Assembly: GCF_049075655.1 (NCBI RefSeq)
Contig: NZ_CP157522.1
Coordinates: forward strand, 672,001-736,000
DNA: 64,000 nucleotides
Direction: 5' to 3'
Source: Methanothermococcus sp. Ax23
GTDB lineage: Archaea; AGJL01; Methanococci; Methanococcales; Methanococcaceae
Below, in pieces: positions 1 to 64,000 of this stretch. The stretch's first letter is position 1, and the number at the start of each line of letters is the position of its first letter. Both the position numbers and the translations under genes were made by a program. The notes under the pieces are model-generated. The model made no database searches. It had not been told where the DNA came from and was given only the letters and a program-made list of their open reading frames with translations.

Positions 1-1
1 G

Positions 2-385
2 AACTGGGTTTCATCAGTTAGACTGAATTTTCCAAAGATGGAGGTAATCACGGGAACATGGGTTGATAAACTTACAAATATAGGTCCTTTAATAATGAGT
101 GGTTCAAATACCATTACAAAGTTTCCATTATTTAGCATATTTGGAAAGAAAGAGGGAATCACAGTAGAAAATGAAATAAAATCTACTGGAAGGGAACTAC
201 TGGGGACTTTTTCAGATATTGAAGTGTTGGAAGGAAAAAAGAAACTTAAAAATACGCCTTATGTTGATGAAGATATAATAATAAGTGATAAAAACATTGA
301 ACTACTGAGCTCTCTAAAAGATAAAATTGATGATAAAGTAAATAGCTATATTTTGAGAACCTTAAAAAGAGTTAATAATAAATAA
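2..385 (+). CDS. 3' part of a CDS entering from the left edge (unidentified protein)
   Basis: Frame is open from position 2 to TAA at 383-385. There is no SD before the ATG at 38, so this is probably a C-terminal fragment. Confidence 0.6.
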   Translation, partial: NWVSSVRLNFPKMEVITGTWVDKLTNIGPLIMSGSNTITKFPLFSIFGKKEGITVENEIKSTGRELLGTFSDIEVLEGKKKLKNTPYVDEDIIISDKNIELLSSLKDKIDDKVNSYILRTLKRVNNK

Positions 386-430
386 TTGGAAATATGGGCG
401 TAATATAACGAATAATAGAAAGTGATAATT

Positions 431-943
431 ATGAAACATAGACCTTTAAATAGTGAGGAAGTTAAATCAGTTAAAAATATATTAATCAACTACATCGGAA
501 AAAACATAGAAAACTTTAAATTTGAGAACCTATATGTTTTGGAAGATAAAGATGAATATGTGGCAATATATGCAAATAAAGAAGTTCTCGAAACTCTTAA
601 AAACTTTGATAGAAATATCTATGGTGCAGGCATTTCATTTGGAAATTTTGAAATTAAGCGCAGTGGCAGTGAAAATAAAATTAAATTTTCAATATCCTTG
701 GAAGGCATGTCGTTGATTTCAAAAGATATTATAAAAAATTATGTGATTGTAAATAAAAAAGGCGAAACTTTATTTTTATACGGCAGAGATGTATTTAAAT
801 CATCGATTTTGGAGATAAATGGCGGAGGAAAGGTTGCAGTATTTAATAAAAATAAGGAGCTCCTTGGTGTTGGGAACTATGGTGGAGGAGATATAATCAA
901 GAATATCATTGACAAGGGATGGTATTTGAGAAAAGGTGGATAA
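431..943 (+). CDS. NIP7-like / UPF0113 PUA-domain ribosome biogenesis protein
   Basis: Motifs FLYGRDV...VAVFN...LLGVG and C-terminal DKGWYLRKGG. ATG 431 follows AGTGAT; the ORF track gives GTG 422. Confidence 0.8.
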   Translation: MKHRPLNSEEVKSVKNILINYIGKNIENFKFENLYVLEDKDEYVAIYANKEVLETLKNFDRNIYGAGISFGNFEIKRSGSENKIKFSISLEGMSLISKDIIKNYVIVNKKGETLFLYGRDVFKSSILEINGGGKVAVFNKNKELLGVGNYGGGDIIKNIIDKGWYLRKGG

Positions 944-982
944 TTATTATATTAATTTAAAAAAAGAATAGATGTGAAAAAC

Positions 983-1795
983 ATGAATTCAAAAGAATTG
1001 GTTAGTAGAATTTTAAATGATATTTATGAAAATTTAGATGAATATTCAAAAGATTTGATAAGGGCATGCAATTTCGATGTGCAATTTAAGAATTTATATA
1101 TTATAGATGATAAAACAGGAAAGAAGGTAAATATAAAGAATTTAATGGATTGTGAGAACATTGCATCCTTTGAGGCTCAAAATAGGATATATAAATTTAA
1201 AAAAGTCAGTTTAAAAAAGATGATTGATGAGATTATAATAATACACATGTCATCGAGAAAATCAAAAGATGGTTATTCTTTTGAAGTAGATAGTGATTAT
1301 AAGGTGGTTGAACCATCCATAGTTATAAATTATGAACATAAGGAAAGAATATTAATGTGGAATGAGCTCACCGAGGAGGAGCTCGATGAAAAACTTGCAG
1401 ATTTTGACATGAAAATCAATACAATAACTGAGGATGTTTTAAAAAAGATAGGATGTATTGATAATAATAATTTTGTAGTGTATATGGATGTATTTATGGA
1501 TTTAGAGATTATTAAGAACATCACTGAAAAGGAAGGAAATATGGTAATGATTTGGGTGCATCCGTTGTTTATATTTTCAAATGATAATGTGGTAAAGGGA
1601 ATCATAACATATGAGCTCTCAAAATACAATAAAAATATACTCGAAATGTTCTATAAGGATATTATGGAATACTGTAAAGAATATAAAAAGCTCTGCGGTA
1701 AAAATTTAAAGATATTGGAAAAGATAAAGGAAATAGCAATAAAAAGAAATGATGAAAAGGTTATTAAAGCCATTAAAGAGATGGAATTTATTTAA
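983..1795 (+). CDS. hypothetical protein
   Basis: ~271-aa ORF with host-like composition, co-oriented with its neighbours; no family recognised. Confidence 0.7.
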   Translation: MNSKELVSRILNDIYENLDEYSKDLIRACNFDVQFKNLYIIDDKTGKKVNIKNLMDCENIASFEAQNRIYKFKKVSLKKMIDEIIIIHMSSRKSKDGYSFEVDSDYKVVEPSIVINYEHKERILMWNELTEEELDEKLADFDMKINTITEDVLKKIGCIDNNNFVVYMDVFMDLEIIKNITEKEGNMVMIWVHPLFIFSNDNVVKGIITYELSKYNKNILEMFYKDIMEYCKEYKKLCGKNLKILEKIKEIAIKRNDEKVIKAIKEMEFI

Positions 1796-1874
1796 TTTAT
1801 TAAATATTAAATATTATCTTTATTATCTTTATTTTTTACTTTTTTATTGATTATTTTTAAAGATACGTGATATT

Positions 1875-3080
1875 ATGAAACTCAGACAGATTCCAGAGGA
1901 TTTTATTGTTGAGGAGATTTTAGACAATGATATTGATGGTATTAAAAGTAATACTGATAAGGGAAGTTTTAATTTATACATTTTAAAAAAAACAAACATA
2001 GAAAATTTAAAGGCGTTATCCTATGTTTCAAAAGAATTCAATATTCCATTGAAGGACATAGGATACTGCGGTTTAAAGGATAGACACGCTATTACTACGC
2101 AGTATATAACCATTCCATCAAACTACGGGACATTATCAATTGATGAGGAAAATTTAAAATTAAATTATATTAAAACCATAAAAAAGCCACTAAAAATAGG
2201 GGATTTAAAGGGAAACAAATTTAAAATTACAGTTAGGGGCATTGATAAAAACAATTTTTTAAAAATAGGTGAAAATTTAAGAAATCTAAACTTAGGAGCT
2301 CCGAACTATTATGATGACCAAAGGTTTGGAAGTGTATTTCATAATAAATTCATAGCAAAAGAGTATTTGAAAGGAAATTATGAAAATGCACTAAAAATAC
2401 TGCTTATAAATTACAAAAAAAGTGAAAATAAACGAATAAAAGATTTAAAAAGATACATAAAAAGTAATTGGAACGACTGGAAGAAGATTTTAAAATACAT
2501 CAAAAACAACAAAATAAAAAGCAAAATGTTTGTGAATATAATAAAATACCTAAACTATGAGGAAAATCAAATAAATTACAAAGAAGCCCTTAAATATGTT
2601 GATAATCGACTAAAAAAGCTTTTTGTATCTGCATATCAGAGTTATCTTTGGAACGAGTGTGTGAAGGAGCTCCTAAAAAATTACATCCCAAAGGATGAAA
2701 GGATTTATTTAGATTACAGTTGTGGAACATTTTTATTTTATAAAAAAATCGACGATGAACTATTTAATAAATTAAAGGATAAAACATTCCCAACAATTGC
2801 ACCAGATATTGATTATAATGAATTTGATGAAGAATATCAAAACATAATATCAAAAGTTTTGAAAAAGGAAGGAATCAAACTGAATGATTTTAATAAACTA
2901 AATGATTTAGGCAAACTTTCTTATTCTGAAAGATATATTTTGTCCATTCCAAAAAATATCAAATATGAAACCTTTAAAAAAGATGAATTAAATAAAGGGA
3001 AATATAAAATAACTCTTGAATTTGAGTTGAATAAAGGTAGCTATGCTACAATAGTAATAAAAAGAGTATTTAATGCTTAA
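1875..3080 (+). CDS. truD: tRNA pseudouridine(13) synthase TruD
   Basis: PEDFIVEE, GYCGLKDRHAITTQ (catalytic Asp), GNKFKI, NYYDDQRFG, SAYQSYLWN, FELNKGSYAT. Confidence 0.95.
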   Translation: MKLRQIPEDFIVEEILDNDIDGIKSNTDKGSFNLYILKKTNIENLKALSYVSKEFNIPLKDIGYCGLKDRHAITTQYITIPSNYGTLSIDEENLKLNYIKTIKKPLKIGDLKGNKFKITVRGIDKNNFLKIGENLRNLNLGAPNYYDDQRFGSVFHNKFIAKEYLKGNYENALKILLINYKKSENKRIKDLKRYIKSNWNDWKKILKYIKNNKIKSKMFVNIIKYLNYEENQINYKEALKYVDNRLKKLFVSAYQSYLWNECVKELLKNYIPKDERIYLDYSCGTFLFYKKIDDELFNKLKDKTFPTIAPDIDYNEFDEEYQNIISKVLKKEGIKLNDFNKLNDLGKLSYSERYILSIPKNIKYETFKKDELNKGKYKITLEFELNKGSYATIVIKRVFNA

Positions 3081-3754
3081 TTATTTTTTTCCTTATATAA
3101 ATTATAAATGTATTCATTCCATTTTAACCACATTTCAGAAGTATCTTTATTTACTTCGCTAAATCCCATAGTAATATAATAATTTCCTATTTTTCTATAA
3201 TAGCAGTAGCTTATTGGTGTGCTGTTCTCATATTCGGATGAGTAAGTGTATTTATAATAATCCCCATATTTAAAGTGCAATTCAGTTTTTGAAACTTTTA
3301 TATATTCTGGATTGTCTAAATTTGGTTTGTAGTTTCTCACATCAAAATTTATTACATTTCCATTTTTAATGTATGTCTTTATTTTTCCCTTTTTGTATCC
3401 TTCTGATATGTCGAGGACATTTGAATATGGTAAGTCCATAAATAAATCATCCAATGGAACATTTTTTGAATAATCTACATAAATTATATCATCTGAATTG
3501 TTGTTGGTGAATTCATTTTCGTTGGTGGTTATGTTGAGCTCATTATTTTCATTATTATTGTTTGTATGACTTACATTATTATTTATAGAATAATTATTAA
3601 TTGATGTATTTATGTAATTAAAATTATTTAAATTATTATTTCGGTTGTTATCTGCTGTTGTGTGGAATTTGTCGAATACAACATAACCTCCCAACAATAA
3701 GACAGCCAATGAGAGAATTAATATTAATATATCCTTGGACGATGGAAAAGCCAT
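3077..3754 (-). CDS. hypothetical membrane-anchored protein with Asn-rich linker
   Basis: N-terminal hydrophobic helix, Asn-rich low-complexity stretch, then a Tyr-rich globular part. Confidence 0.7.
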   Translation of the reverse strand: MAFPSSKDILILILSLAVLLLGGYVVFDKFHTTADNNRNNNLNNFNYINTSINNYSINNNVSHTNNNNENNELNITTNENEFTNNNSDDIIYVDYSKNVPLDDLFMDLPYSNVLDISEGYKKGKIKTYIKNGNVINFDVRNYKPNLDNPEYIKVSKTELHFKYGDYYKYTYSSEYENSTPISYCYYRKIGNYYITMGFSEVNKDTSEMWLKWNEYIYNLYKEKNN

Positions 3755-3807
3755 AATATCACAGTTTTATTATTTTAATACTTTTCCCCCTCATCTATTG
3801 CATTATA

Positions 3808-4287
3808 TTAATTTTTAATATTTTTTAAATCGTTTATAAGTGAATTAAAGGAATAATAAGGTATATTTTTTATTTGGACTTTATCTTTTACTTTATCTTT
3901 AAATATATCTACTAATTCTTCATCATATTTTATAGTGTATTGGGCAATATCGGAGCTCCTAACTCTTATTCCAACGCCCACACGGTGTATGGCACCAGGT
4001 AGTTTTAAATATATTGTAATAAATTTATCGGGATATACTGCAATAAGAGATACTTCGTTCCATTTAAACAGTTTAAGCCGAGTTTTTATGCCCTCATCTG
4101 TGATTATAATTTTTTTACTGCTGAGGCTGTATGTTATTATCAAGAATACTAAAAATACCATTACTGCAATAACAACTGATGCTGTTAAATCCCCCGTAAA
4201 AATATACAGCATAATTGTTGATTGAATAACACATGTTATTATAACATACTTTAAATGTTCCACATAAATGCTTGCTGTTTTATACAT
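3808..4287 (-). CDS. hypothetical 2-TM membrane protein (paralog of 5465-5938)
   Basis: Two TM helices followed by IIITDEGI...FKWNEV. GAGGGG SD precedes ATG 4287; the ORF track start is 4299. Confidence 0.7.
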   Translation of the reverse strand: MYKTASIYVEHLKYVIITCVIQSTIMLYIFTGDLTASVVIAVMVFLVFLIITYSLSSKKIIITDEGIKTRLKLFKWNEVSLIAVYPDKFITIYLKLPGAIHRVGVGIRVRSSDIAQYTIKYDEELVDIFKDKVKDKVQIKNIPYYSFNSLINDLKNIKN

Positions 4288-4348
4288 GTTCCCCCTCATG
4301 CAAAATGGTTATAAAATAGCAAAAATATAAATAAATGTATATATTTAA

Positions 4349-5449
4349 TTATTCCAAAACTAACGCCTTTAACTCTTCGGGTCTGTGGAGCTCACCACCG
4401 ATTTTATCACTAAGCACCACATCGCATTTAGCGTATTTCATTACCTCTCCAACAATCTGACCTAAATTCATTTCAGGAACTATGATTTTTGAAGCCTTTA
4501 AGTTTTTTATGAGCTCATCAGGGAATGGATAAACTGTAATCAATCTAATATATCCTACATCATGCCCTTCTTTTCTCATTTCCTCAACAAGATATTTTAC
4601 AGTTCTTGAAGGTGTTCCATAGCATATAAACATGGTTTCGCTGTCAATATATTTTGCTTCGTATTTTATAATGTCGTCTTTATTGTTTAGTATTTTGTTG
4701 CAAATCCTTTTTACCAGTTTTTCATGGGTTTCAGATGATACATCAGGATATCCTCTTTCATCATGGGTTAAACCTGTAATATGAACATTGTACCCTTCTC
4801 CAAATATTGGCATTTCAGGAACTTCTTTGTCAAATGGGTATGGTTTTTTACATGGTTTTTCTTCTGGAAGAGCTCTGTTTATTATAGGAATATTATCATG
4901 TAAAACTACCTTTTCCCTCATATGCCCTACAATCTCATCAGCCATAATAAAAACTGGAATTCTGTATTTTTCCGCATAGTTAAACGCCATAATCGTATAG
5001 TCATACATCTCCTGAACAGATGATGGTGCCAATGCTATTGGCTCGTAATCACCATGACTTCCCCATCTTATTTGCATCATATCTCCCTGACTTGCATAGG
5101 TTGGCTGACCTGTTGAAGGTCCTCCTCTCTGAATATCCACTATTACGCAGGGAGTTTCGGTCATAAAGGCATATCCTATGTTTTCCATCATTAAGCTTAA
5201 TCCCGGACCTGATGTTGCTGTCATGGATTTTAAGCCGCCCCAACTTGCACCGATAACACATGCTATACTTCCGATTTCATCCTCCATCTGAACATAATTT
5301 CCTCCAAACTTTGGGAGCTCCCTAGCCATACCTTCGGCTATCTCTGTTGATGGTGTAATTGGATAACCTCCAAAAAATTTACAACCTGCTTTGAGAGCTC
5401 CTTTTACACATGCTAAGTTTCCCTGAATAAATTCCACATTATCAGCCAA
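4349..5449 (-). CDS. korA: 2-oxoglutarate:ferredoxin oxidoreductase alpha subunit
   Basis: YPITPSTEI, QMEDEIGS, TATSGPG, QRGGPSTGQPT; TTG start after AGGTGAT. Confidence 0.9.
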   Translation of the reverse strand: MADNVEFIQGNLACVKGALKAGCKFFGGYPITPSTEIAEGMARELPKFGGNYVQMEDEIGSIACVIGASWGGLKSMTATSGPGLSLMMENIGYAFMTETPCVIVDIQRGGPSTGQPTYASQGDMMQIRWGSHGDYEPIALAPSSVQEMYDYTIMAFNYAEKYRIPVFIMADEIVGHMREKVVLHDNIPIINRALPEEKPCKKPYPFDKEVPEMPIFGEGYNVHITGLTHDERGYPDVSSETHEKLVKRICNKILNNKDDIIKYEAKYIDSETMFICYGTPSRTVKYLVEEMRKEGHDVGYIRLITVYPFPDELIKNLKASKIIVPEMNLGQIVGEVMKYAKCDVVLSDKIGGELHRPEELKALVLE

Positions 5450-5464
5450 AGTATCACCTTATTT

Positions 5465-5938
5465 TTATTTTTTTAAACTTTTCATAAATCTATCTAAATC
5501 CTGATAATCCGTATAAGTAATCTTATTTTTGATTTTATCATTAAATAGTTTTATAATATTTTCATCATATTTAATCATATATTCAGCAACATTTGACAAT
5601 TTTGTCTTCACATAGCGATATTTGTAATATTTACCCATTTTCTTAGATACTATAATTTTAATTATTATATATTGATTTGGGCATATTATAACGCATTTTA
5701 CATCTTTCCATTTATATATCTTATTTCTTATTTTAATTCCTTCATCGTTTAGAATTATCGGTTTTTTTGATATAATATATCCTGCGATACCATAAATCAA
5801 TCCCATAATTGACACAAACAGGAATGAGCTCATGTAATCCCCAGTTGTAATATAAAGTCCCGCCCAAAATACAAAAAGTATCCATATAAATAAAAATTCC
5901 CAATTTGGTAGAAGTGTGGTGTATCCTTTATATTCCAT
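5465..5938 (-). CDS. hypothetical 2-TM membrane protein (paralog of 3808-4287)
   Basis: Two TM helices followed by IILNDEGI...YKWKDV; GGAGGGG SD. Confidence 0.7.
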   Translation of the reverse strand: MEYKGYTTLLPNWEFLFIWILFVFWAGLYITTGDYMSSFLFVSIMGLIYGIAGYIISKKPIILNDEGIKIRNKIYKWKDVKCVIICPNQYIIIKIIVSKKMGKYYKYRYVKTKLSNVAEYMIKYDENIIKLFNDKIKNKITYTDYQDLDRFMKSLKK

Positions 5939-5956
5939 AACACCCCTCCCGCATTA

Positions 5957-6877
5957 TTATTTACCTACAACATACTTATATACGACATCTAACTTCTCCT
6001 TTATTCCGTATTTTTTGAAATATCTTAAAATATTTTCCAAATCCCTCTTTAAATAATATTCAGTATTTACTTTAAATTCTCCCGGTAGTTTATCCAATTT
6101 TAATTTTATATCATTTTCATCTTTTATTTTTATCGCCTGCGGGAAGTCAATTATTAGGAAATTTCCATCTTCATCAATTAATATGTTAAATTCGCTTAAA
6201 TCTCCGTGAATATATCCGAGCTCATACATTTTCTTTACTTCGTCTATTATATCCCAAAACAATTTGTTAATATCTATGTCCAATTGGTTTAAATCCACTC
6301 TTTTTAATTCATCCCCTTCCATTTTTCCAATAATTAATGCATGTCTATTTTGCTCAATTGGTTCTGGGACTTTTACAATTGGGAACAAATCACTTAATAC
6401 TTCAAATTCCTTTTCCGCCGTTAATCTTGAAGCATATAACCAACTGATATGTCGTTTATCTGCCAAATAGCTCCTGTATCTCTTTCCCCTTGTGAAGCAT
6501 GTTCTCCCTAAATTATGGAATTTTAAAACTGCTTCCCTGTTGTTGCTTAATAGGACATTATAAACATCCCCTTCTTTTCCAACGCCTAATTTTCCGCCTA
6601 TTGCAGTAATGATTCCTTTTTTAATAAATGCATTTAATGCCAATGCATCATATCCTTTATGGGAGAGTCTATAACCATAGCTACTTCTATTTATGAGTTT
6701 GAACTTATCCAGTATTTTTAACCTGTATAATACCTCTTTTTTATCGAGCTTTGTTTTCTTAATTATTTCAGGCAATGGAACCCATTCATAATACCTCATT
6801 GATACTTCAATGATTTTTAAAACTCTCCAATCATCTTCTTTCATTTCCTGCAATGTGTTGATTAATTTTTCTATGAT
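5957..6877 (-). CDS. rio2: RIO2-family Ser/Thr kinase
   Basis: N-terminal wHTH with GYDALAL, GVGKEGDVY, HGDLSEFNI, IIDFPQ. Start uncertain: TTG 6853 in the track, or SD-supported ATC at 6877. Confidence 0.9.
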   Translation of the reverse strand: MIEKLINTLQEMKEDDWRVLKIIEVSMRYYEWVPLPEIIKKTKLDKKEVLYRLKILDKFKLINRSSYGYRLSHKGYDALALNAFIKKGIITAIGGKLGVGKEGDVYNVLLSNNREAVLKFHNLGRTCFTRGKRYRSYLADKRHISWLYASRLTAEKEFEVLSDLFPIVKVPEPIEQNRHALIIGKMEGDELKRVDLNQLDIDINKLFWDIIDEVKKMYELGYIHGDLSEFNILIDEDGNFLIIDFPQAIKIKDENDIKLKLDKLPGEFKVNTEYYLKRDLENILRYFKKYGIKEKLDVVYKYVVGK

Positions 6878-7050
6878 GATTGCACCTCCATAGTAATCTA
6901 TAAAATGTAGTTTTATATTAATTTAATAATAATTTTTATAATGTCTATTTACGTACTTATTTTATTTATTTTATAAATGTTTATCAATTTAAAATAAAAA
7001 ACTTATAGTGATTATCTGTTTAATGATATATTATTACCTTGGTGGTTAAA

Positions 7051-7608
7051 TTGTTTTCTAAATTTATAAATCATCTGATAAAAAATTTGGAGGTTTTGAA
7101 GGAATTTGACGAGAATTTAATAAATATTCTTATAAATAATATCATATCCACTAAATGTGAAAAATCCAAGATATTTATATATGGGGTTGGGAGAAGTGGG
7201 TATGTGGGAATGGCTTTTGCTATGAGGTTAATGCATTTGGGATTCAATTCACATTTTATTGGAGAATCAACCTGTCCGGCTATTGCAGATAATGATTTAC
7301 TAATAGTTATATCTGGAAGCGGTAAAACATGCTCAGTAGTTAATGTATTAAAAAAGGCAAATGAACTTAAAAATGAGAAGTATAATAATTTAAAAATAGT
7401 TTCAATTAGCTGTAAAAAGGAAAACACTATAAAAGAATTATCTGATATGCACCTTCATCTAGAAATCCACAATGATAAGTGCTTTCCAATGGGGACATTA
7501 TTTGAAGAGATTGTGTTTATATTTTTAGATGGAATTATATATTTATTAATGGAGAGATTGGATATTTCTGAAAATGAAATGAAAAAAAGACACTGTAATT
7601 TGCAGTAA
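7051..7608 (+). CDS. SIS-domain protein, 6-phospho-3-hexuloisomerase (Phi/HxlB)-like
   Basis: GVGRSG, FAMRLMHLG, ISGSGKT, PMGTLFE, RHCNLQ end. Confidence 0.85.
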   Translation: MFSKFINHLIKNLEVLKEFDENLINILINNIISTKCEKSKIFIYGVGRSGYVGMAFAMRLMHLGFNSHFIGESTCPAIADNDLLIVISGSGKTCSVVNVLKKANELKNEKYNNLKIVSISCKKENTIKELSDMHLHLEIHNDKCFPMGTLFEEIVFIFLDGIIYLLMERLDISENEMKKRHCNLQ

Positions 7609-7728
7609 TTATAAAAGTAAAATAAATAAAATAAATATAAAAACTGAAAAATATAAAAAATTAAAAAAATATTAAATAATATTATAAATTATTTTTAAAT
7701 ATATTATAAAAAAGGAAATGGTGAATTT

Positions 7729-8814
7729 ATGAAATTTGGATGGATATTGGCAAACAATGAAGATTGGGAAGAAAGAAAAGAAACTGTGAAAGATGCTCTT
7801 GAAAGCTCAATTCCTGCGGTCATGGTTCCAAAGAATGACATTGAAAAAGTAAGGGAGCTCGGAAATATAAAAATTATTTCAAATGATTTAGATGCAGATA
7901 TTGTAGTAATAAATAAAGATGAAGATTTGGATATACTTTTCAACGCAAAAAAGCTTGGAAAAGAAACTGGCGTTTATGTATCCATAGAAAGCAAGGATGA
8001 TGAAGAATACGCTTCAGAAGTAAGTAGATACGATTATGTTGATTACATAATTTTGGAAGGAAAGGACTGGACAATTATTCCATTGGAAAATCTTATAGCA
8101 GATTTATTCAATGAAAATATAAAAATCGTATCTGTGGCAAACAATATTGAAGATGCAAAAACAGCTTATGAAATACTTGAAAAAGGTGTAGATGGAGTTC
8201 TTTTAGCTCCAAAGGATACCAACGATGTTAAGGACTTTTCAAGGTTAATAGAGAAAATGAATTCCGAAAAACTAAAATTGGAATACGCAGTTATAAAAAA
8301 GGTTGAGCCTGTTGGTAGTGGCGATAGGGTATGTATTGACACATGCTCAATGATGGAGCTCGGAGAAGGTATGTTGATAGGTTCCTATTCAAGAGGCTTG
8401 TTTTTAGTGCATTCAGAAACAGTGGAAAACCCTTATGTTGCTACAAGACCATTTAGAGTAAATGCAGGACCTGTTCATGCATATATATTATGTCCGGGAA
8501 ACAGAACAAGATATTTAAGTGAGTTGAAGGCAGGAGATAGCATATTGATAGTTGATAAGGATGGAATGACAAGAGAAGGTATCGTTGGCAGAGTAAAAAT
8601 AGAGAAAAGACCTTTAATGCTCATAGAGGCAGAATATAGTGGGGATATAATAAGAACAATATTGCAGAATGCCGAAACCATTAGGCTTGTTGGAGAAGAT
8701 GGGAAACCAATCTCAGTGGTTGATTTAAAAGAAGGGGATAAAGTTTTAATAAAAGCAGATGAAAATGCGAGACACTTTGGAATGGCGATAAAAGAAACAA
8801 TCATTGAGAAATGA
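7729..8814 (+). CDS. aroB': 3-dehydroquinate synthase II (archaeal AroB')
   Basis: DWTIIPLENLIA, GDRVCIDTCS, RPFRVNAGPVHAY, ARHFG. Confidence 0.95.
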   Translation: MKFGWILANNEDWEERKETVKDALESSIPAVMVPKNDIEKVRELGNIKIISNDLDADIVVINKDEDLDILFNAKKLGKETGVYVSIESKDDEEYASEVSRYDYVDYIILEGKDWTIIPLENLIADLFNENIKIVSVANNIEDAKTAYEILEKGVDGVLLAPKDTNDVKDFSRLIEKMNSEKLKLEYAVIKKVEPVGSGDRVCIDTCSMMELGEGMLIGSYSRGLFLVHSETVENPYVATRPFRVNAGPVHAYILCPGNRTRYLSELKAGDSILIVDKDGMTREGIVGRVKIEKRPLMLIEAEYSGDIIRTILQNAETIRLVGEDGKPISVVDLKEGDKVLIKADENARHFGMAIKETIIEK

Positions 8815-8898
8815 CTATAAATTTATATTAATATTTTTACTATTTTTTATTTTATAATTTATAACATATATTCATAAGATGTATTGTGTGGTGTGATG

Positions 8899-9657
8899 AT
8901 GGTGTTTATTGGAGATGTTGAAAAAAGATTGAATAAAATCCTGGAAGAAGAAGGAGCTCTATATTTTATACTAATAGACCCTGATGAAAAAAATTGTATT
9001 GATATAGCAAAAAAGGTAAAAGATTACGCTGATGCCATAATAATGGGAGGTAGCATAGGTATTACTAATTTAAATGAAATTACAAAAGAAATTAAAGAAA
9101 TAGTTGGGGATATTCCTATTATTTTGTTCCCTGGCAATGTGGATGGTTTGACGCCCCATGCAGACGCTGTTTTTTTCATGTCTTTAATGAATTCAAATAA
9201 CACCTACTGGACAACTATGGCACCTACATTGGGGGCAATTACTGTTAAAAAATACAATTTGGAAGCAATACCTATGGCATATTTGGGAATCGAACCTATT
9301 AAAAGAACCGCCGTTGGTTTTGTAGGTGAAGTGAATGAGATACCGCAGAGAAAGCCAGAAATAGCAGGAATGTATTGTCTATCTGCTAAATACTTTGGTA
9401 TGAGGTGGGCATATTTAGAGGCAGGAAGTGGTGCTGAGTTCCCTGTAAGCAATGAAATGATAGCAATATCAAAAAAATTAAGTGGAATAAATATCATTGT
9501 GGGTGGAGGTATAAGGACGCCAGAAGTAGCATATCAAAAGGTTTTAAGCGGTGCCGATGCTATAGTTACGGGAACTCTCATTGAAGATAATCCCGATGCA
9601 GTAAAAGAGATGAGAGATGCCATAAAAAAGGCAGGAATGGAGAAATTAAAAAAATAA
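8899..9657 (+). CDS. geranylgeranylglyceryl phosphate synthase
   Basis: LIDPD, GGSIG, ILFPG, YLEAGSGA, VGGGIR, IVTGT. Confidence 0.92.
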   Translation: MVFIGDVEKRLNKILEEEGALYFILIDPDEKNCIDIAKKVKDYADAIIMGGSIGITNLNEITKEIKEIVGDIPIILFPGNVDGLTPHADAVFFMSLMNSNNTYWTTMAPTLGAITVKKYNLEAIPMAYLGIEPIKRTAVGFVGEVNEIPQRKPEIAGMYCLSAKYFGMRWAYLEAGSGAEFPVSNEMIAISKKLSGINIIVGGGIRTPEVAYQKVLSGADAIVTGTLIEDNPDAVKEMRDAIKKAGMEKLKK

Positions 9658-9825
9658 AGATAATTATTTTTCATTATTTCTTGTTGTTACTTTATTTTAA
9701 ATTTTTTTAATTTTCAAATTTTGTAATTGGCATTACTCTATTTTATCGACAAAATCAATTCGTAATTTATATATGGGGGCAATTACATATATTATACATT
9801 ATATATGGTGCTATTTGGTGGTAAT

Positions 9826-11103
9826 ATGAATAAAACTCTATTGTTGATACTTTGCCTGTTTGGGTCTATTGTGTGCGTAAATGGGGAATTCTATTCAGAT
9901 ACATTGAGTAACATACATCCAGATACTACGAAATACCAAATATCGTGGGTTCATACATTACCGAGCAATTGCACAAATATTACTTCTTTAACAATTAAAA
10001 TTAAGGCTTATGATGTAGATAAGTCAAATTATATCCCAGTATCAATAAATGGGATACAGATAGGTTATTTAAATGGGGGATATAATAATCAATGGGACAC
10101 CACAACACTAACCCCTGATGCAAATACTTTAAAACAAATTTCAGATACTCATCCATCATCATTAACTGTATATGTTGAGTCTAAATCTGATGATTGGGTA
10201 GGGGTAGATACATCGGAGCTCTCCATTGAATATGTAGTTGATGAGGCAGTATTAAATGGTGTATATTATGATACTCGGGAAGAAGTGCATCCTGATACAA
10301 CATATAACCCGATTACATGGACACATAATTTACCTGATAATTATTCTAAAATTACAAAGATGGTATTTATAATGCAAGCTTATGATGTAGATAGGGCAAA
10401 TTATATCCCTGTATATGTAAATTATGCTCATAAATTAGGGTATTTGTCAGGAGGAAACAATGTATGGTCATATAATTCATTCGTAGTATCCGATGAAGAT
10501 ACCCTGATAGCTATTACAAACAATAACACAGCTAAAATTATCAGTATACTTGTAGTACCTGATAAGAATGACTGGGTTGGAATTGGGAACGCGTCATTAT
10601 CTGTTGAATACGAAAGTGGAACAAATACTCATTCAACATATATAGATTCGAAAGATGATATTTCAGATACTGTGCCAAATACAATTACATGGACGCATGA
10701 GTTAGCCAGTACTGAAAATATTACCTCCATAACCTTTGTAATACAGGCACATGATGTAGATAGGGCAAATTATGTCCCGGTATATGCAAATAATGTATCA
10801 TTGGGATACTTGGTTGGTAATTCGTCGTATGATAATATGGATTCAATAACGACATTCGAAGTTACGGGTAGTGATATTGATACTATCGTTGGTAATTCGA
10901 CAATCATAACCATGAGGGTTGAGCCAGATAGTCATGATTGGGTAGGTATTCGTCATGCAGAGATGATTGTGCAGTATGATGGCGTAATAATTCCAAATAA
11001 TAATGGAGAGGAAATCCCCCCTGTAAAAACCCCAATACCATTATTTGCAATAATATTAACAATAGCATTTATGTCTTCAATAATCTATTATAAAATAAAA
11101 TAA
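9826..11103 (+). CDS. secreted cell-surface protein with three ~120-aa internal repeats and a PIP-CTERM-like sorting signal
   Basis: Signal peptide; three copies of W.H.L...A(Y/H)DVD..NY.PV..N...GYL.G...DWVG; C-terminus KTPIP + TM helix + KIK. Confidence 0.8.
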   Translation: MNKTLLLILCLFGSIVCVNGEFYSDTLSNIHPDTTKYQISWVHTLPSNCTNITSLTIKIKAYDVDKSNYIPVSINGIQIGYLNGGYNNQWDTTTLTPDANTLKQISDTHPSSLTVYVESKSDDWVGVDTSELSIEYVVDEAVLNGVYYDTREEVHPDTTYNPITWTHNLPDNYSKITKMVFIMQAYDVDRANYIPVYVNYAHKLGYLSGGNNVWSYNSFVVSDEDTLIAITNNNTAKIISILVVPDKNDWVGIGNASLSVEYESGTNTHSTYIDSKDDISDTVPNTITWTHELASTENITSITFVIQAHDVDRANYVPVYANNVSLGYLVGNSSYDNMDSITTFEVTGSDIDTIVGNSTIITMRVEPDSHDWVGIRHAEMIVQYDGVIIPNNNGEEIPPVKTPIPLFAIILTIAFMSSIIYYKIK

Positions 11104-11158
11104 TAAGACATAAAAACTATTCAATATTCTTTATTTTTTATTTTAGTGCTTTTTAATA

Positions 11159-12967
11159 CTATTTGACTTCTATTTTTCCATTATTCCATTCGATATATTG
11201 ATTACCAGTTTTTGATAAGTCCAATATTGGAATCCTTGCAGGTGTTGGATGGATACCCATTTTTTTCTGGAAATCAGTTTGTTCTTGGAATGTTCCACTA
11301 TTTACCATCACAGTTCCTTTATAGAGACCATGTCCATTTATGTGAATATGTCCTGTATGGAATATGTCCGGCTCATTGTGTATTACCAAATAATCCTCAT
11401 GCTCAGGAGCAATTGGGCATCTTCCCCCATAGGTTGGACATAGGTGTCTTCTTTTTAGGAGCTCCTTCATAATGGATGTTGGGTCAGTATATTTTGCCGA
11501 GGAAATCTGACCTATTACATCATCAAAGCTCCTACCGTGGTATAGTAAGAAATCCAAACCATGAACATTTGCAAATCCCGGATTGCTTAAAAATGTGATG
11601 TTATCCAATCCATCAAATAGCTTTAAAATTCTTTCAGGAAATATTGGCTGGGGTTCAGCAGGTCTAAGGGCATCGTGGTTTCCAGGGGATATTATTATAT
11701 GGATGTGTTCAGGAATCTGTTCAAAATATGTTGCAATTTCTTTATACTGAGATATAATATCCACATCATATAAATCATACTCTTGACCAGGATATATACC
11801 AACACCATCCACTAAATCCCCGGCGATTGATATATATTTTAATCTACTGGCTATTTTTTCCTCTAATCCACTATTTACATTTCCATTTAAAAATTCTATA
11901 AATTTTCTAAATGATTTCTCTAAAAACTCATAGCTTCCAACGTGAATATCTGATAAAAATGCAGTATATATTTTTTCGTCGATACTTCTTGGTTTTTTTG
12001 GTGTAATATCTGGTCTTATACATTCGTTTGCAAACATTACATTCCCACTATCGGGTATAAATCCACTAAATCCCACAACCTCGTCGAGTAGTATGTCATC
12101 AGGCAAATCTCCGCTTGCAATTTTATCCTTCATCATAATTACTGTGAAACTTGTATTTTCATCTTCTATCTCTACTCTTTTATGACCTTTTTTTGTGGAG
12201 CTCACATCGGATACAATACCAACAACAAATACATCACTTTCTTTTTTAAGTTTATAGACTTTATTTAATGGGTATGCTTTCCTACTGACTTTTCTTTCAA
12301 TCATTGCCTTAATTTTAATATATCTATCCCTAAAATATTTTACAAAGTCATCAATGGTTCCTTCACATGTGGATTTTCCAGATATGTCCCATTCATCATA
12401 TACTTTAATTTTAGCTTCGATATCCTTGGATATATAGTTTATTCTTTTGTTTATGCTGTTTCTTATGGATTTTATCTCGGTAAGTCGTTTTTCTCTTTCC
12501 TTTTCCAATATATCTAATCTTTCTGATTCTTCTGACTGGGATTTTAATATTTCTTCAATTTTATCTTCGTCTATATTTGCAGGCATTTGGTGCTTTATTT
12601 CTTTTTTAGGTTCAGGTTTAGACTCGGATTTAGATTCAATTTCAAGGATTTGGTTTTTTGCTGATGCATCAATTTCTTCTTCTGTATTATTTTTAAATTT
12701 ATTTAAATTGTCAGTTTCTAAATTAGCATCAGGACTATAATATGCTAAAAAATCAAAATCTCCATAATTTTTTTTAATTTCGTCCAAACTATGATTTAAA
12801 AAAATGTCTAAAAAATGGGCATCCAGCAGTATAAATTTATTATTTATATCTTTAAATTCTTTAATTTTATTAATTAAATTATCTCTTTCATTTTCAGAGA
12901 TTTTTTTAATCCTATTGTAGGAGCTCGGCGATAGTAAAACTTCAATATCTAAAAAATCGTTAATCAT
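11159..12967 (-). CDS. polB: DNA polymerase D small (proofreading) subunit DP1
   Basis: SDIHVGS, AGDLVDGVGIYPGQ, PGNHD, YHGRS, RHLCPTYG, HTGHIH. Confidence 0.95.
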   Translation of the reverse strand: MINDFLDIEVLLSPSSYNRIKKISENERDNLINKIKEFKDINNKFILLDAHFLDIFLNHSLDEIKKNYGDFDFLAYYSPDANLETDNLNKFKNNTEEEIDASAKNQILEIESKSESKPEPKKEIKHQMPANIDEDKIEEILKSQSEESERLDILEKEREKRLTEIKSIRNSINKRINYISKDIEAKIKVYDEWDISGKSTCEGTIDDFVKYFRDRYIKIKAMIERKVSRKAYPLNKVYKLKKESDVFVVGIVSDVSSTKKGHKRVEIEDENTSFTVIMMKDKIASGDLPDDILLDEVVGFSGFIPDSGNVMFANECIRPDITPKKPRSIDEKIYTAFLSDIHVGSYEFLEKSFRKFIEFLNGNVNSGLEEKIASRLKYISIAGDLVDGVGIYPGQEYDLYDVDIISQYKEIATYFEQIPEHIHIIISPGNHDALRPAEPQPIFPERILKLFDGLDNITFLSNPGFANVHGLDFLLYHGRSFDDVIGQISSAKYTDPTSIMKELLKRRHLCPTYGGRCPIAPEHEDYLVIHNEPDIFHTGHIHINGHGLYKGTVMVNSGTFQEQTDFQKKMGIHPTPARIPILDLSKTGNQYIEWNNGKIEVK

Positions 12968-13018
12968 AGTTTCCCTTATAAATTTTAAATTTTTATATTA
13001 TTTTTGTTTTTATTTATT

Positions 13019-14131
13019 TTATTTATCCTTTTCTTTTTCTTTTATTATTTCTTTTTTATTTTGATGTTTATTTATATTATAGCATAAATAGTCCAAGGGG
13101 TGAATTATTTTAGGTTTTCCATTCTCGTTTCTCATTCTGCAAATACTATCAGGTTTGCAATAATAACTAAGCCCCTTTCCGCCATCTTCCTTCCAGTTCT
13201 TGCAGTATTCACAATGAGTAATATGGGTTGCTACCTTATAGCCGATATTGTGGCTTATATAGTATTTTGTCCTATCCACATCAAAATCTCCCACTGTGTT
13301 AAATATACTTACAACTTCATTTAAAAAATTCTCTATTTCATCATCCTTTGCAATATCTAATGCACCAATATTTACCAGTTCCCCATTTTCAATTGGTCTT
13401 AAATTTGGATTAAATTTTGCACAGAACCAATATACAACAAAGCTTCTTCTTGCATAGTGGGATGGAGAACCGCCGCTTAGTATGTCGTCCAATATTCCTC
13501 TAATACATGGTGGATGCCATTCCTTTGGAATGTCGCCTTTGAATCCAGATATTTTAATGCCTTCGACGCCTTCGAACTTTACAATACTTCCTATAAAATT
13601 AATAATCTCTTTTATTTTTTCGTTGTTTTTTACTTCTTTTGGGAGCTCATGTAGTCTTATTCTTTCAACCATTTCTTTAAGTTTAACTCGTAGGAGCTCT
13701 ATGGCGTAGGTTTCTTTTATGGTTTTTCCATTAGATGCCATTTTATTTGGCAGATGCACATAACCATTGTCTAGCCACATTCTTTCTAAATGTAAATCGT
13801 TATTTCTAGATTGAGAAGCGATATTTATGAATTCCCAGACGTTGATTTTGTTGGGTATTGTGCAAGCAATTTTTTTGTAATTTTTTTCGGAATATTTTTT
13901 AATGTAAATATTATAATATTTAGTATGAGCAATTATAATAAGTGTTAAACGATTAATTAATGCGTCTGCGGGGTCTTTATGACTGCCTAAGTTTCTATTT
14001 AGGAAATCGTAATATGAATTATCATCTTCGAATATATATTGTAGTAAATATTTTATCAATTTAACATTGAGGTTGGTTAGTTCTTCAAGAAAATTTAAAT
14101 CTTTTAACACGTCAAATTCTTCCCAAAACAT
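13019..14131 (-). CDS. priL: DNA primase large subunit
   Basis: PPCI...G.P.H.AR, DFD...TKYYISH and a Cys cluster. ATG 14131 follows GGTG; the track start is 14179. Confidence 0.85.
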   Translation of the reverse strand: MFWEEFDVLKDLNFLEELTNLNVKLIKYLLQYIFEDDNSYYDFLNRNLGSHKDPADALINRLTLIIIAHTKYYNIYIKKYSEKNYKKIACTIPNKINVWEFINIASQSRNNDLHLERMWLDNGYVHLPNKMASNGKTIKETYAIELLRVKLKEMVERIRLHELPKEVKNNEKIKEIINFIGSIVKFEGVEGIKISGFKGDIPKEWHPPCIRGILDDILSGGSPSHYARRSFVVYWFCAKFNPNLRPIENGELVNIGALDIAKDDEIENFLNEVVSIFNTVGDFDVDRTKYYISHNIGYKVATHITHCEYCKNWKEDGGKGLSYYCKPDSICRMRNENGKPKIIHPLDYLCYNINKHQNKKEIIKEKEKDK

Positions 14132-14231
14132 AAATACTACACCAAAAATAATATTACTATGGTAGTATCTAATTATCATCTGCTTTATTATTTATAATTT
14201 ATTTATATTTATTACAATTACGGTGATGTTT

Positions 14232-15689
14232 ATGAATGATAATAATATTTTAAGAAGAGGACGACTTGGGAACTCCGTAAAAGAGGATGTGATGCTATAT
14301 ACTACAAGCCTAAGTTTTGATAAAGAAATATTTGAAAGCGACATACTTTGCGATATTGCCCATACAAAGATGTTGATGGAAAAAAATATTATTTCAGAGG
14401 AAGATGGCAACAAAATAATAAAGGAATTAATAAATATCTTTAAAAATGGAATGGAATCTTTAAATTTAGACCCTTCCCTTGATGATATACACATGGTAAT
14501 TGAAAGTGAGCTCATAAAAAAACTTGGTGAGGATGTTGCAGGAAGGATGCACACGGGAAGAAGTAGAAATGATGAGGTTGCAACAGATTTAAGAATGGCA
14601 CTTAGGGAAAAAATACTTCAAATACTAAAACAGCTAATAAATATGGAAAAAAACATTTTAAAACTTGCAGAAAAGCATAAAGAGACACTTACAATAGGAT
14701 ATACCCATTTACAACACGCACAACCGACAACTTATGCACATCATCTTTTAAGTTATGTTTCAGCAATAGAAAGGGACATTTTAAGGTTATTGGATGCATA
14801 CAAGAGGATAAACATTTCACCACTCGGATGTGGGGCAATGGCAACAACAGGTTTTGACATAGATAGAAAAAGAACAATGGAACTTTTAGGATTTGATAAC
14901 ATCATAGAAAATTCAATGGATGGAGTTTCTGCAAGGGATTTCATAGTGGAAACAATGTCCTGCCTGTCAATGTTGGGAACAAACTTATCAAAGATTTGTG
15001 AAGAGATGGTGCTGTTTTCAACCTATGAGTTTGGAACTATTGAGATAGCCAATGAATATACTTCAACCTCATCAATAATGCCACAGAAAAAGAATCCTGA
15101 TGTTGCGGAGATTGCAAGGGCAAAGTTATCAACATTAAATGGAAATTTAATTAGTGTTTTAACTATATTAAAGGCACTTCCAAATACATACAACAGAGAT
15201 TTGCAAGAAATAAGCCCTCATTTATGGAAAAGCGTCTATACGACCATTGATACAATAAATATGGTTGATGGAATGATTTCAACATTGAAGGTGAATACTG
15301 ATAGAATGAAAGAACTGGCAGAAAAGAATTACTCCACAGCAACGGAGCTCGCAGATACTCTTGTGAGGGAGTGCGGTATTCCATTTAGAACAGCTCATGG
15401 AATTGTTGGGGAGGTTGTAAGGATATCAATTGAAAGAAATAAAAATATGGATGAGGTAATTGGTGAGGTTTTGGATAGATATGGTTTAGAGCTCGACAAA
15501 TCGATGATAGAAAAGGCACTTAATCCTATGGAAAATGTAAAGATGAGAAAGGTTATTGGAGGTCCAGCACCTGAGGAGGTTGAAAGGGCGATAAATTCTT
15601 ATAAAAATAGAATAAACAATTACGAAAAAGAAATAAATGAGAAGATTGGGAAGATTGAAAAAATTAAGAAAGAGTTATTAAATTTATAA
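14232..15689 (+). CDS. argH: argininosuccinate lyase
   Basis: HTGRSRNDEVATD, GYTHLQHAQP, SSIMPQKKNPD, YNRDLQE, FRTAH. Confidence 0.97.
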   Translation: MNDNNILRRGRLGNSVKEDVMLYTTSLSFDKEIFESDILCDIAHTKMLMEKNIISEEDGNKIIKELINIFKNGMESLNLDPSLDDIHMVIESELIKKLGEDVAGRMHTGRSRNDEVATDLRMALREKILQILKQLINMEKNILKLAEKHKETLTIGYTHLQHAQPTTYAHHLLSYVSAIERDILRLLDAYKRINISPLGCGAMATTGFDIDRKRTMELLGFDNIIENSMDGVSARDFIVETMSCLSMLGTNLSKICEEMVLFSTYEFGTIEIANEYTSTSSIMPQKKNPDVAEIARAKLSTLNGNLISVLTILKALPNTYNRDLQEISPHLWKSVYTTIDTINMVDGMISTLKVNTDRMKELAEKNYSTATELADTLVRECGIPFRTAHGIVGEVVRISIERNKNMDEVIGEVLDRYGLELDKSMIEKALNPMENVKMRKVIGGPAPEEVERAINSYKNRINNYEKEINEKIGKIEKIKKELLNL

Positions 15690-15711
15690 AATTATTAATT
15701 TTTTCACCATT

Positions 15712-16773
15712 TTATTTTGAGTCAATAATGGCATTAATAATATATTCATCAGATATTCTTTTAGCATCCTTTGAACAAAAGTCGATTCTTAATGTTTTGC
15801 TTGCACCTGGCATTCCTGCGGCCGTAATTGTGATTATTCCATAGTTTTCAAGCATATTCAATGCGATATTGATATATTCGTCTTCCGAAAGATTTTTGAT
15901 AATAAATCCTGTTGGGGTTCTTTCACATTCAAAACCTGCATTGGCCAATGGATTTAAGTCAATATTTTCTGCTCTTTTCAATGCCTCTTTTAAATTATCA
16001 AGTTTAAAGTTTTTTAGTGCATTTATCATTGCAGCCAAAATTGGTGCCTGAGCTTCTAAACCAAATTTTAAACCTTCATTGTATATCTTATCAACTAATT
16101 CTTTTTTTCCACATAATAGGCCTGCCCTTGGACCATTCATTAATTTATCAGTGCTTGTAACTGCCAAATCTGCATTAAGTTCAAGTGCTGGTGGCTGGTT
16201 GTATAATAATCTTAATCTTGCACCAGAGGCATCATCTATGAATACAATACTATTTTTTTCATTACAGCAAGATATTATTTTTTTCAAATCCTCTAAATCG
16301 ACAATTTTATGGTCCATTGTAGCTCCTGTGATGATTGTTAGGGTTTTTTCATTTATCTTATTTAATATTTCATCCACATCGTCGCTTTCAAAGTAGTCGA
16401 GGTTAAATATTTTGCAACTTCTTGGGATTGATGGATGAGATGGTTTTTTTGGAACATAATGAATTACATTTTTAACAGTATTTGATAGTGCCATTATTGT
16501 GGAGAATATTGCCGCAGATGTCCTGTTAAATCCTACTGCTTTGTGGATAGTAGGAGCTCCTCCAAAGTGTAAAACCCCCACTTCGTTTAATTTTTCTGAA
16601 AATATTGCCGGACCAACATATGTTTCTAAGAGCTCCATATCTGTTTTGGGAATTTCAAATCCCCCAGCAATGCCTGTGAGGTCGTATAAATGTTTTCTTC
16701 CTTTTTCCGTTATGACGCCCCGTATTAATGCTCTGGCTTTTTCCAATCTATTTAATTCAGATATATTTTTCAT
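15712..16773 (-). CDS. PLP-dependent SelA-like protein (MJ0158/UPF0425 family)
   Basis: [35 protein letters not shown] (PLP lysine), GMPGAS. Confidence 0.85.
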
Positions 16774-16861
16774 AATATCACCAAAAAATTGGAAGATTTA
16801 ACTATTATATAATGTAGAAGGATAAAAATTGTAAAAATAATATTTAATAAGAAAAAAGGTA

Positions 16862-17140
16862 TTAACCTGCACCACAGGCATCTACATTTGTATCAACACC
16901 TGATATGTTTTCTTTTTCGAGTATTTCTTCTATTTCTTTCTCATCAATTTCTTTTTCTTTTTTCTCTTCAAATTCAATAATTTCTAATGTATTTGGTTTA
17001 TACATTAAATTATTGTCTAATAGCACCCATTCCGTATTATCTTCTTTTTTTATGTCTTTGACAATGCCCTTGGTTCCTGTGTTAATGTATTTTACATAAG
17101 AGCCTATTGTAATTTCTTTATGGTTTATGTCAAATGCCAT
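16862..17140 (-). CDS. small methanogen protein (DUF2098-like)
   Basis: G.YVKYINTGT.G.V SH3-like N-terminus and a C-terminal ACGAG. ATG 17140 follows GGTGAT. Confidence 0.75.
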   Translation of the reverse strand: MAFDINHKEITIGSYVKYINTGTKGIVKDIKKEDNTEWVLLDNNLMYKPNTLEIIEFEEKKEKEIDEKEIEEILEKENISGVDTNVDACGAG

Positions 17141-17277
17141 AATATCACCAATTAATAATACGATATGGTTTAATAAATAATATTGTTCCAAACCTAAAAA
17201 CAATACATCATCCAAACCACCATCATATTATGCAGTCAATGATAGCCTGAGAGAAAAGGAGCTCAGGTTTGATGTAA

Positions 17278-17308
17278 GCCCGCAACCAAGTGATACTTAG
17301 TAACGACC
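17278..17308 (+). other. 5' arm of the pre-16S processing stem with bulge-helix-bulge
   Basis: GCCCGCAACCA-AGTG-ATA-CTTAGTAACGACC pairs with 18853-18883 GGTCGTTACTAAG-CACT-AAA-TGGTTGCGGGC, giving a 4-bp helix and two 3-nt bulges. Confidence 0.9.
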
Positions 17309-17373
17309 GAGTCAATTCCAAAAACTTTTTGACCGACTCCAAAGAGTATTTGCTAAGCTATGCTTAGCAAATA

Positions 17374-18844
<1,471 letters not shown>

Positions 18845-18852
18845 GAAAAAAA

Positions 18853-18883
18853 GGTCGTTACTAAGCACTAAATGGTTGCGGGC
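18853..18883 (+). other. 3' arm of the pre-16S processing stem (BHB)
   Basis: Complementary to 17278-17308. Confidence 0.9.
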
Positions 18884-18891
18884 TGAGGATT

Positions 18892-18964
<73 letters not shown>

Positions 18965-19023
18965 TAACGAGGTTCATAATCCTCACGGGTTATGAACTGA
19001 AACCTGATTTAAGATGATGGTTG

Positions 19024-19066
19024 TGCATAAGCCCCTATATCTGGTGATATCCAAGTATCCCATATA
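19024..19066 (+). other. 5' arm of the pre-23S processing stem (BHB)
   Basis: TGCATAAGCCCCTATATCT-GGTG-ATA-TCCAAGTATCCCA pairs with TGGGATACTTGGA-CACT-TAA-AGATATAGGGGCTTATGCA at ~22035-22073. Confidence 0.88.
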
Positions 19067-19067
19067 T

Positions 19068-22031
<2,964 letters not shown>

Positions 22032-22034
22032 ATT

Positions 22035-22073
22035 TGGGATACTTGGACACTTAAAGATATAGGGGCTTATGCA
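22035..22073 (+). other. 3' arm of the pre-23S processing stem (BHB); a T-run follows and no 5S gene is present
   Basis: Complementary to 19024-19066; poly-T at ~22088-22096 is a likely terminator. Confidence 0.85.
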
Positions 22074-22385
22074 TCGGGGAAAAATATATTTTTTTTAAAC
22101 ATATAATCCATATATATTAATATACGAATTTATAATATATCTATTTTAACAGCATATATATTTAGATTAAAGTTTAAATACAACGGAGCTCCTATAAATT
22201 TTGTATGATTCTATTTTGAAGAAATAGTTTAGCTACAATAATTATTTTATATTCATAATTTTGAATTTTAAAACTTAGAAGAAAGGAATTTATAAAATTC
22301 TAATAATCAGCATCATGAGATATTATTATTGAAAATTTTAAAAAAAAGAAGAAAAATAGATAAAAAAGAAAAAAAGATAAATATT

Positions 22386-23801
22386 TTATTTTTTCTTAGG
22401 CTTTTCAGTTTCTCTCATAATTATTATTTTTTCCGCTTTAATAGTGGCATTTTTTAATATTATTTTTACATTATGTGGAAGCCCTCCAAATCCAGTAGGT
22501 AAGTTCATAGTAGAAACAGACATTTCGGTTTCTTCATCTCCGTATAATTCTTCTCTTTCAACTTCTTCTTCATCCGTTCCAACTTCTTCTTCCATACTTC
22601 CCCAGTTTTCAACAACAGGGTGGTTTTTATTTTTTAAGAACTCCTGCAACTCAGTTATGTTTGATACGTCTTCTTCTGTTGCTATTTTATCAATCATTTC
22701 TTCTAAAATTCCGTCTTTTACTTTCTCCTTTAATTCCTTAGGCAACCAGACAACTCTTTTCCAACCTCCATCTGCTTGGAAGAATTTAGGGGATTTCATA
22801 TATGATATACTCATACCACAGAATCCCTCAACCTGTCTTCCTCCACTACATTGACCAGCAAGTGCTGAGAATGGAACTCCGATTGGTGTTTCTCCTTTAT
22901 AACTTCTATCCACTATTCCAAACCCATCAACTTCTGGAATATAGAAGGTAATTGCCTCAAAACAACCACAAGATGTCGAAGGTCTATCCATAACACTGTG
23001 TAATGTCATCGCCTCAATGGCCCCCTGGGACCTCTCGTAAATTACATCATTTACTGCATCATATATACCCTTATTTTCATCTAAACAATTTCCTTTTGGG
23101 ATTTCAAATATTGGACCCTCAGGGTCAATTTTAGATGCTGCCCTTGCATCGAAATAATTTATTCCACCACATAATGCAGGCTTATCTGGTGTAATCACAC
23201 AGACATGCGTTGGAGCAAAACTCTGACACATAATACATCCATAGAATACATCAACATCTTCTTCATGTAAATTTTTTGTTTTTTCGTCTCTTTTAGCATA
23301 TATTTCTCTTGCTTTTTCGAGCTCATCCTTGACTACATCTGGTTCAGTTATTAATTTAACCTCAACGTGTTTGATAAATGGAAATTCTGCTTTATATATG
23401 TCTTGAATTACCTTACCAATATGTTTTAATTTCAAACCTTTTTCTGCGGAATCTTTATTAATTCTAATCCAAACGCTATCTCTCTGGTTTAAGTGCATAA
23501 CTCCTTCTATATAGTTAAATATTTCATGAATTCTTCTTTCTAAAACTCCTTCTAAATCTTCTTCTAAGGATTCTCCACCAACATTAACTATTACTGCGAA
23601 TGGTGTTCTACTGCCTTCTTCCATTTCGTCGAGCTCCTTCCCTATGACATGGATTTTATCAGAAGCATTATCTACAACCCTGACCAATTCAAAACCATAA
23701 GATTTGGGGCCCGCCAATTCAGCAAACATGTCAGGTCCTCTGACTCTCTCCCCTTCGTTCATTGGACCTACCGAAACAGGAATTTCTATATTTTCAGCCA
23801 T
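22386..23801 (-). CDS. cdhC: ACDS complex beta subunit (archaeal-type acetyl-CoA synthase)
   Basis: GERVRGPD, VLERRIH, FYGCIMCQSFAPTHVC, TSCGCFE, CSGG.Q..GF, acidic linker. Confidence 0.93.
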   Translation of the reverse strand: MAENIEIPVSVGPMNEGERVRGPDMFAELAGPKSYGFELVRVVDNASDKIHVIGKELDEMEEGSRTPFAVIVNVGGESLEEDLEGVLERRIHEIFNYIEGVMHLNQRDSVWIRINKDSAEKGLKLKHIGKVIQDIYKAEFPFIKHVEVKLITEPDVVKDELEKAREIYAKRDEKTKNLHEEDVDVFYGCIMCQSFAPTHVCVITPDKPALCGGINYFDARAASKIDPEGPIFEIPKGNCLDENKGIYDAVNDVIYERSQGAIEAMTLHSVMDRPSTSCGCFEAITFYIPEVDGFGIVDRSYKGETPIGVPFSALAGQCSGGRQVEGFCGMSISYMKSPKFFQADGGWKRVVWLPKELKEKVKDGILEEMIDKIATEEDVSNITELQEFLKNKNHPVVENWGSMEEEVGTDEEEVEREELYGDEETEMSVSTMNLPTGFGGLPHNVKIILKNATIKAEKIIIMRETEKPKKK

Positions 23802-23829
23802 TTTTTCACCATTGTCAATACAATATTAA

Positions 23830-23915
23830 AATTATCATTATTAATCATTATAATTTAAATATTTAATATATAGATATATATACCTTATTGTGAAAAAAAT
23901 TAAAAATTGTATTAC
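23830..23915 (-). promoter_or_regulatory. cdhC promoter: GTAATAC box, TATA (AAGGTATATATA) and 28-bp downstream block
   Basis: All three elements are also present upstream of cdhA (29806-29887). Confidence 0.7.
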
Positions 23916-24014
23916 CACTGTAAATAAACTAAAAGAGCTCAGATTAATATAAAATAAATTAGTATTTATAAAAAATTAAAAATTAATGTTATAAAATAAT
24001 AGATATTGTGTATT

Positions 24015-26276
24015 CTATTTTTTAGATTTGGATTTTCCAAGGTCTTCTCTTGTAATTATTAGCTCTTCTGCTTTTATTACTACATTTTTCAGTATTATTT
24101 TTACATTTGGTGGAAGCCCTCCAAATCCAGCAGGTAGGCTTATTGTAGGAATGGTTATTTCAGATTCGACTGGTGTATCAACAGGTTTTTCTTCCTTCTC
24201 CATATCTTCAACTGTTGCATTAATTTCTCCAATTTTTTCCATTACAGGATGTTTTTTATCCATCAAGAATTTTGCAAGTTCTTCTGTATTTGAAACATCC
24301 TTTTCTGTTGCTATTTTATCCCTTAATTCTTCTGGAATTGCATCATTAACTTTCTCTTTTAATTCCTCTGGAAGCCAAACGATTTTATCCCATCCTCCAT
24401 CTCCTTTTAAGAATCTTGGAGACCTCATGTATTCAATGGCTATTCCTACAAATCCTTCTACCTGCTTTCCACCACTGCACTGTCCAGCAATTGCAGAGAA
24501 TGGGAGACCATATGGAGTTTCTCCCTTAAAGTGTCTATGGACCACACCAAATCCATCCACATCAGGTATGTAAAATACAATTGCCTCAAAACAACCACAG
24601 GATGTGCATGGTTTTTCCATGGCACTATGGAGCGCAAATTCTTCAATAGCACCGCCTGACCTTTCCTGAGCAACTTTATTAACGCCCTCATATATTCCAA
24701 GTTTTTCATCTAAACATTCCCCTTTTGGAACTTCAAATATTGGTCCCTCAGGGTCCATCTTAGCCGCAGCTCTTGCATCAAAATAGCTTATACTACCACA
24801 AAGTGATGTTCTGTCTGGTGTAATCACACATACGTGGCTTGGTGCAAAGCTCTGACACATTACACATCCGTAAAATGTATCCACATCATCTTCACTTAGT
24901 GCCCGAGCTCTTGCATCTCTTTCCTTATACCTAACCTGTGCCATTTCAATAGCTTCTTTAACCTTTTCAGGTTCGGTAATAATTTTTACATTGCAGTTTT
25001 TAATTATTGGGAAGTGCCCCTTAAATAGAGTTCTTACAACCTCTCCGATGTGTTTCAATCTTAATCCTTTGCTGTAAGAATCTTTATTAATTCTAATCCA
25101 AACTTGGTCTCTCTGGTTTAAGTGCATAACTCCTTCTATGTAGTTTAAAAATTCATGCACTCTTCTTTCTAAAACTCCTTCAATATCTTCTTCAAGCCCT
25201 TCTCCACTTACTTCAACCACTATTGCAAATGGTATTCTGCTACCTGCTTCTATTTCATCAATATCCTTCCCAATGATTTCAACGCCATCCTCTGCATTTT
25301 CATTGACAAGAACAATTTCACAACCGTAGGATTTTGGACCAGCCAATTCTACCTGCATATCTGGTCCTCTAACTCTTTCCCCTTCGTTCATTGGGCCCAC
25401 TGAAACAGGCACATCAAATTCCGCAACTTTAACCTCGATTCCTTTCATCTTCAAAGCATTTTCTACAATATTTTCTATATCTGAGCTCTCCAATGCACCT
25501 TTTATTTCAGGCACAGGATTGTTTGTAATTACTGGAACTCCTGCTTTTATACAGCCCGCACCTGCGGCAAGGGTAATATCATCAACAGGACCCAATGCGA
25601 CTACAACAGCAGGAACTCTGTTTGTAATATATTCAATGATTTCTTCAGTTTTACCTGGCTCAATGCCACCGTATATAAGGGGAGCTCTTATTGCAAGGTT
25701 TGCGGCATGTATTGCAGATGTAATGCCATCACCAACTGGAACAAGGAGTTTATCCAATCCAAATTCTATTCCAGCCTCTTCCATTTCTTTAACAATGTCT
25801 CCAATAAATAACCCCAATATATTTCTTTTTTGAATATCTTCAATTAATTTTTTTAATTTTTCCTCATCACCCACTTTACCGATAACCACAAGTATTGCTG
25901 GAATTTTTCCTTCGACAAGTGGAACCCCCAAATCTCTTAAAACCTCATCTGGAATAAATCCTACATAGGGAGCTCCGTATGGATTTTCATTTTCTGCATA
26001 TTTTAATCCCTCAATAGCCTCAGCACATAATAATGTTTTAACCCCTACATCAAGGGCATTATCCAATGTGAGCTCTTCACTAATTTCAAGAGAATTAATT
26101 AATTCCCTCAACTGTTCAACATTCTCAATTTTTTTACCCAATAAACCATATATTATTGGAAGATTGTAATTTGTTGTGGGATATCCAACTTTTCTGTTTT
26201 CCTTATCAGCTAAAAGTTCTTTGGTTAAATTTAACACTGCCTTTCCGCCAGATATTATATTTTCAACTACCATCAT
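24015..26276 (-). CDS. acsB: long-form acetyl-CoA synthase (AcsB-like N-terminal domain plus CdhC-like catalytic domains)
   Basis: N-terminal P.T.Y.LP, GFIPDEVLRDLGVPLV.G.IP, AGAG..GVPVIT; C-terminal half carries the same A-cluster Cys motifs as cdhC. Confidence 0.9.
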   Translation of the reverse strand: MMVVENIISGGKAVLNLTKELLADKENRKVGYPTTNYNLPIIYGLLGKKIENVEQLRELINSLEISEELTLDNALDVGVKTLLCAEAIEGLKYAENENPYGAPYVGFIPDEVLRDLGVPLVEGKIPAILVVIGKVGDEEKLKKLIEDIQKRNILGLFIGDIVKEMEEAGIEFGLDKLLVPVGDGITSAIHAANLAIRAPLIYGGIEPGKTEEIIEYITNRVPAVVVALGPVDDITLAAGAGCIKAGVPVITNNPVPEIKGALESSDIENIVENALKMKGIEVKVAEFDVPVSVGPMNEGERVRGPDMQVELAGPKSYGCEIVLVNENAEDGVEIIGKDIDEIEAGSRIPFAIVVEVSGEGLEEDIEGVLERRVHEFLNYIEGVMHLNQRDQVWIRINKDSYSKGLRLKHIGEVVRTLFKGHFPIIKNCNVKIITEPEKVKEAIEMAQVRYKERDARARALSEDDVDTFYGCVMCQSFAPSHVCVITPDRTSLCGSISYFDARAAAKMDPEGPIFEVPKGECLDEKLGIYEGVNKVAQERSGGAIEEFALHSAMEKPCTSCGCFEAIVFYIPDVDGFGVVHRHFKGETPYGLPFSAIAGQCSGGKQVEGFVGIAIEYMRSPRFLKGDGGWDKIVWLPEELKEKVNDAIPEELRDKIATEKDVSNTEELAKFLMDKKHPVMEKIGEINATVEDMEKEEKPVDTPVESEITIPTISLPAGFGGLPPNVKIILKNVVIKAEELIITREDLGKSKSKK

Positions 26277-26499
26277 TTCACCAATTTATGCAAATATATG
26301 AAAATTATTTACTGAACAATATAAAATCGAATAGTCATTTAAAAATCCTAAAAAATAATATAAATAATTGTTTAATAAATAAAATAAAATAATAAGAATA
26401 TTTAATAAAAAAATATACTATTATGTTAATATATTAAAAAATAATATACAGGATAAATAATATACAGGAGCTCATATCATAATATTATTAGAAATTAAT

Positions 26500-26955
26500 T
26501 TAAACTTCATCTCTCCATTCTTCTGATATTATTTTTATCAGTTTTTTTCTTCGGGCATCTTTAATCATATCAAGGCACTCATCGCAGATTAATTTTAAAG
26601 CATTATCCTTACATGCCTCTACACATGCAGGGGTGATTCTGTCAGCATCTAAACACAATGTGCATTTATGTGCCACCATTTCCTCAATATATATTGCTCC
26701 AATAGGGCAGGCAATTTCACACATTCCGCATCCTATACATCTTTCTTTATTTACAATAGGGATATTTTCTTTTAAGTATATTGCATTTACTGGGCAAATG
26801 TTCATACAAGGGGCACTTTCACACTGCATGCAGAATATTGGAACATTTCCTGCTTTTTTTACTCTACTAACTCCGTGAATTTCTTTACATTTATTTATAC
26901 AGTCATCACAATTTGTGCATTTTGAAGGGTCAAGAACTACCAGTTTTGGATTCAT
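26500..26955 (-). CDS. 4Fe-4S ferredoxin-type protein of the CODH/ACS cluster (CooF-like)
   Basis: CTNCDDCINKC, CMQCESAPCMNICP, CIGCGMCEIACP, KCTLC...PACVEAC. Confidence 0.88.
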   Translation of the reverse strand: MNPKLVVLDPSKCTNCDDCINKCKEIHGVSRVKKAGNVPIFCMQCESAPCMNICPVNAIYLKENIPIVNKERCIGCGMCEIACPIGAIYIEEMVAHKCTLCLDADRITPACVEACKDNALKLICDECLDMIKDARRKKLIKIISEEWRDEV

Positions 26956-26963
26956 AATCTCAC

Positions 26964-27398
26964 CTAAGGGGTATTAACAAGCATAACCAATCTTTTAAGT
27001 GCTTCAATATGTTCGTTTGTTTCCATATTTGGAAAGGAATAGTGGGCATTTGGATGGTAATATCTATCCAATGTTAAAGTTGTGCATTTTGAAAAATGCT
27101 TTAAGTGAGTGATTGCCTGAGCAAGGTAGTAATAGGTAATATCTGAAAATATGACTAAATCATGACCCTCATCAATTACCTTTTTTATAGCAGATAATAA
27201 ATTCATATCCCTTGGAGTGTATATTTTTTTTATATTTAGGTTCATTAAATATTCATTACACTCCTTCTTTGGCCCCAATATTATTATTGGGTTTTTGCTC
27301 CTTTTAATCATGCTCACAGCTATTTTTGTGCTCACAATCTCAGCATGATTTAAATTTGTTCCAGCAGTTGGTTGATATGGTGTGGTTTTTCCAATCAT
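26964..27398 (-). CDS. cdhB: ACDS complex epsilon subunit
   Basis: MIKRSKNP, YYYLAQ...LKHF, TLDRYYHPNA..SFPN; directly downstream of cdhA. Confidence 0.9.
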   Translation of the reverse strand: MIGKTTPYQPTAGTNLNHAEIVSTKIAVSMIKRSKNPIIILGPKKECNEYLMNLNIKKIYTPRDMNLLSAIKKVIDEGHDLVIFSDITYYYLAQAITHLKHFSKCTTLTLDRYYHPNAHYSFPNMETNEHIEALKRLVMLVNTP

Positions 27399-27432
27399 AG
27401 TTTCACCAAAAAATTATAATTAATATTGATAT

Positions 27433-29757
27433 TTAGTAAATCAATGTCGGTTCTTTTGGTATTTTTTCTCTCGGTTTCCAGTTCTTTTCTTTCAAATATT
27501 CCATTACTTTATCCTTTATCATAAATGGAATATCAGACTCTGTTCTAACGAATTTTTCTAAATCAGGGGGCATGCAACCAAAGTATTTTTCATAAACACT
27601 CACATAGTGGTATATTTTCATACTTCTTCCTTTTGAACCATCTGATGCCCTCATACACAATTTTGGAATCATGCATATACATTCTTCCATACTTTCAGCA
27701 GGTGTGATTAAGTTCTCAGGCACCGGTTCTACTGGTATTACTTCCTTGGTTCTCTTATCATATACTTCAAAATCATTTCCATCGCTTAAATACATTCTTC
27801 TGTATTTTGTTGAATGTGGTCCAACTATTACAGGAATTCCCCATCTATTTACACCAGTTGCAATTGCCGCAGCCTTTTGGCTCATAGCACCCCATGCTAT
27901 ACCAACGGCTCCGACCTTATTCAATATATAATCTGCAACCTCAGCATAGTTCCCTCTCAATGGAAGTTTAGCGAATATATTGGCTACTTTTATGGCAGCT
28001 CCTGTAATGTGGCAATTACTTAAACAGCTTCCACAATTTACAAGACCGCCTGCTTTGAATTCCCCAGGATATTTGTCATATAATGTTTTTCCGTCTTTAT
28101 CTTTCCACATTCCTAACGCCATTGCCGCACATCCTGTTGCCACAACGATATATTTTCTCTCCAAAAATTCCTTTGCAATCATTGCAACCTCTTCTTCACC
28201 ATTTGGATGGTTAGAACATCCTACCAGTGCAACAATTCCAGGAATGTCTCCAAACACAATCGGAGCTCCTACATTTCTTATTTCAACATCTTGTATAGGA
28301 CCTCTACCTGCTCTCATTTTAAAGTTTAAATCTTTGAAGAAGTAATCCCCAACTTTTGTTGTCATGGATACTATTGGAAGCTTTCTTTCACATTCGCATT
28401 CACACCTTCCACAGCCATAACATTTTTCATACAACTCTATGAATTTATCGAAGTTTCCTTCCTTTGCCCCTATCATTGCATTCATTACCTCAAATGAGTT
28501 TGGACATACTCTATCGCACCATCCACATTCTGTACATTGGTTTGCAAGAGCTCTTACCTCATCCAAGGTAGGTAGGCATTTTTCTTTTATATCTTTTCTT
28601 TCTTTTGAAATGATTTTTGCCAGTTCAACAGCTACCTTTCCAACTTTATGTTCGTCAAGTATTAATCCAGCTCTATCTCTTAATATTCTACTTATTATCT
28701 CATCTTCATCTAAATGGGATAAATCTTCCAATCCTAAGCACATTTTTTCATTTGTGGCTATTAGAACAGCACCAGTATTTACAGCCTCTTCAAGAATATC
28801 CGTTCTTATGCACTGCTCATCCACCACTACAACATCTGCAACTCCACTTCTAATAAACATCAACTGTCTTGAAAGAGGTCCTATGACCTTTGCCCTGTCG
28901 TTGTATCTACTGACATCTATTGCGGTGCAGCATATCCCGCATACATCTATTTCGTTTTCTAAATTATTATCTTCAATATAATCCATTATTTCAGCACCGG
29001 GAACAACATTATGTCCGATACATAAAATTACAGATTTGCTTTTATCAACACATTTAAGCCCCATCTCAATTAATGGTGCATCTATGTCCCCTTTTGGCAT
29101 GTTGAATCCAACAATCTGGGCAATGTCTCCAATTTCTCTTGCCAAATCATCTATCATTCCAGCGTGCATGGCTTTACTTTCGAAATCTAAATAGCTCCCC
29201 TCTTGACCTGTGTGTGTAGCTGAAAGTAAATGTGTAATCTGCTCTTCACAGTAATCCAATACCTTTTCCAAATCTCCGAGAGTTTTTGGTTTTATCCCCA
29301 TTACCGTTCTTGTAATTGGTGCCTCTACATCTATACTGTTCCCCAGGTCTATTGGATAATCTTTTCCGAATCTTTCTATCAATGTATGCACAACATGCCT
29401 ACTATGTCCAGCATGGCATGCAGCCCCTATGCAGCATGCTATTAATACAATTCTTGCCTGCTGTGCTTTTATATTGAGACCACAAGCTCCCTTTTTCCCC
29501 CTGCTTAAATCACACTTTCCAAAGGTACATAGACAGCACATATCGCAGATTGGCATGTAAAATGGAGGATATCTTTTTAAAAGTTTGAAATCCCATTTTC
29601 TCAAATCAGGCACTTTTGGTTTAGGGGTGGGCCCCATAGGCTCCCACTCTTCGTCGGTCTCTTTATAATCCCCTATTTTTATACTGCCGGTTATTTTTAA
29701 GTTTTTGGATTTAAGCACTGGCGATACTATTTTTTTTATATCTCCTTCAATTTTCAT
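27433..29757 (-). CDS. cdhA: CO dehydrogenase / ACDS alpha subunit
   Basis: [36 protein letters not shown], two internal ferredoxin motifs, GSCLSNCH. Confidence 0.97.
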
Positions 29758-29805
29758 GATTCCACCAAAATAAGAATTATATCAATATTACAATGGATAC
29801 TAGTT

Positions 29806-29887
29806 AATTATCATTATTAATCATTATAATTTACACATAAATAAGATATATATACCTTTTTATTATTTTATAAAAAAATAGTATTAC
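29806..29887 (-). promoter_or_regulatory. cdhA promoter: GTAATAC box, TATA and 28-bp block shared with the cdhC promoter
   Basis: AATTATCATTATTAATCATTATAATTTA (29806-29833), AGATATATATACCTT (29844-29858) and GTATTAC (29881-29887) are identical to the elements at 23830-23915. Confidence 0.7.
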
Positions 29888-30190
29888 TAAAAATTATATA
29901 ATCGTCAGGCTGTAAAATTACTTAAAAGATGATTAAACGTTTTTTATGCCATATCTGCCATTAATATTTAATCTTCGTGGTTTTTATTGGAATTATGGGC
30001 CTATCTTGCAAATTTTATTTCGGTAAATGACGATATTAGTTGTATTTATATAATACATAGCAATAAATAAATGAAAAAACTAAATAACATTGATTATAAA
30101 GATGTGGTAAGAATAAAAATAATAATAAAAACAATAAAAAACAATATATATTTAAAAACAATAAACTATAACAAATTTTGAGGTGAAAAA

Positions 30191-31183
30191 ATGAAAGTAT
30201 ATTATGACGAAGATACAAATTTTGATGCTGTAAAGGATAAAACAATAGCAGTAATAGGATATGGTAGCCAAGGTAGAGCTCAGTCATTGAACATGAAGGA
30301 CAGCGGTTTAAATGTGATAGTAGGTTTAAGACCAAACGGAGCTTCATGGGAAAAGGCAAAAGCAGATGGACACACAGTAATGACAGTAGAAGAAGCCGCA
30401 GAAAAGGCAGACATAATACACATACTCATACCTGATGAAGTTCAGGCAGAAGTTTATGAAAAACAGATAAAACCATACTTAAAAGAAGGAAAAACATTAG
30501 GATTTTCACACGGATACAACATACACTACGGATACATTGTTCCACCAAAAGGAGTAAATGTAATTATGGTTGCTCCAAAATCCCCAGGTGCTATGGTTAG
30601 AAAAACATACGAAGAAGGTTTCGGTGTTCCAGGTTTAGTATGTGTTGAAAAGGACGAAACAGGAGATGCATTAGATATAGCTCTTGGAATGGCCAAGGCA
30701 GAAGGTTTAACAAGAGCAGGAGTAATTAAAACAACATTCAGAGAAGAAACAGAAACAGACCTATTTGGAGAACAGGCTGTATTGTGTGGTGGAGTAACAG
30801 AGCTCATAAAGGCAGGATTCGACACACTTGTTGAAGCAGGATACTCACCAGAGATGGCATACTTTGAAACATGCAACGAGTTAAAATTAATCGTTGATTT
30901 GATATACCAAAAAGGACTTGCTGGAATGTGGCATGATGTTTCAAACACCGCAGAATACGGTGGATTAAGCAGAAGAGAAAGAATAATAAACGAAGAATCA
31001 AGAAAAGCAATGAGAGAAATCTTAAAAGAAATACAGGATGGAAGATTTGCAAGAGAGTGGGCATTGGAAAACATAAGTGGTAGAGCTCACTTAAATGCTA
31101 TGAGAAGATTGGAAAGCGAGCATTTACTTGAAACAACAGGTAAAAAATTGAGAAAAATGTGTGGATTGGAAAAAGACGAATAA
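30191..31183 (+). CDS. ilvC: ketol-acid reductoisomerase
   Basis: [45 protein letters not shown]. Confidence 0.98.
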
Positions 31184-31273
31184 GACGAATAAATTCGATT
31201 AATAATATATATTCCAAATATATTTATTTTTTAATTATTAATTTTTAAACTTTAAATTTTAACTTTTAGTGGT

Positions 31274-32104
31274 ATGATGGACTTAATCATTATCCTTTCA
31301 CTGGTTATTTTGGGAATGTTCATTGGATTTATATCCGGTTTATTGGGAATAGGCGGCGGTTTTATACTTGTGCCAATATTAATCTATTTATTTGACTTCA
31401 TGGGGGTTTCTGATGATATATCTGTAAAAATGGCAGTAGGAACAAGTTTGTTTGTAATTTTTTTAACTTCAATTGCAGGAGCTCATAAACATAGTTTAAA
31501 CAAAAATGTAATTTGGAAATACTCATTAATCCTTGGATTATTTGGTATATTAGGTTCAATTGTTGGTGTTAAGGTAGTTGTAGATTATTTAAGTGGAAAT
31601 TTACATAAAGTATTATTTGGCATATTTTTAATTCTTATTTCATTAAATATAATATACAGCAATTTTAAAGATAAGAATAATTTAGATATGATTAACAATA
31701 TAATCAATACATGCCATAACATTAATTATAAGAATGTTGGTATTATGGGTTTTTTAACTGGTTTTTTATCATCTATTTTTGGAATAGGCGGCGGAATAAT
31801 AGTTGTTCCCTTTTTAAATATTTTTTTAAAGTTTCCGATAAAATCAGCAATTGGAACATCCCTTGGCATGATGACCATTATTTCACTTACGGGGTTGTTG
31901 GGATATATGATTAATCCCTATCCATTTGATTATAATTTATATAATATTGGGTATGTTTCTTTATTTGCTGGATTGATTGTAGCTCCTATTGCCATGATAT
32001 TCTCTAAATATGGAGCAAAAATCGCCTATAAAACAAAATCGGAAATTTTAAGAAACATACTGTCAATTATATTGATGATTGTAGGTATTAAGATGGTAAT
32101 TTAA
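31274..32104 (+). CDS. TSUP / TauE-SafE family sulfur-compound transporter
   Basis: Two GIGGG..VP repeats, AVGTSL/AIGTSL, about 8 TM helices. Confidence 0.9.
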   Translation: MMDLIIILSLVILGMFIGFISGLLGIGGGFILVPILIYLFDFMGVSDDISVKMAVGTSLFVIFLTSIAGAHKHSLNKNVIWKYSLILGLFGILGSIVGVKVVVDYLSGNLHKVLFGIFLILISLNIIYSNFKDKNNLDMINNIINTCHNINYKNVGIMGFLTGFLSSIFGIGGGIIVVPFLNIFLKFPIKSAIGTSLGMMTIISLTGLLGYMINPYPFDYNLYNIGYVSLFAGLIVAPIAMIFSKYGAKIAYKTKSEILRNILSIILMIVGIKMVI

Positions 32105-32149
32105 GATAAAATTACTGAATAACAAATAACAAATAATGATGGTGAGCTC

Positions 32150-33658
32150 ATGAAAACAATACTTGGAAAAATCCATTTAAAATGGTGTAAAAACTGCAAT
32201 GTCCCAGTTCTTGATAAAAAATGCGGAATCTGTGGATATGATACATTTGATGTAAAATTAACGCCACCAGCTGATGCGAGACCAGCATTTAAAGAAGATA
32301 TTGTTATGATTAATAATATATTAAAAAATCAATTTGGAGTAAATGACAATATTTTTAAAAATAAAATAATTCTCATAAATAAAATTCCCGGAAAGGACTA
32401 CATGAAGGAAATAATACTTGATGGAGTTGTTTTTGGGATTTTGAAGTATGATGAAGAAAAAAACAGCTGGTCAATTATACCTACTGTTGAAGGAGCTCGG
32501 AGGATAATAAACATAGGAGGTAATAAAAAAATAATTGTTATAAAAAAGGATGTGGTTCCATTTATTCTAAAAAAACATGCATCAGTTCTAAGACCGGGAG
32601 TTATATACGCATCAGAGGATATAGAAAAAAATGACGATGTAATTATTTTAGTTGAGAATGAAAATGAAGAAAAAGATGAAAATTATGAAAAATATAAACA
32701 TGAAAAAAATACCAATCTCAAAGACATAAATGTTTTAGGCGTTGGAAGGGCGAGAATGGACTACAACGAAATAGTTAATTCAGAAAAAGGTATGGTGGCA
32801 AAGGTCAGGCATGCCGAAACACCGAAAGAGGCAAACTATTTAAAAGAAACTGGGAATTTTGAAGAATCAATTAAAAAAATGATTGAAGCAAATGAAAATG
32901 CAATAAGTAAATTTGAAAGCAATTCAGTAGGATTTATGAGAAATACAATAAAAGAAAGGACAAACAAACCGCCAGTTGTTGCATATTCGGGAGGTAAAGA
33001 TAGTCTTGTGGTGCTTTTACTTGCATTGAAGGCATTTGAAAATGAAGATATTGATTTTGATGTCTTATTTACAGATACAAATTTGGAGCTCCCAGAAACT
33101 TTAAAAAATATATCCGATGTTGAGGAAAGATACAATATAAATATAATTAAAGCAGAATCAACTGATTTTTGGGAAAAACTTGAAGAATACGGACCCCCTG
33201 GAAGGGATTACAGATGGTGCAGTGAAGTATGTAAAATGAAGCCCCTTGAAAAAATAATAAACGATAGATACCCTAATGGCTGTTTAACATTTGTAGGTTT
33301 AAGGAAATACGAGTCCATGAACCGTTCAAAAAAGCCAAGAATTTGGAAAAGTCCCCATATTGAAAAACAAATGCTTTCCGCCCCAATATTAAACTGGTCT
33401 GCCATGCATGTTTGGATTTACCTATTTAAAAACAATGCACCATATAATAAATTATATGAAAAATGTTTTGATAGAGTTGGATGCTATATGTGTCCTGCCA
33501 TGGAGCTCGGAGAAATTGAATTAATTAAAAAATTATATCCTGAGCTCTGGAAAAGATGGGAAGATTTCTTAATAGATTATGCAAAAAGAAATAATTTAGA
33601 TGATGAATGGGTGAGAAGCGGTTGGAGATGGAAATACGGAAAGAAGGATAAAGGTTAA
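32150..33658 (+). CDS. PAPS-reductase-family protein with Zn-ribbon and PUA domain
   Basis: N-terminal WCKNC...CGIC, PUA (LRPGV...GVG.A), PP-loop SGGKDS, RWCSEVCK, ES..R, RVGCYMCP. Confidence 0.88.
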   Translation: MKTILGKIHLKWCKNCNVPVLDKKCGICGYDTFDVKLTPPADARPAFKEDIVMINNILKNQFGVNDNIFKNKIILINKIPGKDYMKEIILDGVVFGILKYDEEKNSWSIIPTVEGARRIINIGGNKKIIVIKKDVVPFILKKHASVLRPGVIYASEDIEKNDDVIILVENENEEKDENYEKYKHEKNTNLKDINVLGVGRARMDYNEIVNSEKGMVAKVRHAETPKEANYLKETGNFEESIKKMIEANENAISKFESNSVGFMRNTIKERTNKPPVVAYSGGKDSLVVLLLALKAFENEDIDFDVLFTDTNLELPETLKNISDVEERYNINIIKAESTDFWEKLEEYGPPGRDYRWCSEVCKMKPLEKIINDRYPNGCLTFVGLRKYESMNRSKKPRIWKSPHIEKQMLSAPILNWSAMHVWIYLFKNNAPYNKLYEKCFDRVGCYMCPAMELGEIELIKKLYPELWKRWEDFLIDYAKRNNLDDEWVRSGWRWKYGKKDKG

Positions 33659-33753
33659 AATTAAATTATAATTAAATTTAATTAAAAACCTATAAATATC
33701 ATCTGAAAAAGATATAAACAAAATAATAAATAGCAGTCAAAGGAGTTGATAAA

Positions 33754-34035
33754 ATGCCAAAAATGGTTCTACTTCCAAAACTTACAATGGCTCTTGGAGG
33801 ATATATAAGGGAAACTGTCCAGCCTTATGGTGAGGATGAGGCAAAACCATTTCCTTATAGAAATGTAATTGTTGGTAATCCAACGGATGAACCTATAAAG
33901 ATAGATGTGCCTGCCTATGATGATGAATGGGTGGAGAGACATAAGAATCTTGGTTTAATCGTTGTTCCAGTGAGTGTTGAAGATGATTTTGTGGGAATGT
34001 ATAAAATGGTTCAGGAGAGAGTAAAAAGGGCTTAA
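33754..34035 (+). CDS. ehbP: energy-converting hydrogenase B subunit EhbP
   Basis: MPKMVLLPKLTMALGGYIRE...FPYRNVIVGNPTDEPIKIDVP signature. Confidence 0.85.
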   Translation: MPKMVLLPKLTMALGGYIRETVQPYGEDEAKPFPYRNVIVGNPTDEPIKIDVPAYDDEWVERHKNLGLIVVPVSVEDDFVGMYKMVQERVKRA

Positions 34036-34211
34036 TTAATGTGAAGTACCCCACCCTTACGGATGGGGCTTCCTGCTTCACTGAACGAGCTTGCCATCAT
34101 CGGTAGTTATTAACTACCTAGGTAGGGGCTCACTTCTCCACAGGCTCACCCCCGCCTCCCGCAGGTGCATGAAAATAGTATAGAATGGACTTGGTTTTCG
34201 CCCATTGACAT
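34021..34211 (-). ncRNA. putative TnpB omega-RNA (reRNA) scaffold plus flanking guide
   Basis: BRE/TATA CGAAAAATATAAATA (34232-34246) lies upstream of GCCTGTGGAG...GTGAAGCAGGAAGCCCC...TTCAC, which is typical of tnpB 3'/right-end RNA. Confidence 0.55.
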
Positions 34212-34345
34212 ATTATACTATTATAACATAGTATTTATATTTTTCGTCGGGTTTCCGAGCAATAGCGAAGGAAAGTAATGAAATGCGAAGCATTTCATCT
34301 GATTTCATCCCCTCCCTCACGGGAGGGGTCTTCCCGCCGACATTA
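34041..34345 (-). mobile_element. non-autonomous IS200/IS605-family miniature element (both ends, no tnpA/tnpB)
   Basis: Minus strand: left-end-like GGGAAGACCCCTCCC-GTGA-GGGAGGGGATG and right-end-like GAAGCCCCATCC-GTAA-GGGTGGGGTACTTCAC. It is a GC-rich island in an AT-rich spacer. The left boundary is uncertain by ~15 bp. Confidence 0.8.
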
Positions 34346-34407
34346 GATATATTATAAATTAATGTAATATGTATATATAACAACTTATAGGTTTTATGGT
34401 GGATTTT

Positions 34408-35088
34408 ATGATAAAAGGAGTGTTATTTGATTTGGACGACACACTCTACGACTCTTCGAGCTTTGCAGACCGAGCTCGGAGAGAGGCAATAAAAATGATG
34501 ATAGATGCAGGATTAAATGCCACAGAGGAAGAGGCATATAATATCCTTCAAAGAATAATAAAACAGAAAGGTTCAAATTATAACCGTCATTTTGATGACC
34601 TTGTAAAGGCAATTATGGGACATTACGAGCCAAAGATAATAACTATGGGGATAATTACCTACCACAATGTTAAATTTGCTCTTCTAAGACCTTACCCAGA
34701 TACTATAAAGACACTTATAGCACTAAAAAAAATGGGATTAAAATTGGGAGTAATTACTGATGGCATTACAATAAAGCAATGGGAAAAACTTATACGGCTC
34801 GGCATAGTGGATTTTTTCGATGAAGTGGTAACATCAGAAGAGTTTGGACTTGGGAAACCCAATGTAGAATTCTTCGAATACGGCATTAAAAAGATGGGTT
34901 TAAATCCAGATGAAGCAGTATATGTGGGTGATAGGATAGATAGGGACATAATTCCCGCCAATAAAGTTGGCATGTGTGCTATTAGAATCTTAAAAGGCAA
35001 ATACAGGGATGTAGAAGGCGGTGAATGTGTTTATGAAGTAAATAATTTGCTGGAAGTAGTGGATATTGTAAAAAACTTAAAAAGCTAA
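34408..35088 (+). CDS. HAD-superfamily hydrolase (MJ1437-like)
   Basis: FDLDDTLYD, ITDG...QWEKLIRLG, GKP, YVGDR...DI. Confidence 0.9.
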   Translation: MIKGVLFDLDDTLYDSSSFADRARREAIKMMIDAGLNATEEEAYNILQRIIKQKGSNYNRHFDDLVKAIMGHYEPKIITMGIITYHNVKFALLRPYPDTIKTLIALKKMGLKLGVITDGITIKQWEKLIRLGIVDFFDEVVTSEEFGLGKPNVEFFEYGIKKMGLNPDEAVYVGDRIDRDIIPANKVGMCAIRILKGKYRDVEGGECVYEVNNLLEVVDIVKNLKS

Positions 35089-35098
35089 TCGTGGAATT

Positions 35099-35896
35099 AT
35101 GTTCAAAGATGTATTAATTAAAATAAACAGTGCAATAGATGCTATAAGAGGATTAACGGCATTTATGACTCGAATACCTATGGGAAATTTTAAAAGTGGT
35201 TTCGAAGAGATGTCAAAATATTTAGTGTTTATCATATTCATAGGTATGTTTATAGGATTTATTGGGTCAATTGCATCATATCCATTTTATCATTTGGGAA
35301 TTAAATCTAACATTATTGTAGGAGCTCTTGTATTGTTTATTATGTTATATATTCAAGGGTTCCATCATGTTGATGGATTGGGGGATTATGGGGATGCCTG
35401 GATGGTGATGGGAAGTGCAAGAAAAAAGTTGGATGTAATGAAGGATAAATATATGGGTGTCGGTGCATTTGTGTTTATATTTTTTACGGAGCTCATCTCT
35501 GTGGCGTCAATAGGGCATCTATATGAAATAACATATTCGGATTTTTTACTTTTTGTAAAATTTATTATTTTAGTTGAGGCTTGTTCAAGATTGGGGCTTT
35601 TAACCTGTGCATGCTGTGGAATACCATCAAAAGACGGCACAGGTAGATATTTTGTTAAAAACACCGATGAATACCATTTATTCATGGGATATTTATTGTT
35701 GATGATACTATCATTTATAATGGGCATTCCAAAAATAGGGGTGTTGTGCTCAACATTTGCAGTATTTTTTGGCACTTTCATTGCATGGAATTCAAATAAA
35801 AATCTAAAATATGTTACAGGCGATGTCTTAGGGGCATCCAATGAACTAACTAGGGCTTTGGTTTTCATCGTCCTTATATTCTCATTAAATATTTAA
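35099..35896 (+). CDS. cobS: adenosylcobinamide-GDP ribazoletransferase (cobalamin synthase)
   Basis: FMTRIP, GFHHVDGLGDYGD, VMKD..G..G, VTGDVLGA..E. Confidence 0.93.
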   Translation: MFKDVLIKINSAIDAIRGLTAFMTRIPMGNFKSGFEEMSKYLVFIIFIGMFIGFIGSIASYPFYHLGIKSNIIVGALVLFIMLYIQGFHHVDGLGDYGDAWMVMGSARKKLDVMKDKYMGVGAFVFIFFTELISVASIGHLYEITYSDFLLFVKFIILVEACSRLGLLTCACCGIPSKDGTGRYFVKNTDEYHLFMGYLLLMILSFIMGIPKIGVLCSTFAVFFGTFIAWNSNKNLKYVTGDVLGASNELTRALVFIVLIFSLNI

Positions 35897-35941
35897 ATTA
35901 TAGTTATTTTTATAAAAAGAAAAAAATTATTTTTTATATAT

Positions 35942-36817
35942 TTATTTTTTACATATAATACGATTTACAGCAATTGGAGTATCTTTCCCCTTTATTTTTA
36001 AGCTTCCATTTTCTATTACTACAATATCTCCATCTTCAACATCCCCTTCCACTTCTATTTCATTGAACAATTTTGGATTTGGACATACCTTATCTATTGC
36101 CACGTGGTTCTCATCCAAAACGAGTTTTCCATTTTTAATAACTCCAACTTCCCCATTATGTTCTATTTTATCTGCTATGACCATTACTTTTTTAAAATCT
36201 ACCATCTTCTGTTTTAATTCATTTCTATATTCTTTTAAATCATTTAAATCTTTCTTAATAACTTCTTCTAGGTTAAATGCCTTTCTGTCAGAATATATAA
36301 TGTCGAGCTCCTTGGATAATGTTGGACCATCGCATTTTTTCAAAGCCTTCTCGATAATATTTTTTACATCCACGATATTCATTCTTCCAAAATTATTCAT
36401 ATATTCTTTTAATTCTTCCTGAACGATGTTTTTTAAGTATCTATTTCCAAAGAGGATAATCCCACTTCCCTTTTTTACGGATTTGTTTGTAATTGTGTCA
36501 TTTAATATATCTACAATTGCACAATTTCCCTTTGTTAAATACATTCTCCGTCTTTGAGAATCTACCCCTATGGACTTAACTTCACCAACGAGAACATCTC
36601 CTATTTTTTTTACTTTTGTTCGTTCATCTTCTATGAATATTTTAACGCCTAATTCATCCGCCCTATTTTTCAACTCTTCTTCATTTTTTATTTTTCCAGA
36701 GTATAGGTCTTTTTCGAGCTCTGCTCTTTTTTCAGGATTTCCTCTAAACATTATATTTCGTCGGTCTCCTGCAATTACTGCCCCATTATTTCCATAATAA
36801 CCTACTACAATACTCAT
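35942..36817 (-). CDS. connectase (DUF2121 / MJ0548 family, proteasome-beta-like protein ligase)
   Basis: N-terminal (M)S nucleophile, GAVIAGDRR..FRG...R.ELE..LYSG.I, RRR.Y.T.G, coiled coil plus C-terminal beta domain. Confidence 0.85.
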   Translation of the reverse strand: MSIVVGYYGNNGAVIAGDRRNIMFRGNPEKRAELEKDLYSGKIKNEEELKNRADELGVKIFIEDERTKVKKIGDVLVGEVKSIGVDSQRRRMYLTKGNCAIVDILNDTITNKSVKKGSGIILFGNRYLKNIVQEELKEYMNNFGRMNIVDVKNIIEKALKKCDGPTLSKELDIIYSDRKAFNLEEVIKKDLNDLKEYRNELKQKMVDFKKVMVIADKIEHNGEVGVIKNGKLVLDENHVAIDKVCPNPKLFNEIEVEGDVEDGDIVVIENGSLKIKGKDTPIAVNRIICKK

Positions 36818-37086
36818 ATTATCACCTTAAATTTTTATAAAGTATATAAATTATTAAAAATCTATTAATAAATATATTATTACATTTATAAAATTTATTT
36901 TAATATTTATAAATTATACCTTAATAACCACAATTATAATTAGTAATATATATAGATTTTTGTTAAGCTACTATATTACACAATATTTAAATACTTATAA
37001 AAAGATATTATTAATTATTAAAAATACAAAAATAATAACAAATGATATAGTATGACAAAAAATTAAAAAATCGACAGGTAGATAAC

Positions 37087-37512
37087 ATGGTAGATATGGA
37101 CAGAATAAGTATATCCTTGCCTACTAAATTACTAGGAGAATTTGATGAAATAATTGCTGACAGAGGTTATGCAAGCAGAAGTGAAGCAATCAGAGACGCT
37201 ATAAGAGATTATATTATAAAACACAAATGGATACATAGTTTAGAAGGGGAAAGAGCAGGGACTATTACTATAATTTATGACCATCATGCATCTGATTTAA
37301 TGGAAAAATTGACTGAAATACAGCACGGGCATGCGGATTTAATCGTGGCAACACTCCATATGCATTTAGACCACGACCACTGCATGGAAGTTGTGCTTGT
37401 GAAAGGGGATGCTAAGAAAATAAGGGATTTAACCGATAAACTAACCTCTCAAAAAGGTGTAAAACAGGTAAAATTAACTGTCATGGTTCCAGGGGGCAAT
37501 ATTCCAGAATAA
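37087..37512 (+). CDS. nikR: nickel-responsive regulator NikR
   Basis: RISISLP ribbon-helix-helix, SRSEAIRDAIR, YDHH, H.H.DHDHC.E. Confidence 0.96.
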   Translation: MVDMDRISISLPTKLLGEFDEIIADRGYASRSEAIRDAIRDYIIKHKWIHSLEGERAGTITIIYDHHASDLMEKLTEIQHGHADLIVATLHMHLDHDHCMEVVLVKGDAKKIRDLTDKLTSQKGVKQVKLTVMVPGGNIPE

Positions 37513-37517
37513 GGAAA

Positions 37518-38351
37518 TTAAAAACACTCAATAACTTCAAATCCTCGGCTTTCTATTTCTTTTTTCTTTTTATTAACAACATGGTTGATTAGTTTTTCAT
37601 GTTCTTCATTTGACGCTATAAAATTTAAAGTATGTTTCGTTTTTTCATAAAAGTAAGGTTTTTCAATGACGTAATCTTTTTTTATATATTTAGCAAAACT
37701 TTCATTTAAAAATAGGCTATATCCATCTTCAATTAAATCAATAGCATAGAATGGGTTTTTAACAACTTTTGTTATTTTGAAATCGACATTTTGATTTTTT
37801 AATATATTCCAAACAATCCTCTGGGGAGAATATCTTATTCCTATGAGATTTTTTACATTAAAATTTTCTTTATATGCCATGATAAAATGGTCATAGGCTA
37901 TTGGTATGGGCTCTCCAAGTCTGAAACTCCAATAAGGGTCATCTATGCCAACAATGCTTGTTAAATCCATCTCATAAAGTTTTAGGATGTTATCAAATGA
38001 TGATATTAGTATATCATCAAATAGTATTTTGCCCAATTCTCCGCTTATAAATCCACAGGCTATAAATGGATGTTTAGATACTCTTTTTTGCACCGATTCG
38101 TAATATTTAACTATATTTTGAGCAGGTTCTGTTAAGATTGTACCAGATGTTGAAGAATAAATAAGTTTTACACCAAGTTTTTCTTCAAGCCTCTTTATTT
38201 GGATATTTACAGAAGATGGCGGAATATTCAATATTTTTGCAACCTTATTTTGAGATTTTTTTTCAGAAATTAGTTTAAGTATTTTTATTTGATTTTCAGT
38301 TATGGATTTGCCATCATATTTTATATTAAGTGTTGTAGTTAGGTTTGTCAT
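37518..38351 (-). CDS. LysR/ModE-type HTH transcriptional regulator
   Basis: SQNKVAKILNIPPSSVNIQIKRLEEKLGVKL...GT.LT HTH. Confidence 0.8.
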   Translation of the reverse strand: MTNLTTTLNIKYDGKSITENQIKILKLISEKKSQNKVAKILNIPPSSVNIQIKRLEEKLGVKLIYSSTSGTILTEPAQNIVKYYESVQKRVSKHPFIACGFISGELGKILFDDILISSFDNILKLYEMDLTSIVGIDDPYWSFRLGEPIPIAYDHFIMAYKENFNVKNLIGIRYSPQRIVWNILKNQNVDFKITKVVKNPFYAIDLIEDGYSLFLNESFAKYIKKDYVIEKPYFYEKTKHTLNFIASNEEHEKLINHVVNKKKKEIESRGFEVIECF

Positions 38352-38536
38352 GGTACTACCTTGTTCAATACTATCATTTTTAAAATTTTTAAAAATTTTA
38401 TATACTATTAATGTTTTTTATTATTTAGTTTAAATTAAAAGGAGTTATTTTTATTATTTGGTAGTATTCTATTTAAATTTATGGATTAATATATATGTAA
38501 TATTATAATAGGTAATCTTATATATCAGGTGGTTTA

Positions 38537-39601
38537 ATGAATAACAATAGTATAGAATTTCGGAAACTTGAACACCTTTTGGTGTGCAATTACTGTGATG
38601 TTGAATATAATAAAGGAACACTTCTTGATGATGTTGAATTAATCCACAGTGGAACATCAAACTGTGATTTAAACGACATTGATACATCAATTGAACTTTT
38701 TGGAAAAAAATTGGATGCTCCATTGATTGTAGCTGCAATAACTGGTGGTCATTCCAAGGCAAAGGAAATTAACAAAAATATAGCCGAGGCAGTGGAAGAA
38801 CTTAACTTAGGGATGGGTGTAGGCTCTCAAAGAGCAGGACTATTAAACAGTAGTTTGATAGATACATATTCAGTTGTAAGGGATTATACCTCATCCTTAG
38901 TTATTGGTAATCTTGGAGCAGTTAATTTTATAGAGGATAATTGGGACGAAGAAATAATTGATAAATCTGTAAATATGATAGATGCCAATGCCATGGCAAT
39001 CCATTTTAACCCACTTCAAGAAGCAATCCAACCAGAAGGGGATGTTAATTTTAAAGGAATAGATGTATTAAAAAATATTATGTCTAATTATAAGGTAGGG
39101 TATAAAAATATCCCATTTATAGCAAAACAGGTTGGAGAAGGCTTCTCAAAAGAAGATGCAGTGATTTTAAAGAATCTTGGGTTCGATGCAATTGATGTGG
39201 GAGGAAGTGGAGGCACATCGTGGGCAGCTGTTGAATATTACAGGATAAAGGATGAGAATCTTAGAAATTTCTCAAAACAATTTTTAGAGTGGGGAATTCC
39301 AACGGCGGCGTCTATATTGGAGGTTAGAAGTGTTTTTGATGGAACAGTAATTGGCACGGGAGGTATAAGGTCTGGAATGGATATTGCAAAATCCATGGTA
39401 ATAGGTGCCGATTGTTGTGGTGTGGCACTACCTATATTAAAGGCAGCATTAAAGAGCTCCGATGAAGTGATAAAGGTTCTTGAAAAAATGATAAAAGAAC
39501 TGAAAACAGTCATGTTCTTAATGGGCTGCGATAATATAGTTGATTTAAAAAAATCTCGATATATTATAAGAAACGAGTTAAAAGAATGGATTAGCAAGTG
39601 A
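38537..39601 (+). CDS. fni: type 2 isopentenyl-diphosphate isomerase
   Basis: RKLEH, AITGG, GVGSQRA, H.NPLQE..QPEGD, K.VG.G, GSGGTSW, GGIRSG.D.AK. Confidence 0.96.
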   Translation: MNNNSIEFRKLEHLLVCNYCDVEYNKGTLLDDVELIHSGTSNCDLNDIDTSIELFGKKLDAPLIVAAITGGHSKAKEINKNIAEAVEELNLGMGVGSQRAGLLNSSLIDTYSVVRDYTSSLVIGNLGAVNFIEDNWDEEIIDKSVNMIDANAMAIHFNPLQEAIQPEGDVNFKGIDVLKNIMSNYKVGYKNIPFIAKQVGEGFSKEDAVILKNLGFDAIDVGGSGGTSWAAVEYYRIKDENLRNFSKQFLEWGIPTAASILEVRSVFDGTVIGTGGIRSGMDIAKSMVIGADCCGVALPILKAALKSSDEVIKVLEKMIKELKTVMFLMGCDNIVDLKKSRYIIRNELKEWISK

Positions 39602-39766
39602 TAATTATATCTTTGCATTGTTATCGTTTATCATTTTATTTATTATTGTTGCAATTGTTTATTAAATTATTATATTTGTATTTATTATTTATTAGCATTA
39701 TTTATTGTTATTCATTGTTTTAAGCGAAAAATAAAAAACAAAAATAAAGTAAAAGGAAGTGATATT

Positions 39767-41113
39767 TTGCAGTTAGAAGTAGTAGCCATTGGAGGATATG
39801 AAGAAGTTGGAAGAAACATGACCGCTGTCAATGTAGATGGAGAGATAATAATATTTGATATGGGATTGAGACTTGACAGGGTCATGATACATGAAGACAG
39901 TGATGTTTCAAAAATGCACAGCTTGAATTTAATTGAAATGGGTGTAATCCCGGATGATACTGTAATGAAGAATATAGAAGGGGAAGTTAAAGCAATTGTG
40001 GTATCTCATGGACACCTTGACCACATAGGTGCGATTACAAAGCTTGCTCATAGATATAATGCTCCAATTATCGGAACACCATATACATTGGAGCTCGTAA
40101 AAAGAGAGATATTAAGTGAAAAGAAATTTGATGTAAGAAATCCATTGATAACTTTAAATGCAAAAGAAACGATGGATTTAACTCCAAATCTATCATTGGA
40201 ATTTGTAAAAATAACACATAGTATTCCAGACGCTGTTCTTCCAGTTCTCCATACGCCATATGGTGCTGTAATCTATGGGAATGATTTTAAATTTGATAAC
40301 ATCCCTATTGTGGGTGAAAAACCAGATTACAGGGCAATAAAAAAAGTTGGGAAGAAAGGCGTAATCTGCATGATTTCCGAGAGTACCAGGGTGGATTTTG
40401 AGGGAAAAACCCCATCAGAAGGCGTGGCGGCAAATCTTTTGAAAAATGATTTATTGGGGACTGATAATGAAAATAATGGTGTTGTAATCACGACTTTCTC
40501 ATCCCATATTGCAAGGATAAAATCTATTACAGATATTGCCGAAAGAATGGGCAGAATACCGGTATTAATCGGAAGGTCTATGGCGAAATATTGTGGAATA
40601 GCAGAGGATATAGGTCTTGTAGAATTCCCAAAGAATACAAAAATAGCAGGAGACCCCTCGTCTGTTGATAGAATATTCCATCAAGTGATGAAAGAAGGGA
40701 AAGAAAATTATATGCTTGTTGTTACGGGACACCAAGGAGAAGAAGGAGCTGTTTTATCAAGGATGGCAACAAATAAAACTCCGTTTAGATTTGAAAGACA
40801 TGACCAGGTGGTATTTTCAGCAGATGTAATACCAAATCCAATGAATGCAGCACAGAGGTATATGTTAGAGGCTCGTTTGAGGTTGATGGGTGTAAGGTTA
40901 TTTAAAGGAGCTCATGTTTCAGGGCACGCTGCTAAGGAAGACCACAGGGATATGATAAGATGGTTAAATCCTGAACACCTGATACCATCTCATGGAGATT
41001 TCAATCTCACGGCAACCTATGCAAAGCTTGCAGAGGAGGAAGGATATCGACTTGGAGAGGATGTGCATCTTTTAAGAAATGGACAGAGTTTGAAATTTGA
41101 AAGGATTATTTAA
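39767..41113 (+). CDS. rnj: RNase J family beta-CASP ribonuclease
   Basis: GGYEEVGRNM, SHGHLDHIG, THSIPD, DFKFD, TGHQGE, HVSGHA, IPSHG. Confidence 0.95.
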   Translation: MQLEVVAIGGYEEVGRNMTAVNVDGEIIIFDMGLRLDRVMIHEDSDVSKMHSLNLIEMGVIPDDTVMKNIEGEVKAIVVSHGHLDHIGAITKLAHRYNAPIIGTPYTLELVKREILSEKKFDVRNPLITLNAKETMDLTPNLSLEFVKITHSIPDAVLPVLHTPYGAVIYGNDFKFDNIPIVGEKPDYRAIKKVGKKGVICMISESTRVDFEGKTPSEGVAANLLKNDLLGTDNENNGVVITTFSSHIARIKSITDIAERMGRIPVLIGRSMAKYCGIAEDIGLVEFPKNTKIAGDPSSVDRIFHQVMKEGKENYMLVVTGHQGEEGAVLSRMATNKTPFRFERHDQVVFSADVIPNPMNAAQRYMLEARLRLMGVRLFKGAHVSGHAAKEDHRDMIRWLNPEHLIPSHGDFNLTATYAKLAEEEGYRLGEDVHLLRNGQSLKFERII

Positions 41114-41225
41114 GTAATATAAACAAAAAACTTAAAAAGAAGAACATTAATTATTAATTATCAATCATTATAATTTATTATTTAAATTATTATAATTCAA
41201 ATTATACTTTACATTTGGTGGAATC

Positions 41226-42185
41226 ATGGAAATATTCGATAAAAATTTATTGTCAAAAATAGAGGAAGAATTAAAGAAACATGTTGAAAAGGAGGATACA
41301 TTATATGATGCCTCAAAACATCTTTTATTTGCTGGCGGTAAAAGAATAAGACCTTATTTAGCAACACTAACGTATATGTTGAAAAAAGATAATCTTAATG
41401 AGATTTTGCCACCTGCTGTTGCCGTGGAGTTAATTCATAATTATACACTCATCCATGATGACATAATGGATAATGACGATGAGAGAAGGGGAAAACCAAC
41501 TGTGCATGTTGAATATGGGGAGCCAATAGCTATTCTTGCTGGTGATTTGCTCTATGCAAAAGCCTTTGAAGCAATATCATATATTAAAGACTCAAAAAAA
41601 GCTCATGAGGTTTTAAAGGTATTGTCAAAATCCTGCGTAGAGGTATGTGAAGGTCAGGCAATGGATATGGAATTTGAGGATAGGGATGAAATCAATCTGG
41701 ACGACTATTTTGAAATGATTTCAAAGAAAACAGGGGCGTTAATTGTGGCTCCTGTTGAAATCGGTGCAATAATGGCAGAATGCACAGAAGAGGAAAGAAA
41801 CGCCTTATGTGAATATGCTAAAAGAATAGGTATGACATTCCAAATACAAGATGATATTTTAGATTTAATAGGGGATGAGAAAAAGATTGGAAAGCCAGTG
41901 GGAAGCGATATAAAAGAAGGTAAAAAAACTGTTATCATAATACACGCTCTTAAAAATCTCCCAGCTGATAAAAAGGAAAAACTGTTAAAAGTTCTTGGAA
42001 ATAACAATGCCACAGATGAAGAGATTAAAGAAGCAATAGGGATATTGAGTGATTCCATAGATTATGCAAAAAATATTATGAAGAATGCCACAGAAGAGGC
42101 TAAGGATTATTTAAAAATATTTGATGCTGAAAAAAGAAAAAGATTGGAAGCCATTGCTGATTTTATAATGGATAGGATTTATTAA
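41226..42185 (+). CDS. idsA: short-chain polyprenyl (geranylgeranyl) diphosphate synthase
   Basis: GGKRIRP, HDDIMDNDDERRG, GQAMD, KKTGAL, FQIQDDILD, GK.GSDI.EGK.T. Confidence 0.95.
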   Translation: MEIFDKNLLSKIEEELKKHVEKEDTLYDASKHLLFAGGKRIRPYLATLTYMLKKDNLNEILPPAVAVELIHNYTLIHDDIMDNDDERRGKPTVHVEYGEPIAILAGDLLYAKAFEAISYIKDSKKAHEVLKVLSKSCVEVCEGQAMDMEFEDRDEINLDDYFEMISKKTGALIVAPVEIGAIMAECTEEERNALCEYAKRIGMTFQIQDDILDLIGDEKKIGKPVGSDIKEGKKTVIIIHALKNLPADKKEKLLKVLGNNNATDEEIKEAIGILSDSIDYAKNIMKNATEEAKDYLKIFDAEKRKRLEAIADFIMDRIY

Positions 42186-42236
42186 GTTTTTTATGGTTTT
42201 TATTAGTTTTATATTATATTTTTTTATTTTTTGTGG

Positions 42237-42755
42237 TTATTGCACTATGTCATGCTCCCAATACAAAGCATCTAACAATATTGCGACGGGATACCCCATT
42301 GTTTCAGAATATTCAGATGCATGAATTATTATTTTATATGCCTCTTCTGGTGTTTTTGGACAGTAATATGGAATTTCAGCAGTTTCAAGTAAATTTTTAG
42401 TCCATCTACCCATTGGAATTTGAGCAGGTATTTTTTCTTTTAATTCTCCCCTATGGCTTATTATTATCAACATTGGTATTTGATATACCTTACATAGGGA
42501 ACCTATCGCATTAATCGAGTTTCCAAGTCCTGAATTTTGCATCAATATGGCAGTTTTTCTTCCTGCCAAGTGAGCTCCGGCACATATTCCGATGGCTTCT
42601 TCCTCCCTTGTGGCAGGAATGTATGTGATTTTATTACTATCTTTACCATCTTCAATCAAATTTATAACATTTTTCAAATTTGCACATGGAACTCCGACAA
42701 TAAAATCTATTTTAGAGTTTTCAATTGCATTATATACGGCTTTGCTTGCTTTCAT
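42237..42755 (-). CDS. comD: sulfopyruvate decarboxylase alpha subunit (coenzyme M biosynthesis)
   Basis: GVPCANL, TREEEAIGICAGA, MQNSGLGN, SHRG..EKIPAQ.PMG. Confidence 0.93.
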   Translation of the reverse strand: MKASKAVYNAIENSKIDFIVGVPCANLKNVINLIEDGKDSNKITYIPATREEEAIGICAGAHLAGRKTAILMQNSGLGNSINAIGSLCKVYQIPMLIIISHRGELKEKIPAQIPMGRWTKNLLETAEIPYYCPKTPEEAYKIIIHASEYSETMGYPVAILLDALYWEHDIVQ

Positions 42756-42936
42756 GGTTTGCCTCTTTTAACCATAATATATTTTTCAACTGATTTATAA
42801 ACTTATATTGAATGAAATTTTTTAAAGTATAATTATTAAAAAATATTAATTGGGATAATGTATAATATAATTTTTAAGTATTTTGAAAAAAGTTTTTAAA
42901 GTTTTAATTATAAATAACATAAAATAATTTAATTAG

Positions 42937-43170
42937 TTAAGATTTATAAATTATTGTATTATTTATCTTATTTGATGCATTTTTTGTTAAGTTATTCAAT
43001 GTATTAATCGTTTTATTTGCATTTTCGCCCGAAACATCCATCTGCGTTCCTTTAAAATTAGATATATAATAATAGGATGCAATGGTTGCAACAGCAATTC
43101 CAGAAAAAATTAAAATACCAATTTCCATTGAAACTTGCCCTTTTTTAGAAAAAAGCCTTTTAATTAACAT
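42937..43170 (-). CDS. small type IV pilin-like protein with class III signal peptide (DUF361)
   Basis: KKG-QVSMEIGIL followed by a hydrophobic helix (QxSxE, EppA-type); Asn-rich tail with N-x-T/S sequons. Confidence 0.85.
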   Translation of the reverse strand: MLIKRLFSKKGQVSMEIGILIFSGIAVATIASYYYISNFKGTQMDVSGENANKTINTLNNLTKNASNKINNTIIYKS

Positions 43171-43214
43171 AAAAAACACCAAAATAAAAAATAATCTAAA
43201 AATACAAAAATATT

Positions 43215-43442
43215 TTAATCTAATTTGGTATTATTAATTAATTCACTTGCCTGAACCGTTTTATTACCTAATTTGCTTGTTGCATCGCTAGCAGCAACTT
43301 CAGCACCTTTTGCACTAGATTTAACATTCTTTACATAGTAGTATGCCGCAATAGCAGCAACGGCAACAGCAGCAGCAACTAAAATACCAATTTCCATTGA
43401 CACCTGCCCTTTTTTAGAGGTTAATTTTTTTAACAATTTCAT
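43215..43442 (-). CDS. type IV pilin, major-pilin (EpdE)-like, class III signal peptide
   Basis: SKKG-QVSMEIGILVAAAVAVAAIAAYYYV; 75 aa; NKT/NNT sequons; AGGTGGTG SD. Confidence 0.88.
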   Translation of the reverse strand: MKLLKKLTSKKGQVSMEIGILVAAAVAVAAIAAYYYVKNVKSSAKGAEVAASDATSKLGNKTVQASELINNTKLD

Positions 43443-43581
43443 GGCACCACCTATAATTTATTTATGATTAAATATAATTGCCTGTTTATATTTAAAACTT
43501 ATGGTTTAACTGCCCAAAACAAAACTTTAAAAAAATAAACTAAATCTCCTAAATATCTCTTTAAAAATAGTCAAAAATAAG

Positions 43582-43696
43582 TGGGGATACTGGGATTTGA
43601 ACCCAGGTCCAGGGATTTCTCCTGCATCGGGATTTAGTCCAGGTCCATATAGGCACTTGGAGTCCCCGATGATAGGCCAGACTACACCATATCCCC
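43582..43696 (-). tRNA. tRNA-Trp (CCA) with 40-nt intron (43617-43656) at position 37/38
   Basis: GGGGATA/TATCCCC acceptor stem; anticodon arm GGGGA-CTCCAA^A-TCCCT after splicing; BHB CTCC/GGAG with AAG and AAA bulges; 75-nt mature cloverleaf. Confidence 0.95.
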
Positions 43697-43774
43697 AAAA
43701 TATAAATATGATTATATTAATACGATAAATATACAAATTAGAAAGTGATATATATACTTTTCGGAATTGATATC

Positions 43775-44437
43775 ATGCATCTGATAAAAGTAGGTGGAAG
43801 TTTAACATATTTTGCAAGACACCTTTTAAGTGAATTAAAAATTTTTTGTAGTGATGGTAGCGACAATGGTGGAGAAAATAAAATAATTGTAGTTCCTGGC
43901 GGTGGAGCATTTGCCAATGTTGTTAGGGATTTAAATGAAAAAGGTGGTTTAAACAACAGGAGCTCCCATAAACTTGCCACCATGTCCATGGACTTGACAG
44001 GTATTTATTTCTCCGAAATTTCAGGTATAAAAACAGCAGATAATCTATATGATGCAAAAAAACTATTGGAAGAAGAAAATATTGTTATATTACTTCCTTC
44101 AAAAATTGTATTATCAACTGATGAGCTCCCACATTCATGGGACATTACATCAGACTCAATAGCGGCTTATATTGCTAGACTTTTGAATCTAAATAACATT
44201 ATAATAGCTACTGATGTAGATGGTATATATGATAACTATCCAGAAGGAAAACTATTAAATACTATAAATGCAAAATCCATTAAAGGTTTCACATCGGTTG
44301 ATAGTTATTTACCAAAATTATTATTAAAACACAATATCGAATGTTTCGTGGTCAATGGAAAACATCCAGGTAGAATAATAAATATTTTAAAAAACAATAA
44401 TGATATATATACCAAAATTACAATTGATAAAAAATAA
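43775..44437 (+). CDS. amino-acid-kinase-family protein (MJ0458/MfnE-like)
   Basis: [40 protein letters not shown]. Confidence 0.85.
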
Positions 44438-44472
44438 TCGGAACAATAACCTATAAAAACAATGGTGATAAT

Positions 44473-44637
44473 ATGAAATACAAATGCACATCATGTAATG
44501 CAGAGATAGCTCCAAGAGAGCATGCTACAAAATTCTTATGTCCAAACTGCGGAGATGCAGAGATAGTAAGATGTGAAAAATGCAGAAAATTGAGTAACCC
44601 TTACAAATGTCCAGTTTGTGGATATGAGGGACCATAA
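44473..44637 (+). CDS. small Zn-finger protein (HVO_2753/DUF1610-like), absent from the ORF track
   Basis: Hand translation [54 protein letters not shown]; GGTGAT SD; usual position upstream of EF-1beta. Confidence 0.92.
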
Positions 44638-44695
44638 TTTTATTCATTATTTTATTTATTATTGATATTATTAAAAGAAATGAAAGGTGTGATAT

Positions 44696-44965
44696 ATGGC
44701 AACAGTTATAGCAAAATTAAAGGTAATGCCTGTAAGTCCAGAAGTGGATAAAGAAAGTTTAAAAGAAAAAGTAAAAGAAACCGTAGAAAAAATGGATACA
44801 ATATGTAGAAATGTATCTGATGAACCATTAGCATTTGGTTTGTATGCAATATATGTTCTTGTAGAGATGGAGGAAAGGGAAGGTGGAACAGAGCCTGTTG
44901 AAAACGCACTGGCTGAATTGGAAGAGGTAGAAAGCGTAGATGCCGTAGAGGTTTCACTAGTTTAA
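44696..44965 (+). CDS. ef1b: translation elongation factor 1-beta
   Basis: KVMP.SPEVD, EPLAFGL, EGGTE..E. Confidence 0.95.
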   Translation: MATVIAKLKVMPVSPEVDKESLKEKVKETVEKMDTICRNVSDEPLAFGLYAIYVLVEMEEREGGTEPVENALAELEEVESVDAVEVSLV

Positions 44966-44999
44966 TTTAGCTAATTTTTATTCTTTTATTAATTATTTT

Positions 45000-45266
45000 A
45001 TGATGATTAGATGGTATATCCATAATATACATTATGATAGCATGATAAACTATATAAACAAGTTTAAGCAAATGAAAGAAGTTGTCAAATGTATTGAAGA
45101 TAGTGGATACTCTATTTATATTCATCATAAAGATAAACCTATTTTAGAAGTCGGGACTAAAAAATCCAATTATATGGTAAAAAACACAGTTGGTGATGTG
45201 AAAATTCATTATATAAACACCACCAAATTAATAGCAAAATTAGGTATTGAGTTGTTGAGGTCGTAA
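45000..45266 (+). CDS. hypothetical protein
   Basis: 88-aa ORF filling the ef1b-rpl22 gap; no clear SD and the start is uncertain. Confidence 0.5.
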   Translation: MMIRWYIHNIHYDSMINYINKFKQMKEVVKCIEDSGYSIYIHHKDKPILEVGTKKSNYMVKNTVGDVKIHYINTTKLIAKLGIELLRS

Positions 45267-45358
45267 TTATAAATGTTTTAAAAATCGAAGCAAAGCTTCG
45301 GTTTATAACTCGTTAGAATTTTATCAAACCAAAGAAAAAGAAAAAAGGTGAATAAAGG

Positions 45359-45820
45359 ATGAGCAAATTAGGTTATAAGGTAGAAGCAGACCCAAGCAAG
45401 ACCGCAAGAGCTATGGGAAGGGCTTTAAGAATTTCAAGAAAGCATGCAATTGAAATTTGCAGAGAAATAAATGGTATGAAGCTTGATGATGCTATTGCAT
45501 ACTTGAATAGAGTAATTGAGTTAAAACAGGTAGTTCCGTTCAAAAGACATGGAAAAGATGTTCCGCACAAAAAGGGAAAATACGGCTGGACAGCAGGAAG
45601 ATTCCCACAAAAAGCATCAAAAGAAATATTAAAAGTTCTCGACAATGCAAAGAAAAATGCAGAATACAAAGGATTAAACACAGAAAAATTGAGAATAAAA
45701 CACATCTCTTCAAACAAAGGATTTACAATAAAGAGATACATGCCAAGGGCATTTGGTAGGGCATCACCTAAGTTCCAAGAAACAGTTCATATTCAGGTAA
45801 TATTGGAAGAGTTCCATTAA
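45359..45820 (+). CDS. rpl22: 50S ribosomal protein L22
   Basis: ISRKHAIEIC, GRFPQKA, PRAFGRA. Confidence 0.97.
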   Translation: MSKLGYKVEADPSKTARAMGRALRISRKHAIEICREINGMKLDDAIAYLNRVIELKQVVPFKRHGKDVPHKKGKYGWTAGRFPQKASKEILKVLDNAKKNAEYKGLNTEKLRIKHISSNKGFTIKRYMPRAFGRASPKFQETVHIQVILEEFH

Positions 45821-45856
45821 AAAATAAAAAATAAAAAAGTATATTAGGTGAAAATA

Positions 45857-46489
45857 ATGATTGAAAGAGCATTTGTAAAAGAAAATGTTGTAGAAACATT
45901 AGTTGATGAATATCTTAAAAGCAAGTTGCCAAGAGCAGGATACAGCCACATGGATATAAAAAAGACACCAGTAGGAACAAGAATAACAATATTCGCTGAA
46001 AAACCAGGGTTTGTGATTGGAAGAAAAGGTAGAATGGTAAAAGAATTAACCGAAACCATTGCAAAAGAATATGGTGTAGAAAACCCACAAATTGAAGTTA
46101 AACAAATCGAAAACCCTGATTTAGACCCAGAAGTTGTAGCTCAGAAGATAGCATCATCCCTTGAAAGAGGAATGCATTTCAGAAGAGTTGCTCACTCAGC
46201 AGTTAGAAGAGTTATGGGAGCTGGTGCAAAAGGTGTTGTTGTAATTATCTCAGGAAAATTAACAGGGGAAAGGTCAAGAACAGAAAAATTCATGGACGGA
46301 TATATGAAACACTGTGGAGAACCATCAGAAGTTCTTGTTAAAAAGGCACACAAACTTGCAAAATTAAAACTTGGAATAATCGGAGTTACTGTAAAAATCA
46401 TGCCACCAGAAATTGTATTGCCAGATGAAATTGTTATAAGGGAAAGTGCTGGGGAAGTTAAAGAAGTAAGTGAAGTGTCAGAAGAATAA
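45857..46489 (+). CDS. rps3: 30S ribosomal protein S3
   Basis: [12 protein letters not shown] motif, SGKLTGERS. Confidence 0.97.
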
Positions 46490-46587
46490 ACGTGATTAGA
46501 TTTACAAATCTAGAATGTAAGGTGATAAACTCTTTTTATCACCTTTAATAAATGAAAAAATTATTGATCCAGTGAAGGGTGATAAAA

Positions 46588-46800
46588 ATGGCTATATTAA
46601 AAGCTAGCGAGATAAGAGAAATGACTATTTCTGAAATGAATGAGAAATTAGCTGAATTAAAAAAAGAACTCATGAAAGAAAATGCAAACAAAGCCACAGG
46701 GGGCTCTCCATCAAATCCAGGTAGAATCAAAGAGATAAAGAGAACAATTGCAAGAATATATACAATAATGAACGAAAAGAAAGGAGAAGCTGAGGCATAA
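46588..46800 (+). CDS. rpl29: 50S ribosomal protein L29
   Basis: [22 protein letters not shown]. Confidence 0.95.
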
Positions 46801-46941
46801 TTAATTAAAGTAATTACAAAATAAATATATTAACAATTTAACAAAAATTATAAATATGGTCGCCTAACAAATTATCATTGAGATTTAATTGACCATATTC
46901 TTAAAAGAATAAGATTAATATTTAAACCAAGAGGTGCAGTA

Positions 46942-47250
46942 ATGCCTGAAATTTGTCCAAGATGTGGGCTACCAAAAGAATTGTGTGTATGTGAAGAAAT
47001 TGCAAAGGAAGAACAAAAAATAAAAATATATGTTGCAAAAAGAAGGTTTGGAAAATTAATGACCGTAATCGAGGGCTTTGATGTAGATTTGATTGATGTT
47101 AAAGACCTTGCAAAGAAATTAAAGGATATATGTGCCTGTGGGGGAACTGTGAAAAAAGATTCCATTGAATTACAAGGGGACCACAGGAGAAAAGTGGAAG
47201 AAGCTCTGATAAAGATGGGATTCTCAAAGGACACTATCGATGTTAGGTAA
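46942..47250 (+). CDS. sui1: translation initiation factor aIF1/SUI1
   Basis: [36 protein letters not shown]. Confidence 0.96.
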
Positions 47251-47435
47251 GGATGAGCTCCGCGGTTTGATGATAATATTTATATATGATATAATCATTA
47301 TATCATTGAAGTGATGCAATTATATAATTATATTTTATTATGCTCTAATGCGTATTATAAAAATTAATAATAAATCAAGGAATAAGGATGCCTGTTGGCA
47401 CACCCTTATGTCCTTATGGGTCGGGGGACACCCAA

Positions 47436-47726
47436 ATGATAACTCCACAAAACATATTGAGACATGAATTAATTGGATTAAATGTTGAGATTGTAAAATC
47501 TTCAAATCTATCCCTGGTTGGAATAAAAGGCAAAGTTGTTGATGAATCAAGAAATACCTTTGTCATTGAAAGATTTGACAATGGTAAAGAGATAAGAATT
47601 CCAAAGGATGTTGCAGTATTTAGATTTGAATTAAATGACAAATCTGTTGATGTTATAGGAAGCCTTTTAATCGGAAGACCAGAGGATAGATTGAAGAGAA
47701 AAATAAAAACCATTTATCCATACTGA
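47436..47726 (+). CDS. rnp1: ribonuclease P protein component 1 (Rpp29/Pop4)
   Basis: ITPQNILRHELIGL, G.VVDE, GRPEDRLK. Confidence 0.93.
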   Translation: MITPQNILRHELIGLNVEIVKSSNLSLVGIKGKVVDESRNTFVIERFDNGKEIRIPKDVAVFRFELNDKSVDVIGSLLIGRPEDRLKRKIKTIYPY

Positions 47727-47904
47727 TTCATTATCTATTTTAAAGTCCCCAAAGTGAATTAATGGCATATAATTAATATTATTTAGAGATTATATGCCAT
47801 ATTGCTATTATCAAAAAGTATTATATACTTGTAATTAGTATTTACTCTGGAATCTTTAATGTGGTATCCATGCCACTTAAAGTAAATATTTAGGAGGTAT
47901 TATT

Positions 47905-48234
47905 ATGAGAAATATAGGAATTGATGTGAAATCTCCTGAAAACACATGTAATGATAATGACTGTCCATTCCATGGCAATTTGCCAGTAAGAGGACAGATA
48001 TTTGAAGGTATTGTGGTAAGTGACAAAGGACACAATACCGTTGTAATTAAAAGGGAGATTGTAAGATATATACCAAAATATGAAAGATACGAGAAGAGAA
48101 CAACAACAATGGTTGCTCACAATCCATCATGCATAGATGCAAAAGTTGGAGACAAAGTAAAAATTGCAGAGTGCAGACCTGTAAGTAAAACTAAGTCATT
48201 TGTAGTTATTGAAAAAACAGAACTTACAGAATAA
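47905..48234 (+). CDS. rps17: 30S ribosomal protein S17
   Basis: [29 protein letters not shown]. Confidence 0.97.
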
Positions 48235-48243
48235 GGTGATTTC

Positions 48244-48642
48244 ATGAAGGGATTTGGTTCAAAAGTAATAAGAGCTCTGCCAAATGGAGCTAGATTGGTT
48301 TGTGCTGATAACACCGGGGCAAAAGAACTTGAAGTAATTGCAGTTAAAAACTACAAGGGTGTTGCTAGAAGACTGCCTGCTGGTGGAGTAGGAAGCATGG
48401 TCTTTGTTTCTGTTAAGAAAGGAACTCCTGAAATGAGAAAACAAGTATTGCCTGCTATCATCATAAGACAGAAAAAAGAATACAGAAGACCTGATGGTTC
48501 AAGAGTTAAATTTGAAGATAACGCTGCGGTAATTGTAACCCCAGACGGAAACCCAAAAGGTTCAGAAATCAAAGGACCTGTTGCAAAAGAAGCAGCTGAA
48601 AGATGGCCTGGTGTATCAAGACTGGCTAAGATAATTCACTAA
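48244..48642 (+). CDS. rpl14: 50S ribosomal protein L14
   Basis: [24 protein letters not shown]. Confidence 0.98.
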
Positions 48643-48681
48643 TGTACGAATATTAATATTATAAAATAAAAGGTGAATAAA

Positions 48682-49044
48682 ATGGTTTTGACAAACTCAA
48701 AACAGCCAAGGAAACAAAGAAAAGCACTTTACAACGCTCCGCTCCATTTGAGAAATAGATTGATGTCTGCAATGCTCTCAAAGGAGTTAAAGGAAAAATA
48801 CAATAAAAATGCACTTCCTGTTAAAAAAGGAGATGTTGTGAAGATATTAAGAGGAAACTTCAAAAATATAGAAGGCGAAGTATCAAAAGTTGATTACAAA
48901 TCCTACAAAATCTATGTAGAAGGGGCAGTAAATAGAAAACAGGATGGAAAAGAATCTCCATATCCAATTCATCCGTCAAATGTCATGATTGTTAAATTGG
49001 ACGACTCAGACGAAAGGAGATTTAAATTTTTAAAAAATGAATAA
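48682..49044 (+). CDS. rpl24: 50S ribosomal protein L24
   Basis: SKQPRKQRK...APLH, KGD.V...RG, IHPSNV. Confidence 0.97.
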
Positions 49045-49057
49045 CTGAGGTGCGAAT

Positions 49058-49804
49058 ATGGCAAGTAAGGGACCTAAAAGACATCTAAAAAGATTACCCG
49101 CTCCAACAAATTGGCAACTTCCAAGAAAAGTTAAAAAATTTACCACAAGACCTTTGCCAGGGCCACATTCAATGGACAACTCATTGCCATTATTGTTGAT
49201 TGTTAGGGATGTTTTAGGCTATGCAGATAATGCAAGAGAAGCTAAAAAAATCATTAAAATGGGTAAAATATTAGTTGATGGCGTAAAAAGAAAAGAACAC
49301 AGATATCCAGCAGGTTTAATGGATGTAATTTCCATACCTGATACAAATGAGAACTTTTTAGTATTGCTTGATGAAAAAGGCAGAATTACATTGAAGAAAA
49401 CAGATAAAAATGATGTAAAATTATGCAAAATTAAAAACAAAACCGTAATTAAAGGCGGACACATCCAGTTAAACCTTCATGATGGTAGAAACCAGATTGT
49501 GAAAGTTTCAGATGCTACAAAGGCAGAAGAGGATGTTTATAAAACTGGAGACTGCGTTCTCATCTCAATCCCTGAACAAGAAATAGTAGGTCATGTTCAG
49601 TTCGGTGAAGGAAAATTGGCATATATTACAGGTGGAAAACACGCAGGAGATTTTGCAAAAATAATTGAGATAGAAAAGAGAAAGTTATATCCTGACATTA
49701 TTACCCTTGAAACAAAAGATGGAGAACAGTTTAAAACTATTAAAGACTACGTATTTGTAGTCGGCGATGAAGAGCCTGTTTTATCATCATTAAAGACACA
49801 ATAA
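49058..49804 (+). CDS. rps4e: 30S ribosomal protein S4e
   Basis: HLKRL.AP..W, PGPH, QLNLHDG, GGKHAG. Confidence 0.97.
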   Translation: MASKGPKRHLKRLPAPTNWQLPRKVKKFTTRPLPGPHSMDNSLPLLLIVRDVLGYADNAREAKKIIKMGKILVDGVKRKEHRYPAGLMDVISIPDTNENFLVLLDEKGRITLKKTDKNDVKLCKIKNKTVIKGGHIQLNLHDGRNQIVKVSDATKAEEDVYKTGDCVLISIPEQEIVGHVQFGEGKLAYITGGKHAGDFAKIIEIEKRKLYPDIITLETKDGEQFKTIKDYVFVVGDEEPVLSSLKTQ

Positions 49805-49871
49805 AGAGTAAATCATCACTTAAAGATGAGAATATAATTATAAAATTTGAATAAATAAACATGGTGGAAAA

Positions 49872-50417
49872 ATGACATTCCAAGAAACATGGGAAAAACA
49901 GCCTATGAGAAAACCTAGGATAGAAAAGGTTACCATCAACATGGGTGTAGGCGAAAGTGGAGATAGGTTGCTCACTGGTGCAAAAGTTATAGAAGAAATC
50001 ACTGGTCAAAAGCCTGTAAGAACACTGGCTAAACAAACTAACCCTGCATTTGGTATCAGAAAAAAGCTCCCAATTGGATTAAAAGTCACATTGAGAGGGA
50101 AAAAAGCAGAAGAATTCTTAAAAAATGCATTCATAGCATTTAAAGCATCAGGAAAAACATTATACTCCTATTCGTTCGATAAAAGAGGAAACTTCTCCTT
50201 TGGTATTCCAGAACATATCGACTTCCCTGGTCAAAAATATGAGCCAGATGTCGGAATCTATGGAATGGATGTATGTGTAACCTTTGAAAAACCAGGATAT
50301 AGAGTTAAAAGAAGAAAGGCAAAAAAGAATAACCTTCCAGAAAGACACCAAGTTAAAAAAGATGAAGCTATTGAATACATAAAATTGAATTTCGGCGTTG
50401 ATGTAGTAGAAGAGTAA
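49872..50417 (+). CDS. rpl5: 50S ribosomal protein L5
   Basis: KVTINMGVGE, FGIRK..PIG.KVTLRG, GIYGMDV. Confidence 0.97.
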   Translation: MTFQETWEKQPMRKPRIEKVTINMGVGESGDRLLTGAKVIEEITGQKPVRTLAKQTNPAFGIRKKLPIGLKVTLRGKKAEEFLKNAFIAFKASGKTLYSYSFDKRGNFSFGIPEHIDFPGQKYEPDVGIYGMDVCVTFEKPGYRVKRRKAKKNNLPERHQVKKDEAIEYIKLNFGVDVVEE

Positions 50418-50448
50418 TAATAGTGATTAAATAAAGAAATTTAAAGAT

Positions 50449-50563
50449 TTTTCACTATGTCATAAAATCGAAGATTTGGAAATTAAAACTCGAAGAGTTT
50501 TTAATTGGAAAGAAAGCGTATGAAAAAATACGCGAAATCAAAGATTTCGAATTCTTTTCACTA
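50449..50563. repeat. cluster of four short hairpins flanked by 9-bp direct repeats TTTTCACTA (MITE/REP-like insert)
   Basis: AAATC-GAA-GATTT, AAAACTC-GAA-GAGTTTT, GCGTAT-GAAAAA-ATACGC, CGAAATC-AAA-GATTTCG between repeats at 50449-50457 and 50555-50563. Confidence 0.55.
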
Positions 50564-50584
50564 AAAAAAAGAGAGAGTGAAAAA

Positions 50585-50746
50585 ATGGCAAAAGCACCAT
50601 TTAAGAAAAAATATGGATATGGTTCCAAAGTATGCAAAAGATGCGGAAGAAAAGGACCTGGAATTATTAGAAAATACGGTTTAAATTTATGCAGACAGTG
50701 TTTTAGAGAATTAGCACCAAAATTAGGATTTAAAAAGTATGATTAA
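50585..50746 (+). CDS. rps14: 30S ribosomal protein S14 (Zn-binding), absent from the ORF track
   Basis: Hand translation [53 protein letters not shown]. Confidence 0.96.
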
Positions 50747-50771
50747 GGATAAGGATTAAGGAGGTATCAAC

Positions 50772-51164
50772 ATGAGTCTAATGGACCCACTTGCGAATGC
50801 ATTGAACCATCTATCCAACTGTGAAAGAGTGGGAAAGAATGTGGCATACATAAAGCCCGCCTCAAAACTCATAGGAAGAGTATTGAAAGTTATGCAGGAC
50901 AAAGGATACATAGGAAACTTTGAATACATAGAAGATGGTAAGGCAGGAATTTATAAGGTAGAATTAACAGGGCATATAAACAAATGTGGAGCAGTTAAGC
51001 CAAGATATGCTGTTAAAAAGAATGAATTTGAGAAATTTGAAAAGAGATATTTACCTGCAAAAGGTTTCGGATTGTTAATTGTGAGTACACCAAAAGGATT
51101 AATGACTCATAATGAAGCAAAGGAGCAGGGATTAGGTGGAAGATTAATTTCATACATATACTAA
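50772..51164 (+). CDS. rps8: 30S ribosomal protein S8
   Basis: DPLANAL, IN.CG...[18 protein letters not shown]. Confidence 0.97.
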
Positions 51165-51204
51165 TTTAAATTATATTAAACACGAATTAAATGGAGGTAT
51201 GGTT

Positions 51205-51756
51205 ATGCCAGTTGCCGCTGTAATGAGGGAAGAGATTGAAATACCTGATAACGTTTCTGTTGAGATAAATGGCAACGAAGTTGTTGTCAAATCCGGTGGA
51301 AAAGAACTTAAAAGAACACTCTCTTTCCCAAATGTAAGCATTAAAAAAGAAGATGATAAAACAGTAGTTATTGAAAGTTTATATCCAAGAAAAAAACAGG
51401 CAGCAATTATTGGAACATTTGCATCCCATATCAACAACATGATAAAGGGAGTAACAGAAGGATTTGAATATAAGTTAAAAATAAGATATGCTCACTTCCC
51501 TATGAAAATTAGTGTTAAAGGTAATGAAGTAATCATAGACAACTTCTTAGGGGAAAAATACCCTAGAAAAGCAAAAATCATGGAAGGAGTTAATGTCAAA
51601 GTGAGCGGTGAAGATATTATAGTTAGCGGGATTGATAAGGAAAAAACAGGACAAACCGCCGCAAACATTGAACAGGCAACAAGAGTTAAGGGAAGAGATA
51701 CCAGAGTATTCCAGGATGGTATCTATATTGTAGAAAAAGCAGGGAAAGTGTTATAA
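51205..51756 (+). CDS. rpl6: 50S ribosomal protein L6
   Basis: [31 protein letters not shown]. Confidence 0.97.
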
Positions 51757-51765
51757 GGTGGTTTC

Positions 51766-52200
51766 ATGAGTAAAAAAAGGTTATTGAGATTAAAACTCAA
51801 AATGAAACAAAAGAAACCTGACTTCAAAAGACAGGATTGGTTCAAATGTAAAAGAATAGGCACAAGCTGGAGAAGACCAAAAGGATTGCACAGTGGAATG
51901 AGAAAACAGTTGAAACACAGACCAGCTATTGTCAAAATAGGATACAGAGCTCCGACTCTTGTAAGGGGATTGCACCCATCAGGTTTAGAGGATGTGCTCA
52001 TCCACAATGTAAAAGAATTAGAGGCATTAAATCCTGAAACACAGGGGGCAAGAGTAGCTTCAACTGTTGGTAAAAGGAAAAGAGTAGAAATTGTAAAAAG
52101 AGCCAATGAATTAGGCATTAGGTTATTAAATATTTCCAAAGAAAAACAAGAAGAACTCTTGAATATTACTAAGGAAGTTTCAAAAGTGGAAACAGAATAA
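51766..52200 (+). CDS. rpl32e: 50S ribosomal protein L32e
   Basis: KKPDFKRQD, WRRPKG, GY..P..RGLHPSG. Confidence 0.97.
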   Translation: MSKKRLLRLKLKMKQKKPDFKRQDWFKCKRIGTSWRRPKGLHSGMRKQLKHRPAIVKIGYRAPTLVRGLHPSGLEDVLIHNVKELEALNPETQGARVASTVGKRKRVEIVKRANELGIRLLNISKEKQEELLNITKEVSKVETE

Positions 52201-52234
52201 AATAATTAATTTTATCTATGTTTAAGGTGATATA

Positions 52235-52684
52235 ATGGATATATCAACCCAGAGGAGAATTGCCGCAGATGTGCTGGACTGTGGTATTGATAGAGTATGG
52301 ATTGACCCTGAAAATTTGGATAAGGTCAAAATGGCTATTACCAAAGATGATATCAGGATGTTAATCAAAGATGGAATTATCGTAAAAAAACAGAAAAAAG
52401 GAATAAGCAAAGCTAGAACACAAAAATTAAAAGAACAGAAAAGAAAAGGTAAAAGAAAAGGTCCTGGTTCAAGAAGAGGGGCAAAAGGTGCTAGAACACC
52501 TAAGAAAAGGAAATGGATAAACACCATAAGACCTTTGAGAAGAATGTTGAAGGAGCTCAGAGAAGAGGAAGTTATAGAAAGGTCAGCATACAGAAAATTA
52601 TACAGAATGGCAAAAGGTGGAGCATTCAGAAGTAAGAACCACATGAAAATGTACATGAAAGACCATGGACTTCTTGCTGAATAA
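52235..52684 (+). CDS. rpl19e: 50S ribosomal protein L19e
   Basis: QRRIAA..L.CG..RVWIDP, GPGSRRG...AR, Y..AKGG.F. Confidence 0.97.
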   Translation: MDISTQRRIAADVLDCGIDRVWIDPENLDKVKMAITKDDIRMLIKDGIIVKKQKKGISKARTQKLKEQKRKGKRKGPGSRRGAKGARTPKKRKWINTIRPLRRMLKELREEEVIERSAYRKLYRMAKGGAFRSKNHMKMYMKDHGLLAE

Positions 52685-52770
52685 ATTAAAGTCTTTTTAG
52701 ATTTTGGTGCTGGAAACTTCGCTTTGCTCTCAAATTCCATTTCACTTAAAATATATAAGGAGGTATAAGC

Positions 52771-53355
52771 ATGGCACATAGTGCTAAATATAGAGTCCCT
52801 TTTAGAAGGAGAAGGGAAGGAAAAACGAATTATAGATTAAGATTGAAATTGTTGTTATCAAAAAAACCAAGATTGGTTGCTAGAAAATCTTTAAATAACA
52901 TGATAGCTCAGCTCGTGGCTTATGATGAGAAGGGAGATAAAATATTAGTTTCAGCTCATTCAAGAGAGCTCGTAAAAATGGGATACAAAGGACACTGCGG
53001 AAACATACCTGCTGCATACTTAACAGGACTTTTGTTGGGTAAAAAGGCACTTAAAGAAGGTTATGATGAAGCAGTTCTTGACTTAGGATTACAGAGTGCT
53101 ACAAAAGGAGCTGCTGTTTTTGCTATATTAAAGGGTGCAGTTGATGCAGGAATGGATATACCACACAGCGAGGACATTCTCCCAGAAGATGAGAGAATTA
53201 ATGGTTCTCATGTAAAAGAATATGCTGAGCTCTTAAAAGAAGAAGATGAAGAAAAATACAAAAAACAGTTTTCAAAGTATTTAGAGAAAGGATTGAATCC
53301 TGAAGATTTGCCAGAACACTTTGAAGAAATAAAGGAGAAGGTTCTCAGTTTATAA
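52771..53355 (+). CDS. rpl18: 50S ribosomal protein L18
   Basis: [28 protein letters not shown]. Confidence 0.97.
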
Positions 53356-53382
53356 TAGTGAGAGAAATATAAAGGTGAAATC

Positions 53383-54048
53383 ATGGCAGCTGAAAAAAGA
53401 TTTAATGTAGAAGCCTGGGAACCTAAAACCCAGGTAGGAAAAATGGTGAAAGAGGGAACCATTACTGATATTGACTATATTTTAGACAATGGTCTTCCTT
53501 TGTTGGAGCCTGAAATTGTAGATGCATTACTCCCAGACATTACCGAACAGGTTTTAGATGTTTCACTTGTTCAGAGAATGCACAAATCAGGAAGAAGAGC
53601 AAGATTTAGAGCTACCGTTGCAGTAGGAAACAAAAACGGTTATGTTGGCGTAGGAATGGGTAAAGCAAAAGAAGTTGGACCTGCAATTAGAAAAGCTATT
53701 GCTCATGCAAAATTATCATTAATTAGAATAAGATTGGGATGTGGTTCATGGGAATGCGGTTGTGGAACACCTCATTCAATTCCATTCACTGCAAAAGGTT
53801 CCTGTGCAAGTGTAAAAATTGAGTTATTGCCTGCACCAAGAGGAGTAGGTTTAGTTGCAGGGGATGTTGCAAAGGCAGTATTGGGTCTCGCAGGTATAAA
53901 GGATATTTGGACAAAAACATTTGGAGACACAAGAACAACATACAACTTTGCAGTAGCTACATTTGATGCACTTAAAAACTTGAACTTTGTTAGATATTTA
54001 CCAGAACACAAGAAAACACTTGGAATTACCGAAGGTAAGGTATTGTAA
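53383..54048 (+). CDS. rps5: 30S ribosomal protein S5
   Basis: [20 protein letters not shown]. Confidence 0.97.
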
Positions 54049-54127
54049 TTAGTATACATATATAGATATATAGAAAACGAATAAATATTATATCTTACTT
54101 AATTTTTAATAATATAGGTGATGAAAC

Positions 54128-54592
54128 ATGGCTTACGCAGTTGTAAGGGTTAGAGGTAGCGTAGGTGTCAGAGGAGACATTGCAGATACCCTTAAAATGT
54201 TAAGATTACATAGGGTAAATCACTGTGTAATAGTTCCAAACACCGAAACATATAAAGGTATGTTGAATAAAGCAAAGGACTACATTACCTACGGTGAAAT
54301 AGATAAAGATACCCTTGTAAAATTGATATTGAAAAGAGGAAGATTGCCAGGAAATAAAAGATTAAACGAAGAAAAAGTTAAAGAATTGATGGATTTATCC
54401 GTTGAAGAATTAGCTGAAAAAATCGTAAATGAAGAAATCCTCTTAAAAAACACCCCATTGAAACCAGTATTCAGACTCCACCCTCCAAGAAAGGGATACG
54501 ACAAAGCAGGTATCAAAAAACCTTTCTCAGTAGGCGGAGCTCTGGGATACAGGGGAGCTGAGATAAACACATTATTAGAGAAAATGATGTAA
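54128..54592 (+). CDS. rpl30: 50S ribosomal protein L30
   Basis: [26 protein letters not shown]. Confidence 0.97.
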
Positions 54593-54615
54593 GCAATTAC
54601 ATTTAAGGTGATTGG

Positions 54616-55047
54616 ATGATAAGAAAAAGTAAAAAAATCACAAAGTTAAGAGGTAGCAGAACCTGTGGATATGGTGCAGCTAAAAAGCACAGAGGAGCAG
54701 GTCATAGAGGAGGTAGAGGTTTGGCAGGAGGTCATAAACACAAATGGCTTCACATTGTCAAATACATGCCAGACCACTTTGGAAAATACGGATTCAAAAG
54801 ACACCCAAGTTTGGTTAAAAAATTAAATACTATTAACTTGGGAGACATTGATGAATTAGTATCCAAAAACAAGGACGCATTTGAAGTTGAAGACGGAAAA
54901 ATTGTTGTTGATGTAACAGCATTTGAATATGAAAAAGTTCTTGGAAAAGGTAAATTATCCTGTCCAATGATTATAAAAGCAGTAGAATTCTCAGAAGGAG
55001 CAAAAGAAAAAATAGAATCTGCTGGTGGAGAGTTTGTTGAATTATAA
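54616..55047 (+). CDS. rpl15: 50S ribosomal protein L15
   Basis: RGSRTCGYG, GGRGLAG, FGKYGF, KVLGKG, A.EKIE.AGG. Confidence 0.97.
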   Translation: MIRKSKKITKLRGSRTCGYGAAKKHRGAGHRGGRGLAGGHKHKWLHIVKYMPDHFGKYGFKRHPSLVKKLNTINLGDIDELVSKNKDAFEVEDGKIVVDVTAFEYEKVLGKGKLSCPMIIKAVEFSEGAKEKIESAGGEFVEL

Positions 55048-55430
55048 TTCAATTAAAACAAATCTTTTGATTATATTATTGCTCTTTCTTATTTTTAATA
55101 AATACGACGATGTTAGTCTAAATACCACTTCTAAAAATAATTTCAATGTATTTGAATGTAATAATATTTTTTTAATTAATATTCTTATTTTTTTACAGTT
55201 TTTTATTTTTGATTATATTATTTTATTTTTATTATTGTTTTAGGATATATTGTTAAATAATAAATATAAAAAATATTTATTATCTGGTATAAACATAGAG
55301 TATATGACATAATGTTAATTTTATGTTTTTTTATTTATTTGCTTTATATAATCTATATCCTATAAACCTATTAAAGGACGAATAATGGAGAAGGAATATA
55401 CGAATATATTAAAAAATATATGGTGATACC

Positions 55431-56759
55431 TTGGAGGAATTTCTTCATAAAATAAGGCCTATACTCGAATACATTCCAGAAGTAAAGCGACCTGAACGGG
55501 ACATACCATTTAAAGAAAAGTTAAAATGGACAGGAATCGTTCTTGCATTGTATTTTATCATGGGGACAATTGATGTATATACTGGGGGAGCTCAGATTCC
55601 ACCAATGTTTGAATTCTGGCAAACTGTGACTGCATCTAAAATGGGGTCATTAATTACATTGGGTATTGGACCTATTGTTACAGCGGGAATTATCATGCAG
55701 CTTTTAGTTGGGGCTGAAATTATAAAACTGGACTTATCCAATCCAAACAACAGGGCAATGTTCCAGGGACTTCAAAAACTATTTGCAATATTCATGTGTT
55801 TCTTGGAAGGTATAATGTTTGTTGGTGCAGGTGCTTTTGGTCCATTATCTCCGATTTTAATGCTGATATTGGTTCTCCAATTGGCAATTGGTGCTATACT
55901 ATTGATTTACCTTGATGAGATAGTTTCAAGGTATGGTATCGGTTCAGGTATTGGTCTTTTCATTGCCGCAGGTGTTTCCCAGACAATATTTGTGGGAGCT
56001 CTGGGTCCAGAAGGGTACTTGTGGAAATTCTTCAACGCTATGATACAGGGAGCATTGGGAACTGCACTGGAATTTATATTACCAATACTGGGAACAATTC
56101 TTGTGTTTTTCATAGTAGTATATGCTGAGAGTATGAGGGTGGAGATTCCACTGGCACATGGAAGAGTTAGGGGTGCAGTGGGTAAATACCCTATAAAATT
56201 CATATATGTGTCAAACCTTCCAGTTATACTTGCTGCTGCATTATTTGCAAATATCCAATTGTGGGGTATGTTCCTTGAAAAGATGGGATTCCCAATTTTG
56301 GGGCATTATGTAAATGGTAGGGCAGTAGATGGTTTGGCCTATTACTTCTCTACACCATACGGATTAACAAGTGTAATATCTGACCCACTACATGCCATAT
56401 TCTACACAATAATGATGATGATATTCTGTGTGATTTTTGGTATATTCTGGGTTGAAACATCAGGTCTTGATGCAAAATCCATGGCAAGAAGGCTTGGAAG
56501 TCTTGACATGGCAATTAAAGGATTTAGAAAGAGCACAAAGTCCATAGAGCAGAGGTTAAAAAGATATATAAAACCTATTACTGTGATGAGCTCAGCATTT
56601 GTTGGACTACTTGCAGCAGGTGCTGATTTCACAGGAGCTCTCGGTGGAGGAACCGGAGTTTTGCTTACAGTTTCCATAGTTTATAGAATGTATGAGCAGC
56701 TTGTTCAAGAGCAAATTTCAGAGTTGCACCCAGCACTTGCAAAGTTAATTAAAAAATAA
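55431..56759 (+). CDS. secY: preprotein translocase subunit SecY
   Basis: LGIGPIVTAGII.QLL, GIGSGIGLFI, YPIKFIY.SN.P, GGGTGVLLTV; TTG start after GGTGAT. Confidence 0.98.
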   Translation: MEEFLHKIRPILEYIPEVKRPERDIPFKEKLKWTGIVLALYFIMGTIDVYTGGAQIPPMFEFWQTVTASKMGSLITLGIGPIVTAGIIMQLLVGAEIIKLDLSNPNNRAMFQGLQKLFAIFMCFLEGIMFVGAGAFGPLSPILMLILVLQLAIGAILLIYLDEIVSRYGIGSGIGLFIAAGVSQTIFVGALGPEGYLWKFFNAMIQGALGTALEFILPILGTILVFFIVVYAESMRVEIPLAHGRVRGAVGKYPIKFIYVSNLPVILAAALFANIQLWGMFLEKMGFPILGHYVNGRAVDGLAYYFSTPYGLTSVISDPLHAIFYTIMMMIFCVIFGIFWVETSGLDAKSMARRLGSLDMAIKGFRKSTKSIEQRLKRYIKPITVMSSAFVGLLAAGADFTGALGGGTGVLLTVSIVYRMYEQLVQEQISELHPALAKLIKK

Positions 56760-56817
56760 AACTAAAAAATAAAAAAGTAAGTAAAAAATAAAATCAAATA
56801 ATTTCAATTTTTATTAT

Positions 56818-57729
56818 TTATTTTATTAATGTCACATTAAATAAAACTGCCAATACTCCAAAAAATATAGATATGCTCCACAGTATGAAGGCAATATCAT
56901 ATTCTTTCATAGGTTTTTTCTTTAATATGATTCTAGGAAGTGATAGGTATCCGCTAATAACATGGAGCTTTCCATCTTCTCCCAATATTGTAGGTTTATG
57001 TTCTTCCCTCTTGGTTATACCAGCTGAATAATACTTTAAAGAAGCATCAATAATATAGGGCATCATAATAATGACAAATTCTGGAATGATACTCCTCCAT
57101 ACTGCTATCGTAGCTAAAAACGCTCCAATTGGAAGAGTTCCAACATCCCCTGGAAATACCTTTGCAGGGTATTTATTAAGTATAAAAAATCCAAAATAAG
57201 ATGCCAAAAATACCATGACAATTTCAAAACCATAGTAATCTCCGTTTAACAATAAAATAATTCCTAAAAAAAATGCTGAGATTATGCCCAAACCTATTTC
57301 TAATCCATTGAATCCAGCGAGCATATTTGTTAAATTTGACGATATTGATATGCCCAAAACAAGAAGTATTATCTTAAAAATATCAAAACCAAATAATAAA
57401 TATCCTATTGGAATACCAATCAATCCAAGTAATATGAGTTTCTTATAGGGGGATAATTTGTATAAATCATCATATACTCCTATAAGTCCAGATATAAACA
57501 AAACCGATGATATTAGGGGATTGAAAATAGATATTACCAAAGCACTTAATGATACGGGGACAATTCCTCCCATTTCAGGCACTTTGGTTTTTTCTTTCTT
57601 GTGTAAATCAATGCCGTATCTATAATTAATCATCTTAACTATAAAAATCCTTGTAAGTATATATGATGATGCAAAACATAATAAACATAAAACACCTAAA
57701 ACGTAAATATTTAAATGGTATTCAAGCAT
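56818..57729 (-). CDS. glycosyltransferase family 4 (UDP-GlcNAc:dolichol-P GlcNAc-1-P transferase, AglH/GPT-like)
   Basis: D.HK...VPEMGG, G..DD, NLTNMLAGFNGLE, N.YPAKVFPGDVG; ATG 57729 after GGTGA. Confidence 0.88.
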   Translation of the reverse strand: MLEYHLNIYVLGVLCLLCFASSYILTRIFIVKMINYRYGIDLHKKEKTKVPEMGGIVPVSLSALVISIFNPLISSVLFISGLIGVYDDLYKLSPYKKLILLGLIGIPIGYLLFGFDIFKIILLVLGISISSNLTNMLAGFNGLEIGLGIISAFFLGIILLLNGDYYGFEIVMVFLASYFGFFILNKYPAKVFPGDVGTLPIGAFLATIAVWRSIIPEFVIIMMPYIIDASLKYYSAGITKREEHKPTILGEDGKLHVISGYLSLPRIILKKKPMKEYDIAFILWSISIFFGVLAVLFNVTLIK

Positions 57730-57890
57730 TTTTTCACCTTTAAATAGACCTCTGGGATGAATAATTCCTATCAACGATTTATAGCATGCTACAATTAAAA
57801 TGTATTGATTCATAAACTATTTATAAATATATTATTTTATTATTTTAATGGGATATATCTTTCAAATAATTAAATTATTGGAGGCACAAT

Positions 57891-60497
57891 ATGGGGAATA
57901 TATTAAATAAAATATCTGAGTTCTTTAATAAACATGAATATATAAAATTATTCTTAATAGTTTTGATAATAGGACTCATAAGCTTTCAGCTAAGAGCTCA
58001 GCCAGCAGATATGGGATTCACAAATAATCCCCAATTGAAGAGCATGTTTGCAGATGAGAATGGAAGGATGTATTTAGTGGCATTAGACCCTTATTACTAC
58101 CTAAGAATGACAGAAGATTATTATTATAATGGACATCTTGGGGAGACACTAAAAGAAGTTAATGGAAAATTGGTGCCTTATGATACCTGCCAGTATGCAC
58201 CACCAGGACATCCAATAACGAGCTCAGTTCCAGTAATATCATTAACTACAATTGCGATATATAATATATGGCATTCGTTTGATTCAACTGTAACGCTGAT
58301 GAATGCGGCTTATTGGGTTCCTGCTGTAATGGGTATGTTGTTGGGAATCCCAGTGTTCTTTATAGTGAGGAGAACCACATTAAGTAATATTGGAGGAATT
58401 GTGGGGGCATTGGCAATCGTATCAAGTCCGGCTCTATTGTATAAAACTTCAGCAGGTTTTGCAGATACTCCAATATTTGAGGTTTTGCCAATACTGTTCA
58501 TAGTATGGTTTATTATGGAGGCAATACATCATCAGGAAAATCTAAAAAAATCCGTAATATTTGCTACATTGGCAACACTGGTAATGGCAATGGCTCCAAG
58601 AATGTGGGCAGGTTGGTGGTATGGATACGATATTGTGAGCGGATTTTTAGTGTTGTATTTGATATATAGCTATATCATCAAGAATAACTATAAAAAATCT
58701 GTTGTAGAAGTTGGAAACATAAAAAACATACTTTCGATTATGGGGATATTTACCCTGGGCGGAGCTCTATTGATATCTGCCATTTATGGGATAAACAGCT
58801 TTATAAACGGAGCTCTTGCACCTATTGGATTCACAACAATAAAGGCAGTTTCACATGCATCAGGATGGCCGAATGTATATACAACAGTATCGGAGCTCGC
58901 TACTCCATCCATACATGATATTATAAATAACTCATTAGGTAGCACATATCTCTTTGCATTAGGTATAGTTGGGGTAATATTGTCATTTATTTCAATGAGA
59001 TACAAGGAAATGAAGGTTAAATTTGATGCAAAATATGCTATATTATTGACACTTTGGTTATTTGCAACATTCTATGCATCTACAAAGGGTGTTAGATTTA
59101 TAGGATTGATGGTTCCACCATTATCCATAGGAGTAGGTATATTTGCTGGACAGATAATAAATATAATAAAAAGAAGGAGTGATGATTTAACAAAATGGAC
59201 ATTGTATCCTATAATTGGTATTTCATTTTTGATGGCACTTAAAGTTGCAGCACCTAAATTATTGGAGATATTGGTTCCTACAACCTATGTTCCTATTGCA
59301 GCCTATGGTATGTTGCTCACACTTGCAATACTTGTAGTATATAAAATAGTTGATATAATTTCATCAAATAATAAGGAAATACAGGCAAAAAAGATTGTTA
59401 GCATATTATTGGCAGTAACTTTGGTTCTTCCACCATTGGCAAATGCTGTTCCATTGAACACAGCACCAACATTAAATAACGGATGGCTGGATAGTTTAAA
59501 TTGGATAAAAACAGAAACTCCAAATAACTCAGTAATTACCTGCTGGTGGGACAATGGACACATATATACCTGGGCTACAAGAAAAATGGTAACATTTGAT
59601 GGAGGTAGCCAAAACTCACCAAGGGCTTACTGGGTAGGAAGAGCATTTTCCACATCAAATGAAAATCTTTCCATTGGAATACTTAGAATGCTTGCCACAA
59701 GTGGAGATAAGGCATTTGAAAGAGATGGAATTTTAATGAACAAAACAAACCACAGCGTAGCGGAAACTGTAAAAATATTAAATGAAATACTACCTTTGGA
59801 TAGGACTAATGCATATAATATATTAACGAATAAGTATGGCTTAACCAGTAAGGAAGCAAATGAAGTATTAAATGCAACCCATCCAGAAAATCCAAATCCT
59901 GATTACTTAATTACCTACAACAGAATGACGGATATTGCTCCGGTTTGGAGTATGTTTGGTATGTGGGATTTCAATCTTTCACCAAATACTCCAGATAGTC
60001 AAAGAGAAAAAGGATATTATCAAAAATTAACCGGAGAAGGGTTTTTAAATAATGAGTCACTTATTGTGAGAGTTCCATTGCAGAAAACAAATGACTATAT
60101 GGTTATGAATCTCATTGTAATAAAAAATGCAACCATGGTAAGTTATGATATTACCTATAACTTAAAAACAAAAACTTTAATGAGTGAAAAAATCACAGGA
60201 TTCCACAAAATAATTGTTAAAGATGGAGATAATATATATGAAAATACATTCAATGAAAATGGAACTATGAGTGAAATTGTTAGATTAAAACCAGCAGGTA
60301 ATGGTCAGTATTATGCCTATGTTTGGATTTCATCAAGAAATCTCGAAGATAGTGTATATACAAAGCTTCATTTCCTTGATGGAGCAGGTTTAAAACACAT
60401 TAAACTTGTTAAGGAATCCACAGACCCTACAAACTATGGAATTCAGCCAGGATTTAAGGTTTATAAAGTGGATTATGGAAATGAATATTTAAATTAA
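57891..60497 (+). CDS. aglB: oligosaccharyltransferase AglB (STT3)
   Basis: DPYY, TVSE, WWDNG motif, multiple TM helices. Confidence 0.96.
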   Translation: MGNILNKISEFFNKHEYIKLFLIVLIIGLISFQLRAQPADMGFTNNPQLKSMFADENGRMYLVALDPYYYLRMTEDYYYNGHLGETLKEVNGKLVPYDTCQYAPPGHPITSSVPVISLTTIAIYNIWHSFDSTVTLMNAAYWVPAVMGMLLGIPVFFIVRRTTLSNIGGIVGALAIVSSPALLYKTSAGFADTPIFEVLPILFIVWFIMEAIHHQENLKKSVIFATLATLVMAMAPRMWAGWWYGYDIVSGFLVLYLIYSYIIKNNYKKSVVEVGNIKNILSIMGIFTLGGALLISAIYGINSFINGALAPIGFTTIKAVSHASGWPNVYTTVSELATPSIHDIINNSLGSTYLFALGIVGVILSFISMRYKEMKVKFDAKYAILLTLWLFATFYASTKGVRFIGLMVPPLSIGVGIFAGQIINIIKRRSDDLTKWTLYPIIGISFLMALKVAAPKLLEILVPTTYVPIAAYGMLLTLAILVVYKIVDIISSNNKEIQAKKIVSILLAVTLVLPPLANAVPLNTAPTLNNGWLDSLNWIKTETPNNSVITCWWDNGHIYTWATRKMVTFDGGSQNSPRAYWVGRAFSTSNENLSIGILRMLATSGDKAFERDGILMNKTNHSVAETVKILNEILPLDRTNAYNILTNKYGLTSKEANEVLNATHPENPNPDYLITYNRMTDIAPVWSMFGMWDFNLSPNTPDSQREKGYYQKLTGEGFLNNESLIVRVPLQKTNDYMVMNLIVIKNATMVSYDITYNLKTKTLMSEKITGFHKIIVKDGDNIYENTFNENGTMSEIVRLKPAGNGQYYAYVWISSRNLEDSVYTKLHFLDGAGLKHIKLVKESTDPTNYGIQPGFKVYKVDYGNEYLN

Positions 60498-60573
60498 CTT
60501 TTAACTTTTAATTATTAATCTTTAACTTTTTTAAATTTTTAATTTTTAAAATAATACTTTTTTAGGTGATTTA

Positions 60574-61110
60574 ATGGTTGTTGAAGTTTTGAGGTTGGGT
60601 CATAGAGGAGAACGAGATAAAAGAATATCTACACATGTTGCATTAACTGCGCGAGCTTTGGGTGCAGATAAAATAATATTCACATGTGAGGATAATCATG
60701 TAAGAGAAAGTGTAAATAGGATAGTGGAAAATTGGGGCGGAGATTTTAAATTTGAAGTGGTAGATTCGTGGAAATCCTATGTAAAAAGATTTAAAGAAAA
60801 CAATGGAATTGTTGTTCATTTAACCATGTATGGAGAAAATATAAATAAAACGATAGATAACATTAAGGAAAATATAAAAACAGATAAAAATATTATAATA
60901 ATAATTGGTGCAGAAAAGGTTCCAAAGGAAGCTTACGAACTGGCAGATTATAACATTTCCATTGGAAATCAGCCACATTCAGAGGTTGCAGCAATTGCCA
61001 TATTTTTAGATAGGCTGTTTGAAGGAGAAACGCTTTATAGAGATTACGATGACGCAAAAATAAAGGTCATGCCATCAAAAAAAGAAAAATTTGTGATACT
61101 TGAAAAATAA
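60574..61110 (+). CDS. trm56: tRNA (cytidine(56)-2'-O)-methyltransferase
   Basis: LRLGHR.ERDKRISTHV.LTARA.GA, HLTMYG, GAEKVP, GNQPHSEVAA. Confidence 0.96.
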   Translation: MVVEVLRLGHRGERDKRISTHVALTARALGADKIIFTCEDNHVRESVNRIVENWGGDFKFEVVDSWKSYVKRFKENNGIVVHLTMYGENINKTIDNIKENIKTDKNIIIIIGAEKVPKEAYELADYNISIGNQPHSEVAAIAIFLDRLFEGETLYRDYDDAKIKVMPSKKEKFVILEK

Positions 61111-61316
61111 TTTACTTTATATCATCTCATGTTATTGCGTATTTTGATGGAATAACATTTTAAGGAGCTCTAACATTACACCTAATAATCAAACAAACAA
61201 CTTAACTAAAAAACTAAACAACTACTTATAATCTTACTATTATCATAAAATTCATAAAATCCCCAACTGGGTTTTAAATGCCAAAGGAAGATTATTTAAT
61301 TAATTATGGTGAAATA

Positions 61317-61931
61317 ATGATATTAAGTGATAAAGATATTTTTGAATACGTGGAATCCAATAAACTATTGATTGAACCCTTTAATAGGGATTTTGTTGGA
61401 CCATGTTCTTATGATGTTACACTTGGAGACGAGTTTATAGTGTATAATGATGAAGTTTATGATTTAAAGGAAAAACTTAAACACGAAAAATTTAAAATAG
61501 AAAACTCAATAATGGTATGCCCATTATATCATAAATTAGATGATGATACAATAAAATATTATAAGAAAAAATACAAAGTAGATGCTGTGATTAGTGGAGG
61601 ATTACTTGGAACTACAAACGAGTATGTAAAACTCCCGAATGATATATGTGCTCAGTATCAAGGTAGGAGCTCCTTTGGGAGAGTGTTCTTACAATCTCAT
61701 CAAACAGCAGGATGGATTGATGCAGGATTTATGGGAAAAATTACATTGGAGATAGTGGCTTATGATAAACCTGTAATACTTTATAAAAATCAAAGGATTG
61801 GACAGTTAATATTCTCTAAAACAAACACTCCTGCAAGTGTTGGTTATTGCGATAGAAGGAGCTCCAAGTATGGAGGTCAGGATTCTGTAATGCCTTCATT
61901 AATATGTAAGGAGTTAAATAGTTTAAAATAA
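61317..61931 (+). CDS. dcd: dCTP deaminase (probably bifunctional dCTP deaminase/dUTPase type)
   Basis: ILSDKDI, GRSS.GR....HQTAGWIDAGF.GKITLE, QRIGQL.F. Confidence 0.93.
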   Translation: MILSDKDIFEYVESNKLLIEPFNRDFVGPCSYDVTLGDEFIVYNDEVYDLKEKLKHEKFKIENSIMVCPLYHKLDDDTIKYYKKKYKVDAVISGGLLGTTNEYVKLPNDICAQYQGRSSFGRVFLQSHQTAGWIDAGFMGKITLEIVAYDKPVILYKNQRIGQLIFSKTNTPASVGYCDRRSSKYGGQDSVMPSLICKELNSLK

Positions 61932-62011
61932 TAAAAATAATAAAAAAGGATAAAATAAATTAAAAATAAAATAAAAAATAAGAAATAAAAGCTACGAAAA
62001 AGGATGATATT

Positions 62012-63388
62012 ATGTATGTTCCAGAAGAAATTATAGAAACAATTAGAATGATAGAGCATGAAAATTTAGATATTAGAGCAACTACAATGGGTATAAACTT
62101 AAAGGATTGTGCCTGTGAAGATATAGATACTCTAAAAGAAAATATATACAATAAAATAGTTTCAAATGCAGAAAATCTCGTGGAAACTGCTGAAAGAGTA
62201 TCTAAAAAATATGGAATCCCAATAGTTACAAAGAGGGTTTCAGTTACTCCAATAGGTTCCATTATTGGAAGTGCCATAAAAAATATGGACAGAGATGAGG
62301 CAATTAAAGCATGTGTGGAAGTGGGAAAAACACTTGACAAGGCTGCAAAGGATATAAATATAGATTTTATTGGCGGTTATTCAGCACTTGTTCAAAAGGG
62401 CATTACAAGAAGCGAGGCTATGTTAATCGACTCCATACCATATATGATGAAAGAAACTAATACAGTATGTTCATCAGTAAATGTGGCAACAACAAAAGCT
62501 GGAATAAACATGGATGCAGTTAAGAGAATGGGGGAAGTAATAAAGGAAACATCTGAGATGACAGAAGATGCGTTGGGATGTGCAAAACTTGTGGTATTTG
62601 CAAATGCTCCTGAGGATAATCCATTTATGGCAGGGGCATTCCACGGAGTTGGAGAGGGTGATGCAGTAATAAATGTTGGGGTTTCAGGACCCGGCGTTGT
62701 AAGGGCAACTGTTGAAAAACTCAAAGGTGCGGACATAGGGACAGTATGTAACGAGATTAAAAAAACCGCATTTAAAATCACAAGAGTTGGTGAGCTCATA
62801 GGAAGAGAGGTATCAAAAGAATTAAATGTTCCATTTGGAATTGTGGATTTATCCCTTGCACCAACTCCTGCGGTAGGGGACAGTATAGCAAACATTTTGG
62901 AGGCAATTGGTCTTGAAAGATGCGGAACGCACGGAACAACTGCGGCACTTGCTTTATTAAACGATGCAGTTAAAAAAGGAGGGGCAATGGCGGCAAGTTA
63001 TGTTGGAGGATTGAGTGGTTCATTTATTCCAGTAAGCGAAGATGCTGGAATGATAAGAGCAGTTGAAGATGGTGCATTGAAATTGGATAAGCTTGAAGCT
63101 ATGACCTGTGTATGTTCAGTGGGTCTTGATATGATAGCAATACCTGGAAAAACACCAGCTTCAACAATATCTGCAATAATAGCCGACGAAATGGCAATAG
63201 GAGTAATTAACAAAAAAACCACAGCAGTTAGAATAATACCTGTTCCAAACAAGGATGTTGGGGACTATGTGGAATACGGTGGATTGTTAGGAAAAGCCCC
63301 AATAATGCCCGTAAATGAATATTCATCAGAGGAGTTTATAAACAGAGGTGGAAGAATACCATCACCACTTCAATCTATGTTGAATTAA
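62012..63388 (+). CDS. UPF0210 / DUF711 (PFL-like) protein
   Basis: [48 protein letters not shown]. Confidence 0.9.
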
Positions 63389-63493
63389 AAAATAAAATTA
63401 AAAAATTAAAAAATTAAAAGTAGATAGAAGTTATTTATATATCAAAAAATATATTATAAAGATAAAATAAAAGATATATATCAATGTGATATT

Positions 63494-63658
63494 ATGGCTA
63501 GAAAAAATGAAGATGCTGGACTTAGCACAAGTGCGGGGCTAGTTAGATATATGGATGAGGATATATCTAAAATTAAAATATCCCCTGAAAAAGTTCTGGG
63601 CATTACCATTACAATAATGGTTTTGGAAGCTATTTTGAATTATGGTATATTTATCTAA
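63494..63658 (+). CDS. secG: preprotein translocase subunit Sec61beta, absent from the ORF track
   Basis: Hand translation MARKNEDAGLSTSAGLVRYMDEDISKIKISPEKVLGITITIMVLEAILNYGIFI. Confidence 0.9.
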   Translation: MARKNEDAGLSTSAGLVRYMDEDISKIKISPEKVLGITITIMVLEAILNYGIFI

Positions 63659-63702
63659 TTATTACTAATTTTATTTTTATTTAGCAGAAAAATTATATAA
63701 AA

Positions 63703-63999
63703 CTAATTTATAGATTTTCGATATATTGTTAATATGTCTTCATCATATTCGGATTCTAATTTATAGTTATCAATATATGGATAATCAACATATTTTTTCA
63801 GTTCTTTTCCAAGAGCTCCTGCAAGTATAAATTTAATATTTTTGGATTTATATTTCTCAATAACATTTAGTAATTTTTTTACATCTATTTCTTCACAGGT
63901 GCATCCGAAGTCTCCACCAACTATAACAATTCCACTATCAAAAACATCTGCAAAGTCATTAATGGCATAATCAATAGATTTAACATCAAGACCGGGATT
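63703..63999 (-). CDS. 3' end of a Mur-ligase-like protein, probably coenzyme F430 synthetase CfbE (partial, runs off the window)
   Basis: Hand translation NPGLDVKSIDYAI...IVGGDFGCTCEEID...LAGALG...IYRKSIN*; family call rests on recalled motifs only. Confidence 0.6.
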   Translation of the reverse strand, partial: NPGLDVKSIDYAINDFADVFDSGIVIVGGDFGCTCEEIDVKKLLNVIEKYKSKNIKFILAGALGKELKKYVDYPYIDNYKLESEYDEDILTIYRKSIN

Positions 64000-64000
64000 T

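Follow-up and report, generated by a model that had tools for sequence, protein, structure and literature searches.

Why should one six-base palindrome, GAGCTC, recur throughout this DNA? In the window (the whole stretch analysed, 64 kb) it occurs 85 times, which is the number arrived at by hand, as an approximate one, in the preliminary description, at matching coordinates, and the excess is stronger than was stated there: 100 dinucleotide-preserving shuffles gave an expectation of 4.62 copies (sd 2.33, largest 12), none of them reaching 85. CTCGAG, earlier reported as missing, has 0 copies with 2.39 expected. The GAGCTC copies of the window are listed here with the open reading frame (ORF) in which each lies, the strand of that ORF in brackets, and the codon frame of the word, which as a palindrome is itself given no strand; those within a full GGAGCTCC are so marked.

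307..312, ORF ending 385 (+), xxG-AGC-TCx
857..862, full GGAGCTCC, ORF 422-943 (+), Glu-Leu frame
1364..1369, ORF 974-1795 (+), Glu-Leu frame
1379..1384, ORF 974-1795 (+), Glu-Leu frame
1613..1618, ORF 974-1795 (+), Glu-Leu frame
2296..2301, full GGAGCTCC, ORF 1875-3080 (+), xGA-GCT-Cxx
2667..2672, full GGAGCTCC, ORF 1875-3080 (+), Glu-Leu frame
3536..3541, ORF 3077-3754 (-), Glu-Leu frame
3953..3958, full GGAGCTCC, ORF 3808-4299 (-), xxG-AGC-TCx
4388..4393, ORF 4349-5449 (-), Glu-Leu frame
4511..4516, ORF 4349-5449 (-), Glu-Leu frame
4870..4875, ORF 4349-5449 (-), xGA-GCT-Cxx
5315..5320, full GGAGCTCC, ORF 4349-5449 (-), Glu-Leu frame
5395..5400, ORF 4349-5449 (-), xGA-GCT-Cxx
5826..5831, ORF 5465-5938 (-), xxG-AGC-TCx
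6218..6223, ORF 5957-6853 (-), Glu-Leu frame
7855..7860, ORF 7729-8814 (+), Glu-Leu frame
8356..8361, ORF 7729-8814 (+), Glu-Leu frame
8954..8959, ORF 8884-9657 (+), xGA-GCT-Cxx
10216..10221, ORF 9805-11103 (+), Glu-Leu frame
11459..11464, full GGAGCTCC, ORF 11159-12967 (-), Glu-Leu frame
12198..12203, ORF 11159-12967 (-), xxG-AGC-TCx
12921..12926, ORF 11159-12967 (-), xxG-AGC-TCx
13643..13648, ORF 13019-14179 (-), Glu-Leu frame
13694..13699, ORF 13019-14179 (-), Glu-Leu frame
14508..14513, ORF 14223-15689 (+), Glu-Leu frame
15345..15350, ORF 14223-15689 (+), Glu-Leu frame
15489..15494, ORF 14223-15689 (+), Glu-Leu frame
16554..16559, full GGAGCTCC, ORF 15712-16773 (-), xGA-GCT-Cxx
16630..16635, ORF 15712-16773 (-), Glu-Leu frame
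17259..17264, noncoding, just upstream of the SSU rRNA gene
20718..20723, sole copy within the rRNA genes (LSU)
22186..22191, full GGAGCTCC, noncoding, just downstream of the LSU rRNA gene
23319..23324, ORF 22386-23801 (-), Glu-Leu frame
23631..23636, ORF 22386-23801 (-), Glu-Leu frame
23935..23940, noncoding
24905..24910, ORF 24015-26276 (-), xGA-GCT-Cxx
25483..25488, ORF 24015-26276 (-), xxG-AGC-TCx
25682..25687, ORF 24015-26276 (-), xGA-GCT-Cxx
25970..25975, full GGAGCTCC, ORF 24015-26276 (-), xGA-GCT-Cxx
26070..26075, ORF 24015-26276 (-), Glu-Leu frame
26468..26473, noncoding
28263..28268, full GGAGCTCC, ORF 27433-29757 (-), xGA-GCT-Cxx
28548..28553, ORF 27433-29757 (-), xGA-GCT-Cxx
30276..30281, ORF 30191-31183 (+), xGA-GCT-Cxx
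30800..30805, ORF 30191-31183 (+), Glu-Leu frame
31083..31088, ORF 30191-31183 (+), xGA-GCT-Cxx
31479..31484, ORF 31274-32104 (+), xGA-GCT-Cxx
32144..32149, noncoding
32493..32498, ORF 32150-33658 (+), xGA-GCT-Cxx
33086..33091, full GGAGCTCC, ORF 32150-33658 (+), Glu-Leu frame
33503..33508, ORF 32150-33658 (+), Glu-Leu frame
33542..33547, ORF 32150-33658 (+), Glu-Leu frame
34472..34477, ORF 34396-35088 (+), xGA-GCT-Cxx
35322..35327, ORF 35099-35896 (+), xGA-GCT-Cxx
35489..35494, ORF 35099-35896 (+), Glu-Leu frame
36305..36310, ORF 35942-36817 (-), Glu-Leu frame
36716..36721, ORF 35942-36817 (-), Glu-Leu frame
39454..39459, ORF 38537-39601 (+), xxG-AGC-TCx
40091..40096, ORF 39767-41113 (+), Glu-Leu frame
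40908..40913, ORF 39767-41113 (+), xGA-GCT-Cxx
42572..42577, ORF 42237-42755 (-), xGA-GCT-Cxx
43960..43965, full GGAGCTCC, ORF 43745-44437 (+), xxG-AGC-TCx
44123..44128, ORF 43745-44437 (+), Glu-Leu frame
47255..47260, noncoding, within the ribosomal-protein cluster
48272..48277, ORF 48244-48642 (+), ribosomal protein L14, xGA-GCT-Cxx
51947..51952, ORF 51766-52200 (+), xGA-GCT-Cxx
52553..52558, ORF 52222-52779 (-) by our ORF calls, xxG-AGC-TCx
52966..52971, ORF 52771-53355 (+), Glu-Leu frame
53227..53232, ORF 52771-53355 (+), Glu-Leu frame
54537..54542, ORF 54128-54592 (+), xGA-GCT-Cxx
55588..55593, ORF 55431-56759 (+), xGA-GCT-Cxx
55996..56001, ORF 55431-56759 (+), xGA-GCT-Cxx
56588..56593, ORF 55431-56759 (+), xxG-AGC-TCx
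56635..56640, ORF 55431-56759 (+), xGA-GCT-Cxx
57994..57999, ORF 57891-60497 (+), xGA-GCT-Cxx
58220..58225, ORF 57891-60497 (+), xxG-AGC-TCx
58762..58767, ORF 57891-60497 (+), xGA-GCT-Cxx
58810..58815, ORF 57891-60497 (+), xGA-GCT-Cxx
58893..58898, ORF 57891-60497 (+), Glu-Leu frame
61165..61170, noncoding
61667..61672, full GGAGCTCC, ORF 61278-61931 (+), xxG-AGC-TCx
61859..61864, full GGAGCTCC, ORF 61278-61931 (+), xxG-AGC-TCx
62792..62797, ORF 62012-63388 (+), Glu-Leu frame
63813..63818, ORF from 63703 (-) extending beyond the window end, xGA-GCT-Cxx

The seven copies that had been placed between genes are all noncoding by our ORF calls, and the two stretches said to be poor in the word are so:

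17374..22038 (+), SSU rRNA, tRNA and LSU rRNA genes, 1 GAGCTC (20718) in 4.7 kb
45359..51756 (+), ribosomal-protein cluster L22 to L6, named by Pfam, 2 GAGCTC (47255 and 48272) in 6.4 kb

The whole genome (1.67 Mb) contains 2,089 GAGCTC sites, 16.7 times the expectation from base composition, 19.7 times that of a first-order and 4.9 times that of a third-order Markov model; the ratio is 1.6 under the maximal-order model, in which GAGCT and AGCTC are themselves included. No hexamer of the genome ranks higher than GAGCTC, and the second palindrome, ATATAT, reaches only 1.8. The AGCT tetramer stands genome-wide at only 1.17 of expectation, so the GAGCTC excess is not an AGCT effect. On both strands together NAGCTC is found 4,178 times with G, 324 with A, 281 with C and 355 with T as its first letter, and all 18 one-letter variants of GAGCTC lie at 0.04-1.22 of expectation. 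The extension to GGAGCTC or GAGCTCC noticed earlier is real, position -1 being G in 38% of half-sites compared with 16% in the background, and in G000 the flank preferences are alike in coding and noncoding sites.

Coding copies are ten times as numerous as after amino-acid-preserving codon shuffling. The genome-wide split is 1,102 GAG-CTC, 630 xGA-GCT-Cxx and 225 xxG-AGC-TCx, compared with 84, 84 and 24 in 30 within-gene shuffles of synonymous codons (total mean 191, maximum 224), so that all three frames in which the word had been seen are enriched. Fully 1,102 of the genome's 3,979 Glu-Leu pairs are spelled GAG-CTC, where 67 are expected, and noncoding DNA holds 130 copies against 4.4 under a noncoding-only first-order model. 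The excess thus survives both the Markov and the codon-shuffle nulls that the preliminary description had proposed; it neither falls to a ratio near 1 after these controls nor is confined to one frame.

The natural log odds for the word are 3.70, 3.51 and 2.59 for the three reading frames, and in noncoding DNA they are 3.39. Genes with a G010 match spell 821 of their 2,777 Glu-Leu pairs GAG-CTC, and genes without a match in the relative sequences compared spell 176 of 824 in this way. A type IIG gene that only G000 possesses carries 4 copies over 3.2 kb, and there are also 4 on the second contig (7.7 kb). These data show that GAGCTC is preferred over its alternatives by similar odds, about 30-fold (ln 2.6-3.7), wherever it can be written, be it in the three frames, noncoding DNA, accessory genes or the second contig, and that a force acting at the DNA level upholds it at about 1 per 0.8 kb. 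This force acts mostly through synonymous changes and reshapes proteins slightly: in G000, word-compatible peptides outnumber those at the aligned positions of G008 and G005 by 6-29%, and control peptides stand at 0.93-1.12.

Distances between sites are near exponential, their coefficient of variation being 1.09 for G000 and 0.99-1.04 for G010; counts per 20-kb window are near Poisson (sd 5.9 vs 5.0), and no periodogram peak rises above the permutation threshold. Sites therefore look as if each were favoured independently, not placed. They are also more conserved between genomes than control words. The core of the earlier interpretation, an active sequence-specific process that makes or retains GAGCTC, is upheld by the null models, by odds that differ little between the frames and noncoding DNA, and by this conservation.

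GAGCTC is a lineage-specific hyper-abundant palindrome. Of the 13 genomes of the genus, just four (G000, G003, G012 and G010) have the excess; a branch with 100% support groups them on one side, and they carry 1,300-2,100 copies each. The first three have the hexamer, weakly favouring a preceding G and a following C, and G010, the most divergent of the four, uses a strict octamer, the full GGAGCTCC accounting for 192 of 208 noncoding GAGCTC sites and 752 of 1,034 coding ones. The two forms are dialects, present in both coding and noncoding DNA. G008 and G005 have nearly no copies, so the word separates DNA of its own branch from that of near relatives more than 100-fold. The two members of the genus sampled besides the four avoid AGCT entirely.

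The mechanism put forward first, methylation-directed biased repair around an AGCT or GAGCTC methyltransferase, is not supported by gene content. The methyltransferase and Vsr search suggested along with it gave no match in the genome to the C5-methylase (PF00145) or Vsr (PF03852) families, and among five Pfam families searched there is no DNA methylase common to the word-rich genomes. Those present are strain-specific; G012 has no PF01555 DNA methylase except a weak match whose counterparts occur throughout the genus, and in G010 nothing matches PF07669 above the cut-off. In addition, GAGTTC/GAACTC, which T:G repair is expected to drain, is the least depleted one-letter variant. Methylation-directed short-patch repair, in our best guess, is not the source of the word.

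Our best guess, and a rather doubtful one, is that DNA exchange drives the word in the manner of an uptake sequence. Cells of this branch would preferentially take up and recombine word-bearing DNA, and alleles with GAGCTC would replace those without it, a molecular drive like that proposed for bacterial uptake sequences. The latter have densities of about 1 per kb, clade dialects and effects on the proteome. Such a drive is favoured by the signs of a per-site, context-blind force (log odds alike across frames and noncoding DNA, random spacing), by the copies in accessory genes and the second contig, by two dialects within one branch, by the more than 100-fold distinction of own-branch DNA and by the greater frequency of word-compatible peptides in G000. 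It is also favoured by what is established for Methanococcus maripaludis, which undergoes natural transformation by way of type IV-like pili (PMC10133366). Each of these sequence features is equally expected of some biased-repair system, which may be the cause instead, as may a chromosome (chromatin) protein with GAGCTC as its binding site. Against an uptake drive, a hexamer holds little information, and GAGCTC and GGAGCTCC, palindromes of 6-8 bp, are unlike the uptake sequences known to us, which are asymmetric 9-12-mers. SNase (PF00565), the one competence-linked family checked, occurs in 11 of the genus's 13 genomes and so does not track the trait, and a partial gene-content comparison found no gene whose presence does. 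Uptake specificity is not known from methanococci, which also speaks against uptake drive; the M. maripaludis paper has 0 occurrences of "uptake sequence" and describes transformation by plasmids grown in E. coli (PMC10133366). Conservation above controls, moreover, is what Xu et al. take for HIP1 as evidence of selection, not drive (PMC5861425). We infer that the protein reading the word would be two-fold symmetric (dimeric) and encoded by the word-rich branch, its specificity drifting between hexamer and octamer.

The open-access literature searched yielded no published description of such a motif, in agreement with the earlier remark that none was known from methanococci. The likeness drawn in the preliminary description to cyanobacterial HIP1, also an overabundant short palindrome and itself unexplained, is apt in form, and the use of an 8-bp palindrome by one relative makes it more so.

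The hand count of about 85 GAGCTC copies in the window made in the preliminary description proves exact, both in number and in position; 100 dinucleotide-preserving shuffles have a mean of 4.62 copies and a maximum of 12, and none (0/100) reaches 85. The palindrome of the same composition, CTCGAG, is absent from the window as had been stated (0 against 2.4 expected). The complete Methanothermococcus sp. Ax23 genome, G000 (1,670,680 bases in two contigs, the large one 31.9% G+C and with the window at C1:672001-736000), contains 2,089 GAGCTC sites, and the observed/expected ratio is 16.7 from base composition, 19.7 under a first-order Markov model, 4.9 under a third-order model and 1.6 under the maximal-order model, the last being so low because that model already includes the pentamers GAGCT and AGCTC, which consist almost wholly of GAGCTC. 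GAGCTC is the most over-represented hexamer of the genome, its runners-up overlap it, and the next palindrome, ATATAT, stands at 1.8. The excess belongs specifically to the full hexamer: AGCT has a ratio of 1.17 overall and 0.68 outside GAGCTC, the base that precedes AGCTC on both strands is G in 4,178 cases (81%), A in 324, C in 281 and T in 355, and none of the 18 one-letter variants exceeds 1.22, the lowest being 0.04.

A simple ORF caller of our own gave 1,608 ORFs of at least 80 codons, a rough annotation that covers 86% of G000. The 1,957 coding sites fall in all three frames, 1,102 as GAG CTC, 630 as xGA GCT Cxx and 225 as xxG AGC TCx, and 30 rounds of synonymous codon shuffling within each gene, which keep both the protein and the codon usage (codons from the word itself included), give 84, 84 and 24, respectively, with a total mean of 191 and a maximum of 224. 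A second control took its expectation from codon usage measured outside the word.

Occurrence of GAGCTC by context in G000
Glu-Leu pairs: 3,957 opportunities, 1,101 with the word (27.8%), 37.5 expected, odds ratio 40
Gly/Arg-Ala-(C-initial codon) triplets: 872 opportunities, 630 with the word (72.2%), 62.8 expected, odds ratio 34
x-Ser-Ser contexts: 1,165 opportunities, 223 with the word, 20.4 expected, odds ratio 13
Noncoding DNA: 224 kb, 130 sites, 4.4 expected, about 30-fold

The natural logarithm of the advantage is therefore 3.7, 3.5 and 2.6 in the three frames and 3.4 in noncoding DNA. Frame-independent enrichment and occurrence in noncoding DNA, both put forward from inspection of the window, thus hold beyond codon usage under either control, and the seven intergenic examples then named are noncoding by our ORF calls. 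The scarcity noted in two constrained regions is also real, with one copy in the rRNA genes and two in rpl22-rpl6, whose gene identities Pfam confirms. We note that one pair of overlapping window ORFs affects the reading of a single site:

52222-52779, minus strand: ORF called inside the plus-strand ribosomal-protein cluster, probably spurious
52771-53355, plus strand: ORF that overlaps it

The frame given to site 52553 is uncertain for this reason.

Flanking preference is weak and symmetric in G000. At -1, G occurs in 38% of the half-sites in coding DNA and in 35% of those in noncoding DNA; C is at -2 of 27–28%, G at -3 of 25–27% and T at -5 of 45–47%, and no preference is seen past -5, so GAGCTC does not belong to any longer repeat. 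In sequence sampled from the relatives the flanks hold no more than 0.3 bits at -1 and next to none beyond -5, and G000 agrees with this, which rules out a dispersed repeat of the REP or MITE-like kind. An artefact of composition, codon or dicodon usage, AGCT excess or dispersed-repeat copies is so improbable as to be negligible. The low maximal-order Markov ratio is the figure that speaks for it, and it is opposed by the codon shuffle, the enrichment of every frame, the AGCT ratios, the predominance of G before AGCTC, flanks that carry no information past about 5 bp, and relatives of like composition that have only 4–115 copies; composition, codon or dicodon usage and AGCT excess are ruled out as sources by the first three of these.

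Spacing of the sites is near exponential (mean 797 bp, coefficient of variation 1.09), with too few sites less than 20 bp apart and slightly too many 20–50 bp apart, and counts per 20-kb window are near Poisson (sd 5.9 against 5.0). No periodicity was detected, the top periodogram peaks reaching 0.51–0.75 of the 95th percentile of permutation maxima. DNA of narrow distribution also carries the word: the second contig of G000 has 4 copies in 7.7 kb, and seven restriction-modification genes have 15 copies in 13.4 kb, 4 of them in a 1,081-aa type IIG-like methylase-endonuclease gene (G000:C1:70272-73508) whose DNA matches nothing in the genus's 12 other genomes. Glu-Leu pairs are written as the word in 176 of 824 cases in genes without a match in any relative sequence compared, and in 821 of 2,777 in genes with a match in the relative G010. 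These observations show a symmetric force at the level of DNA that favours exactly this word with roughly equal strength in every context, without interference between sites and in accessory DNA too, and the claim that an active process creates or retains GAGCTC holds. Stretches of the large contig that are free of the word include the following:

G000:C1:113847-124945: longest GAGCTC-free stretch, 11.1 kb
G000:C1:1342926-1355392, 809167-816162 and 746954-753181: among the further GAGCTC-free gaps of 5–7 kb

Thirteen genomes of the genus, including G000, and eight of a second family were compared. Four of the thirteen are rich in the word:

GAGCTC copies in the word-rich genomes
G000: 2,089
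G012: 2,070
G010: 1,645
G003: 1,321 (in 1.4 Mb)

The other nine have 4–115 copies and the eight genomes of the second family 49–229. In a maximum likelihood tree of five proteins of the window from all 13 genomes (G001, G006 and G007 with fewer than half of the columns filled), a branch of 100% SH-aLRT support separates the rich four from the other nine, and under midpoint rooting, used for drawing only, their sister group is G002, G007 and G008. Relatives were sampled as sequence from G010 (1.2 of 1.57 Mb), G012 (0.4 of 1.66 Mb), G005 (0.4 of 1.50 Mb) and G008 (0.32 of about 1.7 Mb). G012 (400 kb) resembles G000, with GAGCTC at 23.6-fold, and the G003 loci (52 kb, 59 sites) are also of hexamer type with G at -1 in 46%. 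G010 (1.2 Mb) uses the octamer GGAGCTCC, about 298-fold over a first-order model; its half-sites have G at -1 in 82% of cases in coding DNA and 94% in noncoding DNA, and 752 of the 1,034 GAGCTC copies in coding DNA and 192 of the 208 in noncoding DNA extend to the full octamer. Spacing is exponential there as well. Two dialects thus exist, the hexamer in G000, G003 and G012 and the octamer in G010; the excess arose once, and the specificity of the word differs between sub-branches.

No comparable word was found in the word-poor relatives G008 (323 kb) or G005 (400 kb), where the top hexamers are at most 6-fold over expectation. These two are nearly devoid of GAGCTC because AGCT itself is avoided, at an observed/expected ratio of 0.07 in G008 and 0.11 in G005. 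With AAGCTT counts as a proxy for AGCT avoidance, there are 12–33 copies in G001, G002, G005, G007 and G008, 73–151 in G004, G006, G009 and G011, 253–325 in the four rich genomes, and 723–1,222 in six of the eight second-family genomes (G015 has 148 and G019 374). The word that builds up in the rich branch thus has a core which is purged from the sampled relatives, and GAGCTC sets the DNA of that branch apart from that of its close relatives by more than 100-fold. The avoidance of AGCT in G008 (loci L125-L144) and G005 (L105-L124) is such as is seen under an AluI-type restriction system.

A function at the RNA level, GAGCUC being the site of an RNA-binding or RNA-modifying factor, would escape the usual strand argument because the palindrome reads GAGCUC in transcripts of either strand, and genes of strongest codon bias have slightly less of the word (it occupies 0.18 of the Glu-Leu pairs in the top decile of codon bias and 0.24–0.32 in the other nine). 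Such a function is nevertheless very unlikely, since enrichment in noncoding DNA is equal (log fold 3.39), G010 has the word as densely in noncoding DNA (1.10 per kb) as in coding DNA (1.02 per kb), and the rRNA genes contain little of it.

Sites were compared between genes of G000 and those of relatives in protein-guided codon alignments, with 351 orthologues in G012 at 85.8% nucleotide identity and 950 in G010 at 75.9%. G000 and G012 share 327 sites, with 113 found only in G000 and 99 only in G012 (Jaccard index 0.61); the corresponding index is 0.24 (0.239) for hexamers of the same composition and 0.23 (0.226) for one-letter variants. Codons that encode the same amino acid are retained between these genomes more often inside the word than outside it: GAG 0.83 against 0.50 (191/229 and 711/1,436), CTC 0.81 against 0.37 (193/239 and 114/307), GCT 0.96 against 0.68 and AGC 0.90 against 0.50. 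G000 and G010 also share 327 sites, with 927 only in G000 and 559 only in G010, for an index of 0.17–0.18 against a control of 0.11, and where a Glu-Leu pair is conserved, the word stands in G010 in 32% of the cases with it in G000 and in 8% of those without. Sites are therefore conserved above same-composition controls in both relatives. Among the few noncoding sites available, 9 of 13 are kept in G012 (control 0.50) and 2 of 22 in G010 (control 0.39).

Where only one genome has the site, the other mostly has the A+T-rich synonymous GAATTA or GAATTG, and G008 and G005 mostly have GAACTT. Amino-acid identity at site codons is at background (0.727 against 0.749 for G008, 0.706 against 0.714 for G005), so the sites mostly entered conserved peptides by synonymous change. 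The imprint on proteins is small: peptides able to contain the word are 6–29% commoner in G000 than at the aligned positions of G008 and G005, control peptides have ratios of 0.93–1.12, and ratios among the rich genomes are 0.91–1.00. At old sites, those shared with G010, G is at -1 of 55–64% of G000 half-sites, and at younger sites of 33–36%; the latter value is still about twice the background, which indicates that the flank preference is weak but live in G000. Polarization with three genomes gave 39–40 lineage-only sites and 8–10 clear losses, figures in which gains and losses are not cleanly separable because G010 keeps only 51 of the 193 sites common to G000 and G012.

Three mechanisms fit these data, namely an uptake-like drive, sites for a chromosome protein and biased repair, and sequence alone cannot separate them. 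Under the second, the sites would bind an abundant dimeric chromosome-organizing protein of the branch, each being kept by selection on nucleoid structure or segregation, as Xu, Lawrence and Durand proposed for the cyanobacterial palindrome HIP1 by like reasoning (PMC5861425). We regard this as a doubtful if serious possibility. The palindromic form with symmetric flank preferences to about 3–5 bp in coding and noncoding DNA agrees with it, as do the high Jaccard index with G012, the retention of GAG and CTC inside the word and the dependence of G010 sites on those of G000. On the other hand, there is neither periodicity nor even spacing, whereas HIP1 is reported to be periodic; one-letter variants are conserved no better than background, unlike those of HIP1; noncoding sites are not clearly conserved in the small samples at hand; and no candidate protein was found. 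Equal odds in all contexts and near-normal density in strain-specific genes and the small contig are also not what an organismal function at each site predicts. A Sac10b/Alba homologue of M. maripaludis is reported to bind specific DNA sites.

The mechanism proposed at the outset, methylation-directed biased repair, is not supported. Neither a C5-methylase (PF00145) nor a Vsr endonuclease (PF03852) was found in G000 by searches that matched in control genomes (E. coli), so the pair on which a word excess driven by very-short-patch repair depends is lacking. Among the one-letter variants, GAGTTC/GAACTC, which a C-to-T change at the centre produces, shows the least depletion (1.22), contrary to what T:G repair in favour of GAGCTC would give. 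The DNA methylases of G000 that were traced through the genus are strain-specific; the following loci of G000 were considered:

G000:C1:1437541-1439159 (L001 1435-3053): 300-aa beta-class methylase with an SPPY motif, adjoining a convergent 245-aa ORF
Two further genes: 580-aa and 1,081-aa gamma-class methylases, in DNA found only in G000 (plus G003)

The 300-aa methylase and the 245-aa ORF are likely a type II restriction-modification pair; both are present in G000 and, interrupted by stop codons, in G003, and in no other genome of the genus, so that the methylase is ruled out as the cause, and the two gamma-class genes are ruled out by their own restriction to G000 (plus G003). G000 also has type I, type IIG and type III genes. 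Its PF02086 match is marginal (E = 1.6e-4), and the 348-aa protein concerned looks by eye like a tRNA methylase, as small matches of 210, 263, 382 and 391 aa look like RNA or protein methylases. The sole PF01555 match of G012, with its 2,070 sites, is weak and has counterparts across the genus; in G010 the best PF07669 match (E = 0.007) is below the cut-off, and the PF01555 matches are a 453-aa gene and two weak ones. Therefore no methylase of families PF00145, PF01555, PF02086, PF02384 or PF07669 is common to G000, G012 and G010, with the proviso that PF00145, PF02086 and PF02384 were searched in G000 only and that unusual methylases escape such profile searches. The RE_SacI endonuclease family (PF09566) matched in 0 of the 13 genomes, in a search whose control matched in 0 of 14. 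The initial interpretation is thus partly supported, the active process standing and methylation-directed repair not, and the observation behind it is confirmed and extended. We note that one unusual fusion, a single frame that matches both the N6_N4 methylase and the SNase nuclease families, is common to two of the four word-rich genomes:

G010:C1:207529-208785: 453-aa methylase-SNase frame
G003:C76:877-2124: 441-aa methylase-SNase frame

In a generalized form of the repair idea, akin to the ratchet that Elhai is said to have suggested for HIP1, an unrecognized site-specific nuclease, glycosylase or methylase-plus-repair pair would resolve heteroduplexes or mismatches in near-matches of the word towards its full form, perhaps aided by gene conversion among many chromosome copies. 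Methanococci have high ploidy and gene conversion. A force blind to context and sites distributed independently are what it would produce, and the synonymous neighbours of the word at Glu-Leu pairs, one transition away, are depleted as if draining into it: GAA-CTC occurs 59 times against about 93 expected (~0.63) and GAG-CTT 54 times against about 117 (~0.46), the expectations being computed by hand from the codon usage of sequence other than the word. Methylases for AGCT are widespread among archaea (PMC11033074), and a methylase can escape standard annotation, as M.MaeIII did in Methanococcus aeolicus PL15/Hp (PMC10113651). We consider this mechanism rather unlikely, every recognizable part of it being missing: G000 lacks the PF00145 and PF03852 proteins, the beta- and gamma-class genes are strain-level, the G012 match to PF01555 is weak, the best G010 match to PF07669 falls below the cut-off, and the C-to-T variant is not drained. 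To our knowledge there is no precedent for repair that turns any mismatch towards a palindrome of 6–8 bp. The SMRT methylome of M. aeolicus PL15/Hp, a strain that may or may not carry the excess, has CTAG, GTNAC, GCACY and CGAG modified and ACGT inferred, and GAGCTC is not among the motifs in the accessible part of that report (PMC10113651).

The best explanation so far, which we hold tentatively, is an uptake-sequence-like molecular drive, in which a dimeric protein of the rich branch would read the word. The density of sites, the dialects, the indifference to frame and the small protein imprint recall bacterial uptake sequences. Members of the genus take up DNA by natural transformation through type IV-like pili, according to a study whose accessible part reports no uptake specificity (PMC10133366). 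On this reading the pilus-dependent machinery for transformation in a single methanococcal branch would recognize a palindromic tag, molecular drive would carry the tag across the genome, its dialects would set sub-branches apart, and its origin would lie in a lineage with relatives that purge the AGCT core. It is possible, although we would not put it more strongly, that GAGCTC/GGAGCTCC is the first archaeal sequence for DNA uptake or self-recognition. We know of neither an uptake bias nor a receptor in archaea, nor of any uptake sequence that is a short palindrome. The competence-linked thermonuclease (SNase) family PF00565 is present genus-wide, in 11 of 13 genomes, and is thereby ruled out as a gene that tracks the abundance of the word.

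The likeness to HIP1 (GCGATCGC) and the alternate cyanobacterial palindromes that had been claimed stands in its statistical and conservation aspects. GAGCTC is likewise a short G+C-rich palindrome at least ~15-fold in excess genome-wide (17–20-fold as the hexamer, about 300-fold as the octamer of G010), found about once per kb in all frames and in noncoding DNA, conserved above control words and variable by lineage (PMC5861425). The likeness fails in other respects. The host is an archaeon, as the archaeal rRNA genes of the window attest; the core is AGCT and not GATC; three of the genomes have the word as a hexamer; the five Pfam families searched yielded no cognate methylase, and the word is abundant all the same, whereas methyltransferases for the HIP1 word or its core are, according to Elhai, reportedly present wherever that word is abundant. 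GAGCTC is furthermore aperiodic and its one-letter variants are not conserved, whereas the HIP1 distribution is periodic along the chromosome at 10–90 kb (Xu et al. 2018, PMC5861425).

GAGCTC also resembles the DUS of Neisseriaceae and the USS of Pasteurellaceae in density, with a mean spacing close to one per kb, in its indifference to frame, in its dialects in related clades and in its small imprint on proteins. DUS and USS occur about once per kb in genes whatever the frame, with clade dialects and a small protein imprint; the archaeal word differs in being a palindrome of 6–8 bp with flank information to about 5 bp, and not an asymmetric sequence of 9–12 bases. Because it departs from HIP1 in methylase, periodicity and archaeal host and from the uptake words in lacking such an asymmetric sequence, we file it outside both families: in form it is a highly iterated palindrome, yet it is a member of neither the HIP1 nor the DUS/USS family.

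Other known systems show partial parallels. In E. coli, Dcm and Vsr very-short-patch repair, the model behind the initial idea, can raise the frequency of a methylated palindrome (CCWGG-type words); the effect there is small, and G000 has neither C5-methylase nor Vsr and its T-variant is not drained. Restriction avoidance is seen in G008 and G005, which shun AGCT and GAGCTC with it, and G000 avoids many other palindromes, but the sign is opposite, the rich branch accumulating a word whose core two sampled relatives purge. In Campylobacter jejuni a short, common, palindrome-like word, RAATTY, marks own DNA for uptake with CtsM; that tag works via methylation, whereas no shared methylase was found for GAGCTC. 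No published description of the GAGCTC excess or of GGAGCTCC in methanococci or Methanococcales was found among the open-access papers searched, and an earlier mention elsewhere is possible.

Until now the puzzle of hyper-abundant palindromes has belonged to the cyanobacteria, where methylation is the clue most favoured, and a similar pattern is now seen in a branch of archaea among whose members are laboratory organisms that are genetically tractable and capable of natural transformation. The system has a datable single origin, a sister group without the word, two dialects and no canonical methylase found, and with tractable hosts the origin of such words is therefore directly testable. If the word affects uptake or recombination, adding GAGCTC to vectors could raise transformation efficiency. 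In the rich genomes, sites of the SacI type exceed expectation about 20-fold, and GAGCTC is a strong marker for rich-branch DNA in metagenomes.

Other words behave differently in these genomes. G000 strongly avoids the GTNNAC set (7 GTGCAC, 22 GTTAAC, 23 GTATAC and 4 GTCGAC in the whole genome) and the CTNNAG set (18 CTGCAG, 20 CTTAAG, 29 CTATAG and 8 CTCGAG), as well as hexamers that contain GATC, CTAG, ACGT or GTAC, which suggests several restriction systems, active or past. Two 10-mers, CAGTGCTTAG with 30 copies in 323 kb of G008 and TTCCCATCAA with 69 copies in 400 kb of G005, may be members of repeat arrays. CTGCAG, strongly avoided in G000, is 4–5-fold over-represented in G005 and G008, and is thus a second word of opposite sign between the branches.

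Follow-up and report, generated by a model that had tools for sequence, protein, structure and literature searches.

A protein-less element between ehbP and a hydrolase gene

In the window (the 64,000-nt stretch of Methanothermococcus sp. Ax23 DNA analysed here), the plus strand encodes the 93-aa hydrogenase subunit EhbP (33754-34035; PF10622 Ehbp, E 9.1e-39) and a HAD-type hydrolase (34396-35088; TIGR02253, E 2.9e-79), and the interval between the two genes holds a 306-bp mini-element that reads on the minus strand, convergent with ehbP (34041-34346). Its right end (RE) lies 5 nt from the ehbP stop codon (34033-34035), and the hydrolase gene starts 49 nt beyond its left end (LE). The region is a GC island (0.45-0.54, in surroundings of ~0.3 GC), no tRNA lies near it, and its coding capacity amounts to chance ORFs of 56 and 62 aa, which alone overlap it.

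The boundaries of the mini-element were defined by an empty site. In G003, the closest sister species of the host, the HAD-type hydrolase gene lies ~40 nt after ehbP, and flanks that are 89% and 95% identical to those of the window abut at ...GGGCTTAATTAAT|ATAATA (...TATTAT|ATTAATTAAG in minus-strand sense). Comparison of the junctions (...AAAAGGGCTTAATTAAT|ATAATAAATA... in G003 and ...TTAATTAAT|GTGAAGTA...CGACATTAG|ATATATTA... in the window) thus delimits the mini-element as 34041-34346, so that the comparison with relatives envisaged in the original prediction returned an exact empty site, without target duplication. A 12.7-kb contig from another relative likewise omits 34038-34392, and a sibling copy located elsewhere in the host genome (c1036) has its own exact empty site, after TTTAT, in G003. 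These data place the insertion of the window copy after the host had split from its closest sister species. Matches to a 1.2-kb query across the locus occurred in 31/31 genomes searched, via the flanking genes. GC-rich hairpins directly after a stop codon could also be read as an ordinary conserved terminator or a structured ehbP 3' UTR, but the probability of this reading is practically nil: the empty sites refute it, the sequence being absent from G003, G012 and other relatives that conserve the flanks, and the same sequence recurs as a dispersed repeat with transposon ends.

The motif 5' of the left end, which occupies the position of the TAM (34347-34351, minus strand), was assigned from the empty site and from the 5' flanks of 11 family left ends, which read TTTAT in 8/11, TTTAA in 2/11 and TATAT in 1/11 cases. 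Two candidate TAMs had been put forward: TTTAT stood as the family consensus, though the window copy itself carries TATAT, whereas CTAAT failed because the left boundary at C34346 places it inside the mini-element.

When 33700-34700 was read on the minus strand, every motif named in the original prediction was in place. These are a LE subterminal hairpin CCCCTCCC-GTGA-GGGAGGGG (34328-34309), enclosed by GTCGG...CCGAC; a BRE/TATA-like box CGAAAAATATAAATA (34246-34232); an ATG at 34211 that opens a 21-codon frame; a hairpin GGTAGTTA-A-TAACTACC (34118-34102); and the right end GAAG-CCCCATCC-GTAA-GGGTGGGG-TACTTCAC, which closes at 34041, exactly where sibling homology stops. The lone stem mismatch forms a U-G pair when the minus strand is read, whereas the plus strand would have A-C at this position. 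The stretch CCTGCGGGAGGCGGGGGTGAGCCTGTGGAG is present as well, but it is not the tnpB-tail-like coding tail it had been taken for, since in the parent elements it sits just past the tnpB stop codon. The left end (34247-34346) starts with CTAATGTCGGCGGGAAG, the point at which homology with the siblings and with two tnpB-bearing parent elements, E913 and E438, begins. The LE and RE hairpins are similar in sequence and have the same orientation (both minus strand), without inverted terminal repeats. Alignment of the copies further revealed, nested in the left end, a 52-nt double-hairpin module with the loop motif TTCGCTATTGCTC (34253-34304, minus strand), which is missing at the same spot from siblings c1154 and c1036. 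Genome-wide, this loop motif has 37 fuzzy matches, ~25 of them in a hairpin context as judged by eye.

Siblings, parents and mobility genes

A 340-nt query of the mini-element gave 22 matches in the host genome (1.67 Mb, 98.9% complete). Four core siblings, at genome 986, 1036, 1071 and 1154 kb, are 82-92% identical, with homology that ends at ...TACTTCAC. The parent elements E913 (genome 913228-914660) and E438 (438903-440367) match the mini-element in LE, promoter box and RE; the LE start that all three share is TTTAT|CTAATGTCGGCG.GAAG..., and the promoter box precedes the tnpB ATG by 54 nt in each parent. Against IS200_TnpB the parent TnpB reaches 300.9 bits, against IS607_TnpB 113.8 bits. 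Both parental tnpB ORFs are split by an identical 50-nt frame-breaking insert, and their halves align with profile positions 2-256 (E 1.2e-89) and 258-359 (E 2.4e-41) of NF038281 (IS200_TnpB), so that nothing but the reading frame has been lost. The insert was also considered as a spliced archaeal intron, a candidate that we rejected: inspection by hand revealed no bulge-helix-bulge, the MFE fold consists of two local hairpins, and the segment was therefore treated as an insertion.

These tnpB elements with the same ends bear out the view of the mini-element as a protein-less IS200/IS605-type derivative formed by internal deletion, in which the LE, the tnpB promoter, the omega-RNA-type scaffold and the RE have all been retained. 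Between promoter and scaffold, a 5' hairpin, AAUGGGC-GAAAACCAA-GUCCAUU (34184-34206, minus strand), is an island from mid-tnpB (codons ..I-G-E-N-Q-A..) and corresponds to the uninterrupted tnpB junction (..GGCGAAAACCAAG..), which implies descent from a parent without the 50-nt insert. A 12-nt match, GAAAACCAAGCC, connects the parent tnpB to siblings c986 and c1154 and extends as GGCGA over the point of the 50-nt insert in both surviving tnpB copies. As a point against the reading favoured below, the mini-element differs from both surviving parents in the P3 region.

The genome contains 21 TnpB (PF07282) matches and, at 98.9% completeness, 0 matches to Y1 TnpA (PF01797). Siblings and tnpB elements with shared ends, as expected in the original prediction, were found in the genome, but neither an intact tnpA nor an intact cognate tnpB. 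Two serine recombinases are encoded, in two IS607-type serine-recombinase/tnpB pairs, and an IS607 origin of the mini-element was rejected on the grounds that the ends of both pairs differ. Intact tnpB genes are also present, three of family B (418-455 aa) and one of the T1425393 type (421 aa). Among 40 genomes of the order, no intact closer homologue of the parent TnpB was found, the next best being 39-40% identical. Intact relatives that are 60-70% identical (370-372 aa in 6/6 loci examined) occur in Methanosarcinales and Methanomicrobiales, for example in Methanohalophilus, at loci with TTTAT-type flanks and similar LEs; in the Methanosarcinales loci, the related LEs lie upstream of intact tnpB. 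The ends are tied to the IS200/IS605 family by G010, in which a LE of the mini-element type, a degraded Y1 tnpA, a family-B tnpB and the scaffold follow in that order. No intact tnpA joined to exactly these ends was seen, and intact 144-aa Y1 TnpAs are encoded in three other genomes of the order.

Loss of the coding region is a recurrent event in this genome. Three independent mini lineages, each of which keeps LE, promoter, 3' scaffold and RE, could be distinguished, namely family 1, c334 together with c497 (from intact family-B tnpB) and c1054 (from the T1425393 type). Across five genomes, 36 scaffold matches (a count that leaves out one weak match) comprised 18 without TnpB-like sequence upstream, 4 with a short remnant and 14 after a long tnpB match.

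The mini-element might be a decayed transposon fragment without present function, any RNA from which would be noise. The lack of Y1 TnpA, the interruption of both cognate tnpB copies and the lack of an intact close TnpB homologue in the order fit this reading, and RNA-library data are compatible with it: the four runs consist entirely of contigs, not one of which extends over 34051-34214. Across 34237-34328, a 197-nt contig from X1 shows 5 differences and loose ends, as expected of c334/c497-type copies, and is thus uninformative for the window locus. On the other side, the four intact tnpB genes of family B and the T1425393 type are still in the genome, and no fewer than two copies, those of the window and c1036, date from after the split from G003, which makes the family recently mobile. 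The pattern of conservation described in the next section further weighs against a dead relic.

A conserved putative promoter and RNA scaffold

The BRE/TATA-like promoter (34232-34246, minus strand) is the tnpB promoter of the parent elements and is predicted to be active. Archaeal transcription starts ~22-27 nt after the TATA box, and we presume from this distance that the fast-evolving spacer that follows (34207-34231) holds the transcription start. Downstream of the 5' hairpin and a linker, the omega-RNA-type scaffold extends to the right end (34041-34170, minus strand; covariance model R1, 145.7 bits, E 7e-38). It consists of a P1 hairpin with the loop GGGAG (34147-34167), a P2 helix formed by CCUG (34141-34144) with CAGG (34072-34075), a kink-turn-like GGAG/UGAAG, an expanded P3 that includes the hairpin at 34102-34118, the RE hairpin (34049-34068) and the terminal UACUUCAC (34041-34048). 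The minus strand folds at -115.2 kcal/mol, compared with -86.6 +/- 4.7 for shuffles (z -6.0), and the plus strand reaches z -4.2. Both the fold and the sharply bounded repeat family exceed chance.

Alignment of 12 right-end regions of the genome revealed a shared architecture, in which the P1 hairpin with its GGGAG loop, the long-range CCUG/CAGG helix, the kink-turn-like GGAG/UGAAG loop, a variable P3, the RE hairpin and a terminal UAMUUCAC recur. All 5 inner P1 pairs are exchanged between two families of the genome with 100% pairing, the RE stem shows a compensatory A-U/U-A change among copies, and in a possible pseudoknot, GUGAAG/CUUCAC, one G-C pair is exchanged for U-A. The covariance model R1 found 14 copies in the genome at E < 1e-3 and copies in 6/40 genomes of the order. 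It was then applied to 35 of 80 loci of distant TnpB relatives from other orders, a set that includes Methanosarcinales, Methanomicrobiales, cyanobacteria and Firmicutes, and placed the scaffold directly after the tnpB stop in 34/35, the position that it also takes in the parents. In the resulting alignment, 93% of cells are paired and 15/17 pairs change on both sides, a level that 0/500 shuffles reach, whereas pairing drops to 28-53% in slid controls; this alignment had been fitted to the model, a procedure that favours structure, yet the RE and P1 stems are wholly different in sequence across rows. The scaffold thus appears, on sequence and covariation, to belong to an omega-RNA class located after the tnpB stop codon.

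A scan of 33000-35500 against Rfam at E up to 1 gave a resemblance to RAGATH-18 (RF03064) at 34070-34144, a chance miRNA match and nothing else, and no family reached its gathering score in this interval. At 22 bits, the RAGATH-18 resemblance falls short of the gathering score of 44.9, as does the best score genome-wide (28.8 bits), and is a likeness, not membership. RAGATH-18 has been described as the guide-RNA (reRNA) core of IS607 TnpB (Ren et al., 2024, PMC11061315). As in that reRNA, the core CCUGUGGAG...UGAAGCAGGAA forms a helix whose internal loop resembles a kink-turn or E-loop; unlike it, the scaffold scores below threshold and its ends are of the hairpin-bearing IS200/IS605 type.

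Conservation among the five copies is uneven. Mean pairwise identity is 0.96 in the promoter box, 0.60 in the 26-nt spacer after it, 0.94 in the 5' hairpin, 0.84 in the linker and 0.96 in the 127-nt scaffold, and falls from 0.96 to 0.35 in the flank at the scaffold boundary. In the stems of the 5' hairpin, P3 and RE, 8/9 varying pairs stay paired in all copies, with one broken in c1036, and the retained pairs are mostly G-U, which would be A-C on the opposite strand. Three different C-to-U changes among siblings in the 5' hairpin all leave G-U pairs. This pattern bears the signature of selection on promoter and RNA, although gene conversion or a hypermutable AT-rich spacer could partly account for the uneven identity. 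With promoter and scaffold at 96% identity versus 60% for the spacer between them, and with stem changes that preserve pairing, we regard a functionless relic as doubtful, if well within the range of serious alternatives. The short frame that opens at 34211 was considered separately: a frame of 19-21 codons is present in all 5 copies with ~5 non-synonymous and ~3 synonymous differences, and a selected micro-peptide was rejected because the 5-copy alignment, read by eye, gave no sign of such selection.

Guide sequence, convergent stop codons and possible homing in trans

The would-be guide, ATTAATTAAGCCCTTTTTAC (34021-34040, minus strand), is the DNA that flanks the RE. It overlaps the last ehbP codons and the stop, as had been predicted, since 34040-34021 covers 34033-34035, and contains a T5 run at guide positions 14-18. 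The stronger claim, that the RNA is aimed antisense at ehbP, found no support: the guide is the RE flank by construction, and 9/9 family guides (5 siblings, 2 family-2 minis and 2 parents) match their own flanks only, with no second perfect 16-nt site in the genome. The near matches listed, with 1-2 mismatches, mostly lack a preceding TAM. This result also bears on the proposal that the mini-element is a domesticated guide cassette, whose RNA would steer TnpB or a nuclease-dead, TldR-like relative to a second site in order to regulate a gene there. A conserved scaffold behind a promoter, without a nuclease gene, does resemble a stand-alone guide locus; however, each guide is the flank of a fresh insertion and has no other target of this kind, which renders the proposal highly improbable.

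Of 14 right ends of the family, 7 fall between -3 and +6 nt from the stop of a convergent gene, and four of these supply the stop; harmless TTTAT sites would lead one to expect 10.6% (P ~3e-4, in a post hoc test), and in relatives with looser genomes the figure is 4/34. This clustering arises because the TAM complement, ATAAA, contains TAA and because TGA is supplied by the RE end, GTGAAG. In two insertions, those of c1036 and c986, ..AGA TAA was turned into ..AGG TGA and ..ACA TAA into ..ACG TGA, and each change is silent with regard to the host gene. A limited literature search turned up no earlier description of a host stop codon regenerated by a transposon end, though we make no claim of absence from print. 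We conclude that the overlap with ehbP merely reflects which sites such elements can occupy without harm, and that a reading directed at ehbP is unlikely.

The same observations speak against a cis-antisense regulator that would act without TnpB, an RNA across the ehbP 3' end that would lower or stabilise the ehbP mRNA. Such a role could be argued from the complementarity of the predicted transcript to the last ehbP codons, from the excess of right ends near convergent stops and from tnpB 3'-end transcripts of a haloarchaeon, which the available part of PMC4615843 describes as functional ncRNAs. Yet the sister species lacks the mini-element, so that ehbP works without it; the stop-codon pattern has its explanation in the TAM complement and the RE end; the T5 run would probably end transcription after ~18 nt of overlap; and the neighbouring genes of the siblings are unrelated. 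We therefore consider cis-antisense regulation improbable.

The reading that we favour, with a probability of roughly 0.8, is that the mini-element represents a palindrome-associated transposable element (PATE), a non-autonomous member of the IS200/IS605 family in which a promoter and a putative omega RNA are retained for re-homing by TnpB in trans. An IS1341-type tnpB element gave rise to it by internal deletion, and the mini-element entered the locus on the 3' side of a TTTAT-like motif, 5 nt beyond the stop of ehbP, without target duplication. It has kept two subterminal hairpins of the kind that Y1 TnpA recognises, together with the former tnpB promoter, now fused to an RNA of ~165 nt that comprises the 5' hairpin, the linker and the 130-nt scaffold up to the right end. 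Transcription that ran past the scaffold into the flank would endow this RNA with a locus-specific guide. After excision of the mini-element by TnpA, a TnpB supplied in trans and loaded with the mini-element RNA would cut the restored site (TAM + ATTAATTAAGCCC...), and recombination with the sister chromosome would restore the mini-element. Since the guide is locus-specific, a PATE gains from homing only with its own omega RNA, a need that would explain the conservation of promoter and scaffold. The anatomy, boundaries, family, parentage, RNA-structure covariation and selection pattern are established here, and from them we infer transcription, TnpB binding and homing; function as a trans-used guide RNA is plausible.

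In the host genome the transposition/homing system looks stalled, for Y1 TnpA is missing and each of the two cognate tnpB copies is interrupted; with no intact close homologue in 40 genomes of the order, the RNA may now be without a partner. One could also suppose that the cassettes are under purifying selection even without Y1 TnpA or intact cognate TnpB, through cross-family use of TnpB or a TnpB-independent role. We hold this to be rather unlikely; if true, the RNAs would be used by ~40%-identical TnpB of family B or T1425393 type, or would have a role at the 3' ends of convergent genes.

Comparable elements are known. The PATEs of Haloquadratum walsbyi, as far as the accessible text of their description goes (Dyall-Smith et al., 2011, PMC3119063), are likewise protein-less, carry the near-terminal palindromes of IS605-type elements without inverted terminal repeats or target duplication, arise by deletion of the tnpB core, persist where tnpA is a pseudogene or absent, and have small repeats inserted into minis and parents, ~110-bp SMR-A repeats there and ~50-nt double hairpins here. 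They belong to another archaeal order and are unrelated in sequence, and unlike them the element described here has an interior defined as a promoter plus an omega-RNA scaffold with a selection signature. In Geobacillus stearothermophilus, PATE-like elements are described in the portion of the report available to us as often encoding omega RNAs that need TnpB in trans (Meers et al., 2023, PMC10055086). These are minimal protein-less IS200/IS605 derivatives with the same homing logic, but their host is a bacterium with active TnpA, whereas ours is an archaeon without TnpA and with broken cognate tnpB, in which an archaeal TATA/BRE promoter is fused to the scaffold. The concept of a PATE with an omega RNA used by TnpB in trans is therefore, by that portion of the report, already in print; the part of PMC12558985 available to us holds nothing on PATE, orphan or promoter.

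The archaeal TnpB SisTnpB1 (TAM TTTAA) is described in the accessible part of its report as an RNA-guided nuclease (bioRxiv 10.1101/2023.03.06.531077). Its omega RNA (reRNA) shares with the present one a scaffold that ends at the right end, a flank-derived guide and an AT-rich TAM (TTTAT/TTTAA), and both systems involve an IS200/IS605 TnpB, the parent protein here scoring as IS200_TnpB. The mini-element differs in that it has no nuclease gene in cis and is known from sequence alone, and the scaffold of the parent's TnpB clade follows the stop codon, without ORF overlap.

No new mechanism is revealed by this locus, and regulation of the hydrogenase gene ehbP is unsupported by the evidence presented here. 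The novelty lies in the host group, an exactly resolved anatomy, a signature of selection and the seeming lack of both TnpA and an intact cognate TnpB. The scaffold represents a compact omega-RNA class of 90-130 nt, placed after the tnpB stop, with strong covariation and a distribution from methanogens to cyanobacteria and Firmicutes, and the R1 covariance model combined with a TTTAT-type TAM could aid the annotation and choice of small TnpB systems. The mini-element itself is a clean archaeal gene-less IS605 derivative with exact boundaries, empty sites and parents, whose conserved cargo is a promoter and a guide-RNA scaffold, and as such it supports the idea that mini-elements persist by borrowing TnpB in trans.

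Protein-less elements and IS607-type pairs in the host genome

Besides the mini-element of the window, the host contig (G000:C1) carries three additional protein-less minis, at 334642-334979, 497440-497760 and 1054800-1055100, which derive from two other parent tnpB families and share its layout of left end, TATA box, short scaffold and right end. In family 2, the scaffold is only about 90 nt long and the parent TnpBs are intact. Two IS607-type pairs, each consisting of a serine recombinase and a 438-aa TnpB, lie at 46898-48638 and 1510598-1512338, and the recombinase frame of one of them contains an in-frame TAG.

Nested double-hairpin modules

Small modules, each a double hairpin some 50 nt long, lie nested inside left ends, the loop of the variable scaffold stem P3 and the tnpB ORF: one occupies the left end of the mini-element (window 34253-34304, minus strand), others are found in the right-end region of the parent-type element E913 and at two loci of the closest sister species (G003 L068 and L074), and an identical 50-nt copy disrupts both cognate tnpB genes, those of E913 (genome 913720-913771) and of the second parent-type element, E438. 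One module type is marked by the conserved loop YTCGCTATYGCTC, which has 37 fuzzy matches genome-wide, many of them not within IS elements. In habit, the modules resemble the small mobile repeats of Haloquadratum, which target PATEs (protein-less IS200/IS605 derivatives) and IS605 elements.

The sole piece of tnpB interior retained by the mini-element (window 34184-34206, minus strand; parent counterpart, genome 913718-913776) spans the exact point at which the 50-nt module sits in both surviving tnpB copies, a coincidence of position that may reflect either chance or a shared structural hotspot. In the minis, this island forms an improved 7-bp hairpin.

In an RNA library from a hydrothermal vent (run X1), record 3 is a contig of 426 nt, placed at window 34330-34746, that shows zero differences over the HAD gene and over the left end's first 17 nt. 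Beyond these its letters fit the left end of the c986/c1036-type copies, in which one more module is present, a hint that in nature the element at the window locus varies in module content.

Right ends and host stop codons

Half of the right ends of the mini-element's family on G000:C1 (7/14) either border on a convergent host gene's stop codon or contribute that codon themselves: the right end supplies it at 986782, 1036633, 1425745 and 1055100, and the codon lies 1-6 nt away at 706041 (window 34041), 1154320 and 497440. The corresponding share in distant relatives is 4/34 right ends. At two sites compared with relatives, the TAA within the complement of the 5' target motif (TAM), ATAAA, is replaced by the TGA of the right-end terminus GTGAAG, and the last sense codon is altered synonymously at both, so that insertion at these two sites is silent for the host protein.
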